In this document: one piece after another, positions 1 through 64,000 of the stretch | How the letters are laid out: each line of letters opens with the position of its first letter | Numbering within the stretch: position 1 is the stretch's first letter | Assembly (NCBI GenBank): GCA_051294905.1 | Contig: CM119371.1 | Span: forward strand, 38,690,001-38,754,000 | From: Botryllus schlosseri | Lineage: Eukaryota | Direction: 5' to 3' | Length of the DNA: 64,000 bases | Position numbers and translations under genes: made by a program | The notes under the pieces: model-generated | Told to the model about the DNA's origin: nothing | Seen by the model: the letters and a program-made list of their open reading frames with translations, nothing else | Databases searched by the model: none

Positions 1-18
1 CCGTTCGAGGGCGACTCA

Positions 19-230
19 TTTCGCTGCAGACAATCAGTTGTGTTCGCGTGTATCGTAACATATCCTCAACACTTGTTATGCCAACACCTCCACGTATATT
101 TACAATATCATACTAAGGAACTATTGCTTCGGCAGCCACGCACTGTCGCTCGAAGTCGATAAATTTCGCTACAGACAGTCAGTTGTGTTCACGTATGTGT
201 CGTCAATATATCCTCAACACATGTTATGCC
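19..230. repeat. Imperfect tandem duplication, period ~144 bp
   Basis: TTTCGCT.CAGACA.TCAGTTGTGTTC...ATATCCTCAACAC.TGTTATGCCA at about 19-81 and 163-231. Confidence 0.6.
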
Positions 231-1002
231 ATATTTGCAGCATCATACCACGGATAGATTAATTTGGGCGGAGTGTTACCGTCAGAGAATTGCTTTGTCA
301 CACCTTCGAGCCTCGCATTTTCCGTTCGAACTCGGTAACTGTGAGTACGATGTCAGATTCAGTTGTATAGTGACGAATCGGGATAGCTCGCTTCATCGGG
401 GTGGACTTACCTTATTTTGCTGAAACGCGCTCGGTGGTGCAATAATGGGGGATGAATTGTGTCAGATCATACTCGGGTTGCCAATTCAAAGTCCAAAAAA
501 TCCGGCTAGCACGTAAAGTCCTGTTATTTTCACATGTTGTGAGGGCAAAATACAGATAAATCCGACTCTCAAGGCCATTTGGCCGCATCCAGTCTGGCTT
601 CGCTGAAAACTGATGAAATCTGCGCCGGGTCCGGAGATGTTTCGTGACCTCCTCCGTCCAGACAAGATTGTTATGCTGTAATATAGGTGTCGTTGTATAA
701 TAATTTACGTACAAGGAGACTTGGTATCGCCCCTTTGGCGGAATTCTGTTTGATTCGTCTGTACAGGTGTTATTAGTGCGACCAGATTTGGCACCTCAAG
801 GAGGATATTGGTAAAAACCGTATCACACAACGAGGACAATAACTTTACCGGTCAACAATGTACGTAAATCAGCTGTGTTCAATCGAGCGTGACACAATCG
901 ATGTCAGCCATCAATCTGCGTCTTGATAAAACTCGCGTTTTCGGGTTGACAGCAACACAATGCGATCCATTTGATATCACCATCGACCCTCCTATTTTAA
1001 TA

Positions 1003-1570
1003 TAGGGTTACCATGAGGCCTCCTTTAGGGGAGCATATGTCCTCCATTTCCCAGATATGTCACCCAATTCACCTAAATGTACTCTCTTTCTGTCAGTTTG
1101 TCCTCCTTGTTAGCTCAACATCTCCAAATCTTTGTTTGTTTATTATAAATTGCGAATGGGCGTCGATCGCACATTACTCATACTACTGCTAATTCATAGG
1201 ATTACCATACGTCCTTTTTGAAATGTCCTCCGAGGAAGCCTAAACGACATCCTTCTTATCAAGTCGTCCTCCGTTACAGCTTTTACTGTTAAGATAGTGG
1301 ATAGATTCGAGTGAAAAGGGGCGTAAATGACGCTAAATAGGAAATTCGTGGTTCGATCGGAAATTACGACCTTTTTTCCGTCAACACCACCAATTTAAAA
1401 AAAAAGTGTATAAATTTGGATTCGGACGAAAGTGAAGACCTATGTTTGGTCAATCTACCAAATCTTTCACCAGAATTACCGAAATCAGCTGATTTCAGTT
1501 TTTATCAACCGACTTTTCCGATCTGGTAAAAGTGTCCCCCATTTCCAGATCTTAAAATATGGTAGCCCTA
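1003..1570. mobile_element. Older related MITE(s) with TAGGGTTACCAT / ATGGTAGCCCTA termini
   Basis: Two left ends (1003, 1197) and one right end (1570), GTCCT subterminal repeats; no clean TSD. Confidence 0.55.
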
Positions 1571-3434
1571 CCATATCATATCATCAAAACAGCAACATGT
1601 GGATCAAGAGTTCCGAGTTCCCGACCCCTGACATATAGTGTCAAACGTATAAGCAGATTGTCGATTCTCACAGCCAAGATAACGATACATTTATCTTTCG
1701 TAAATTTGTTTTTTCGTTCTGGACAGGAGCTAGAATCGCAGATATCGCGCCGAGTGCATATTCTTGTTGACCTCATTTGTAAGATGTTTGTAAATTTATC
1801 ATCAGCAATGGCATGACAGCATATAGGTTATTTGCATCACTTGCGCGATTGGGTATGCTTTCAGACGACACTTCAATAATCGCATCACAGGGTTTTATGC
1901 AAACCTATACTCAATTTGGTTCTGTGGATTTCGTAAAGTAAAAAGACCGGTAGGTGGGCAATCTTCATTTCTTTTATGATTCAAATTGTCATAATAAATG
2001 AACAAGATATACCATTATGACGATGGTCAAATATGTTATCGAATACGCCATCCATTCGTGGTCGCATTACGCATTTTGTAATTTCAAAAGTAGACACTCA
2101 ACACTAACTGCTTAAATATTGCTATCAATCGACCAAATTAATATTTGAAATTAACTCTTTGGTCGTTTCCTGACCACCATATTCTACTTTCTCCCGCTGA
2201 TCAAGCTCGACACAAATTTTCGCAACCCAATATTTACGGATTCGAAAAAGAGGACATATATATGCGGGAAATTTATTCAATTGACCCTAATCGCTCACGA
2301 CTTCTCTAAATATGGTCATTTTTTCCCGAGTAGGTGCTCAGAAAACCGGTTTCCGCGTCTACTTTCTATGGACGTGACCTTTTATTAGTCACCTTTCGCG
2401 TCATATGCAGAATAAGCCGTCTTCACGCGCACTTTTGGTCGTGCCATTTAAATTTACCGCAATTTATCTTGCATAATGAGCAAAATTTTACTATTTTTTG
2501 TCCTAAAATTACACCTTTCTCAATGTTTATTGTCAATCGCGCATCACAGTATGTGTCCTGCCCAATAATTCGTATTGTCAGTGTTGGGCGCTTCCAATCA
2601 TCCAGAAGCGTGATGCCAATTAGCGGGATTCTGCGCAGCACGCAATCTTCTGCTCTGCTGAGTTGATTTTCTATTTGTACTGGAGCTAAATTAGAATATT
2701 GATAGGGCTGGGTGAAATCGAAGACCTGAGTGATTCGATTCTGAATTACGTATTACGCTTCGAGTCGAGTATTCGAGTGTCACTCATTATGACGTCACAA
2801 CGGAATGTACTATGTCAAAGTTCAATTAAATACTTTTCATGCCCCCAAGAAGAACATAATGCCTGTTATCTGTCACATTAAAGATACTTTGATATTTTTT
2901 CGATCATACTCATTAAATTGCACTCGACGATGGTGTGGGGTGATGGTTAGGGCAAGTTATTGTTGTAGTTAAATCCGTGGAAAGTTGCATTTATTATTCA
3001 CAAAAGTTGCAGTAAAGTTGCATTTATTTTTTCACAAAAGTTTCACTAAAAAAAAGGTCAACTTCCCACTTCAAATCCCGAAATACAGTCAACTTTCCGG
3101 CTCAGCTCCCGAAAAGCGTTGCTTCAGTGCGGATTTACAGGCAAATATGGCAGTGCATTTCACCAAAATTCTCAGAAAACAATGACATAATCAAGCGATC
3201 CAATTTACATATACTGCCAAATATTTTCAGTAAAAAGTTGGTTACATGAAAAATCGAAAAAACTTTCATGATTCCTTCAAACAGCCTAAAACAGCATTCT
3301 ACAAAACTTCCGAGTAACAAGGAAGCTACTCGAAGCTGGAATAAAAGTTGCAAAAGTTCCGAAAACTTGCCCACAGGGATCATGGCTTCTGAAATATGGT
3401 ATTTCCAGTAAAGTTTGTTAGTAAATTAACTTTC

Positions 3435-3759
3435 GAAGAGCTTCTTGGAGGTACAGAACTTCAATATACAATTAAATAGTATATTCATATTGGAATGAAC
3501 CCGAATATTTTCGGCTGACACTCGTCAGGGGTAATCGTCAGCAACTAGTAGAGAATTGGAAAGAACATTGTATATCAACAATCGTATCACAAAATATGAC
3601 GTCACCAGCTTGAAATTTCGAGTGAGAGAGCGTTCAATGTACTATTTTTAGGTGGTACACGAACTCATTTTGTTGACAGAGTTTTGGTTGGTGTATTTTG
3701 ATAAAAGTTGATTCCAAGGCACACAAATGGAATTGTGAACGGCCTCGCCCTACGACTCG
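3435..3759 (-). mobile_element. 3' fragment of a second Penelope-like family (EN C-terminus + hammerhead)
   Basis: Minus translation RVVGRGRSQFHLCALESTFIKIHQPKLCQQNEFVYHLKIVH* resembles the PLE GIY-YIG C-terminus. 12-bp TSD AAATTAACTTTC at 3423-3434 and 3760-3771. Confidence 0.8.
3499..3542 (-). ncRNA. Hammerhead ribozyme motif (family 2), intact
   Basis: GCUGACG-AUU-ACCC-CUGACGA-G(UGUCAGC)C-GAA-AAUAUU-C^GGGU. Confidence 0.75.
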
Positions 3760-4114
3760 AAATTAACTTTCAGTTACCAGGAGCTCACACTACCGAGTGT
3801 AGTGTGCAGCTTGGTAAAATAGTCTTATTGCTCTAGGCGGAAACTACCAGTGGTTCCGAAATTTGTCCTCCCTTAGCTTAGTTTGGTGTTTTTTTGCCTT
3901 AATACCGACTGAATTATAGTCCAAGGCTACATGCACGATACTAAAGAACGGGCTCACCCTTGACTCCAGTAATCAAATATTTAGTGCATCGAATCTTCTT
4001 GGAACTTCAGTCGTCGGCCCTCACATTTCCTTCTTTTTTGTCATGCCTGCCGGTTCATCATTTATGGCTGATGATGACTGGCCATCGCGAGTCTTGTTTT
4101 ACGAACTAGAGATT

Positions 4115-4247
4115 GTTCGAATTCTCTACTAGTAGCTGACGATTACCCCTGACGAGTGTCAGCCGAAAATATTCGGGTTCATTTCGATATGAATATATAC
4201 TATTCAATTGTATGTTGAAGTTCTGTACCTACAAGAAGCTGTTCGAT
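4115..4247 (+). mobile_element. Short 3' fragment of Penelope-like family 2
   Basis: Matches the reverse complement of 3435-3557. Flanked by a 9-bp direct repeat CTAGAGATT (4106-4114, 4248-4256). Confidence 0.75.
4135..4178 (+). ncRNA. Hammerhead ribozyme motif (family 2), intact
   Basis: Same 44-nt motif: stem I ACCC/GGGT, core CTGACGA...GAAA, palindromic AATATT stem III, UUC cleavage triplet. Confidence 0.75.
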
Positions 4248-6637
4248 CTAGAGATTTGAATACGTATCATGTAACAATTTGAAGCACTTCGCGTGTAAAT
4301 GTGACAATGGCAATAAGGAAGGTTTGTATTGACTTTTTGTGACTATAATTGTTACACTTTCGTTACATGGGTACAGGATTTTTTTCAGAATCTACATGCG
4401 ATTTTCAGGGTGCATAATATACACAGGGGCGTAATATAAATGGAAAATCAAAGTATCTCACATAACAGTCTAACATTTTCTACCCCTCGCCCCCCATTCA
4501 CCCATTCGGTATTTTCGCCCACTTGTTTCTCAAAAACGTTAATTGCGGGGCGATATACCGCATATTGGGAACCACTGATCTAGATGATTGGATGATCGGA
4601 ATGGTTGTTATTGGAAATTTATATTTTACAATTACCTAAAGCTGACCGATTCTTGACCATTTCGCCGTGATTTAGGGGTAGGTATCTTTCTCATTGACAC
4701 CTGAATAGTATTTCGTGCACGTGGATTCGACGATGCTCACAGCTTTCGTGCAGAATTTCGTTCATGGATAAAAACAACTCGTATCATAATGGTTGGTACT
4801 TGAGTACTGCAATATGGTTTATGAACCACTGCATATTGTGCACATAAAGCCACACTTGAAAAAAGATGTACGCCTTATCATTATGCGATATCGGCGTTCG
4901 TAATCAAATTAACCACACTCTCAATTCACACAGATAAAATAACGATGCAGTAATCTTTAGAATATTTAATTATCATTTGTTCGGGAAAGGAGCTCAAATT
5001 GTAGATATCGCACTGACTGTATATTCCCATTGACGTCATTTTATAAGATGTGTGTAAATTTCCACTCACCAATGGAATGATAGCATATGGTCTATTTGCA
5101 TTAATTGGGTAATGGATTATGCTTTTAGATCACACTTCTGTCATCGCATCACAGTGTTTTATGCTCACCTACTCGGTTTTACCCCGATATGGGCAATGTT
5201 AATCGATCTTATAAATGATATTTCCATGATATAGCGGAATAGACCATGTATTACGGTCGCCAAATATATTATGGAATATTGCATCCATTTGTGTTGTCAT
5301 TACTTGTTTTGCGTTAGAAGCGAAAGTGCATATTGCAATTTTAAAAGCAGACACCTCACAGTAACGGCTCGTAGGATACAATCCATCGACCGATTCATTA
5401 TTGAAATAAACTCTTGGGTAGTTTCCAGACCACCTTATTCTACTTTTTCACACAGATTTGAGATATATATATACTTGTTATTGATTAGTATAATTGATGC
5501 TGTTACTTCTGCATCTAATTGAGTATCAACATTGGCATAAACATGCTAAATAAGCTCGAAAATTGTTGAACTATTCAGGATTATGTTTATACTCGGATAC
5601 TATGTCGATCTAGATGCGCCACGCAAATAAATAACAATAAACATAATGCGAAACATTCGTCGGAAATGGTTGTTGATTGGAAAGGTAGGCCCATATTTTA
5701 CAGTGAATTACCGCTAGTGAATTGATGGCCGTTTCGACGAAATCTCAAGGTTCGAATTTCTCATGCACAAATAAACAGTACTTCGTAAATCAGAGTTCGA
5801 TACTGCCTAGAACATTGATTTCCGACCTGTTTCGACTCATCTCCCCCTTCTCCATCAAGCTCAACAACAATTTCCACCCTCTCTCATATTTACGGATCTT
5901 AAAAAAGACCTATAAACGGGACATTTATTCACCTAACTCTTAAAAAGGTAACCTTTCCTAGAAAGCGGTTTTCACGTATACTTTCCGTTGGGTTGACCAT
6001 TTTCACAGCAAACTATCCAGTCAAATGCAGAATGAGCCGGCTTCGCGTGCATTTAAACATGTTAATTAAAGATATCCAATTCGACGTTTTAACATTTCCA
6101 CCCTCCCCCACCCAGTCGTCCCCTTTGATATTTCCCATCATTGTCTTTCAAAATTGCCCTGTGGAACCACTGCCGTAGAGCCTTCGTGCAGAATTTCATT
6201 CGGGGATATAGAAAAAATCATATTACAATGACTGATTCCCGATGAGTTTGGTTCCTTTGGATATTGCAGTTATTTAAATTCATTTGCAAACGGCTGCATG
6301 CTTTCAGCATTTTGCACAAAAGGCGTTTGTCATCAGATGAACCACATTTTTGATACCCGTAGCTGAGATAACGAGTCAGCTATTTTTCGATACTATGTTT
6401 ATTCTGGTAGGACAGGAGCTAGAACTACTGAGATCGGGGTATGTATTATTACCACTGACGTTATCTGCTAAATGTTTGTATTTCATCTCAAAGCAGTTAC
6501 CCCCTTACGCCACCATTCAGATGATTGAATGATTAAACCGGTTATATCGTTTGACGCGAATAGTTGAACAAATCATCATTGGGCCCAGCAGGAGAGGTCA
6601 AAGTGGTCATTTCGAGTAGCCAGTGCTCATTACAGAC

Positions 6638-7129
6638 TAGCGCCGGACAAAATGTAAGTACTCGAGTGATTCGATTCGATTTGAGTCGAGTCATCGAGTA
6701 TTTATCGTTATGACGTCATAACAGAATGTAATATGTCAAAGTTCAAAGGTGTACCGTTATGCACCACAAAGAATACAATGAGTGTTATAAATAAATGATA
6801 CTTTGGTATTTTTCGACCATACGGATTTCATTCTACTTGGTGAGAATGTTGCGGGATAATCATGACTTCAGAAATGTGCTACGTCCAGTAACCCCCGAAG
6901 CTCTGTCGCCTGCCAGATGTTTTGTATTCTTCGATGCCAGCAATCAAGATTTCAAGGCATCAACAGTGAATTAGTATCAAAACTATAATTTTCGTTTATA
7001 AATTAACTTTCAGAGTATAATTTCAGTACTCAAACAATAGTATTTTTTACTCTACTCAAATAAATATTTTCTAAAAATTCCTTAAAACTCGATTTAGATT
7101 CGATACTCGAATCATAGTGCCCACCCCTA
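6638..7129. mobile_element. hAT MITE (TCGA-rich); a paralogous interrupted copy begins at 2703
   Basis: TSD TTACAGAC / TTACTGAC; the internal sequence matches 2703-3434. Confidence 0.7.
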
Positions 7130-7199
7130 TTACTGACCCCAAATATTATTCTATGTTGCATTTTCAAGACTTTTGTTCCAGACTCCCTGTTATTTTCGA

Positions 7200-8100
7200 T
7201 TCGAGAAGACGTGGCACTGGGCGTACAGAGACACCTTCAGCCTTTGAACGGAGCTGCGGCTTGTCGCTAGGCGCCTCGGTACACGATGGCTCGTGACCGA
7301 AGACGGGCTCTATCAGCAGATGGCACTGCTAGGCTCCAACTGCTGTCATAAACTGACTCACATTACCAAGTTCTTTATTCATACGGCGAATCAACGTTGG
7401 AAGACACGGTCGCTGGAGTTACTAGACCAGGGCAAACAGTGGTTTATCACAGCCGGTACGGATCATCGAATCGCTTCCTCCAGTCTGCCAACGGGTTGAC
7501 GGCAGTCGAGCGCAACTGGATGCCTGAGACTCGGCGGAATATTTCTTTGCTACGGTCGATCAGGGGTCGGTTTAAAAAACGTGTTGAGCCAAGTGTCGTC
7601 TGCTGCCTGTTCCGACAGCATACTGGGACCAGTCCAACGTGCTGAAACACTGCCTGTCAGTGGTGGGTAGCATCACCGACAGTGTAACGCGACATTTGGG
7701 GTGCTTCTGGACAGTATACCAAGTATCCTTCTTTGTTTTCCAGGTTCGATCTAGACCGCGTTTGTGGGGAGCACGACGTCATTCTAGGGGATATAAGCCT
7801 TGTTTTTGTCGTAGATGTGGTGTGCCCCTTCGAGAATGGAGGAGCCAGCATGGAAGCCACCGTTGCGATGAAACACACGAAGCACCAGGACCTCATGTTA
7901 CTCCCTGCGTCTTTCTACTGCCAATACCGTGGAGATGCACACGTTGGCGGTCGGTTCCCTGAGGAGTTACCATCCAAGGAAAATGGCCACCTAAAGGGCT
8001 CTGGGTGTTCCTCTCTTCGAGTCCAGGCTGGTCTCCGAGTGAGTCGTAGTCGCTTCTCGGCGCAGCTCACATCATGTTTGAAAGGCTTGGTGTAGTTTCC
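7200..8100 (+). mobile_element. 3' fragment of a restriction-like endonuclease (RLE) non-LTR retrotransposon (R2/NeSL/Utopia-type), decayed
   Basis: GC-richer island. Across frameshifts: RW....LLDQGK, RAQLD, CCLFRQHT.T.SNVLKHC (zinc-knuckle remnant), TRH, VVDVVCPFENG..SMEA...K..K.QDL, VEMHTLAVGSLRSYHP....*RALGV. This is the motif order of the RLE C-terminus. Confidence 0.75.
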
Positions 8101-11100
8101 GGGACGACGAGAAGAATTGACCCCTTCTTTTTCATCCAATGCTTAATCTCCTGTATTCTCATTCATGCCATTTTTTGCGATTTTTTTGCACTTACCGTAT
8201 TCGTGACGTCATGGCTTAAAAAACAAAAAAAAAAAAAAAAATGAAAACATGTTTTTAACAAGCGCCTTGTTTTAAAACATGTTTGCTTTAAATTGATTTT
8301 TTTTAAAATGAAACCCTAATTTATAGTAATGGGCATTTAGGTTCCACTCAATACCGTGCAGCGACTCACCAAAAGACGTATGCAGTTTCGACCAACATGC
8401 GACTTCACGAATTGTGCTACTAAAGAAAGACATTGGCCGAAACTTTGGATATGTGACCATTGTCAATAGCCGCGCTGGGTGGACGTGGCGAATAGTCCGG
8501 TCTTTCCAATCTGATGAAAATGGATTTCCACCCGGGTTCCGAAAGAGCATAAAAGACATGACAATTTGTGTGTGCATCTCACGGAAGTTTTTCTTTTAGT
8601 CTGCTACGTTCGGGAAACAACAATTTTTTTGATTTTATAACAGACCGGAGGTCACGAATTAACAACATACACTAAAGTAATTATAGCAGGATACCAGACG
8701 TTATAATTATATATTACGTGCCCCCAACTCTACAGGTATATACGAACATCGGGGGCAGATAAAGGAATAAAATTTTTAATAATAATAATAAAAATTGATT
8801 ACCAATATTATTGAAGAAATTCAGTCTTCAGCTTGAAAATATCACCCTATGGGGGCCAAATACCAGCGTTTGGACTGGGGGGGGGGGCGAATTGCTGTTT
8901 TGGTCTTGACTCTAGCTACAACCCATGCTAACATGATATATAAGCCTATATGGATATAGCGGCAGGTCCCGATGTTGAGTAAAATATTGTGAATTGACAA
9001 TTGTTGCCCGTTTCAAGTAGAGTCATATGAGAATAAGATGAAGACAACATAAAGTTTTGCCTTCAACTTAATACAGATAACTGCTAGCGGCCGTTACGAG
9101 AAACGGCAAAAACGACTCGGTTATGATATATATCAACAGCTGTCGATTTTCAATGCTTCGTTGTCGAAACCGTAACGTTATATTTGACGAGTGCAAAATT
9201 TGAAATCATTTTCAGGTGTATATACGTAATACATAGGCCTACTGCTTGCCAAGCAGCAACGGTCAAACAGCGTTTAACTAAGCATAACCAAACATCAATA
9301 CACATTACACAAGTTACTATTTCAAACTAGGCAGAGTGGTGATTAATTATCCTGCTGCGAGGTACTGGCGTGTGAAACGCTCTGATAACCTAATATACAG
9401 CAAGGTGGTTGTTATTACAATCAGACTAATGTACGTACATCGAATATCTATTTGCTGTGGATACTTCTTACGCAATGACTTTATAGCAAAGCTAAATAGG
9501 CTATGCTTCTGACGTCATAATGAGCAATGGCATCTGGAAATCAGACGTTTGTGCTATCACGAGCCTGGTATAATACATCTTCTTTGTTCACGAATGTACA
9601 GTTTATGTCATAGTCCTTGTACAAATAAAAAGTAATCGTTCTTTCAGAAAGAAATCGATGAGATATGGGAAGTAATCGATCACGATTACGATTATTTTTA
9701 ATTTTTTCGAATGTAATCGATTGCGATTACGATTACTCGAAAATGCTGTAATCGTCGTAATCGATTACGATTACTAATCGCGATTACCCTATGTCTGCTC
9801 CCTTGCACATTCCAATTACATTCCAATTACAATTATTCAATGCAAAAAATATTGAATTACAATTTCAATTACAATTACTGTTAAGCATGTACCTGATTCG
9901 GTAGAGAGGTGTTCTTTGACAACCGTAGCGACGTAATTAGCAACAATCTCAAGCTATTCAGTAGTCATGTATCATTTTTGATACGTAGAGTACACTTTAA
10001 TTAAAAAAAACTCAAACGTATTCAAACTATTCCCAACCATGAGTACTGAAAACTACAAACACAGAAAATGTTTCAAGCGACTGTTAACAACCAAAAGTTT
10101 GAGCTACTAACAATGAATAGGCTACAGGACAGTCAATGAAATGTAATTGGTAAGACGTCCGCGATAACGATGATAACGATAACGTGTAAAATTAGAATAA
10201 ATTCAAAAGGAAAGAACCTCCTGATCACAATTTATTTTTGCAATCGTTGCAGCAAGCCTCGGTACTGGTCAGAGATTTAAAAATACAACTCTGACCGTGG
10301 TGTAGGAAATAGTTCAGCACAGGTTTCAGATGAGTTCATTTGCTGTTCATTCTTTTTTGATATAGTTAGATTTAGTCTATCCCACTGGTTCTCTAACTTT
10401 TTTAGACACGCCCCCCTTTATGATAGTCAAATATTCCGTGCCCCCTTATCGTCATATAACACAATGAAACCAGCATTTTAGCAATCCTTACAGATAGTTT
10501 GATGGTATGGAAGGTTGTGACTGCTGATGAGAGAATTCTCCAATATCAAATTCGGACTATACGCAGAGCAATAACTACGAAATGAAGGTGAATCGCACCA
10601 AGCACGGAAAAATATCAGTTTACCGGACCTTCGCGTCCCCCTTCAGATCATTTCACGCCGCCGAAGAGGGGCACACCCCCAGTTTGAGAACTACTGATTT
10701 AGTCAATATTGTAATTCTGGAAGTTTTCTGTTGCTACTGAAGTATGGGAAACAGTTTAGCATGGTTGAATTATCTAGTTATAACGCGGCATGCATAGAAC
10801 ACCGATGTGAATAGGCAAATTATTTTATGTTGGGTAGTCAGGTTTCAATAACAATGTAATTGAAATTGTAATTTGGCAAAATGTTCATTAAATTACAATT
10901 ACAATTACACACAATAGAAATGCTCCAATTACAATTACAAGTATATGGAAAATGCATTAATTACATTCAGATCAATTAAAAATTACAATTGATCCAACTC
11001 TGCAGTGCACAGATCAGATGCCTTATCCGTCCAATTCAAATTGCCAGTTACACGTTTATGTCTCATGCTTGTACTATACGAGATTACATCGGGGCATTTC

Positions 11101-14100
11101 AATCAAGTCGACGTCGCATAAAACCGTAAAACCATTTGCTGCGAAACAGTGATGGATCGTTATTAAACAGCACATATTCCAAGGTAATCATTAACATGCA
11201 GCTAATTTCCTAATTTCCAAGTGTAAGGCGATTCAGGGTTTTCTAAGCAAGTCTCACTCGGACCTGTATCTGTGATCGCTTTGTGAATTTATTCTGAAGA
11301 TCAATATTGCCTAACCAGGAAGCGTGTCGTGTTTTGAATCAATACCAAGTAGTAAAATCTGAATCAAGTCAAAGCATCTCTTTCTCTGATCTAATTTAAA
11401 TTTTATGATGCTGCGTCACGACCTTGCAAGGGCAAGATTATATCACTAGAGCTAACCGAGTTAGGATTTGCGAAAACTGAAAGAGTTGTTATCAAGTCAT
11501 CAGGTATTACAATTTTGTTACCGACACCTGATGTCAACTTTCCGATATATAATGCAAATCTAGTCCGATATATAATGCAAATCGAAGCAGAAATGGTCAA
11601 AGTTACCAGTCATGCTACTCAAGTCGATGTAGAGATACTGCCGCCAATTGATGCTCGATTACAAGTAGATGTAGCAGTTTTTAAAGCGTCATCAAGAGCA
11701 AGTAGAATACAAAATATTGGAAAAGCACTCAAGTCAGACTTGGACATCAAAATAATTCTAGTTGTCTAATTTCACTGAATTAGGGCGAAATGCCGGTAAT
11801 TTAATCTAATCTAATGTCGGAATCGCTTCGATGCTCCAATTCTAATTCTAATCCAATTTGGAAAAATTGTGTAGCTCTAATTATAATTCAAATCTAATTT
11901 GGAAAAGCTGAAAATTTTTTAATTGTTCAAGTCTGACTCTGGTGAGCATTTTTTCGGAGGTCTCTACTTTCAAAATTTGCGATATGTATCTTCTCGACTA
12001 TAGTAAAATTTCTTCTAAGAGTTATAATCTTCGGAAATATATTCAATTATTTCTGATACAAGTGCTGTAACCAAACCTATACTAATTGAAGGGAAATGTT
12101 GGTAATCTAATTATATTCCTATCTGTGAAATGTTTCTATGCTCTAATTCAGTGGTTCCCAATCTTTTTGGTGTCAGGACCAAATTTAGAATTTCAGAGTA
12201 CGGTCGGGGCCGCACGAATACAAGGGCAATGAAAAGTATCCAAAATAGTCATCAAAATATGAAAGTGGGCATTGTTCCGATCAATCGCTTGACAATCATT
12301 GGCCATTGGTTTGGTCATTGTGTTGCTGCGCTCCCATTATTCAAGGCAATCGACCTTTGGTGGCTATTTCGGAGTTATCTGTAGATTTATTGCCCTGGCT
12401 AGACTTCAGTTTGTATTTTTGGAATCAGTGCGGCATTAAAGCTTTCGATAAAGACCGGACCTATCAAATTATACGGACGCTTCGGTCGTGAACTATATAG
12501 GACTACCAAATATGCTGTTGTCGGGGCGATTTAGGTAGTCAGATTTAATTGCCTGGACGCGCGAAGCGCGAAAAATTTCATGATTGAATTGTTCAATATG
12601 ATCGGGAATTACATATATATTGCCATCAATTTTTAATCTTTTTTCTGCTTATGTAATCAGTTTTACAGGTAGAGCCGAGGGAGGTGTGTTTGAAAAGGTA
12701 GATCCCTCAACAATAATTAAACATCTTCATGCGCATACCCGTTGGCAGGAACGAAATAGCGCTTCGTCAGCCCCCCCCCCTAAAAAAATAAACAAATAAA
12801 TAAATATTAAACCTGGGTCTTGGGAGTTTTTGAACTTTTGCATTTAGGCTAATCCTCTGTGATCTTGATTGAAGCTTCAGGTCCCCGGCACCGCCCGGCA
12901 GATCCCACCGAGTCTTTCTCTTGATATTGTCCCACTCGGCGAGTACGCAGTGATTAAGTCAGTAAAGTCTTCGTCGGACTTCGCGACTTGATCTACTATT
13001 TTTATGGCCTATACTGCGCAGCTCGTCCAAGCTGTACGTAATCATTACAAGCAATCAGCTAGCTGACCGAGAAATACACGCCTGCACTCAGCGACTGACC
13101 ATAGCGAAAGAAAATAGGAAACAAAAGATCATCGAAAATATCAGATTTTTGCTCGTGCCTACGCTGGAGACGCTTAACACGAGCCCAAAGCTGATTTTTC
13201 CGATGTTCTTTTGTTTCCTGATTTCTTTTGTCCTTTTTTTTTTATCTAATGGGAAAGTCGATATATATATATTGGACTCTCATGGGGTGATAAACCTACC
13301 CGTGCTACCTTGTGCGCTTTTTCCATGAGCCTATAGAAGTACTGTTAAGTGAGCCAGGGCGAAGCCCGAAAATTTTCGATTATTCATAATATAATCGGTC
13401 AATATGATCGGGAATTGCATATATATTGCTATCAATTTCTTGTCCTCGCTGCTCACGTAATCAGATTTACCGGTAGAGCTGAGTGAGGTGTAGTGGAAAC
13501 TGTAGGACCCATTAGTATGATTCCGTAACATGTTATTTCGTGACCTCGTGTGTGCTATATCAAAAAATATAGAATTGCCCAAACGTATAGGCTTCTAAAC
13601 TAAGATCCACACACGATTTGAAATTGGTATTTTTTCACTGAATTATTATTTTTCCCTGCGGAATGGTATTTGTCTCATGAGGCTGAGATTGCCAAGACAA
13701 TATTTTGTATAAAACGAAGTTTTCGGTCAGCATTGGGGCAATCCTGTTCAGCCAAGGTTTTCTCGCAGCCGAACGTTCTGACACACTTCTTGGAGTCACG
13801 TGTTACGCGGACTTACGTGGCCTACTTAATGTTTTGGTGCGTCGTGGCGCGGTAATGGCCAACGCCGAAATGCCCAATACCCATTTCCATAAATCCTGCG
13901 CATTTTTGCGTGGGGCTGAGTACCCAAAAAACAAGATATTTGGCAGCATGAAATAAAGCCTAGAGCAAAAAAATGAAGAAAAAAACGCACAAATCTTTAT
14001 GAAATGTTCCATAATTTATGCTATTTCACGAAATAATTTTGAGGCCTGTTCGATCTCGCCCCTCCCCATTGAGGGTTTGGTGTGTGGCAGTTATGACCCT

Positions 14101-15044
14101 GACTTTACATATATTTATAGCAGTGGTTCTTAACCTGGCCTTCAGTGCCCCCCTCAGCTCTACCGGTACATCTGTTTACGTGAGCAGAAGAGAGGATAAA
14201 AATTGATATCAATATACATGCAATTACCGATCATATTGACCAATTCAATCATTAATTATTGAAATTTTTCGCGGTATATGGCGTCTTGGCGGGTAAATGG
14301 GCACCCAATGTAGATCACTAGTATCAGAAAATAGCGGATAGCGGAGTGGGGGTCTGCGGGCGAAGCCCCCCGGGAAAATGGTTTATCACCCGAGAGGGGC
14401 CCAAGACCAACTGTGTTTTGGGGAGAGCTGACGAAGTGCTGTTACGCCCCTGGTAACGAATTAATTGAACCTGTGGGCACGCCCGAATATGTTTATTTGT
14501 TAATTATGTGCCCTTTATTTACCAATTCAACAGCTCAATCAGCGCTACTGGTAAATCTGATTACGTGGGCTGAGAGGATAAAAAGTTTATAACGACTTAT
14601 ATAATCACCACCTATTCGTTCATGCAATATAAAAAAAAATAGTACCTAGGGCGACCAGGCCACACAAACTTTGCTGACCATCGAAATCACGCTGCAGCGT
14701 TCTTGGGGGCGAAGCCCTCAAAAGGTTGGTTTATCACGTTATGGCAGTGTTGGGATCAAGTCACTACCGTCGAGTCACGAGTCATTTCGAGTCATTGCAC
14801 ATTTTGACTCGAGTCAAGTCAAGTCAATCAATTTTCGAAGATTACTCGAGTCAAGTCAAGTCAGTCGATTTTCGGAGGTGACTCGAGTCAAGTCGAGTCA
14901 ATTCAAGTCAAGTCACGAGACAAGTCACGATTCAAGTCAAATTGTCTTTTCAAGGTATGAGGCGTGATTACGTCATTTTACTTTGCTAGCTGTCTGAAAT
15001 ACAGATTGAGTGGTCTTTGATTTCGAACCGATGAAGGGATAAAG

Positions 15045-16429
15045 CAGTGGTTCTCAACCTTTTTGGCTTCGCGGACCCCTTTTGACCGTCACTGACGTTC
15101 GCGGACCCCCTCAAGTTTTAGTTCAATTTAGGCTCTAATATGGTGCAACCTCCATATCTGTCTTGTGCAAATATGAACTGTAGGCTTGTGATAAACAGCA
15201 AAATATTCACTTTTCTTGAAAATAACATCATAGAAATTGGTAGGCTTTTATTATTTCAAAGCTAATTTTGCTGTTGTCTTGAAAATCCGCGTCTTCGTTT
15301 TGATAGAAACGAGGAGTGCCGAAAACCATTTCCGCAAAGATAGATGGAAGCTAATGCATAATTAACGCATTACGCCTCCGACGATACTTTTGGTGTGATC
15401 GCAACATTTATGACTCAAAAATGAAGAAACATATAGTTTATGAACATATCACGTCCAGCATCTAGCGCAGGGACAGGCAACATACACGGACCACGGGCCA
15501 GATTCGGCCCGCGACGGCATTTTATTCGGCCCGCAGAGAGTTTCTACCGTCAAAGTAAAATCCTAATCTAAGAGTATAGACAAATTTTATGCGCCAAAGA
15601 ATGGATCCAACTTTTCCAACCTGAGAAAGTCTCATGAAACTACTTGTTCTGTTCGGGTTTACATATAGGCTATATTAACGAGCAAACATTTTCGGTCATG
15701 AACAATCGAACATTAACAAGACAAGGCTGCATACCAATATAACTGGTGATATGAATTTCAGGGATGAAGCGTAATGCTTTGATGGCAACGAAACACTCAT
15801 TGTTCATCAAAAAAGCAGCCTTTTCGATAGCGCATCTGCAATAACAATGCGCCAAATCTGATAGCCGAGCTTTAAGAGCAGATATATCATTGTCCGATTT
15901 ATGACGGGTGTCAGCCCAAAATATCTGGGTAAATTTCAATATGAATATACTATTCAATTGTATATTAAAGTTCTGTACCTTCAAGAAGCTGTTTAAATAG
16001 GGGTTATGTATATCACACGATAAAATGGAATTTGTGGCTAGGTTTCAATCAACAAACGACTGTACACTAATTTGTTGAGACTGACAACTTCAAATCGAGA
16101 AGGTTTCACATACATTATGAAGTCACCATGATTGGCGTTATATCATCTCCATAACAAGACGTCTCTAAACTGCAATATGTTTGTATCAGCAGGTTAATGG
16201 AAAATTGGCAATGAAAATGAATTTCCACACTACGATAGTTCATGCCAAACGATTATTATGATGGTATATGAGTACGAGGTTTGAGCAGTTGTGGTGCGTG
16301 CGAAACTGCCTCATGCTTTCCAAATTAAAAAATAAAATAAAAATTAGAATATCAACCATACTAAATTTTTAGAGGTCTCGCGGACCCCCTGAAATTGCTT
16401 CGCGGACCCCTAGGGGTTGAGAACCGCTG
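15045..16429. mobile_element. hAT (Charlie/Buster-like) non-autonomous element
   Basis: TIR CAGTGGTTCTCAACC / GGTTGAGAACCGCTG; perfect TSD GGATAAAG; minus-strand transposase tail remnant ASIYLCGNGF/SALLVSIKTKTR near 15290-15360. Confidence 0.88.
15900..15994 (+). mobile_element. Degenerate Penelope-like family 2 tail
   Basis: TGACGGGTGTCAGCCCAAAATATCTGGGT...GTTCTGTACCTTCAAGAAGCTGTT matches 4150-4245; the hammerhead core is destroyed. Confidence 0.65.
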
Positions 16430-19284
16430 GGATAAAGAGTTAAATATACACGTAATTAAGGCGCTGTATCGCTCACAAATAAGTAGAAATAACAAACGTA
16501 AGTAATTGCACAGCCTCAGTTTATAGTTACCATCCAAAATAGAGAATATAGAGAAACGAATTGATAAGATGCAATACATTCCCTTTTGCTAAGTGATATC
16601 ATACAATTCTAGCCTGCTACAATGGCTGAGGACTATATAAACAATTTTCGAGTTCAATTTCAATGAAAAAAGTGGTTTGGTTAAGTTAAGAACACAGAAC
16701 AAAAATATACATTTTGCTATAAAATTACTTAACTATACTTTAGTTTGCGACAACGTAGGCTGTCAGCTTCGATAACTTCGTTTGCCATCAATATATTTGT
16801 GAGAAAACAATGGAGGCTCCGTAAAACGCACGATCATTGAATGACTGGTCGCTCTCACGGGTTACACCAGCGTAGCGCGAACAATCCGAACATAGGAAAG
16901 ATACAGTGATTTTTATCCACACCGATTATTTGATGACTTGAAATTGACCCGTGAATTTTGCTCCAAGTCACGAGTCAATCCACATTTCTGATACGTCGAG
17001 TCAAGTCAAGTCAAGTCATTTTAGCGAAGTGAATCGAGTCAAGTCAACTCATACTAAAAAGTGACGCGAGTCATCCCAACACTGCGCTATGGTTGCGCAA
17101 GGCAATCGTTTTAGGAGGGTTGACGAAGTGGTGTTATGGCCCTCCCTCTTACTCATTGTCTTTATTACATTCCTTACAATATGAGGTTTGGGGGCGCTGG
17201 AGCGCGATAATTTTTGAAAGGGGGCGCTGGAGGAAAAAAGGTTAAGAACCACTTATTTGTAGCTTCTGCTCGTTCAACTGGAAAGTTATGGCACATTGCA
17301 TTGAAAGAGCAGTGACGTAACGATAGCAGCCTACTCACGACTTTCCTGCAATCCTAATTAAAAACTCCAGACTCTACGCCAAGCAAGTGTATTTTATAAA
17401 TATAAATTTCATTTTTTGTCATAACTCGATTTCTTAGTATTTGGGGGGGGGGCGCAAGATGGCTAGCTGGGGCCTTGGTTGGGAATCCCTGCTCTAATTC
17501 TAATTCCAATCTCATTTGTGAAATCTTTTTCTGCTCTGACTTCGAATATAATCTATATTCTGTTTTTTCTTCTGGAAATGCCTCAGAAGAACCGCATAGT
17601 GCGAAACGAGCCACGTTTGCTGTCCAGACATTTGCTATTTCCATGCTCATAAAATGAACTATGATTTGATAATAACGGAGTTTGATTGAACTTTTTGCGA
17701 AATTCAGTAATTCTAATTCTAATCTAATTTGGAAAAACCTGTTGGATATAATTCTAATTTTAATCCAATTTCGAACTTACTGTTGAGCTATAATTCCAAT
17801 TCTACTTTAATTCGAAAAAAGACCTTGTAGTTGTAATTCAATTCCAATATAATTTGGAAAAGCTGAAAGTTTTCAAATTGTCCAGGTCTGCCTGTTTCAT
17901 GCGGATTTCAGGACAACTCTCGATAAATTTCCATATTGTTGGTGCCTAATTGCCTACACATACAGTAATCATGTGTAATATGTTTCCTAGCATTAAGTTC
18001 ACCCTGTCGGGCCTCACTCTGAGCAGCAATCCCTTAGCAAAAGTGGAACATCTGATTTTTTAATAGTACATTTGTTAATATATATATTATATATACTTGA
18101 TAAAGGCTTCTGGTATTGTAGTCTGTCGCATAGTTATCAATATTCCAATTTGCATATATTAACATATGAGCCTCTTCATTGGGTTGTGAATATATATTTT
18201 CATTGCAGGATAATGCTGCAAGTTTTTGCTGAAGATAGTGACTCAACCTTCGTCGTAAAAAACGTTTTGCGAAAACCTGGAGGAGGGACCTTCCCAATGT
18301 TACACGGGCAACGTTCTTCGAGCAGTATTGTCAGTGGAATTTTTTTTTCTCCGTTGCTGGGATCTCTGTTTTTGTTATTTCATGAAATATATCTCCATTT
18401 TATGTTATTATGGTTCAATTTATATCGAATATATGCAATCAAGACTGTTTATTTTCAATAGTGGGCCATTTGGAAAAAGAGACAGAATTTCAAGTAAGGT
18501 GTTGATGTGGAAATTACAACCCCATCACTTCTGATGGGTGGGGTGAATTCTGGTCCTATACAACCGCCGGGTAGCATAGGTTCTGATTTCGTGTACCAGC
18601 TTTTGGGGTGTGTATACCCACTATTTTTGCTAATATTTAGAAACGGATGCTGTCATGTTAATTGCATAGTGAATAATTCGAGCTGTGTCACGATGAAACA
18701 ATTTTGCATGTTATCGTTATTCATATGTTTGCATATGTCTGATGGTTATATAATAAAGTGTTTTAAAACACTGCTTGTTGTAAATGCAACCCTAGATGCA
18801 GTTTTGTTTTTAGGTATTAATGGTGCTTGTCGACTACTTGTAGACGAGGTGATCGAAGCTTACAGCTCACGTTGTCGTAAACTAGATTAAAGTAATTTAA
18901 TAGCAAAATGTCTAGGTCTCTACCCTGTTCTTACATTGACTAAACATGTTGTTTTATTGAAATTGTATTCGAATATAGTTTATATAGTTTTCAACCATTG
19001 GCGCATGGTCGAATTGTATCATTTCAATTTCTAAATGGGTAATGTATTGCATCTTATCAATTCATTTCTCCATTCTCTATTTTGGATGGTATCTGTGTAC
19101 TGCTGCTATGCATTTACTTACGAAGTTCAGTACTACGTATATGTGAGCGATACAGCGTCTTCTTGCATGTAAATTTAACTCTATATCCACTCATCGGTCA
19201 AAATCAATCACCACTCAATCTGTATTTCAGACAGCTAGGAAAATGCAATGCCGTAATCATGTCTCATACTTCAAATAGGCAATT

Positions 19285-19835
19285 CGACTCGTGACTTGAC
19301 TTGCCTCGAGTCACCTTCAAAAATCAATTTACTTGACTTGACTCGATTTAAAATGTGCAATGACTCGAAACGACTCGTGACTCGATGGTAGTGACTAGAT
19401 CCTAACACTGGTAGGTGGTAATTTCGTTCCCAATGTCGAGTGAGAGCTGACTCGTCATTTATAGCTAACAGATTTTACGCAGAGCAGGTATTGATCTCTA
19501 TTGATTTTGACGATGCTCCATACCAAGATCGGTCATCATCTTTTGCATGGTATGTCTTGGTTTTAGTATCGAAGGCTGTGCCAATTTCCAAGGTCAAAAC
19601 TCGATGTTTAGGACAGTAATTTCGTTATCTATCGAGCTCGAGTATGGTAGAAATATGCGCTGATCTGACACTTACCCATGGTTGTAATGACTCGAGTCAT
19701 GACTCGACTCGAGTCTGACTTGAGTCACGTTTTTTTGATGACTCGACTTGACTCGAGTCATTTTCTCAAAATACGGAAATGACTTGATTCGACTCGAGTC
19801 AATCTGTGCAATGACTGAACTTGGACTCGAGTCAT
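19285..19835. repeat. Further GACTCGAGTC-family MITE ends
   Basis: Right end at about 19410 (GATCCTAACACTG) and a new left end at about 19677; also fragments near 29265 and 60910. Confidence 0.6.
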
Positions 19836-21079
19836 TGCGCAAAGAGCCTTGAAATTGTCCATGTCCAGTCCATTGATCTAATCGCACGCGGGAGGAACCT
19901 TTTTCCCAACGTATTTCGATAAAAATGAATAGCTGACGTGTAAGCGAGGATAAGGACGCTTTTACACTGCTGGTGCCAAAGGCAGTGTCTCCAGTTGGAA
20001 CGAAATTGGGTATCGTGGTCTGAAGCTAGTGGTTTATTGCAAACGGTGGCTCGATTAACCGATGGTCGACATTGCTCGGCTCGAGTTGACTCGTTTATGT
20101 TCCAATACATCTTCTTCCGAAGTACTATAACCACTTGGTAACCACTTTTAAAATTCACTATGGTTGTAAAATCGCTTTCTAAGAACTTTGCTGCAGTAAC
20201 TAGCTTTTTAAATGTCACATCACATTGACCACGCCGATTTCATTCACATAACTCGAGTGCGTTAGATGTACTCATGATTTTCAACGCTGTCATTCTGGGT
20301 ATTCCAGATTTCGATGAACTCGTTATGGAACGTTTTGCAACAATGAAATCACGCCACACGCAATAGGCCCACTGATACAAGCATTAAAAATATTCAGATA
20401 TGAGCTACTGTACTTCATATTTTCTTCCGAATAACTTAAAATACGCGAAACAATAACTTATAATTTATAATTTATTCGCTAAAAGCTTTTCGACTAAATC
20501 TCATCAGTAGCGAACGTAAGCCTAGTTAAATATGCCTAATGCCTACCCCATACAAACTGTGTGTGACCACTACAAAGTCACATTGTCAGGTCGTACTACA
20601 CTATTTTGACGTCCTTTAGACAATTCAAATCGCTTTTACCCCTTGCCCCACCACCCGATATTGTCACGAGCCGCCACTGAGATACATGATCATAAATTAT
20701 GTGTACACTATAACAGTAAATATATTGGTAATTAATTGGGTAATAAGAAATATAATAAACTCGGTTGAATATCTTGAAACATGTATCGAATCAGGAGATG
20801 CAACATATATATTGGTAATTATGTTTTGGGTATAATATAGATCAGTAGTCCCCAATCTTTTACGACTCATAGCCCCCTATCAATCTCGGCGAAAATTCCC
20901 CCCTCCCCCCATATTTACGGATCCGAAAAAGAGGATATATAAACGGGAAACTTATTCTTCTAACTCAGATCGCTGGTAAATTTACCAAAAAAGATCATTT
21001 TTACGAGGTGGTAGGTGCTCAGAAAACAAACCAGTTTCCGCGTCTACTTTCCGTTGAGTTGACCTTTTTTTCGCATCAT

Positions 21080-21787
21080 CTGCTGGAGAGGTGCCAATGT
21101 GAGCGCTCTCAAACCACTGCATGAACTTCAACATCAGGTCCTCTGCATCATAAGCAAGACGGGCCCCTTTGGAGCCAGGTTGTGCCCCCAACAAATCACT
21201 GCTCAAAAGATTCGGTGTCCTAAACAGCAAAGATCGCAAAAACTAGAAATCGGTAAGTTTGTGTATCAGTCTCATTGAGGTCACCGCCCCGAAAATTTCA
21301 ATGACTTCTTTATCTCTGTATCAAAATTGCAAAACTACTAGTTGTACAAAACACGCGCGTCGTAGCCGTCGAAGTATTATATGGTCGACGCTGAAGATCA
21401 TCTTTCTATCTTGTGTGCCGGACCTGAAGTGTGGAGCAGTATATCGACGGCGATCCGACAGCCATTGAGCATGTTCACATTCAAGTCGAAATACGAGCAA
21501 TTTCTTCTGAACGAATACGAGTCAGCCCTCAACATTTACCGGACCAAGACCTGTCATATATCGATCTCGCCTTCCGTAACATGACACCTGATTTTGTCGT
21601 TTATCAGTTTATATTATCTTCTTTTACTTCCATTCAGTAGATTACTCTTATTTACATCGCCTCGGCCTAAGTGGATGTCTGAAAGACTTCTCCAAGTCGT
21701 TTAGGCACCTTCCTATCTTTCATTGTATGGCAGTCTTGTGATGTTTTGATATGATGACATTTTATGAATAAACTTGGACTTGAACTC
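21080..21787 (+). mobile_element. 3' end of an L2/CR1-group LINE (ORF2 tail + 3' UTR)
   Basis: LQHQVLCII, KLEIGKFVYQ...PENFNDFF, GPEVWSSISTAIRQPLSMFTFKSKYEQFLLNEY; 3' hairpin (GCCTAAG..TTAGGC) and AATAAACTTGGACTTGAAC tail. Confidence 0.75.
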
Positions 21788-22474
21788 GTATTCAAATAAG
21801 TCTCATTTACGTGCATTTTTTCGGCGTGTTAATTAAATATATATCACTGGACGTCCTAACATTTCGCCATCCATCGCACCTTTTGGTAATTTCGCCCCCT
21901 TGTTCCTCAAAATCGCCAACGTTGGGAACCACTGATATCGTTTGAAGTCTTTGCCTTATCTCAATAGGTAATACAGGAAATGTGATATGACATGATTTGT
22001 GAATAATGCGAAAATTTGAGAGGAAGTAATTTGTATTTATATGTATGTATATGTTATACACGTAAAATATCCATTCATGCAAATGAAAAATTCGAGGCTG
22101 ATTCGAGTCAGCTTTCGATTGATACCCGTTTTCCAAATTTAATGCTCGGCAAGCCGGTCAAAAATAACCGTCCAATTGCCTGTAGCAAAATGGAAATTGT
22201 GACGTGATATAATTTCACTGAGGCGTGAGATTTGCTTGTGTCGACACCATATAGGATACTATGGTTACATTTTTGTTTTTTTCTGCTACCACTGTTTTGC
22301 GTTTGTGTTTTGTTGTTTAATCTTTTGTTAAAGTGTTACTGACCGACAGTTGCACTATATAAATGTACTATCGTGACTACAGCTGACTTGAAGACTACAC
22401 ATCTTGATGTAGTCGTATCGCTGCGTTTGTCTTTTTTACATATTTCTGTGAACTCTCATCGTACGAATAAAGAA

Positions 22475-22502
22475 TCTGTCTGTCTGTCCGTGTGTCTGTC
22501 TA
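22475..22502 (+). repeat. (CTGT)n microsatellite tail after AATAAA
   Basis: AATAAAGAATCTGTCTGTCTGTCCGTGTGTCTGTCT; looks like a retroposon 3' tail. Confidence 0.45.
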
Positions 22503-25500
22503 TCATACATTGTTAATTTATTATATAAAAGAAGTAAACCAGTTACCTATAGCTCATGTTTTCATGTTTAAGATGAATGGCATGTTGCGTGAAATAATAG
22601 ATTTGCGATACAATTGCTGCAGGCTAAATGGACCCACACTAATTTGGAAAGCTGTCGGCTGACATTAGCAATGGTCCAGGACACCACGTCGAGGTTTGAG
22701 AGTGGCGCTGGATTAGGTGATATCTATTATTGCAATGTTAGAATACATCAAAACTAAGTAGCCTACCTCTTCCGCATGCAAAGAGTTGATGATTATCGGG
22801 ATATGGAACTTTTTTTAAGCAAATGCAGAGATTTCATGATTGACCGAAGAGGGGGAGAGCTTCGATCAGAGGCCCCGGGCTACCTCGCCCACCCCAAAAG
22901 CCATCCCCGTCTATAACGATTCCACATTGGCGTTTTCGCTTCTGAGAATAGCTACATCTTCGGTCCATATTTGTATAAAACTCTGAACTTAGTGTGCACT
23001 TTTTGCCCTGTTGAAATTGGATGTCGATTACACCGACTTGTTATTATCGTTGTAACTAGATTGAAACCACAGCGCTGTTGTCGGGTAATGGGGATTATCA
23101 ACATGGAAGTATTTCCTGCAGAATATTTCCACATTTGTTACAAATATGCGGGAAAATATATTTAAAAATTCAATCTACTAAGAATTGATTCGCTGGCCGG
23201 ATGAAATCGTCCGGCGGGCCCTATATGTTTGACAACCTTGGCCTATATGATTATATGTAAAGTTGTATTCCCTTCTACTGTCAGCACCGCAAAGTTCAAT
23301 AAGTTTCACGATGTTGTTATACGCGATCTTGAAGTACGGTGGTTACAGAATATTACTTGAAGTCCCAATTGATCGAAATTTCTCATTTCCATATTATAGT
23401 AGCACAAATATGATATTAGCCAAACAGAATCGGTAGATACAGTGGGGAACGTCCGGTGGGCCGATTACACTTGAGAAAAGTACTCTACGATAGCTATGAC
23501 TAGAATATTCCCTTCGACCACACCAAAAAATGTCGTCAAGCATGTGTCATCTAGCGAATACAAATATGGCTACTGAATCATTTAACCCCCTTTAATTACC
23601 ATGAAATGCCCACAGTAACACTGTATCAGGGAACATGATATACTGGCAAGGATATTGAAGCAAGCTAATCTAGGGTTGCCATGCGTCCGGAATTTCGCTG
23701 AAAAATCTGCGTCCGGAAGGAATTTCTAAAATATGCCTAAATGTCCGGAATTTTGAATGCCTAAAGTACGCTCAAAAGTTCTCCGTTAATCCACATAAAC
23801 ATTCTTAATTTTCGAGCAGATTTATGCTATTCCAAATTCTTCTTCGCGCCGCGCGCGAGGTAATGCAACGTATGTCGATATTAGTATGGGCACTAGGCAC
23901 CACCCTCACCAAAGAATGCAATCAAAATAAATATAAATAACAATCATTTATAGAAATAAATGTGATTGTAATCGCAATTACAAGCAAACAGTATATTCCT
24001 AGAGTTAGTTAAGATCGATTGGATGCTTCAGTCACAGACAGTGGTTCGAAATCTTGGGGTCGTTCGCCTTAATCCGGGAATTGCGATGATGTTGGACGTA
24101 ATAAGCTTCCTAGGCCGTGATTAAGTATGGGCAACCAGAATGTTTTTAGTATTTAGCTCATTAAGTTTTGAGCTTGGCCACGAAACTTTTTGTTGGAAAA
24201 GTTGAAAATTTGGTCGCGACCCTATATAACATAGGAAATCCCCACATGTGAACCTGCTGGTACATTTTATAGTAGCCTAATATATGGAAGAATCAATATT
24301 ATTGACAGAATTCACTCATAAAATTTAACAGCCAAATGCATGGAGTAAGTGCCTAAGAAGTTACATTGACTACGCCATAGTGGGCCCAAGATCATTGTTT
24401 TTTGATGGAGCACAAGGGTGCTCAAAAATGTTGTTGCGGACCTGATTAAAACTCATATCCAGATACCTGCGCCGACCTAACAGTATAGCAGGGTTGTCAA
24501 ACACAATCCTGACCGGCCAGACGTGGCCCGCCTGACGATTTCATCCAGCCCGTGAAGAAATCTATTGCAGACCCTACCAAGTGGCAATCACCAGAGCTCA
24601 CATTACAGATGGCCCAATTCATGACCTATGTTCCAGTCCATTTCTGTATACCAGTGGTTCCCAGGTTCCGAACCTTTTTTCACCCACGTACATTTTCGAG
24701 GTTTTATGCAGGGCTTGCGTACCACTTACATATGATAAGCACGTGAAAGGCGGTCAAAAATGTCTCCACCGTGTTTTGCTGCCGAAGGCGGCGAAACAAA
24801 AATAAACTGCCCATTTATGATTTCTGGATCCATTTGGAGTTCTTGTGGTCAAATATATTAACACGGAATTTGGTCAGGTGATAATCCCAATACTTTACGT
24901 AGGCCGTCATTGGGGGGATATCCCCAACCCACGACGACGACAATACTACGGCGACGGCGGATTCAAAAAACTCAAAATCAGCCCTTCCTGAGCTAGTAGC
25001 TCCCTTCGGTCGACAAAAACGCTAAACACTGGTGTATACAGTCGATGGACAATGTTTTGCTGGTGTGGCATCATATTTACAGACAATGTGTTACACCTCA
25101 TTTTTTAATCTGCTTGTTGGCGCTAAAGAATGTCCAGAAATTGCTTCACAAAGCTAAGCGATGGCCAGCAAGAAGTAACCTCACGCTTCCGAAGAAGAAA
25201 AATATAGGCCTATGTCATCGGGAATGTTGTTACTCAGAGAAAACGCACCAAATAAACCACCCTTGTGTAAGAAGCTGACAGCAGCCAAGATGTCGGCTTC
25301 AAGGTAGGCTATCTATAGCTTTCCTCATTCCTGGCCAGTTCATTATTTGCAGCCGCTCAATAAATAATTTAATTAACCATCAGAAGAGGATGGCTACTAT
25401 CCTCCAGCAACTACTATATCGATTTACAGTTTGATTCGAAGTAGGACTATACGATACAACGAAGCCACAGTTGATCCATCACACTAGGATCAGACTAAGA

Positions 25501-25663
25501 ATACAGATACAGCAGTCACATATCACTTCTCACAAAGACAAGACTAATGGAATTCTTCATTTCAGCAGCATGATACCTTTTAGCAGGATTGTGCATAGAC
25601 GCGGGCAATTACATACGTTCCTGAATATATTGAAGATAACGTGATCGAAAACACTAGTCACGA

Positions 25664-25846
25664 TCAAATATTTATATGATGTACTATCCAGTCATAGTAG
25701 AAGCTCTCCTGATTATACTCATCAGTTTTCGATACGTCGGCGTAAATTGCCTGAGATTCTCCATCGCAATCAGAAGGTTGTATGGCAATTCCCAGAAGAA
25801 TGTTGTCCTTGCCATATCCATCGTAAAGGGGACCACCTTGATCACC
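25664..25846 (-). CDS. Gene A exon 5 (GDQGGPL to stop)
   Basis: GDQGGPLYDGYGKDNILLGIAIQPSDCDGESQAIYADVSK...YYDWIVHHINI*; preceded by an 89-bp intron. Confidence 0.9.
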   Translation of the reverse strand, partial: GDQGGPLYDGYGKDNILLGIAIQPSDCDGESQAIYADVSKTDEYNQESFYYDWIVHHINI

Positions 25847-28800
25847 CTGCATATCGGAAACAAATTTCGGATATAACTATATAAGGCATGTAGCTTACTG
25901 GTTTGTTCAGGCTTCGATCACAGCACTCGACTTACCATGCACATATCCTGAGTTGACCACGCATTTCCTACACACAATTCATTTACTCCATTCCCACATT
26001 GGTTTGATTTCATGAGTGGCACGGTCCCGTATCTCAGGGTACTTGCGTACCCTGACTGACTGCTCGTATATCCCCAACCAGCGATGGTGGAGATGCCTCC
26101 ATCGTATGTATGCTTATTCATCACGATGATCGCAGATTCAATAGGCACATGTGTGTGTTCTTTATATTGCTATAGAAGAGAGTTATGAAGGGATTAGTTG
26201 CTGATGAACGTGACATGAATAGGAATAATAAGTTTTTTATTAGGTAAGCATGAAAGATAAACCGAAATGTTATCAGTGGGCACTAGTGTTGTACGAAATT
26301 TGGAAAATCCCAAAATTGCTCCGTTGCAATGTCGTATTCTATACAATATAGATTAAAAAACGACAATGGGCAATAAAAAGCTCACAAGAAAGCCGTTCGT
26401 GCAAAGCGTTTGAAGGTAGCTGCCAAGGAATGGGCGTGCCACCGACCATAGACCAGCGAGAGTAATCACGAAACAACGGCTCTTGATTAGCTAATCGGAT
26501 ATGCTTCAATGATCACGACAACAGCAGCTTTCTGAATAGGTGAACAGGGAGTCTGCTACCGGCGGCGATTCTGAAAGCGCATTGTAGGTTGGTTGGTGAA
26601 TAATGACTTAGGACTAATTCAGAGCATGGTGAGGTACGAAATACATGATGAACAAACAACAGCTGATTCACTGAAATATCTAGCGCAGTGCTCCTTTTCA
26701 ACCTGTTTTCACTTGTGCGTATGAAAAATGCAGTGCGAACGACGAAGGCGGTGCGAAAGGTGCGAATGAAAAATCCGGATGAGTGCGAATGAAAATCGTG
26801 AATAATTGTTAATTTTTCTGACGTGGAATAATTCAAATAAACGTAATAGGAAATTCAAGGGCAGTGTAACTGCTGCAGTTGAGATGCGATTGTAAAAAAA
26901 CATGTTTGACTTACGACGCACCACCAATCGTAGCTAAAGACCTAAAGACAATGGCATCTTCCGGTTCAGGGGCTCATACCCCCTATATTCAAATTGCTCA
27001 AATTTAAGTTACTGTCGCGCCGTGACCAATATCACTCGCGAGTTCTATGTAACCGTCTTGAAATCTTGGATTCTGCGATACGTTGATTAACCAAAGAGCT
27101 TAGCATACATGGCGACGCCCATGTCACGAGGTAGTTTTCAAATACAAAATGACTTATTGATCTACGGCGCGAAATGAACAGGTCTGGATGTGACATTCAC
27201 AATTACTAACTCGAATAACAAACAGCGACATAACTGTCCACGTTCATGATTGGTCAGTAGCTTTGTAGTTCTGGCTATAAAATGTATGCTTGCAGCGCAA
27301 CGTTATGTTACGTTACGTATACTTTGAGAATTGAGAAGTCTATCAGTATGTTGACTTTCGGAATCAGTGTGAGAGTAAAACTCCATTAATATCGGTTATA
27401 ATGAATTTTAAGCTTTTTACGATGAATTGCGTTATCAATGGTGAGGACTGGCCAGTCTGTGCCTTACCCATCGTTTCGAGCTTTATTGCGATCAATCTAG
27501 GGATGGTGTGAACCTCTAAAAGGTTCTGGTTCGTGTGAACGCGATCCTTTTTGAAAGGTTCTGTGTGAACACGAACGTGAACCTCATGACGTCATGGGAC
27601 GTCAAATTGCTAATTCCAACCTATCCTTCAATGATATGAAAGCCTATATCAGTGTTTCCAGACCTTTTTCGACTCATCGCCCCCCAAATATTGGGAACGA
27701 AAAATGGGCATACAGACTGAAATCACCGGCGAGTTTACTAAGAAAAAAGGTCAACTTTTCAGCTCGCCTTCGAAAATAAACCTTGCCAGCTAAATTTGGT
27801 TGAGTTGACTAACAAAAAATTGATTAGTACGACTTGATTCCCAAAATACCGTAACAGCACTTCGTCAGCCCCCCTATACGCTGGCTTACCGGTACCGAGT
27901 GAGGTGTCTTGGAAAATGTAGGGCCCATAGATAATAATTGAACATGTTCGGGCGGACCCGTGGGCAATGTTTCCTCGAAGCCGCGCAGTGCTGACACGGT
28001 CTCTGCGCACAGATAATCTAAGTTGCGCACAAAAAATTCGAAGTGATGATTTTTTTTAGTCGGTACGCACTGCTGTACAAGGGTCTGCGCAGTGAGTTGG
28101 TGAGTGTGCGCAGACTCGTCAAAAATTAGACGTAACATTGCCCGTGGGTATAATGACTTTGTTACGTAATGACATTTCGTGGCCTGTCTACTATGTCAAA
28201 AGATATTCAAATCGCCCATACGTACGTAAACACCCGATTTCAAATTGGTATTTCTGAACTGGCTGAATTGGTATTTCTGAACTGTCTCTGTGAGATGGCA
28301 TTTTTATGGGTTCTGATTGCCAGGACAGGAACATTTGGAGCCAGCCATTTAGGCGCCTATGAACAATTAAATATATATGTATGTCGTATATATATCGTAG
28401 TCGGTAAGCATAAATGCAGTCCTTTTCCGCCAAAGTTTTCTCGTTCTAGCACACTTTTCGGAGTGGCATGTTACATGGCCTGAAACTTCATATGTCTTGG
28501 TGCGTCATGGTGTGATACTGGCTGACGCCGAGATGACCATTTTTATAACTCATGCGCATTATTTCTTGGAGGATGGGTATCCAATAAGCTAGAAACACGT
28601 GACCACGAAATGGCGCGCAGCGGGAAATTTTTTTGAAAAGTTGCTTAAATTTCCAAAATAATACTCTAAATTAATGTTAATTCACGAAGAAATTGTGGGC
28701 CCCTTCGAGCTCGGACCCCCATCCCAATTGGGGTTTTGGGTGTGGCAGCTACGGTCATGGACGCCAACACAGCCATTTCAACGCGCCATCGCCCCCCTAT

Positions 28801-31800
28801 CGCCCCCTTCTTCCGCTTTCGCCCCCCTATCGCCCCCTTGGCTATTTTCGCCCCCCTGGACCGAAAAATCGCCCCCTGGGGGCCGATATCGCCCACGTTG
28901 GGAACCACTGGCCTATATTAATGTACACGATACCTAGCGACGATTCGGGCAGCATTACGTCACAATGCGGAAATACATATTGACGTTTTAAACGTCGCCA
29001 AATGCATCAACTGAGGCAATCAAATGATATAATAATATCATAAAATCCATATCTTCCGTTGCTTTGCCAACAATTTTGACGAGGACTTACCAGGGAATAT
29101 AAGGAAAGGGAGGGACGTAGTTAATTTTTGTCTTTGATTTTCTCGCGGCATATACAGCGACTCATGATATACATGCACACGATCTGCGTATATGCATACC
29201 ATGAGTAGGCTACATGATGTGCATATGCCGTCAGCCAAGGAAGATGCAGATTATAGCCTTGTAGCAGTGTTGGGATGACTCGAGTCATGACTTGACTCAA
29301 GTCAGACTCCAGTCACCTTTCTCGAATGACAGATCGGAAAATGTATTCGGCGTCTAAGTATTGCTATATTGATATTGAGCAGACTTTGAAACGGGTTTCT
29401 ATACTTGCTCTCGATATTACCCCGTTAACAAGTCAGCAGTAGCCAACGCCTCAATCGCACCGATTTGGTTTTAATGATCCAGTAAACATATGAAGTAAAG
29501 ATTGACCCCATACGCCTGCTAGATTGATTAGTGGAATAAGCATCATTCGCTGACTAGGCCTACGTAGCTTATTTCGATCGTGATGTTTTGTGATTGTTGG
29601 TCAAGATCGCAGCAGAGATTCAATTAATATTTACAAACGGAAAGTTGGATATTTCGAGCAAACTTTTGCAACAAAGCTAGTAAAACTTTTAAGATTGCCA
29701 AGGTATATGATCGTTTAGTGTTGATTTTTTATGCATATAGCGCCATGCATATAGAGTGGCCTGCAGTTGAAATGCAATAAATTTGAATCAACGATGTTGT
29801 AATGAAGTGAAATTGTAGTATATGAAAAAGGTGCACAGTGCAGAACCTACCAAGGTTCTGTTGTGAACGCGAACGTCTAAATTTCCGAGGTTCAAACACA
29901 GAACGCGAACGTGAACCTCACGTTCACACCATCCCTAATAAATACCAGTTTTCACAGAGAAAATGTGTCGCATACGACAAATATCATGAAGTGAGTTTGA
30001 ATTAGTGCGACCATGACGTCACGAAATTTTCGTTGTGACGTAACAGTTGATTGACCAGTATGGCTCTTTGAGAGTTATAATGGAAAAATAGGGCCAATAT
30101 GGCCCTTCCGACTAAAAAAGTTCCCGACCCCTGCTATGCACTATGCAGCATAGTCTGTGCTTACCTGTGTACACCGCTTTTCTGCACGAGCATTGAGGAA
30201 TTTGACTTATCACATCCAACATAGTATGCGCTTAATTTTGCACCTCTTTTCTGCGTCATCATTAAGGACTTCGACAACACTAAGTGCATCTGATAAGTGC
30301 CAGGCACGATCCGCTAATTCAGCCGCTCTTCATAACTTTCAAAAATTTAACTATGTACTACAACCCGAGCCCCATAAGATCGAACAGATTATAATGTCAT
30401 TGTTATGCTTTATATTTGTAATCAATAATATATATATATGATATGTGTGGACTCGTATGGACACTAGCTATTGACATAATGAAACAACTATGCCGGAAGA
30501 CGGCTAGAACGAAACATACAGAACGCTATCTGAGAGTGGTCAATGACGCGCGAATTCCCGACACAGTGCATTTTGCAACATATTTATATACCACGGTGTT
30601 TAATATACGATTTTGACGTCTTCGATATAATAAATATCAGATAACAAGGTATCAATGAACTTGTACTCGTACCGGCATGCCGAAAAATAGACACGCCGGT
30701 GCGAAACGATTATCGTTGATTTCATATATCACGAATGCAATCAATAGAACTGGGTTCAATTGTGCCGAGATAGCGCAGTGGTATGATCCGCGGCTGCAAT
30801 GGGCGAGGGTTCGAATCCGACCGAGGTCGACCTCAGAATACCTCAGTGTTGGCGGTTAATCCAGGCTCATCCTCGCCACCTCATCCGCGGAAACGGTGTT
30901 TTACAAAAAGCCTAGAAGTGAGCCTAGCGGTCGGCAGTTACGAAAAAAAATGAAAAATATGCCCACTTCTTCGATTAGGCTACTCGTCCTACTCGTACTT
31001 TCAAACCATCAGCACAAACGATTACCGAATTTTCTGTAAGCTCATCAATCAATTGTTCAGGACGCTAATTCGTCTTGGAGTGGCGTCATGAGACAACTTG
31101 TCGAAATGATGATAATCCGATTAAGTTTGGCCATATATGTTTCTCGCTGCTGCTCATGTTAAACAGCAGTTTGAGATTAAGCTCGTGGAGTAGGCCTATG
31201 CTACGCCAGATGTAAGAACTAGAAATACTTTTACACATTGCAGATTTTTCCTGATACCGAGTTATGCAACATATTGCTTGCTATACTCGCTTCATCTAGG
31301 CTCCTCCTCGCCATCTCATCCAAGTAAGCGGTGTCTTACAAAGAGCCTGAAGTGGGCCGTGCTACAGGTCAACAGTTACGGGATCAATATAAATAATATA
31401 CGCATGGTTTAAATGACCATAGTAGTCGACAAAACTCATGAATACCACAAACAAACAAACTAGCTTCACAATTCGTGACGCTTAACAATTAAAATTGTTA
31501 GTATTGCGGGTGTCCAAAAATGGCTTTTTAAATTGCACTGGTTTCTTGATAAAATTGTTAGGTTCGCTAAACATAGGAAGCACACTAATTTCGGTGCATC
31601 TAACCTACACATGCATTGCTACAAGAGAAAAAGTTTCAGATGCATTTGATGCAATTAATGATATATTTTTCTAAATTTTACTAGCCATCCTATGAAATTG
31701 GTTAAAAACGATGAACGTGAAGTATGTCCTAATTCAAATCAGTACGTTATTAGAGTACAAAGTTTAACATCAATAAAAAAAAATATTTACGGTGGATTTG

Positions 31801-34800
31801 TAATGATAAAGGTCGACTACTGTGTCACGTGGAGCCAACATTCATCAAAACACACCAATCCCAGCTTTGTCTACAAATGGAGTTCGTGTACTATCATAAA
31901 ATTATACCATGAGCGCTCTTTTATCTGAGATCTCATTTTGTGCTGGTGACGCCATAGTTTTTGATACGATTGATGCTATACAATGTTATTTCCAATTCTC
32001 TTTTACTAGCTGACGATTACCCCTGACGAGTGTCAGCTGAAAATATTCAAGTTTATTCCAATATGTGAGATGTAGTAACGATGAGACACTGGGAACGAAA
32101 ATACTTGTAAAATTCTCAATGATAATTCCATGAATACAGTGCACGAGTTTTCCTTTGCTGGCAGAATCTCTCCTCACATGCAAAAATTTTCGACCTGCGT
32201 GAGTTATGGGATCTGTGACCAATGATTTAGATTTCAGGGGGTGTAAAATAAAATTGAATCGACATATATATCTTCTATATCACCTTCTACAGCAACAAAC
32301 CAGCTGTAATATTTGAGGTGAGATATGAAGCATGCATCAGGGCATATAACGACAAATAGTTTTTAATTCAATACCATCCTCGATTGAATGGTACTTTAGA
32401 CAAATCCAGCAAAATAGTTACACAATCAAACACTTTTAACAACAGGAACACGACTACATATATAGAGGCTGTAAATAATAGTTTTTTGTGATGTTATATC
32501 GTTATGAGGTATTTAAGAGTCAAAATGTCAAGTTGTGGGCAATATGTATGTGGCAATAGCTCTGTAAGTTTGGGCGTAAATCGAAACGTGATTTTATGCC
32601 AACATTTGATTTGAAATAACCAATTTCATTCTTGAAGGTGGCGACGGAACATTCTTCATTGGTTTGCTGCAGCTCATATTATAGTACACAACAGAACAAG
32701 TTAGAAATATTTGAATTTTCGAGCATATGTCTCATAGGTCCCATGTTCGTGTGCCTTTGGATCCACCAGGTGGGGACCGATGATACGTCCGAACAGCAAA
32801 TTCTAAACGTTTAATAATATTTCTAGAAAAGGCGGATATTCATATGAATGCCCGCGATAGCTTAAGATTGGATCAAAGTTTTGAGCACGCAAAAGATCTG
32901 CTATTCTCGGCTGAAGATTTGATGGCCATAGATCATTTTGCAATAGCTGCTCCATCGTTACCACATCCCCCCTACTATTCAATTGCATAAATGTTTGAAT
33001 GTATACAATTTATTTACCGTAAAATTATGAATTTTAGAATTCTGTGTGATTATTGTCAATTTAAATTAGATGATTTAAATGCCATATATCTGAATGAATT
33101 ATAGACGCGTTATTTTAGCATTATAAATATGATCGGGCTGTTGTACATGATGAGCGTGACAGTTTCAACTAAATTCAATCTTTTACCTCAAAACTTTAAT
33201 GATGTTGTTGCTGTATTATGATTTAAAGCGAACTTCAGCGGTTACAAATAACACTTATGTTGAATTTCCGATTGATAATTGGACTCGGTTTTTAATTTCA
33301 AGCTCATACATGAAGAATGAGAGATTTTAGTAGAAATAACCCCACAGGTATATCCGGAGTCAGGGCCAATTATTTGAAAACGAACAAATTAGTGCCTTTC
33401 ACAACTCCCACGACCAATTTTACTTTGTCTGCCTAAAACATGTGTTGACAGGTGTGATAATATTCATACTAGAATGAGCACTTCCTATAAATATCCGTGG
33501 TTGAAATCATTCACCAAGCTACATTGGATGAAGTGACTCACGTTTAGCGTCATTATCGCCAGATCTCCGTGGGGGTCAGGTTTCACTTCCAGCCGATATT
33601 CCATTCCGCTTTTTCCGTCTTTTTCTATGGATCCCGCAAAAACCTTCCACTGTGATTTTTCTTCATCGATACTGATAATTTGAGAGACACAGTTGGATTA
33701 GACACATTTCAATATGTTTATGATATCATGCCTCTATCGTGAATACAGGCGAGCTAGTAAAATGTCAGAATAATGTCACTGTCAACGTTTCGCACCTGTC
33801 GGTTGAATCTAATCACTAACATGCTGCCCGCTCCAAAACATATATATCGGACTTTAATTTCAGAATCTTTAAGTCAGTGGTTCTCAACTGGGATCCGCAA
33901 AGCATTTTTAAGGAGACCGTGAAACCTCTATATTTACAAAATGATTGATAACCGTATTTTAATTCTGTTTCCGAAATGGAGAAATTGCGAGGCAGTTTCG
34001 CTTCACTACTGCTACAATTTTATGACTCGGATCAACTGAATGACCGTCTGAGATGAAATATCCCACTGTGCAAACTTATTTTAATTGCCAAATTTCCAAT
34101 AGCCTACTGATACAAACATGTTGCGGCTTAGAGTTGTTTTGTTGGGAACAAATAAAAAAGTAGCAATAGTAAGGTCATTCAGCGTGATTCATATGTTTGC
34201 AAAAATCCATTTTCCTGTGATATACATGACCACTATTCCAGAACAACTTCGAGGTGAGCTGCTGGATAGAAATAACTCGGGTGGACGATATATGTTCAAT
34301 AAAAGTCTGTGTCTCAATTTTGTCGGCATATATAGGCCTATGTTTCGAATTGCGATCATAGCCAAAAGGATTGTCAGAAGCGTTGCCCAATACAATTGGC
34401 CAACATCCATTTTTGTGGAAATGAATTTTCCGCACTCATTCATATAAAATAGAAGGCGCGGATTTCCAAGTCACGTCCACATATTTCAAGAAATGCATCT
34501 GCAAAATTCGCTACCTTTTGTCAAATCTCCACATAAATAGCGTGGTTCTATTTTCAAAAATAGTCATTTTGTTGCTGTATGTCACTTGCCTACAGTTAAT
34601 ATTTGCAGAAAATAGATCACGGTTGCACGATAATTGAGGTAACTTTAAACTAAAGCTTGGGGTCCGCGGAATCCTTGACGGTCGAAAACGGTTCCGCGAA
34701 GACAAAAGGTTAAGAACAGCTGTTTTAGGGACACCCAGACCAAATCTCAATAGATTTTTCACGGAACTCTGACTAAGTTATTTTTATATTCACAGTTATT

Positions 34801-36105
34801 ATCACTACAAATTAGATTGACCTAATCTTTTCATCCAAAATAAATTGTAGTGAACGACAGAATTAAGTACATGGAAAACGTGGTAACCTTTGTATCTGCA
34901 ACGGTATTTTTTGTATCTATTGCGAACATTTCTTTCGACTTCAACGTGGTTGAAGGCGGTGGCCTATTCATAACATTTGAACAAACTACGACTCCGGCTT
35001 CTGCAAGTATGTCATTCCCTAAATCCTATACTCATTAGGGCGGTCCCATATCTCGGTGACTCCAGCTCAACTGCCCTAATTTTACATTACCCAGTCCGAG
35101 CGCCGTCTCTTTCTCCAAGTATAACCACTAGACTATTTTCAGCGTTTTCAACTTGAATTCGATTTAGAGTTAAATAATTATTAAATAATATTCCAAAGTA
35201 TAATGTAATACAACAACAATCAGATTCATTGTCATGAGCACACGAATGACAAATAAATGTCTGTACAGCAAAGTTGACTCCTTTTGCAATATACAGCATT
35301 TTGAGAAATACCATAAATCAGATCTAATCAGTCTGATTACGAAACTGGAATCATCTACACTCACGGCGAAAAAAGTTTTGCCGAAAAGGTTGGTACACGA
35401 AAACAGAACCTTACTCAGTTATATTGCGGTCATAAATTCTACCTGCATACGACATATCTCCATACGTGCTTGCGTACATACAGAATTTGGAACAAATGCT
35501 GTACTCGATTTATACCGCGGTATAAGTCTGAGGTAAGTTCTGGTTTCGTGAACCATGGGTGTATATTCACACCTGTACATCAGGGATGGTACACGGGTGT
35601 GAATACACACTTCGCACTAAGATTGTAGTTGTCTATCTCTATTATGACTGCACCTGTTATCACGATTATGCATAATATAACATATTTTAACCGGGTTACA
35701 ACGTAATTTTTGCTTCCCCACTGTCGTCAACTCTGAAAATTGAGTAGTAGGAGCAGTAGAAAACCGTTCCGCTGCAGCTAAGACGGGAGCTCAATTTCCA
35801 AGAATAGGAAGAAAAAGTGCAATTACTAAGAATCGATGCAGGATTTGGACGTGATCGCTTTTGCGTAATCGTATTTGTCGGATGGTGTTCGAATTATGAC
35901 GCATCCGCATTTAAAGGTATTTCTGTAAGTCAGGTAAGCCATCGATTGGAATTCCCCCAGGTTTGCGTAAGCTCCGCTATAGATTCTGGTGCTTGCACCC
36001 TCAGCAGCTGTAATGAAACACAGAGGTGATACAATATATAGTTACCAATCTCGCTGTATTCTTACCTGATAGGATTGCTAAGATTATTACGATTACCTCA
36101 AACAT
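25664..36105 (-). CDS. Gene A: secreted trypsin-like serine protease homolog (S1A pseudoprotease), 5 exons, 255 aa
   Basis: Exons (minus): 36105-36066, 36007-35827, 33671-33542, 26169-25936, 25846-25664. All introns are GT..AG with phases 1,2,0,0, and the 768 nt join in frame. Protein: signal-like MFEVIVIILAILSAAEG, STR|IYSG, FKCGCVII, AITSKSC (His57 position = Ser), WKVFAG, GDLAIMTL (Asp102 kept), TIAGWG, QDMCMGDQGGPL (Ser195 position = Gln). Confidence 0.9.
25936..26169 (-). CDS. Gene A exon 4 (GWG region)
   Basis: QYKEHTHVPIESAII...TIAGWGYT...QCGNGVNELCVGNAWSTQDMCM; acceptor CTTCTATAG, donor GTAAGT. Confidence 0.9.
27498..29937. mobile_element. MITE with TAGGGATGGTGTGAAC TIRs (GTGAAC repeats), hosting other inserts
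   Basis: 16-bp TIR TAGGGATGGTGTGAAC / GTTCACACCATCCCTA; TSD not clear. Confidence 0.7.
27650..28910. mobile_element. hAT non-autonomous element with (TCGCCCCC)n subterminal array
   Basis: CAGTGTTTCC / GGAACCACTG termini; perfect 8-bp TSD GCCTATAT. Confidence 0.82.
30764..30960 (+). mobile_element. tRNA-derived SINE, copy with an intact Pol III head
   Basis: A box TAGCGCAGTGG (30771-30781), B box GGTTCGAATCC (30808-30818); body shared with the copies below. Confidence 0.75.
31296..31460 (+). mobile_element. SINE body/3' end with (AAAC)n tail
   Basis: CTAGGCTCCTCCTCGCCATCTCATCC..GCGGTGTCTTACAAA..ACCATAGTAGTCGAC..(AAAC)n. Confidence 0.7.
31830..32063 (+). mobile_element. Diverged Penelope-like family 2 3' fragment; hammerhead remnant at 32009-32052
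   Basis: GCTGACGATTACCCCTGACGAGTGTCAGCTGAAAATATTC is retained but the stem I partner is mutated (AAGT). Upstream GAGTTCGTGTAC matches the EN tail. Confidence 0.7.
32064..32972. mobile_element. Second copy of the TA-TSD element
   Basis: Colinear similarity to 43380-44340; ends in GTTACCACATCCCCCC-TA. Confidence 0.68.
33542..33671 (-). CDS. Gene A exon 3 (Asp102 region)
   Basis: IDEEKSQWKVFAGSIEKDGKSGMEYRLEVKPDPHGDLAIMTLN; acceptor TTATCAG, donor GTGAGT. Confidence 0.85.
33874..34721. mobile_element. Copy of the 15045-16429 family in opposite orientation, in intron 2 of gene A
   Basis: CAGTGGTTCTCAAC / GTTAAGAACAGCTG termini; the internal sequence is the reverse complement of parts of 15045-16429. 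Confidence 0.7.
35827..36007 (-). CDS. Gene A exon 2 (activation site R|IYSG to TSKSC)
   Basis: AAEGASTRIYSGAYANLGEFQSMAYLTYRNTFKCGCVIIRTPSDKYDYAKAITSKSCIDS; donor TA|GTAATT. Confidence 0.85.
36066..36105 (-). CDS. Gene A exon 1 (signal peptide MFEVIVIILAILS)
   Basis: ATG at 36105, hydrophobic stretch, donor G|GTAAGA, then a 58-bp intron ending TTTCATTACAG. Confidence 0.85.
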
Positions 36106-36165
36106 ATTGTCGAAGGTTTCGGATACGGTTACTAGAATGGTACGATGAGCGCTTCGGGAATGCTC

Positions 36166-36172
36166 TTTTATA
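36166..36172 (-). promoter_or_regulatory. Probable TATA box of gene A
   Basis: TATAAAA on the minus strand about 60 nt upstream of the ATG, with a CATT initiator-like sequence about 27-30 nt downstream of it. Confidence 0.5.
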
Positions 36173-37261
36173 AGATGTTTTTATCATGCACTAGATAAGC
36201 TATCTTCAAATTATATTTTACCAGAATTTCTTATCGTCCAATAAATACGTTATCATCAACCACAAAAACCGCATATCCAGACACGACCAGACGCGTGTGC
36301 TATCGCAGTCATCGAATTGATACATTTTGTATTGCGCAAAGTAGGTCATATGTCATGCGTCGTCAACCGACACATGTCACTTCGTTTTTATGGCTTGTGG
36401 CATGTTTCATATCAGCATGTTTTAGTCAAGGTCCGATTTATCGACAACTTTAGTTCAATCATATTAAATTATAATGATATTCTTGAAACACCCGCGAATT
36501 AAAACTGTTCAAATTGTCAAGAAGAGACACTAACTGACTCGAAAAAATAAAGTTATCTTTGGGTCCATTTATCGTCCATAATGTAATTTTATTTATTCTG
36601 AAGCTCAAATGAGGGTATTTAGTCAGCATACGCGGGCTATTAGGCAGAATAGCATCAAATTAAAAACATTCACAGTAAAACCAACTTTTGCCTTATCACA
36701 GAAATAAAACGCTTATGTTAACGCTGGATTGCATGTGATATAAACCAGTGCTTCTCAATCTGTGGGTTGGCACGCACCTATACGATGATAAAATGCAGTG
36801 CGAATGACAAACGTGGCGCGAATGTGTACGAGTGCAAATCGTGCATATTTATCACTTTTTCCAACCCGTAAAATTTCAAACAATCTTAATGGGGAATTTA
36901 TATGGATCCCTAATTTTTGTCGATGCGACGCATTTGCGACAACTTGTCCGACTTGCGTCACACCACTAATCGTAAGTTTGTCTAGTATCGTCCGAAATTT
37001 ATTAATATTTGCGCACCATATCATTGCGTAATTAAAAGTTTGGTGGGAAAGCAGATTCAGTGGCAGACATACACTAAATCAGCATGTTTGAGTCTGAGAC
37101 ACGCGGATAATTGAATTTCTGCTCTCTTTCGCTCAACAGTCCTCAAAATTCCGTAATTACAGGTTGAATGTCATTTGGAATGACGATCTTGGTAAAGACA
37201 TTCAATTACGACTCACATTTTCAATGAGTAAGTGCAGGGTGGCCATCATTTTGCTATTTTT

Positions 37262-37470
37262 TTTGAGGCATTCGTTGTGATTGTCGACTACTATGGTCAT
37301 TGGTCATTTACACCGGACCCATTTACTTCCTTTTTATCCCGCAGTGGCCGACATGTAGCACGGCCAACTTCTAGGCTTTTATAAGACACCGCTTTTATGG
37401 ATGAGATGGCGAGGAGGAACCTGCTTAAAGATCCAGCACCTGGGTAGGAATTCTGGAGTCGACCTCGGTT
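37262..37470 (-). mobile_element. SINE copy (reverse)
   Basis: Reverse complement of the same body, from CCGAGGTCGAC to the 3' end. Confidence 0.65.
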
Positions 37471-39176
37471 TTCAATTGCCAATGACACTACACTATAACG
37501 TCACAATTTCATTTTCGTGACGCCATTGCTTGAAAAAAACATGTTTGTTTCAAATTGACTTTTGTTTTAAATGCAACTATACGTATGTAGCCACATTCCA
37601 GTGCCGAGTCGTTCTTCGTCATCAATTTTAGGATTGACACATGTTGCTTTCGAATAATTTTTATACGTATAATGTAATCGTATTGAATTGTGCTCAGTGC
37701 GAAGAAAATTTTGAAATTGAATAAAATCTCAAAATAATATGGGAGCCAATTTTTTGATGCAATTTGCATAGTGACGGCCGCCAACACTAACTCTTTCAAT
37801 TACGTGTCCACGGCTGCTAATTCGCGTTCTACTGCCGTCAGTTGGTCAGTTGGTCACCTTCTGGGTTCGTGTAATGAAAATTTTCTCCCGTCAAGGTGGA
37901 GGTACTTGAAGTATTGGCCGTGAACCAAAATCATGGGTCGCGAGCGGAATAATATCTGGACACGGCACGAATGGATATGTCATGATCGTGAAAATGTGTT
38001 GAGCTTTTTATTGCACAAATCGGTTTGAATTGATGATGAACATTTGGAACAGTCTATGGGGTGTGCAACGACTGAGTGCGGGCAGTATGAGACAAGTCTG
38101 GTATTAAAGACCAACCCCTTCCTCGCCGGGACATATGAATATGAGAAGTTTTGGCAAACATTCGCTGGCGATACAACCGTGGCCAATAAATAACAGTCGC
38201 TGCTGGGCCAAAGCCTTCGATAGTGGCATGTCCGGTCGTTGAAATGGTAGGCACGCAATAATCCCGTCCTTGTAATTAAAGTAGTTACTCACTAGCATAC
38301 GTTACAACTTAGTGTCAGTAGGTAGGATGACGCAATATCTCTGCAAGAATAATGGCATTTTCCGACTCATCGTCGTCTCTGATATACTGCTGGTAGATAG
38401 ACCTAACATATCATGCATTTCTTTTTATTGGTCTTTGTTTTCATTGAAATTAATTTGAAACTGAACTGAGGAACGAACGCTATGAGCTGTTTCGAAACTG
38501 CCCATCATCTCGTTCATCGCAGTCTTGTGTTTAATGTTAGGCACAACAATTCGAGTAATCAGATCTGAGTTGACTATCGATTGCAGTGAGTCGAGTCACT
38601 GACGCGAAAGTCAATTGTCCGGATTCAGAAATGATAACCCTTGTACGATTGGCATTATTCTATCTATTAGAGCGGGGTGGGAATTGTCCATGTACTGTAT
38701 TTTATTAAACTCTTGCCGGTGCCAGGTTTATACTGTTGCTGATAGTGCGGGATCGATATTCGTTCTTTTTCAGATACGGTTGATGTATTAAGAAATTATG
38801 TGCATGATATACATCTGGGGTGGCAATTGCCAGGATTTCATTTTTTATTCTAGGCAGGAGCCGGATTGGCGTCGGATTCTATATTTTTCTGATAAGACTG
38901 TGTTCGGATCAGTGGCGGATTCTCTTTAGAACGAAACGGAAGGGGGTTGGACTACAGCGAAGTTGTTGTTGATCTGGCCAGCACTACGGTACCGTCTACA
39001 AGAATCGTCGTTTCCTTACTTTCTATAATGGGGGATTTGATGCGTCGATGAGTTATATCACAGCAGATTAAAGATGCAACACGAGGCTACGAATGATATT
39101 GCATGATAATTCATGAACGATCTGGAGGAAATGTCCAAAACTTTTTAGGTAAAAGTAACAAATGAAAGGTCCGACC

Positions 39177-40570
39177 CTGGGGTCGCCAACTCAAAATGGG
39201 TCGCGGGCCCCTTTTCAAAATTTCTAGAGGCCGTGGGCCGCATGACTTCAATATCGAGATGGGCAATGGGCATAGTCACCGCAAAATGAATAATATTTTA
39301 TTGAACAAACAAACAAAAAAATATCATGCTCATCAATTTCATTATATTTTGAACTATGAGCTGCGCACGATACCTACCTGACAACACTCTGTGTAGCAAC
39401 CAAAACAGGAGTGGCCAACCTTTTTGCTATTCACCGTCGCATTTCGATTACTCATGTAGCCCGCAGCCGCATTTCGGTAATAAGCAAGCTGGGGCAAAAT
39501 ATCTTAACCACCGTGTCCATTGCTGGTACACTCCGGACAATTCGATTTACTCATCTCGGCTTACTATGGGCACCGAGATCGTGAATATAGTCATGTTGTG
39601 AAGATGAGCAACGCAACAGGGATTCGTAGACTGTAGTCGCGCAGAGCGCGAAAATTTTTTCATGTTCATGAATGGATTTCGTCAATGTGTAATTAGTATT
39701 GTTTCACATATCACTATCAAAGATTTATCCTTTCTCGGCCCATGTGATCAGATTCAGGTAGAGTTTATGCAGGGGGTGTTTTCAAAAACTTAGAGATGTT
39801 ATTATTGCATCTTTGAGTGGGCCGATTCTCATTAGTCTGCTATGTTGCATGCAGGTATTTCTTGACCTCCCATTATAATTGTCGTTATAGTGGAAATATA
39901 TTGGATTCGCCCAATCGGTATTGGTATTTCTTTATGAGGCGCATAATTTTTATCTGTTGTTCGCATCTGTGGTGGGGCTCGGATTACAAGGGACACTGCT
40001 ATATTATTATAAAAAATGAACTCGCATTGAGGCGCGCGCAGCGCGAATAAAATTTCAAGAATATTTCAAATCTCTCATTAATTAGGAAGTTAATTCGTAA
40101 ATTAAATTCGCATAATATTGATAGCCGCCAACATATCCTAATTGAATTGAGTGTCGACGACCGCATAATTTTTCTTCTACTGCCGCCGCAGATTGGCAGC
40201 AGGATTAAAGAACCGATATTGGGGTTAGTTATAGGCAATGTAGCCTACTTGCTGGAAAACTATCTACTCGTAAAGCATGGTCTCTTGTAGAGCACGAAGT
40301 CGTTCATCCAGCCTCCCGGTCTTGGCAGTTGTTGGCCATTGCACGCCAAGGTATTATGCGCATTCATATCAGCAAATTATTCCTCCAGCATAGAATGATA
40401 TTACCATGCCGAACCGAAGGAATAGTGATATTGGGCACAGTAGAATAGCTTACTTTGAACAACAACAACAGCAACACGTTTAAACTGAAATCAATTTCTG
40501 CATTTCGAAATGGTTCGCTGAGCGTTTATCCAAAATTTCTCCAAATCGGGCCGCGTGTTGGTGACCCCTG
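39177..40570. mobile_element. hAT-like element (GGGGTCGCCAAC / GTTGGTGACCCC)
   Basis: TIR pair; degenerate TSD GTCCGACC / GTCAAACC. Confidence 0.55.
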
Positions 40571-40949
40571 GTCAAACCGGTGCTCAAGTAGGTGGCATTC
40601 ATAAGTACATTTGGTTGACGCCTCCCATGTTTGTCCTGTGGTCGCATAAACAGTACATAGTTCAACTTTCCCCATCATTCATGCTGTTGTGACGTCAAAG
40701 GAGTGATACTTGAATACTCAACTAGACTCGATTAGCCTAATATTTATTTTGTCTGACGAATGCCCCTGGTTAATTTTAAGATTCTGTGTTTTTCATAGTA
40801 TACGAAAAGCTTATATTGCACAAAAAAAAACATTAGCATTTTTTTGATTTTGTAAATGAGGGCTGCGGCAGGGGGCATCATGCTCCATAACTCCTCAGGT
40901 TACCCACGGTTTTTATCCCTGCCATATATTGCAACACGAATAAGCAGAC

Positions 40950-41780
40950 TGTGAATTCTCACAGAATAGATAACGATACATTTATCGATCATACATTTAT
41001 TTGTTCGTTCTGGACAGGAGCTAGACTTGTAGATATTGCAATGACTGCATATTCCCATTTACGTCATTTGTAAGATGGTTGTAAATTTCCCCTCTGAAAT
41101 GGCATGGCAGCATATAGGCAATTTGCATTACTTGCAAAATTGATTATGCTATCATAAGACACTTGCGCCATCGCATCACAGTGGCCAAACAAATAATTCC
41201 GATACCCAAGTGTTGGAGGTTTAGCTAGGCTCCTCGTCGTCACTTCATCCACGTAAGCGGTGTCTTACAAAAAGCCTAGAGGAGGGCCGTGCTATAAGTC
41301 GGCAGTTATGGAGAATAATGAAGAATATAGGCCTGGTGTAAATAACCATAGTAGTCGCTAAACACCATGAATGCCACAAAACAAACAAACGAGTAACAAT
41401 ATTTCTCATACATACTTGAATAATATTTTATTTATGGGAATTCAACGATGCCTACAGGTTTCTTGCATAATTTCAGTCAAGTATATAAACAAGTCATATC
41501 ATTATGGTCGGTATTGCTTATGACCGACTGCATATTGCACACATTTATGTAGTCATTATTTGCAAACAGATGTGTGCCTATAGCAATATACAATAATAAC
41601 GTTCGTCATCAAATGAACCGGACTGTCAATTCTCACGACTAAGATAACGATGCAGCTATTGATTCTAGTCTATATTTATTCTGTTAGGGCAGGAGCTAGA
41701 ATTGCAGAATATTCCCAATGAAGTTATCTGTGAGATGTTTGTCTGTCCGCTAAAGGCGGGAGCGTGACGCCGTAACGCCA
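40950..41780 (+). repeat. Second locus of the modular repeat (A-[SINE]-C-A')
   Basis: A at about 40955, C at about 41400-41620, A' at about 41627. Confidence 0.65.
41195..41390 (+). mobile_element. SINE copy (5'-truncated)
   Basis: Same body and (AAAC)n tail. Confidence 0.7.
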
Positions 41781-42553
41781 GCATAAGTCGGTATCATCGC
41801 AAAATCATGAATACGGACACTTGATCAAGAGAGCGTGAATTCCAGATGAACTGCAAGCTTCGCTCAGGTTATTTCGCCAGGCTGCACAATTCAAGCTGTC
41901 TGGACGGAAACGGCCAAGATAATAAACTCCGCAGTATCCCGAATATATTTGAATGCCATTATGGAAGAACGCGAATAGTTGTCACTGAACTGAACTGAAT
42001 ATTGTTAAACATTGCTGCTGATGATGACACCCTCCGAGCAGCATCTGCACCAATATAATTCAACTCATCCAATCTAGAAAAATAATATTACGCTGGATAA
42101 TACATCTAAAATGTTTGACTCGTCCCGCCAACTTACTTTCTACTTCTCATTTGACCAGCGGCAAAAAATAAGAGTTCACCTTCGCTGTAACACAGACCTG
42201 GGAAAAGTGCGGCCCGCTTGCCAAATGCTCCCGCAAATCCATTATGTGCGGCCCGGGAGAGGTTGCTTGGAATTCATGACATCAAACATTCATTTTGGAT
42301 GTTGATTCGTGGATTAACACCGTAGGCTGTATGCACTAAACAGCTAATTCGTTTACTTTGAAGCTTGCTGCTTATTAAGATGCCGCGATTGAGCTACCTA
42401 CGTACCTCGCTTGGTGGGTAGTCAAGATTCAAAATAAAGGCAACGTGGCAAAGTATGAGCAACAATTAAATTTGAAGAAATCACTATTTGAAGAGCTTCT
42501 TGGAGGTACAGAACTTCAATATACAATTAAATAGTATATTCATATTGAAATGA

Positions 42554-42597
42554 ACCCGAATATTTTCGGCTGACACTCGTCAGGGGTAATCGTCAGC
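42554..42597 (-). ncRNA. Hammerhead ribozyme motif (family 2), intact
   Basis: Identical to the 3499-3542 motif. Confidence 0.75.
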
Positions 42598-42934
42598 AAC
42601 TAGTAGAGAATTGGTAAGAACATTGTATATCAACAATCGTATCACAAAATATGACGTCACCAGCATGAAAGAGAGAGCGTTCAATGTACTATTTTTAGGT
42701 GGTACACGAACTCCTTTTGTTGACAGAGTTTTGGTTGGTGTATTTTGATAAAAGTTGATTCCAAGGCACTTGTCCACTTGGTATCAAAATACACCAACCA
42801 AAACTCTGTCAACAAAAGGAGTTCGTGTACCACCTAAAAATAGTACATTGAACGCTCTCTCTTTCATGCTGGTGACGTCATATTTTGTGATACGATTGTT
42901 GATATACAATGTTCTTACCAATTCTCTACTAGTT

Positions 42935-42978
42935 GCTGACGATTACCCCTGACGAGTGTCAGCCGAAGATATTCGGGT
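42935..42978 (+). ncRNA. Hammerhead ribozyme motif with core mutation GAAA>GAAG
   Basis: Same motif with A>G at 42968 in the conserved GAAA. Confidence 0.6.
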
Positions 42979-43379
42979 TCATTTCAATATGAATATACTA
43001 ATTAAATCACTATTTCTATATAGTTTAGGTCAAAGCGTCTTTTCTGCCGTTGTCCCATAACGTATTTAACAGTACGTGTTTCAAATTTTGATGTGAGGTG
43101 TTTTCAAATCCCTAATTCTCTACAACTGCGATCACAATTAGTATCATTGCAGTAAGTGATAATTAGTTCAACATATCTGATATTGTAGTTTTTGTGAGGA
43201 CAGAGATATACACATAACAAATTTATTACATGTGAGACTAAATAGCGCGCAGAGCGAAGAAAAGTTTTAAGGAGCCCAAATAAATTTCATCTCCTCTCGA
43301 TCGTATTTCAGCATTTTATCCAGGACGCAATTTCAACAATGATAACCCGCACGGACATGTCTGGAAAATTCAGGAAGTA

Positions 43380-44340
43380 GGGAAGATGTGGTACCAATGA
43401 GACAGTGGGACCGTAAATAATTGAAAAATTATTTGTGATATTCCCATGATTACAGTTCGTAAATTTGTCTACGATTGCATGCTGGCAGAATATTCCTCAA
43501 ATGAAAAAAAACCTCGACTTGCGTTAGTTATGGGGTTTGTGATACATGATTTATGTTTTGGGGGGTGTAAATTAAATTTGGATCGACGTACACATTTTCT
43601 ATATCATGTTCCACACAAACACACCAAACACAATTTTTAATGTGAAGTGTAGGGCTTGTATCAGAGTATATACTGCTACATATTGTTTAATTCAATACCA
43701 TCCACGAGTGGACTATTTTCAATTCAAGTACAACATTTATATAGTGGGGGGGGGGGCTATCGTACCATAACCAAACAAGGAAAATAGTTGGACCAACTAA
43801 TCACTTAACAACAGAAACAGGCCTACATATATAGAAGCTGTAAATCGTATTTACCAAAGGTGTTTTATCGCCATAACGAGGTATTTGAAAGTCAAAATAT
43901 AGATTTACGGGCAGTATGTTTGTATGATTAATCTTGTAAGTTTGGGCGTGAATCGAAACGTGATTTTACGCCAACATTTGAGTTGGTATAATCTATTTTA
44001 TTCTTGAAGGTGCCGACGAAACATTCTTCATTGGGATGCTGAAGCTTAAGATTATTATACACAAAAACAGAAACAGGATGAAAATCTGAATGTTTGAGCG
44101 TATGTCTCATAGGTCCCATGATCGCCTGCCTTTCGACCCAACGAGTGGGGACCGATGATACGTTTTAGCAACTGTTTTGAACGTTCATAAATATTTTATG
44201 AGAAGGTTGATATTTATGTAAATATCCGTGATCGGTAGAGCTTGGATGTTTCGCGAGCAAATGATCTGTTATTATCGGCTAAAGATTTCAGGGCCAGAGA
44301 TAATCTTGCAATTTTTGATCCATCGGTACTACATCTCCCC
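43380..44340. mobile_element. Non-autonomous DNA transposon with TA TSD (Tc1/mariner/pogo-like)
   Basis: TA-GGGAAGATGTGGTACC ... GGTACTACATCTCCCC-TA; homologous to 32064-32972. Confidence 0.72.
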
Positions 44341-44952
44341 TATGACAACCCTAACCTAAGTCTGATTAATTTCTTGAAAGGGGACAATTTTTCCGAGAGG
44401 GTAGGTGCTCTGCAAACTGGTTTACGCGTCTACTTTCCACTGAGTTGACCTTTTTATTCGCGTCATTCATTTCATTAGTGCACTTTTTACCGTGTTAATT
44501 AAATACACCTCACTGGACGTTCTAACCTTTTCCCCCACATCTCCCCAGTCGCCCCCTTTGATATTTCTGCCCGCTTGTTTCTCTAAATCTCCCTTGGGGG
44601 CGATATCGCCCACGTTAGGAACAACTGCTCGAAACTGTTTCGAAATCATGCAGCGTCCCCGTTCATTACCTATTATTGTGTCTTGTGATTATGGTAGGGC
44701 ACAGCACTTCGAATGATCGGATCCGAGTTAGGTATCGATTGCATGCAGCGATTCGAGTCACTACGGTAAAAGTAAATTTTTCGGGCACCAAAATGATACG
44801 TCCCTAGCAATAGTAATTGCCAAAATGATAACATTAGCTCAGCTGGAGGGGTTGAGAGCCTTTTACAGGCATAATATTAAAAAACGTAAGACCTTGGTAG
44901 CTTTCACACTCTATTTAACGTCCACTAGCGAATGAATATAACTTTATTAATT

Positions 44953-44989
44953 ACACGAGCTTTCGGAGCGCTGCTCCTTCATCAGATGT
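44953..44989 (-). ncRNA. Minimal type I hammerhead ribozyme motif in the Penelope 3' region
   Basis: Minus strand ACAU-CUGAUGA-A-GGAGC(AGC)GCUCC-GAA-AGCU-C^GUGU: intact core, 5-bp stem II, palindromic AGCU stem III, 4-bp stem I. AAUAAA follows a few nt later (plus TTTATT, 44943-44948). Confidence 0.75.
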
Positions 44990-45635
44990 CAAAGCGAAAG
45001 TAACGCAAAAAGAGCAACGCAAAAATATTTTCAATTTGAACATATGCATATTATGACATCATAGGGAATGAGCAATTTTAGATTTCGAAGTCGCGTACTC
45101 TATGACGTCATAGACGCAAATATCAAGTTTTGATTTGAAATGCAAATAGTGAGTTATGTGCCTAAAATAGGATTGGATAAAGTGTTTATATGCTAATCTG
45201 AAAAGAACAAAAGGTGTTAAGTCAAGCATTCATGGTGTAGTGGGACATGCATCCTCTGTCTATATTCAGCCCTTCTCGGAAAGTATCAAATTTGTCGATA
45301 TATTTTTGTTCTGTAGCCTTGCGGAGAGTAGCGTCTTCCATGTCCCCGACCAATACATTGATAGTCATGTCGCTCTCCGAGTGCCCAGCGGAAGAAAAAT
45401 GATCACCCACAGGCTTCGATTTGTTACCTTTCGATATGTCGGTTTCAGTGACCTTTTACTCTTTTGTGAAGAGGTTGACTGCTTTCTCCTACGCACCATG
45501 CATTCGTACATCCTTTTCGACAGCGAATCAAATATACGACATTACTTGATTTACAAGTAAAATGGCCTTTGATGTTGTGCCGGGCGGGTCCTCTTGTAAT
45601 CACGATGCTGTATTGAGAATAGCACACGTCTTGTA

Positions 45636-46073
45636 TAGGCTTACCATACGTCCTCTTTTAAGAGGATTTGTCCTCTTTTTTTACTTTTTTGAAAGTGTCC
45701 ACGGAGGACGTCCTTTTGTCATTTTTTTTTGAGATTTTGTCGTCCTTTATGAAAATTTAGGTCAGATTTAGAGCCAATTGCGACCGATATGCCGTAAATG
45801 AGCACAGAAGTGACGCTCCGGAGGGTATTTCGGAGCGTAAAATGCTGTTTTGAGCTCCGAGAGGAAAGATTACCTTTTTTTTAGTCATCCACCTAGCAAC
45901 GTGGAGAAAAAAACGGTATTTTGAGATCCGAGCGGAAAGTTGACCTTTATTTAGTCAACCGGTCGCAAAGTAGGAAAAAATCACCGGTTTTTGTGAATTC
46001 TACTCCGGTTTTGTAAATCTCAAATTTCTGAAAAAGTGTCCTCTTATTTGATTTCCAAAATATGGTAATCCTA
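45636..46073. mobile_element. hAT-type MITE (TAGGCTTACCAT termini) inserted in the Penelope ORF
   Basis: TIR TAGGCTTACCATA / TATGGTAATCCTA; 8-bp TSD GTCTTGTA / GTCTTGAA; AGGAC subterminal repeats. Confidence 0.88.
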
Positions 46074-46414
46074 GTCTTGAATGATGGCTGTCCGCAATTT
46101 TCCGTGCCATTTTCTCGTTTGGACCGAGGTAGCTTACTATTTACCAAAATGTTACGCAAGTTGTGTGGTTGCCGGATGGCTAAAATAGGTCTTCTCGGGA
46201 ATACTTCATTTCATTTCTGATCGTTGATTAGTATTCGCTGATGTTTTCGTAAAATCGTACGGATCTTTTCTGCTCCAGGGAAATAAGTAGTGACCAGCGG
46301 CACTCTGCGATCTTGTGTTTCCTCATTGTGATTTCGACTGCAATCAAGGAGCTTTTCTCGTGGTACTTTGAGGGCCCTTTTTATTTGATTCCTTATTAGC
46401 TGTTGATCGTAGCC

Positions 46415-46837
46415 TAGGCTTACCATATTTCGGACATGTAAAAAGAGGACACTTTTTCAGAAATTTCAGACTTGCAAAACCGGAGAAGAATTCTCAAAAA
46501 CCGATAAATTTTTCCCACTTCGTGATTGGTTGTCTAAAAAACAAAGTTCATCACCTTCGCTCCTCACAGCTCAAAATAACGTTTTTCTCTCCACATTGCC
46601 AGGTGCTTTTCGCTCAGAGCTAAATTCACCGCTTTTCCCTCCGAAATACCCACCGGAGCTTCGCTTCTGCGCTAATTTGCGCCATATCACTCGCAATTTC
46701 CTCTAAATCTGAACTAAATTTTCAAAAAAGAGGATAAAATCTCAAAAAAGAGGACAAAAGGGCGTCCTCCGAGGACACTTTCAAAAAAGTCAAAAAAGAG
46801 GACAAATCCTCTTAAAAGAGGACGTATGGTAAGCCTA
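46415..46837. mobile_element. Second copy of the same hAT MITE, opposite orientation
   Basis: TIR TAGGCTTACCATA / TATGGTAAGCCTA; perfect 8-bp TSD TCGTAGCC. Confidence 0.92.
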
Positions 46838-48989
46838 TCGTAGCCAGATTTGATTAGTTCGTGTTTCAAAACTTCCAAATGTTCATTTTTGTCCTCTTTC
46901 TTCGAGCAAATTTTATGAATTCGAAGGGCGTTGCTGTAAACTATTCCTTTTTTACATATTGGATGGAAACTGTGGTAGTTTAAAATCTTACCAGAGTCCG
47001 TAGATTTACAGTAGAGTGATGTGAAAATGCGACCTTCTTCGATGTTGAAAAGCGTGTCGAGGAATGAAACTGCAGTCATCGAGCTCCCCATGGTCAGACG
47101 AATGTTAGGATGAAATTGGTTGATTGAATCATGAAACTTTTTCAGTGACTGTTCTCCAAGGGTCCATATCATGGAAATGTCGTCGATGTATCTCGTATAA
47201 AATTTTAGCCGCAATGTTTGTGTCTCCATGAAATCCTCCTCAAAATGATGCATGAAAAGATTTGCGTATTGCGGAGCAAATTTCGTGCCCATTGCCGTTC
47301 CTTGAAGCTGTAGAAAGATCTCTTTGTTGAATTCGAACGTGTTGTGATTTAACGTGAAGCCGATAAGTTCCATGATGCTTTTCTTTGAAGGATGTTCAAT
47401 TTCTGCAAGAGATCTCTCCGCAGCCTCCATGCCATCCTCATGAGGAATACTTGTATGCAGGATGAAACGTCCATGGTGACTAATATCGTTCCTGATACTA
47501 AGTGATTGACATTCATGAGTTTGTTCAAAAAGTCCGTGGTGTCACGACAAAAACTTGGTGCGCTTTTCATGAATGGCTCAAGGTGTTTTTCCACGTGTCC
47601 GAATATGTCTTCCGTTAGAGTTTTGTTGCATGACACAATGGGGCGTCCAGGAATATGCTCTTTGTGCAATTTCGGTAGAAGATGGAAGCGGCCAAGAGAG
47701 GGGTCAGACGGGATATTGATCGTTGATTTCTCGTCTTCTTCCATATCCAAAGATTTTATAATTTTCTTTAATCGTTTTGTGTGTTATTTCGTTGGGTCAC
47801 AATATAGTTTCTGATACGACACAGAGTCGTTCAACTGTCTGTAACCTTCTTCTAGATAGTCTTTCAGGTCCATGATGACTACTTTTCCGCCTTTATCAGC
47901 AGGCTTGAATACGATGCTCTCTTCCTGTTCGAGTTCTGTGATTGCCTTTTTCTGCTTCTTCGTAAGATTTTCGTTGTAGTTTCTGTTCAGGTGTTTGGAC
48001 TTACTGATGAATGTAGCGTTAATTTGGTTTTGGAAACTTTCTAGATATTTGTCCAAATTGCTGTTCGCCGTGAGGTTCCTGCTCTCCATGTTATGTTTTT
48101 CTTGGGCTTCTTGATAATTTGTTCAGTTATCTCGTTCGCATTCTGAGAAACTTCAATTTCCGGATTGACATCGTAAAAATGGTACTTGTTCCTCATTTTT
48201 CTGTCGAATTCATCGGCGTCTCCAGCTAACACGTAATGATCTAGTTTTTGGCCGGAATTTCAAATTAAGACTGAGAACATCGAATTGTGATTGCGTCAAG
48301 GTTTTGCTAGACAGGTTAGCAACGGCTATATCCGATTTATTACTTTTAGCTGTGGCGCCCGGTGGCAGTGAAATTTTGGATTTTCCCCTTTCCAGTACCA
48401 ATTGCGTGATTTTTTTCTCTTTTTGAAGTATCATACCTTTGACTTCGTTTGTCGAAATTTGTTTAGCCAATTCACGCAAATCTCTTTGTAATTGGTGATT
48501 ATCAACTAGATTTATGGTGCCATCAATATCGTACCTGAACTTTGCTCGGCTTCTGTAGTGAAAATCAGTCAGATGTGACATCAATTTCTTCGACATTCGC
48601 CGAGCCAAGTTTTCTGAGTACGTGGTCTTGAAAGTGTTGCGTAGTGGGTTTTGAATTCATAGACCATTCGGAACGAGTTCGCGCTTTTTACATTCCAATA
48701 GAAAATAATATCAGCATTTTTGCGAGCAATCTTCTTGGCGATCCTTTCCACTTTGATTCGGCATTTTCTGGTGTGATCCATAGTTCAATACTTTGTTGCG
48801 CCGATAGCAGACGATATATAAAAAAACGTATGACCTTGGCATGATATTTTTAATCCTATTTCCGTGATGGTCATATGATAATTTTTGAAACGTAAGGAAA
48901 GTAACACGTATAAACTATGCCATTGTACTGACCATTAAAAACCTACACCTACTGTTTTTCTTCAATATGAACATAGTGTCATATATTCC

Positions 48990-49188
48990 TAATTCCGATA
49001 TCTAAGTGTTGGAGGTTTACCTAGGCTCCTCCTCGTCACCTCATTCGCGTCAGCGGCGTCTAACAAAAGTCTAGAGGTCGATCGTGCTATAAGTCGGCAG
49101 TTATGGGAAATAAGAAGAATATCGGCCAGGTGTAAATGATCATAGTAGTCAACAAACACCATGAATACCCCCAAAACAAACAAACAAA
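48990..49188 (+). mobile_element. SINE copy (5'-truncated)
   Basis: Same body and (AAAC)n tail. Confidence 0.7.
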
Positions 49189-50231
49189 CCTACTTTTTTT
49201 CCTTAATATGAATATAGTGTCCTATATGGTGCGGACATAGTGTCATGTATAGTGTGGACACAGCGAGACTGAGCCACACCATTTATAGGACACTATGGTA
49301 TCACGCTTTTACAATTTAAATGGCTTCACAAGGAATTGATTCAGCATGCTTGAGGATAGCCTTAACTCGAGTATTGTGCTGGAAGTCACCCGCAGCTCAA
49401 TCAGTTTCTCTAAACCGGGATAATAACTTCAGTGACGGAGAATATTGTTAATTTTCATCATTTAGCTTTACGAGAATAGATTCTCAAATTAGTCGACGGT
49501 ATCATAACACTGCGCTACAAGCCACCGTTTCAGCGGCTGCGCTTGCGAGCTACCAAACAATCGGAAATGCGGATGGTTGTGTTTGTATTTTGTATATTGC
49601 AATTGAGAATGTCACATCAAAGGGAGCTTATACCTCGCTGCTGGTCTGGAAAACAATTTGGTTATAAAACTGCATCGTCATACAGGCGTCACCGTGTCTG
49701 CCTTTCTCTCTGATCAATCAACGCGTCGTGCGATCCAAGATTTCAAGGCGTTCGATTTCAGGCACGCGATTTCGGGAGTGATATTGGTTTTCAGCGCTAC
49801 AGGCAATTTGTGTGTGTAACTACTAAAACCTCATATTGAGCTTGGCGGATTGGATTTATCCGATGTAGCTCCTTAATTAACCTGATTGTTCCGTATTTAC
49901 GGTATGAGAAAAATGTATTATATTGGATTAATGAAAGAGGAACTATCAGTTATTTTCAAAATGGGGTCAGCAAATCTAAAACACCGATGCATAGCCTACG
50001 TCACGGTATTGACCTCTGATAGACTTGTCTAAGCAATCACATAAATATTGATTATGACTGTTATGCAAATGTAACAATAACTTGCAGAAATAATAATGAA
50101 TAAGTTGCAAACTATTGCATAATAAAATAAATTAGCAGAGAGCCATGCCATATCAGCAGAAGAACCCTATATGACTGACGACGTATAGGTTCGCGACCAC
50201 TGACATATATTGTCAAACAAATAGGCAGGCT

Positions 50232-51150
50232 CTCAATTCTCACCACTCAGATAACGATACATTTTTCTTTAGTATATTTGTTTGTTCGTTAGGGACAGGA
50301 CTTAGAATTGTAGATATCGCTCTGACTCTACATCCCGTTGAAGTCATAGGTGAGGTGTTAGTATGTTTGCGTGATAGCATATTGGCTATATGCAGTACTT
50401 GCGCAATAGGTTATGCTTTTAGACCACACTTCCACCCTCGCATCACAAGGCTTTCTACTCACTTACTTTTCACGCTGTGCATTTTTCAAAGTAGGAATTC
50501 CGGTAGCTTTGCATGACTTTTATGGATGAAATTGTCATAGGAAATGAGCGAAATATACTGTGTATCACGGTGACTGAATATATTTTCAAATATCACATCA
50601 ATTACCGGTGTAATTTCGTATTCTGCTTTAGTAAGGAAGATACATCTGCATAACAAATTTCCCAAACACACTCATTATTTGGTTAATACGAATTCGACGC
50701 TGCCTACAGCTTTAGCGCACAATTTCAGCGAGGGAGAAAAACGACTAGTTTTAAAATGGTTGCTATATTAACAGTGAAGTATCGTTAATATTGCACGCAG
50801 GCAATGATATTTGAAAACAGATGTAGGCCTACGTCTTCAGCATTATGAAACAACACCGTTCGTCATCAAATGCACCAGATCATCAATTCTCACAACTAAG
50901 ATAACGATGCGGCTATTGTTAGTGTCTTTGTTTATTCTGTTAGGAGAGGAGCTAGAATTGGAGAATATATTCAATGAGGTTATCTGTAAGATGTTTGTCA
51001 GTCATCTCAAGGTGGGTGCGTAACCTCGTAGCGTCACCATTCAGATAATTGAAGGATTTTCCGGTAAACTGGTGAAATCATTTGAAGCGAATAGTTGAAC
51101 AAATCATTATTAAGCGCGGAGCATGTCAAAGTAGTCATCTTGGATACTCG
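50232..51150 (+). repeat. Third locus of the modular repeat (A-B-C-A'-tail)
   Basis: A at 50233, A' at 50883; the tail GCGAATAGTTGAACAAATCAT is shared with about 6556. Confidence 0.65.
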
Positions 51151-51887
51151 TGTGTAGTACCGAATACTTCATAACTGATCAAATAGATTAGACTGTGGTT
51201 CTCAACCGGAGGTCCATGCACCCCCGTGACTCCGCGAAGCATTCTCAAGGGGTCTGCAAAACATCTAAAGTTACATAATAGTTGATAACTTATCAATATG
51301 ATGTCACGTAACGTCATACCAGTGGTTTTTAACCTTTTTGAGCACCATTCGCACTTTTTTGTAAAATAAATTTCATTCGCACGAACTAACCGAAAATTGC
51401 AATACAAAAAGAAGATGACGATAAATAGCAATATTTTGTTCAGATGTGCAACTAATTGGCAAGTATGTAGCTCAAGCTATCAAGTTTCTCACCAAAAAGG
51501 CAACATTTTTTGCTCGTTTTGATTTCAACTATTTCACTAAATCAACACAGTCGTCCGATCGTATGCGTTAATCAAATCCCCCCTCAAAAAACGATCAACT
51601 CCTAAATTCAATTTAGCGAATTAGTTATCTGTCAAGGATGACGAAATGTTCACCGATATTAAAGTGATCTTGAGATAATGTCCCGGAAACACAATACGCG
51701 ATGCGATTCATCCGGATTATTCCTGCAGTAAAATTTCAAGTTAACACATTGCGTTATCCCACGGCCTGACGCCATCTCTTATGAATATTTGTTCACGCAT
51801 TAGTCAGAGTATCAGTGTTTGGCCGTACGTTTGCCTCTTCGCCCTTGATCTAAAGCAGAAAAGCAAATTCATAGATTTAGAAAAATA

Positions 51888-51942
51888 ATGAAGTTTGTTC
51901 AAGCAACAAGATGGGTAGCAGTGGTTTTTCTTCTTGTCGCTG
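51888..51942 (+). CDS. Gene B exon 1 (signal peptide)
   Basis: MKFVQATRWVAVVFLLVA followed by the phase-1 donor G|GTAAGC. Confidence 0.8.
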
Positions 51943-54900
51943 GTAAGCAGCACTTTGCTCGGTCAGGGCAGACATGGACATCTAGAGAATTCCAGTTGCC
52001 TCATTAGAGTATTTCGATCGATATGCCGGTAATGTAATTAATAACTAATTTATGAAATATTTCTTTGCTGTAATTCTAATTATAGTCGATTTTATGAAAT
52101 GTTTGTATGCTCTCAATATATTATAACATTGGTCAACAAAATGAAAAAAAGAATTTTGCAGAACAACTTTAGGAGCCGTTTCTGGGGTTTTCAAGCTGAC
52201 TGATTACGAATATCACATTAGTTTTGCCTGATTGGCTCTCGAAAAGAAGTTATTATACCTTGAAAAAAGCTTAAAATCATCGTATTCAACCATGGATATT
52301 TCACTTAGTAGCAAGTAAATCTTCGATTTTCCTACTTTTATTCTGCTCATAAGCAGAGATGGGCGGATTCCAGATTTTGGGAATCCGTATCCGTCCTGAT
52401 CCGACAGTCAAATAGGATTTCGGAGTCCGACAGTGGAGCAACAAAATTAGGATCCGAAAAAATCCTGCTATTGCTTTAGTGCTATTTCACATTAAATATA
52501 GCCTGCAAAACAGATATGAACATTATAATCAACAAATTAGTATCACGTAATGCCTCACAAGGGTTTATTTAAATCACATTTCAAATCAATAATGTCAAGT
52601 GCAGTATATATCTTGAATATAAATGCGAGTAGTAGGAACTAGGCAGGGGAAATGAGCTAAAAAGACTGTGAGAACAGAGAAAGCAATATTAGTTGCTTTA
52701 CGGAGAGGGTAAACATAGTAACCCAGGCATGCCATGATGCCAACAACAAAATCAGATATTGTGCATTGTGACTTGGCCAAGACAGCTAGGCCTATAGTAC
52801 TACTGAAGAATGGAACTTAATTTTTACAGAACAGACGTGTATCAAACAAAATGAATGAATCAATCAAAATGATTACTTGATAGAGCAGCAATGAATAGGA
52901 AATATATATATAATATTATATAATCAGCATGATGATGTGCACAATCAATCAGAGAGTACCAGTGGTACTTCAGTTCTAGTGTGTTTCCGAAATCATAAAC
53001 ATGACCAATTGACCATGCCAGCATATATTCATCATTACCACAACACACAATCATTCCAAATGACATAAGAAATCAGAACCACCAGTTACCTCTGCATTCT
53101 GCAACAACACCGACACCTCGCTTTTCTGCCATCCTGACAACTGATATCAAGTACCCTAATGGCTGATGAACAGGAAGGATAAGAATCAATATCTGAGGAA
53201 CAACTGAATTCGAAAACAAACACTTCTGCAACTCGCTTGATGGAGCCTGCCTTCGTCCTCATCTCATCCAGCAGTAATCTCATCATTGGAGATGCACAAA
53301 CTTTACCTATGTTGCTTGCGCATTTCCACGAGGTGACAGGTGTCAGCGGTTTCAACGTTGTCATTATTGTCGGAACCAGCATGGGCTTGATCCATAGCAA
53401 TGAATGCATTTAACTACGGAAATAATATCGAAGCAGCTTTTTTCATTGAATATAAGATATCTTGAACCTTTATCACTCAATATTTGTTATGAATATCAAA
53501 TCCTGTTTAAATCCGGCTCATATGACAGTTTCAGAATCCGGCTCCGATCCGGCCACAGTAAAATTCATCAAAATCCCGGACTGTGGCCATCTCTGCTCAT
53601 AAGTAGATAATGGACTATAATGAACACTCACGTTGTTCTCAGTCATTCTATCAATATTACCATGACCTGATGCGAGAACTTTGTTTGTTAAACAAGCAGT
53701 TTGGCAAGCCTAAAACTTGTACTTTTGCACAATGGACATATTTTCTTCTGTACCAATTGCACATTCTACCAAGATCATAGAGAAGTATAAAGCTTGTCCC
53801 TCGAATGCTTCACCGAAATACTCATATGCGTCTCATCTCTTTTCACTTGTAAATGTGTATATAAAGTGGGAATACCTAGTATCCATATCAAACGAGAAGT
53901 TTGAAACTGGAATCTTTGATGGATCTCAGATTCAAATACAAACTAAGGATTACAATTTAGTATTGAGAATGGTGCTAACTGCATGGAATTCTCTCTATGA
54001 TGTGGTAAATAAAACTTTTTGAAAATCACAAAGCACCCAACTACAAGCAGTTAGTCCGAGAATTGGTAACGGGATATGTAAATCTCACGTCCTGCTTGGT
54101 GATCTTGATATATTTGCTGATAATATTGTGAATTAGAGGGGATAGAAAGAGGAAACGTTCCACCGATACATCAAAATAACAAAAGAAATATATCAGTGCA
54201 GATGCGACGAAGATATTATGGCAGACTATTAGTGGAATCTTTCAAAAAACTGCACTACATTCTTTCAAACCGAAAATAGCACAAGAACGAATTTTGCTTT
54301 AGGATAAGTTGCTAATAATATATACCAACTGAATATATTGAATTTGAAATGCGGCGTTGACATAAAACTGATTCAATTAATGCAACATTATTTGAGTATC
54401 TTGATAAATACCTATATACATGATTGAAGTTTATTTGTGTACATGATATCCGTGAAAGTCTCCAATTATATGATTAATAAAACACCCTGAAATGTTATTA
54501 TGTTGATGTATTTTGATTTAATACAGTATTCAGAGTGTTAAAATAACAAGTAGATTGAATTTCCGAACTTTATACTACGACTAGCTCGATTTTTCATGTA
54601 GCCCATACAGCGAAAAATGAGATTTTAGTCAAAAGACCCCATGCATTATCTCCAAAAATAGCGCCAATTTGAAAAAATATAAGGCCATATTCAGAATCAG
54701 TGCCCTTCAGAACCCCCAAAACCACTCTTTCTTAGTCTGCCTAAAAATATGTGTTAACCCGTGTAATTAAATTTCCTGTTTCCATGTGAATCGAGCTGTG
54801 CCTGCTTTGCAGACATTTGATATTCTCATGCGTATAAGAAGGAATTATGATTTGATATGATCTAAATTTGATTTAACGTAAAGGTTTTCAAGAATTCAAT

Positions 54901-57900
54901 AATTCCAATTATAATCTAGTTTAGCGAAAACCGTTTAGCTATAAATCTAATTATAATCTAATTTGGAAACGCCTAAAGTTTCCAGTTGTCAGAGTCTGGT
55001 TCAGTAAAGCCAGCGTAACTTAAACTATAGACTGTGTTTTGATTAAGGAACGCGTGGCGATGACAGCAAAATAGCGAGCGGATCGAATGCATTAACGGGG
55101 CAATTTCCATCGATGGCGCATCTACAGATTGATGGGGACTTCGCATGCGCCGCTGTTGTGATAGCCGACATGGCCGCTCTGACTGCAGCAAGCTGTATCA
55201 ACAACAGGTAGCTTGTGTGCTGTGTTCTCAAAGCTTACCTCTATGATTAACGTGTTGACTTTACAGCATACACGGCCTAGTCGTTATGAGTAAGTGTAAT
55301 ACATTCCGGTTTTTACAACATTTTCGTCCTGTTTGTGATAGTTAATAAATCATTTCATGTTGCTTATAGCAACGAAGGTATTTTGGGTCACGAGCTATCT
55401 CATTTCACCAACCAATACGAACTTATCGATTAACTTTGTAGCGTACTGCATGACATTCCCGATATCAGTCTATTTGTCATGAAACGCGTATACGGCATCA
55501 TGGTGAAACTGCGAAATCGACAATTATTCGTGATCGACTACTCTGTGTATACAATCGATATCTTTGTAAAAAAATATAATTACTGAATTTGTTCAGTTCA
55601 AAAGGCCTATGGAATTGGTGGCCAACCTTTTTTCGATTCACGGACGCATTTCGACTACTCATGATGCCTACGGCCGCATTCCAGGGAATTGTCGTAATGA
55701 ACTAGCTGGACGCCAAATACCCTTATTAAAGTGTCTAAGTCCATTTCCGGTGAACTTCGAACTAATCTATTTAATCGTAATAGGCATACGCACCGACATC
55801 GCGAGTGGTCACTGGCCATGGTCATGTTATGGGATTCGCCTATAGTCGCACGAAGCCTACGGACAGTCGGACAATTACCACTCGATATAGCCGACGTATA
55901 TCGATATGGGTTGGTCGGAACCCTCAAAATAGTATGTTCAACAGCAATAGCACATATATTTCGTCAGAGGAGCTATTTCTACCCTATATTTTCAATTGTC
56001 AATGTCATTTCACTATGACGTCATAATTGAATACTCGTGACGTCACGGATTTGAAAAAAGAACATAAAAAACAAAAGAACATGTTTTAAATTAGGACTTT
56101 GTTTTAAACATGTTTGTTTGAAATTGATTTTTGTTCTAAATGCAACTCTAGTTATATCAATATATTAACATTGGAAACGTCAAAATATGTGAACTTCACA
56201 CATTACTTATTATTATATTGAAAGCATCAGTAATGTTCTTCGATGCGTCTTAAGAAGCGAATCATCCACATTTAGTCGCGCAGCTGATAAATATATCAGG
56301 TTAATTATACAGTGACTCGAAATGACATGCATAACGAAGCGAATCAATTCGAGACACTATCATGTATACTTCTAGACCGCGCGGTTGGGCAAACAAACAC
56401 AGAACTCATTGTTTGCAGGCTGGTAGTGTTGTGGTAGCTGAAGATTTTTTTATTTCAGAGTGTACAGCCGGGAAACGTGGAAGGTTGTCGCTGGAACCAC
56501 CGCACGATCTCCAACCGATGAGCCAAACGGATTTGTTTTCGGAATGCACGGCCCACCGATACAGCATCTTCATTACGATAATTGTACTCGTCAAAACAAC
56601 ATTGCGATACTATTCCTTGAAGTGAGACATTTTGGTACCGCAGGATTGACTCCTAGATGGCGTGAGCAGCAGATGTGATCAAAGTACATAGCAAGCGTTT
56701 GTACTCAAGTATAGGAGTAGAAGTATTACAATAAAAATCCACTCTATTATAATAAGAAGAAGTGGCGAGCTTTAAAACATGCCATAATAACTTCAAATTG
56801 AAGTAAAAAATTGAGGCATCAAAAGTACTTTAGTAAAGAATTTCAAGAAGTAGATTAGGTCATGGGACTACGCACTTTCAGCCAGTAATCGATATGTTGA
56901 TGACGACATCAAATGTCACGAAATATTTTAGAATCCTTTGTCCGAGATGGCCTAAATCAGTGTTTCCCAAACCTCTTTTAGCTACCGCCCCTTTGGGCAA
57001 CGAATAAAGTTATAAAATGCCTACTAAAATATTATTACTACATGGACTAGATAAAAAAAAATCATAATTTATTTTTAGTTCGTTGTTGATGCGATTGCCC
57101 AGCCTAAAATCCCAACGTATTTGAAAGGTTTCAACTGCTAAACATCACAGATAGGTAAAGCGGGAATGACTTTCAGATCACGAATGTAATTTCACATTGG
57201 TCACTACAGCAAGATAATAACTTTTAGTGCTGTAGTTCGAAAACCGATTCGCGCGTGTTAAGTTGATATTTTATCTCTGTGTGCAGAAGTAGCCTATTTA
57301 TAACATCTATAAATTTAAGTGGGGGAGTATTTGAAGCTAACATGTTTATGACGCTGTCAGCATTGCGTGTCCTGGAGTGGAACCAAAACTAGGATCAGCA
57401 AAACCATATAAACCAGGGACGGGCAACTTCTCCAGTGGGCGGGCCGGATGTCGGAAAATTAAGTACTTGGCGGGCCGGATAGCTGAATCGATACATTCGC
57501 CCATTTATCCACATATACAAGGAATAAATCGCATCTAATGAATGTATTGTAACGACAGCAATGTCATTTCAAAGCCATTTCTCGCCGATAATGACGAAGA
57601 CAATGTGGATTTGGGAACACCATTGTCATACAGGTGCCGCCATGTCTGCTTATCTCTGATCAATCAACACATGGCGCAATCCTTAATTAAGATTTCGAGG
57701 CGTTCTATAAGCCCAGTCATTAGGGTAGAGTACATCGTAAATGCCGATATATTGCAAGTCTTCTCGCTTGTACGGACTTACGCGTAAGCTCCACTCTCGC
57801 ACGCATTTTCGGTTATGTCCATTCTCAGTATTGGTTTACTCGGTGTTAGTACATAACCCTCGCGGCCCTAATCCGCTGATGTTGCCCACTACATGCTTAC

Positions 57901-60900
57901 TTCGTCAAATTCTACTGAGTATATGTTATTATTTGCGTGTGTGCGGCGTGTGAGAGTGGAGCTTACGCGTACGTAACAGTTTTTCATATTGCGCTTTTCG
58001 ATATAAGAACCATGAAATGCGCAAGCAGTCTTGCTTCAGTTAGGATATTGCGGTACCTTGAGCATAACACCATGTCAACCAATTTGTTTCATTCGATCGT
58101 TTATGATTCACCATGAGCAGACAATTGGCCATCCACAACGGTAGGCCTATAAAGTAGGCTACAAGCTGTAAAATGTCTGATGATAAGCTCGCCGACAGTG
58201 CAAGATCTACGATACAAACTAAATGCAGGCTGCAAAAAACTTTTAATTTTGTGAACAATTTTGAGATTTTTTGACCTAAGGCTACACGACCTAATTTTAA
58301 TAACATGCCAAAAAATCGCCCTGCGGATCACTGATCACAAATCTTAATCTCCATCCTGTTCTCAGAATCGGAACAACCGAATTTCATACATAGGTTTGAA
58401 AATTGGTTATCAAGGTTGACCAGCTAAACAATGTTTCCGACGCATGTACAATAAGACTATTTAAAATGAATTTATTTTTAAATTGTACTGGTTACTTGAT
58501 AAAATTGTCAGGTTGCCTAATTGAAGCCTGGATACCAAATTTGGTTCGATTCCAACCAGTATCCGCATTGCTACAGGAGAAGAAAGATTTTTATTTATTA
58601 TATGAAAATAAATACAAAGAAGCCAAAATTTTCTGTTCGCCCCATGAAATTGTTAGGTTGTCTATGGAAACGATGCTCACCAAATTAGGCTCAATTCCAA
58701 CAACTGGAAGCAGAGTTATTGTCGTCGAAATATATTTGATCTGAGCGATTTGTAGTAATGCGGCGACTGGTTGGAATTGACCCAAATTTGGTGTGCAGGC
58801 TTCAATTAGGTAACCTAACAATTTTATCAAGTAGCCAGTAGAATTTGAGAAAAATTTTAATTTAAATAAAAATATTTTTTTCATATCTTCACTATATAAT
58901 CAAATACCAATAATGTGTTTTGGTTTATAGTCCTAACGTTTTGAAGTGCCACCCGTAAATGCATTTAAATGTTGAATGCGTGCCGCGAGTGAGTTTTCCC
59001 ACCTTTAGTTTAACGTATAAACACATTAGTGAGCAGTAAAATACGGAAAAAAAACGCAATTAAGTGGTCATAAAAAGCAGGCATATTTCGTCAATAGCCA
59101 ATGGTCATCTTTTCGTGTTGGATGTTTAGTATTAAATATTGATATCTGAGCATAAGCATTTCTCATTCGATTACAGATTACATTGGCCTACGTGTAAAAT
59201 CCAGTTGATTTAGTCTACAATAGGCAATTTGTGTATTGATGTTCTGACATTGTGATTGTGACAATTACTATCATACAAGTGATCCAAAACCATCCCCAAA
59301 CTACTTCGTACTCTTCCAAATCCACGGTTTCAAAAATCAGTAGATTTACCTCAAAAACTGTTCACGAACGAGGGTAGTCTGATTTAAATCTAAATCCGCT
59401 GTGACGTGGCAATTGAATATTCATGACGAAATGGCTAACAAAAAACTGTTTTGAATAAGGCCATATTTATTTTAAATCGATTTTAGCTTTAAATGAAGCC
59501 CGACCTACGCGTACATTACATTCCATTTCAGCCCGAACAGCAACATTCCGGCAGCACAGCTGTCATCCCGGCAAGCATCATACAAGGCAGGTCAGTCAAC
59601 CTGTACGACACTGTTACAATCGCAGGATGGGGCCAGACCCACGCAGGTGCAGATCTAAGGGATCAGCTACAATACATGAATACAGTGTTTCTCCCTCGAG
59701 ATCATTGCAACTCCATGCATTACGACGGCTTGCTCACCGAAGACATGACATGTACAGGAAACGAAGACATATGCCCTGTACGTAATGGATTTTACATTGT
59801 TAGATTTAACTTACAATTTCCAACTTTCTACCAGTGTTGGGATGACTCGAGTCATGACTTGACTCGAGTCAGACTCGAGTCACCTTTTTCGTATGACTTG
59901 ACTTGACTCGAGTCACTTTGCAAAAATGACTTGACTTGACTTGACTCGACGCCTCAGAAATGCGGATTGACTCGTGACTCGGAGCAAAATTCATGAGTCA
60001 ATTTCAAGTCATTAAGTAAACGGTGTCGATTAAATCACCCTATATTATGTATGTTTTGGTTGTTAGCGATACGCCGGTGTCACTTGTGAGACAAACCAGT
60101 CTTCAATAATTCTAAGTTTCACTGATCATCTATTGTTACATCACAAATAAATTGATAGCTTACGAAACCATCACACCTACGTTGTCGTAGTAGCAGTAGA
60201 TTTATCTAAACGCATCGTATCTCTGTTCCTTAGGCAGCTTAGTGCTTACATTGCGCAGTGCTCACCTTTACCAACACTCTTGTATGATTTAAATCGAACG
60301 AATATAGCTTATGCCTTTATATTCTCACAGAGGTGTAGGTGGGTAGTGCCTATTGTACCACATCAATTTGTTCAGCTTCTCGAGGCTTCGTATTCGATCC
60401 TTTATATTGGCTGATAAAATCAGACTGTAGCATGTAGCTATACAGTTACGTATTTTATTATCAGTTCTACGTGTGCGTGAGCGATACAACACCTTTTTGC
60501 AGGAATATTTCCCTTTATAATCGTCATTTGATTCAAGATAAATGGCCAATTAATCTATCCTTCACACAGCAAAATGTAAGGACTTTGGATCATCACTTAT
60601 ACTTCGAAAATTCAATTTGACTCGAATCGTGACTTGACTCGTGACTTGACTTGACTTGACTCGACTTGACTCGAGTCACCTCCAAAAAACGAGTGACTTG
60701 ACTTGACTCGAGTCACCTTAGAAAATCGATTGACTTGACTTGACTCGAGTCAAAATGTGCAATGACTCGAGATGACTCGTGACTCGAAGGTAGTGACTTG
60801 ATCCAAACACTGCTTTCTACTCAAGTAAGACCAGCATGCAGGCCAAAAATGCTTAGCGTAAAGGTACAAATTAGGGATGTGGAAGGTATTCAAGTAAGTA

Positions 60901-62857
60901 TCCACCATTGACTCGATTCGCAATTTTTTGTCGACTCGGCTGGACTCGAGGTATTTTCAGAAAAATGTATAATACTCGACTTGAGTCACTTTGTGTATTG
61001 ACTTAACTTGTACTCGAGTGATTGCGCGAGACTCCGCAATGTCATATGAGCCAGGACAAATCGGGTCAGAATCGATCTTTTAGACACGCCGGCCTTTCGC
61101 ACCCCGTTATCGTCATATCACTAAATGCAACAAACATCATGACTACCACAAACAACCTGAATGCAACCAGAATGCTAGCAACCCCAACTGATATTTTGAT
61201 GACACGGAAGGCTATGACTGTTGAGACAATTCTCAAATGTGGACTTCGGACTCTAAACAGTGCTACAGCTTTGATTCGGGGATAAATCGCGCGAAGCGCG
61301 AAAAAAAAACTCAATTGACTGCAGCTTCGCGCCCCCTTTCAGTTGCTTTCACGCCCTCCAGTTTGAGATTCACTGCTGTAAAAATTGGACATGGTCAATG
61401 TGTAGCCATCGTTTGTAGTCAAGTAGAAGTAGAAATAGCGATTTCCAATTAGGTAAGTGAGGATGCCTTCTCACGACTGAACGAGAAGAACTAATAATAT
61501 TACGTCAATACGTTTTCTTTTTGTAAATATCTTTTAGTTGCCGTTGTTGTTGTTTGATATTGGTGCTCAACTTCTAATGGCATTTTGCACAAGATCTGTG
61601 ATGAGAGTATCATGTACTCATGCTAGATGATTGACCAGTAATGTTCCCCAGCAGAAACGAAAGCTAAGCGGTCACTAATTTGCTCCAGTGAATCCTGTCG
61701 AGAGCCTTCATATTTGTGCAGTAATGTTCAACTGTTTATGGTACGCCACTACATTCGCAGTGACCGGTGTCGTGGACCCCCCATTCTATGCAGATGCGAG
61801 TTCCATTTTTCCAAGTTCACAGCAAAATATCACTCGTAAAGATGATGAGACACGCACCAAAATCATTTTCTACTTCGCAAAATCTCAACATCGATAGTTT
61901 TGTCTCAAAAACAGCGGTGGAAGCGGGAGTAGTGTATACTAACATTTGAGTAGGTGGTGCAAGTAGGCGAAACTGAATCAAGTACTCCTACTTTTTTGAA
62001 GTACTACACTAGGTCTGCATATATAGGTCTTCATTGCTCATTATTTTTACTTACTTATAAATGACTTGCCCTTCTGGTACTTGAGCAGATATTTACGTCT
62101 ATACTTCTAAATCCATTCGGGTACTTTACCGCAGTGCGATTATTTTTTTAGTGATGTTATTGATGTGTAATTTGACTCCAGAAGGTTGCTCGTTTACTTC
62201 GCTGCGTATTATTTCTTATTCCGTCGGACCTGACTAACTCACGCATATGAAAATGACATAACACGCGGCAGCCTGCCTTGTAGACACACAGAGATCACGA
62301 CACGACGAGGATTTGTTCTAACAGCCCCACAAATATAGGCTTTATTGAATCAGATATATTTTCGACTGTAATTATTATATCATAACATGAACAAATGTAT
62401 CCATATCAATTCGAGAGTATTACAGCGTGGCATTTCTTACAATGTTTTCGTGTGAAGCACGAAGTCTGATCCACTGTTTCTTGGGAGTGTTGATAACTTC
62501 ATATAAAGCATGATGATTTGTCTGCAATCTTTTCTTCCGACTTTCAAGGTGGGCTACGAATATATTCCGTTATAGGTACAAACGATAACTAATTTGATAG
62601 CCCTGCTCTTCGGATATAAAGATCAATATTTTAATAATATCTGTAATATATAATAATGTTTAATTCAGGGAGATATCGGCGGCCCGATGTACGCAGGGAC
62701 CGGGCAATCTAACGAACTGATTGGCATCGCAGTGAGAGAGAGCACGTGCACCGCCGACGGGGTTCCGGGAGTATTCATCGATTTACGAAACGATGACATT
62801 TACAACTTTATATATTGGAATTGTTTGCGCTGCGGTCTCACGGCGCCGATTGCTTGA
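51888..62857 (+). CDS. Gene B: secreted trypsin-like serine protease homolog (S1A pseudoprotease), 5 exons, 270 aa
   Basis: Exons 51888-51942, 55048-55207, 56459-56621, 59532-59777, 62669-62857. GT..AG introns with phases 1,2,0,0; 813 nt in frame. Protein: MKFVQATRWVAVVFLLVAG, TRGDDSK|IASG, GQFPSM, FACAAVVI, LTAASC (His57 = Ser), WKVVAG, QNNIAILFL (Asp102 = Asn), TIAGWG, EDICPGDIGGPM (Ser195 = Ile). Confidence 0.9.
52127..54763 (+). mobile_element. Chapaev3-like (CMC) DNA transposon relic in intron 1 of gene B
   Basis: Termini CATTGGTCAACA / TGTTAACCCGTG with TAA on both sides. Decayed transposase motifs SVPIAHS, ISNEKFETGIFDGSQI, AWNSLYDVV, KAPNYKQLV, ETFHRYIK...YQCR...IMADY*W. The superfamily name comes from recalled motifs. 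Confidence 0.7.
52354..53595. mobile_element. hAT-type non-autonomous element nested in the Chapaev relic
   Basis: TIR CAGAGATGG / CCATCTCTG, perfect 8-bp TSD CTCATAAG, ATCCG subterminal repeats. Confidence 0.88.
55048..55207 (+). CDS. Gene B exon 2 (K|IASG to LTAASC)
   Basis: GTRGDDSKIASGSNALTGQFPSMAHLQIDGDFACAAVVIADMAALTAASCINN; donor AG|GTAGCT. Confidence 0.85.
56459..56621 (+). CDS. Gene B exon 3
   Basis: VYSRETWKVVAGTT...IQHLHYDNCTRQNNIAILFLE; acceptor TTTTTTATTTCAG, donor GTGAGA. Confidence 0.88.
58395..58870. repeat. Foldback-like array of ~110-bp subrepeats with an inverted last unit
   Basis: 58470-58575 is the imperfect reverse complement of 58750-58860; related units at about 58400, 58645 and 31490-31740. 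Confidence 0.65.
59532..59777 (+). CDS. Gene B exon 4
   Basis: PEQQHSG...VTIAGWGQT...DQLQYMNTVFLPRDHCNSMHYDGLLTEDMTCTGNEDICP; acceptor TTCCATTTCAG, donor GTACGT. Confidence 0.88.
59832..60812. mobile_element. hAT MITE with GACTCGAGTC/GACTT-rich subtermini, in intron 4 of gene B
   Basis: TIR CAGTGTTGGGAT / ATCCAAACACTG; perfect 8-bp TSD CTTTCTAC. Confidence 0.9.
62669..62857 (+). CDS. Gene B exon 5
   Basis: GDIGGPMYAGTGQSNELIGIAVRESTCTADGVPGVFIDLRNDDIYNFIYWNCLRCGLTAPIA*; acceptor TTTAATTCAG. Confidence 0.9.
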   Translation, partial: GDIGGPMYAGTGQSNELIGIAVRESTCTADGVPGVFIDLRNDDIYNFIYWNCLRCGLTAPIA

Positions 62858-62937
62858 AAATATTTTCATGTTTGATTTGATGCAATACTGCAATCTCGAT
62901 GGAAAATATCCTAGGATTGACTGTATGTTGTGAACTG

Positions 62938-62943
62938 AATAAA
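62938..62943 (+). terminator. Polyadenylation signal of gene B
   Basis: AATAAA 80 nt after the stop codon, followed by GT/T-rich sequence. Confidence 0.6.
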
Positions 62944-63287
62944 ATAAGATATTGGTATTTCTATACTATATTAATGCGATGGGATGAGCAGTGACTATAT
63001 GTACTTCTGCGTTTTCGGGGTACTCGAGCAGATTTTCATTACTTGCATTCTTGCATTCTCGATTAAAGAAATTGTTACTTGTACTTTATAAAGTTAAATA
63101 TAACTCTACCTGATTACCAACACTGAATACCATGACCTTCTCTTCACATCAAACACTATTCCATGACTTTGATACATAATAACATGCCCAAGTCGGGTTC
63201 GAATGAAGATAGCTGACAAATAGTGTAGCAACAGCAAGATGCAACTTGCATGAAGATAGCAGGCGCGTATGGCACTAACATCAACAT

Positions 63288-63639
63288 TAGGCTTACCATA
63301 TTTTGGAAATCAAAAAAGAGGACACTTTTTCAGAAATTTTCAACTGGCAAATCCGGAGTCAAATTCTCAAAAACAGGTTAATTTTTCCCACTTCGTGATC
63401 GGTTGACTGAAAAAAAAAAAAAAAAAGGTCATCTTTTCGCTCAGAGCATCACCATTTTTCACTCCGAAATACCCGCCGGAGCTTCACTTCTGTGCTACTA
63501 TGCAGCATATCACTCGCAATTTGCTCTAAATCTGCCTAAATTTTCAAAAAAGAGGACAAAATCTCAAAAAAGAGGACAAAAGGGCGTCCTCCGAGGACAC
63601 TTTCCAAAAAGTCAAAAAAGAGGACGTAGGGTAAGCCTA
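63288..63639. mobile_element. Third copy of the same hAT MITE
   Basis: TAGGCTTACC...GGTAAGCCTA; TSD ATCAACAT / AGCAACAT. Confidence 0.85.
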
Positions 63640-64000
63640 AGCAACATACAATTGAGGAAGATAGCTGACACTTAGTACACCAACAGCGACACACGACAGT
63701 ATGAACGTAATAATGTGGAACGTAACGTAGGTATGCCAGGAACAAACGTAAGAAGACGAGTATGAAAGTTTTACAATTATTTTTTGTCAACGTAAATAAC
63801 CAACAAATGGAGGTTCGCAGATGCTTTATAAACTGAAATATTTTTCACGCTCGGTCCGATTTGACTCCAATTCATGGTGATTGCTCTGTCTATTGCCCAT
63901 ATTTCATATTTGAATATTCTCAAGTCTGCAGCCATAACCTTTAATGCCATCAAACTATCCGTTGGGTTTGTTGGCATTCTGATTTCTCCCTTGGGTATTT

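Follow-up and report, generated by a model that had tools for sequence, protein, structure and literature searches.

The window analyzed here is a 64,000-nt stretch of the Botryllus schlosseri genome (assembly GCA_051294905.1, contig CM119371.1, positions 38,690,001 to 38,754,000 of the forward strand), with a G+C content of 39.5% and a CpG ratio of 1.05, which speaks against vertebrate DNA, since that is CpG-depleted. It contains two genes of the S1A (trypsin-fold) type, transcribed divergently and separated by a dead retroelement. Gene A, on the minus strand, extends from 36105 to 25664 and encodes 255 amino acids in 768 nt with zero internal stops; gene B, on the plus strand, extends from 51888 to 62857 and encodes 270 amino acids in 813 nt. 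The limits of the locus, 25664..62857, are the two stop codons. Both models were rebuilt from the sequence, and the features are as follows.

36066..36105, minus strand: gene A exon 1, with the start codon and a hydrophobic, signal-like segment
35827..36007, minus strand: gene A exon 2, with a 4-residue propeptide ending in Arg, Ile16, Cys42, Cys58, and one extra Cys
33542..33671, minus strand: gene A exon 3, with Asp102 retained; its 3' end lies 7 residues past Asp102 in phase 0, a class-6-type intron position as given in PMC7914634
25936..26169, minus strand: gene A exon 4, with GWG (140-142), Cys168, Cys182, Asp189, and Cys191 and no break at position 149; Pfam Trypsin E 9.6e-5
25664..25846, minus strand: gene A exon 5, with Gly193, Asp194, Ser195>Gln (25840-25838), Ser214>Ile, Gly216>Pro, Cys220, and the stop codon
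44882..48821, minus strand: degenerate Penelope-like retroelement with broken RT frames; RVT_1 E 3.1e-6 with 27.5 bits, short of the 29.6 cut-off
51888..51942, plus strand: gene B exon 1, with the start codon and a signal-like segment; joined to exon 2 in RNA
55048..55207, plus strand: gene B exon 2, with an acidic 4-residue propeptide ending in Lys, Ile16, Cys42, and Cys58; Pfam Trypsin E 1.4e-5
56459..56621, plus strand: gene B exon 3, with Asp102>Asn (56598-56600) and an extra Cys inside an N-glycosylation sequon; its 3' end lies 7 residues past position 102 in phase 0
59532..59777, plus strand: gene B exon 4, with GWG, Cys168, Cys182, Asp189, and Cys191 and no break at 149; Pfam Trypsin E 1.1e-9
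62669..62857, plus strand: gene B exon 5, with Gly193, Asp194, Ser195>Ile (62675-62677), Ser214>Val, Gly216>Glu, Cys220, a C-terminal CxxC tail, and the stop codon

A preliminary description of the locus had given each gene five exons, intron phases of 1, 2, 0, and 0, and an open spliced frame, and all of this was confirmed. The introns measure 58, 2155, 7372, and 89 nt in gene A and 3105, 1251, 2910, and 2891 nt in gene B, with GT-AG borders throughout. All four lie at identical landmark offsets in the two genes: 9 codons 5' of Ile16, 4 past position 57, 7 past position 102, and 3 before position 195. The proteins are as highly diverged as had been stated (28% identity, E 1e-29), and because the four intron positions agree despite this divergence, the gene models are supported independently of RNA. 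Two other parts of the description held in weaker form. The signal-like N termini correspond to a hydrophobic segment in both proteins, the basis being hydrophobicity only, and the introns, called riddled with transposable elements, carry repeats over 0 to 21% of their individual lengths, a lower bound from self-matches within the window. A tblastn search of the window with both proteins found no third copy.

The proposed comparison with Pfam Trypsin matched four of the eight exons scanned (E 1e-9 to 5e-3), three of them reaching the curated cut-off. The spliced products of A and B were also aligned to a profile built from 243 S1A domains, taken from the 150 best proteins among 538 matches in an exon-4 profile search; the alignment runs end to end, from Ile16 to the last strands, with 139 and 95 bits. 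Gene B exon 4 folded alone gave a pLDDT of 45, which is unusable.

S1A proteases require His57, Asp102, and Ser195. At these positions gene A has Ser69, Asp110, and Gln198, and gene B has Ser67, Asn119, and Ile211, exactly the lesions first reported: His57>Ser and Ser195>Gln with Asp102 kept in A, and His57>Ser, Asp102>Asn, and Ser195>Ile in B. Neither protein retains a nucleophile at 195 or a base at 57, and Ser214 and Gly216 are also replaced, so both should be catalytically dead, as had been predicted. A relocated triad seems to be excluded by the lack of Ser, Cys, or Thr at 195 in both proteins. A and B are real, intact, and almost certainly non-catalytic genes.

We took as near-invariant the 35 positions that at least 85% of 166 triad-intact domains conserve; A retains 23 of them (12 lost) and B 26 (9 lost), against an average of 32.7 and a minimum of 22 in the intact domains. 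Both proteins have lost Gly18, His57, Ser195, Ser214, and Gly216; both retain the six core cysteines, GWG, Leu155, Gly193, Asp194, Gly196-Gly197-Pro198, Gly211, and Ile16, together with Asp189 and a basic residue before Ile16. Gly216, present in 148 of the 166 active domains, is Pro in A and Glu in B. Only the six core cysteine columns, three disulfide pairs, are filled, and Cys136-Cys201 is absent. Both mature chains have an acidic pI (4.9 for A and 4.7 for B), and both proteins have an odd number of cysteines, 7 in A and 9 in B, the latter including the C-terminal CxxC.

The preliminary description had also presented the genes as a head-to-head pair, a candidate uncharacterized system. The divergent orientation stands, but 15,782 bp separate the two start codons, and the dead retroelement lies in between. 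This Penelope-like element is itself interrupted by a 1.2-kb inverted-repeat element, with limits inferred from an end-to-start RNA joint, and several repeat families also lie between the genes. Gene pairs that share a bidirectional promoter have starts within about 1 kb of each other and are coexpressed. We rejected such a promoter here on the distance between the start codons and on the detection of B without A in RNA run X3 (untranslated 5' exons are possible). The idea of a coregulated pair is not supported, on the same two grounds, and neither is the claim of an uncharacterized system, because serine protease homologs (SPHs) of this kind are well described (PMC11172050, PMC13194640).

The expression data come from four RNA runs (X3, X6, X7, and X10), 6 to 25% of each being read, mapped to positions 35760-55300, a region that covers intron 1 of each gene and so two of the eight predicted junctions. 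The libraries look unstranded, and a search for RNA runs with positions 33400-36300 listed none. In X3, five reads with three different starts, among 12.9 million records, skip exactly 3105 nt at intron 1 of gene B, and the joined form is the predicted exon 1-exon 2 junction save for one synonymous letter. Among the joints listed for X6, X7, and X10 this joint did not appear; X10 placed four reads in total. Depth over exons 1 and 2 of gene A was 0 in X3, X6, and X10 and 0.22 and 0.16 in X7, about two reads' worth and below the listing threshold, and no spliced read for gene A intron 1 was among the joints listed in the four runs at the fraction read. The RNA check thus bore out one of the two junctions covered, in one of four runs: gene B is transcribed and spliced at a low level.

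The earlier proposal that both genes are kept by selection was upheld, in that structural residues are retained while catalytic ones are lost. In simulations of neutral substitution, the start codon, frame, and splice sites of gene A remained intact in 6 of 4,000 copies at 28% residue change and in 1 of 4,000 at 35%; for gene B the corresponding counts were 13 and 0 of 4,000. The simulation excludes indels and bears on pure neutral decay, which it rejects, and not on present-day selection.

None of the 243 reference domains is more than about 30% identical to A or B, and the 150 best of the 538 exon-4 profile matches included no relative of A. One relative of B turned up, P0004, an unnamed 121-amino-acid open reading frame on one Logan contig, which is 64% identical to B exon 4; 16 of the 28 differences over 78 ungapped positions are conservative, and its exon limits apparently match those of B exon 4. 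It may be an orthologue or paralogue of B, and it falls in generic Trypsin clusters in which taxa are mostly unrecorded. Word-index protein searches with B exon 4 (37 candidates), its open reading frame (6), and an exon-2 alignment (86) returned nothing, a weak negative in that the open reading frame search also missed P0004. Metagenome pattern scans gave 105 and 256 matches, none confirmed.

A quick tree search that included 60 of 117 unnamed reference proteins, picked at random with one domain each, groups A and B as sisters (SH-aLRT 97). The stem they share measures 1.78 changes per site, and the terminal branches measure 2.25 for A, the long branch, and 1.47 for B. They have in common 18 residues that occur in fewer than 15% of the 243 reference domains. 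The long common stem and these rare residues indicate that the family drifted far from normal proteases before A and B split, and an early loss of activity, before the duplication, fits both. The shared His57>Ser replacement, first taken as the mark of inactivation before duplication, proved weak evidence for that order. The codons, TCC in gene A (35843-35841, exon 2) and AGC in gene B (55191-55193, exon 2), differ by two changes. Where His57 is replaced, Ser is the residue seen most often, in 13 of 41 non-His domains and 7 of 19 proteins. Because the codons differ and the replacement recurs, the shared Ser57 does not date the inactivation. The shared stem, although indirect, is the better evidence that divergence from proteases preceded the duplication.

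Several described proteins resemble A and B. The domain-less SPHs of the beetle Tenebrio molitor (PMC11172050) and the scabies mite SMIPP-S proteins (PMC13194640) are described as having, like A and B, a signal peptide, a short propeptide with a basic end, a single trypsin-fold domain, a replaced triad, and a remodeled cleft. PMC11172050 reports 125 SPHs in Tenebrio, 102 of them without regulatory domains, with triad patterns that include S-D-V, S-D-G, and H-N-I. A and B differ from these in belonging to another animal group and in their independent origin, and no described family was matched by sequence. We rejected a clip-domain SPH cofactor of prophenoloxidase on the lack of a clip domain; Ile16 is residue 22 of the precursor in A and residue 27 in B, which leaves no room for one.

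Azurocidin has the same His57>Ser replacement as A and B and, like other granule proteases, is cationic, whereas A and B are acidic, have no Cys136-Cys201, and carry a trypsinogen-like propeptide. This protein (also known as CAP37 or heparin-binding protein; PDB 1a7s and 1fy1) is otherwise similar in being an inactive single S1A domain (PMC4646688) with the class-6 intron pattern, and it weakly matches B exon 2 in a PDB search (E 0.046). Its restriction to placental mammals, as given in PMC4646688, sets it further apart, and any likeness in inactivation is convergent. A paper whose title concerns inhibitor binding by azurocidin is cited in PMC2229344. The cationic trypsin gene of Ciona, as described in PMC7914634, shares with A and B a phase-0 intron between residues 109 and 110 and Asp189, and its acidic, Lys-ended propeptide (three Asp and a Lys) is like that of B, which contains two Asp and one Lys; in contrast to A and B, which have no triad and only the three core disulfide pairs, it has an additional phase-1 intron at 149 and encodes a typical trypsin. 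The β-chains of HGF and MSP, protein Z, and haptoglobin use the S1 fold as a binding surface, HGF and MSP being switched by cleavage (PMC13194640), and they probably provide the working analogy for A and B, although they are multidomain or two-chain vertebrate plasma proteins and A and B have no extra domains.

Taken together, A and B are probably ancient paralogues, specific to their lineage, of a secreted S1A SPH that has a single domain and descends from a trypsin-type ancestor, and they probably act as cleavage-switched, non-catalytic binding proteins. After removal of the signal peptide, a trypsin-like enzyme would cut the 4-residue propeptide, and Ile16 would pair with Asp194 to order the activation domain, a step to which we give slightly better than an even chance. 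Pseudoproteases that act as ligands or cofactors once cleaved are an established type (PMC13194640). Retention of Ile16 and Asp194 is, however, weak evidence of a working switch, because Ile or Val at 16 and Asp194 are kept in 39 of 44 inactive reference domains. By analogy with the HGF β-chain and insect SPH cofactors, the folded acidic protein would then serve as a ligand or cofactor, binding a protein partner through the remodeled cleft or through loops at its surface. The entrance to the S1 pocket appears closed, given Pro or Glu at 216 and Ile or Val in place of Ser214, and binding through that pocket seems unlikely. A restricted secretory or blood cell type is the likeliest setting, though on the doubtful side of even.

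The same features might instead describe gut-lumen SPHs, cosecreted with digestive trypsins to draw off dietary inhibitors as decoys or to assist in activating zymogens. We consider this unlikely. It would suit the trypsinogen-like acidic propeptide of B, the retained Asp189, the acidic pI, and the report that 95 domain-less SPHs of Tenebrio are expressed mainly at feeding stages (PMC11172050), but replacement of Ser214 and Gly216 should block binding of canonical inhibitors, and the five junction reads for B, with none in two other bulk runs, are low for a digestive protein, subject to the tissues that those runs sampled.

The intron layout raises a different question. Both genes have a phase-0 intron 7 codons past position 102, that is, between residues 109 and 110, and neither has a phase-1 intron at 149, exon 4 being continuous from residue 110 to residue 192. 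According to PMC7914634, vertebrate class-2 genes (trypsins and kallikreins) lost the intron at 109, and class-6 (granule protease) genes, which comprise granzymes, chymases, elastase, azurocidin, and factor D, lost the intron at 149; in the published scheme class 6 is a tunicate-type precursor minus one intron. The pattern in A and B is the reverse of class 2, which has the 149 intron and none near Asp102, and it matches the published class-6 signature. One reading is therefore that A and B belong, as dead members, to the class-6 lineage itself, which would then be pre-vertebrate, and that they are granule proteins of morula or test cells inactivated independently in an azurocidin-like manner; we regard this as still less likely than a gut role, and we give the same slight credence to a variant in which A and B perhaps work as a disulfide-linked or cleavage-switched pair in granular blood cells.

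Several sequence comparisons would fit this reading. Against the PDB, B exon 2 ranks factor D (19.4 bits), neutrophil elastase (17.8), and heparin-binding protein (17.8) over trypsin (14.2), exon 4 places granzyme A level with trypsin, and A and B share a Met-Ala pair that is seen in factor D and in just 14 of 227 reference domains. PMC13250551 also reports high expression of granzyme and MCPT homologs in the killer and mast-like cells of tunicates. The best PDB match nevertheless varies by exon, with only a few bits between candidates: TMPRSS6 for exon 2, trypsin-2 for exon 4, and a Streptomyces trypsin and chymotrypsin for exon 5, while B exon 3 gave one chance match. Class-6 proteins carry a Cys136-Cys201 bond, which A and B lack, and the acidity of the mature chains is at odds with the cationic character of granule proteases. 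PMC4646688 reports that no chymase-locus or granzyme A/K homologs were found in tunicates.

A single intron loss is, moreover, enough to produce the pattern. Because introns at both 109 and 149 are present in the Ciona-type trypsin gene, one parallel loss suffices. The most likely origin of the class-6-like layout is a trypsin gene with both introns that lost the 149 intron in parallel, which is likelier than shared descent with class 6. Tunicate trypsins are reported to have Cys136-Cys201 (PMC12844481), so descent of A and B from such a trypsin needs one extra loss. Trypsin-like ESTs of Botryllus have been catalogued in PMC2527998 with no discussion of catalytic residues. In the literature searched, which covered few subscription journals, we found neither an inactive trypsin homolog described from a tunicate nor a report of the class-6 intron pattern outside vertebrates.

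A structural or adhesive function in the tunic, egg coat, or mucus, with cross-linking through spare cysteines, is improbable: predicted secretion, acidity, the odd cysteine counts, and the CxxC tail of B would suit it, but repeats and matrix domains are absent and the activation-site residues are retained. Least probable of all is that one or both genes are decaying pseudogenes or that A was silenced recently, as the missing spliced reads of A, its longer branch, and its lack of a relative among the best profile matches might suggest, given the open frames, canonical splice sites, and retained structural residues, the 0 to 13 of 4,000 copies left intact in simulation, the splicing of B, and the small fraction of each RNA run read.

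As pseudoproteases, A and B are ordinary, two previously undescribed members of a class that numbers more than 100 in some genomes. What makes them interesting is their gene structure, since intron positions are used for assigning deep S1A lineages. The class-6 pattern in a non-vertebrate implies either that this marker is prone to parallel loss, and thereby weakened, or that the lineage of immune granule proteases goes back further than has been believed. If descent from class 6 were true, the lineage of factor D, granzymes, and neutrophil proteases, held to be an innovation of vertebrates, would already have existed in the invertebrate chordate ancestor.

RNA depth in three of the four runs mapped onto positions 35760-55300 (X3, X6, and X7) peaked at a 480-bp palindrome, probably because many copies of this element are carried in transcripts. 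This palindrome and the other repeats and stop-free stretches are listed below.

Repeats and stop-free stretches around genes A and B
42527-43005: palindromic element, 480 bp, near-perfect, arms matching at 96%
3409-3725, 4116-4257, 15902-16000, 31821-32065: pieces related to the palindromic element
44882-48821, minus: degenerate Penelope-like retroelement (RVT_1, E 3.1e-6)
45635-46838: 1.2-kb element within the retroelement, inverted arms of ~450 bp, 80% alike
63281-63625: piece related to the 1.2-kb element
14744-14961, 16777-17072, 19291-19410, 19681-19819, 29259-29330, 59826-60166, 60596-60813: dispersed repeat family
30838-31460, 37257-37452, 41194-41390, 48990-49185: SINE-like repeat, 170-200 bp
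7688-8092, plus: stop-free stretch, 135 codons
11395-11766, plus: stop-free stretch, 124 codons

The Penelope-like retroelement, into which the 1.2-kb element has inserted, contains what we take, by eye, to be a GIY-YIG-like motif near 45657-45448. Its ends were joined in RNA, 48821 back to 44882, by 22 reads (21 starts) in X7 and one in X3, a joint expected of other family members in the genome that are arranged head to tail or carry terminal repeats.

Copies of the dispersed family, which includes tandem units of 5 and 37 bp, lie in both gene A intron 3 and gene B intron 4. A SINE-like copy near 41412-41310 resembles a signal-peptide exon when read on the minus strand, and was rejected as gene A exon 1. 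A Pfam scan of the two stop-free stretches found no match, and both are probably remnants of repeats.

P0001, an unnamed protein of 4066 amino acids, comprises 14 S1A domains in tandem, several having Ser or Gln in place of His57, which indicates that the change seen in both pseudoproteases recurs often. The number of cysteines is odd in each, seven in the gene A protein (residue 49 being noted) and nine in that of gene B (residues 114, 260, and 263), so that either might carry a free thiol. Such a thiol could possibly support a covalent dimer or attachment to a covalent partner.
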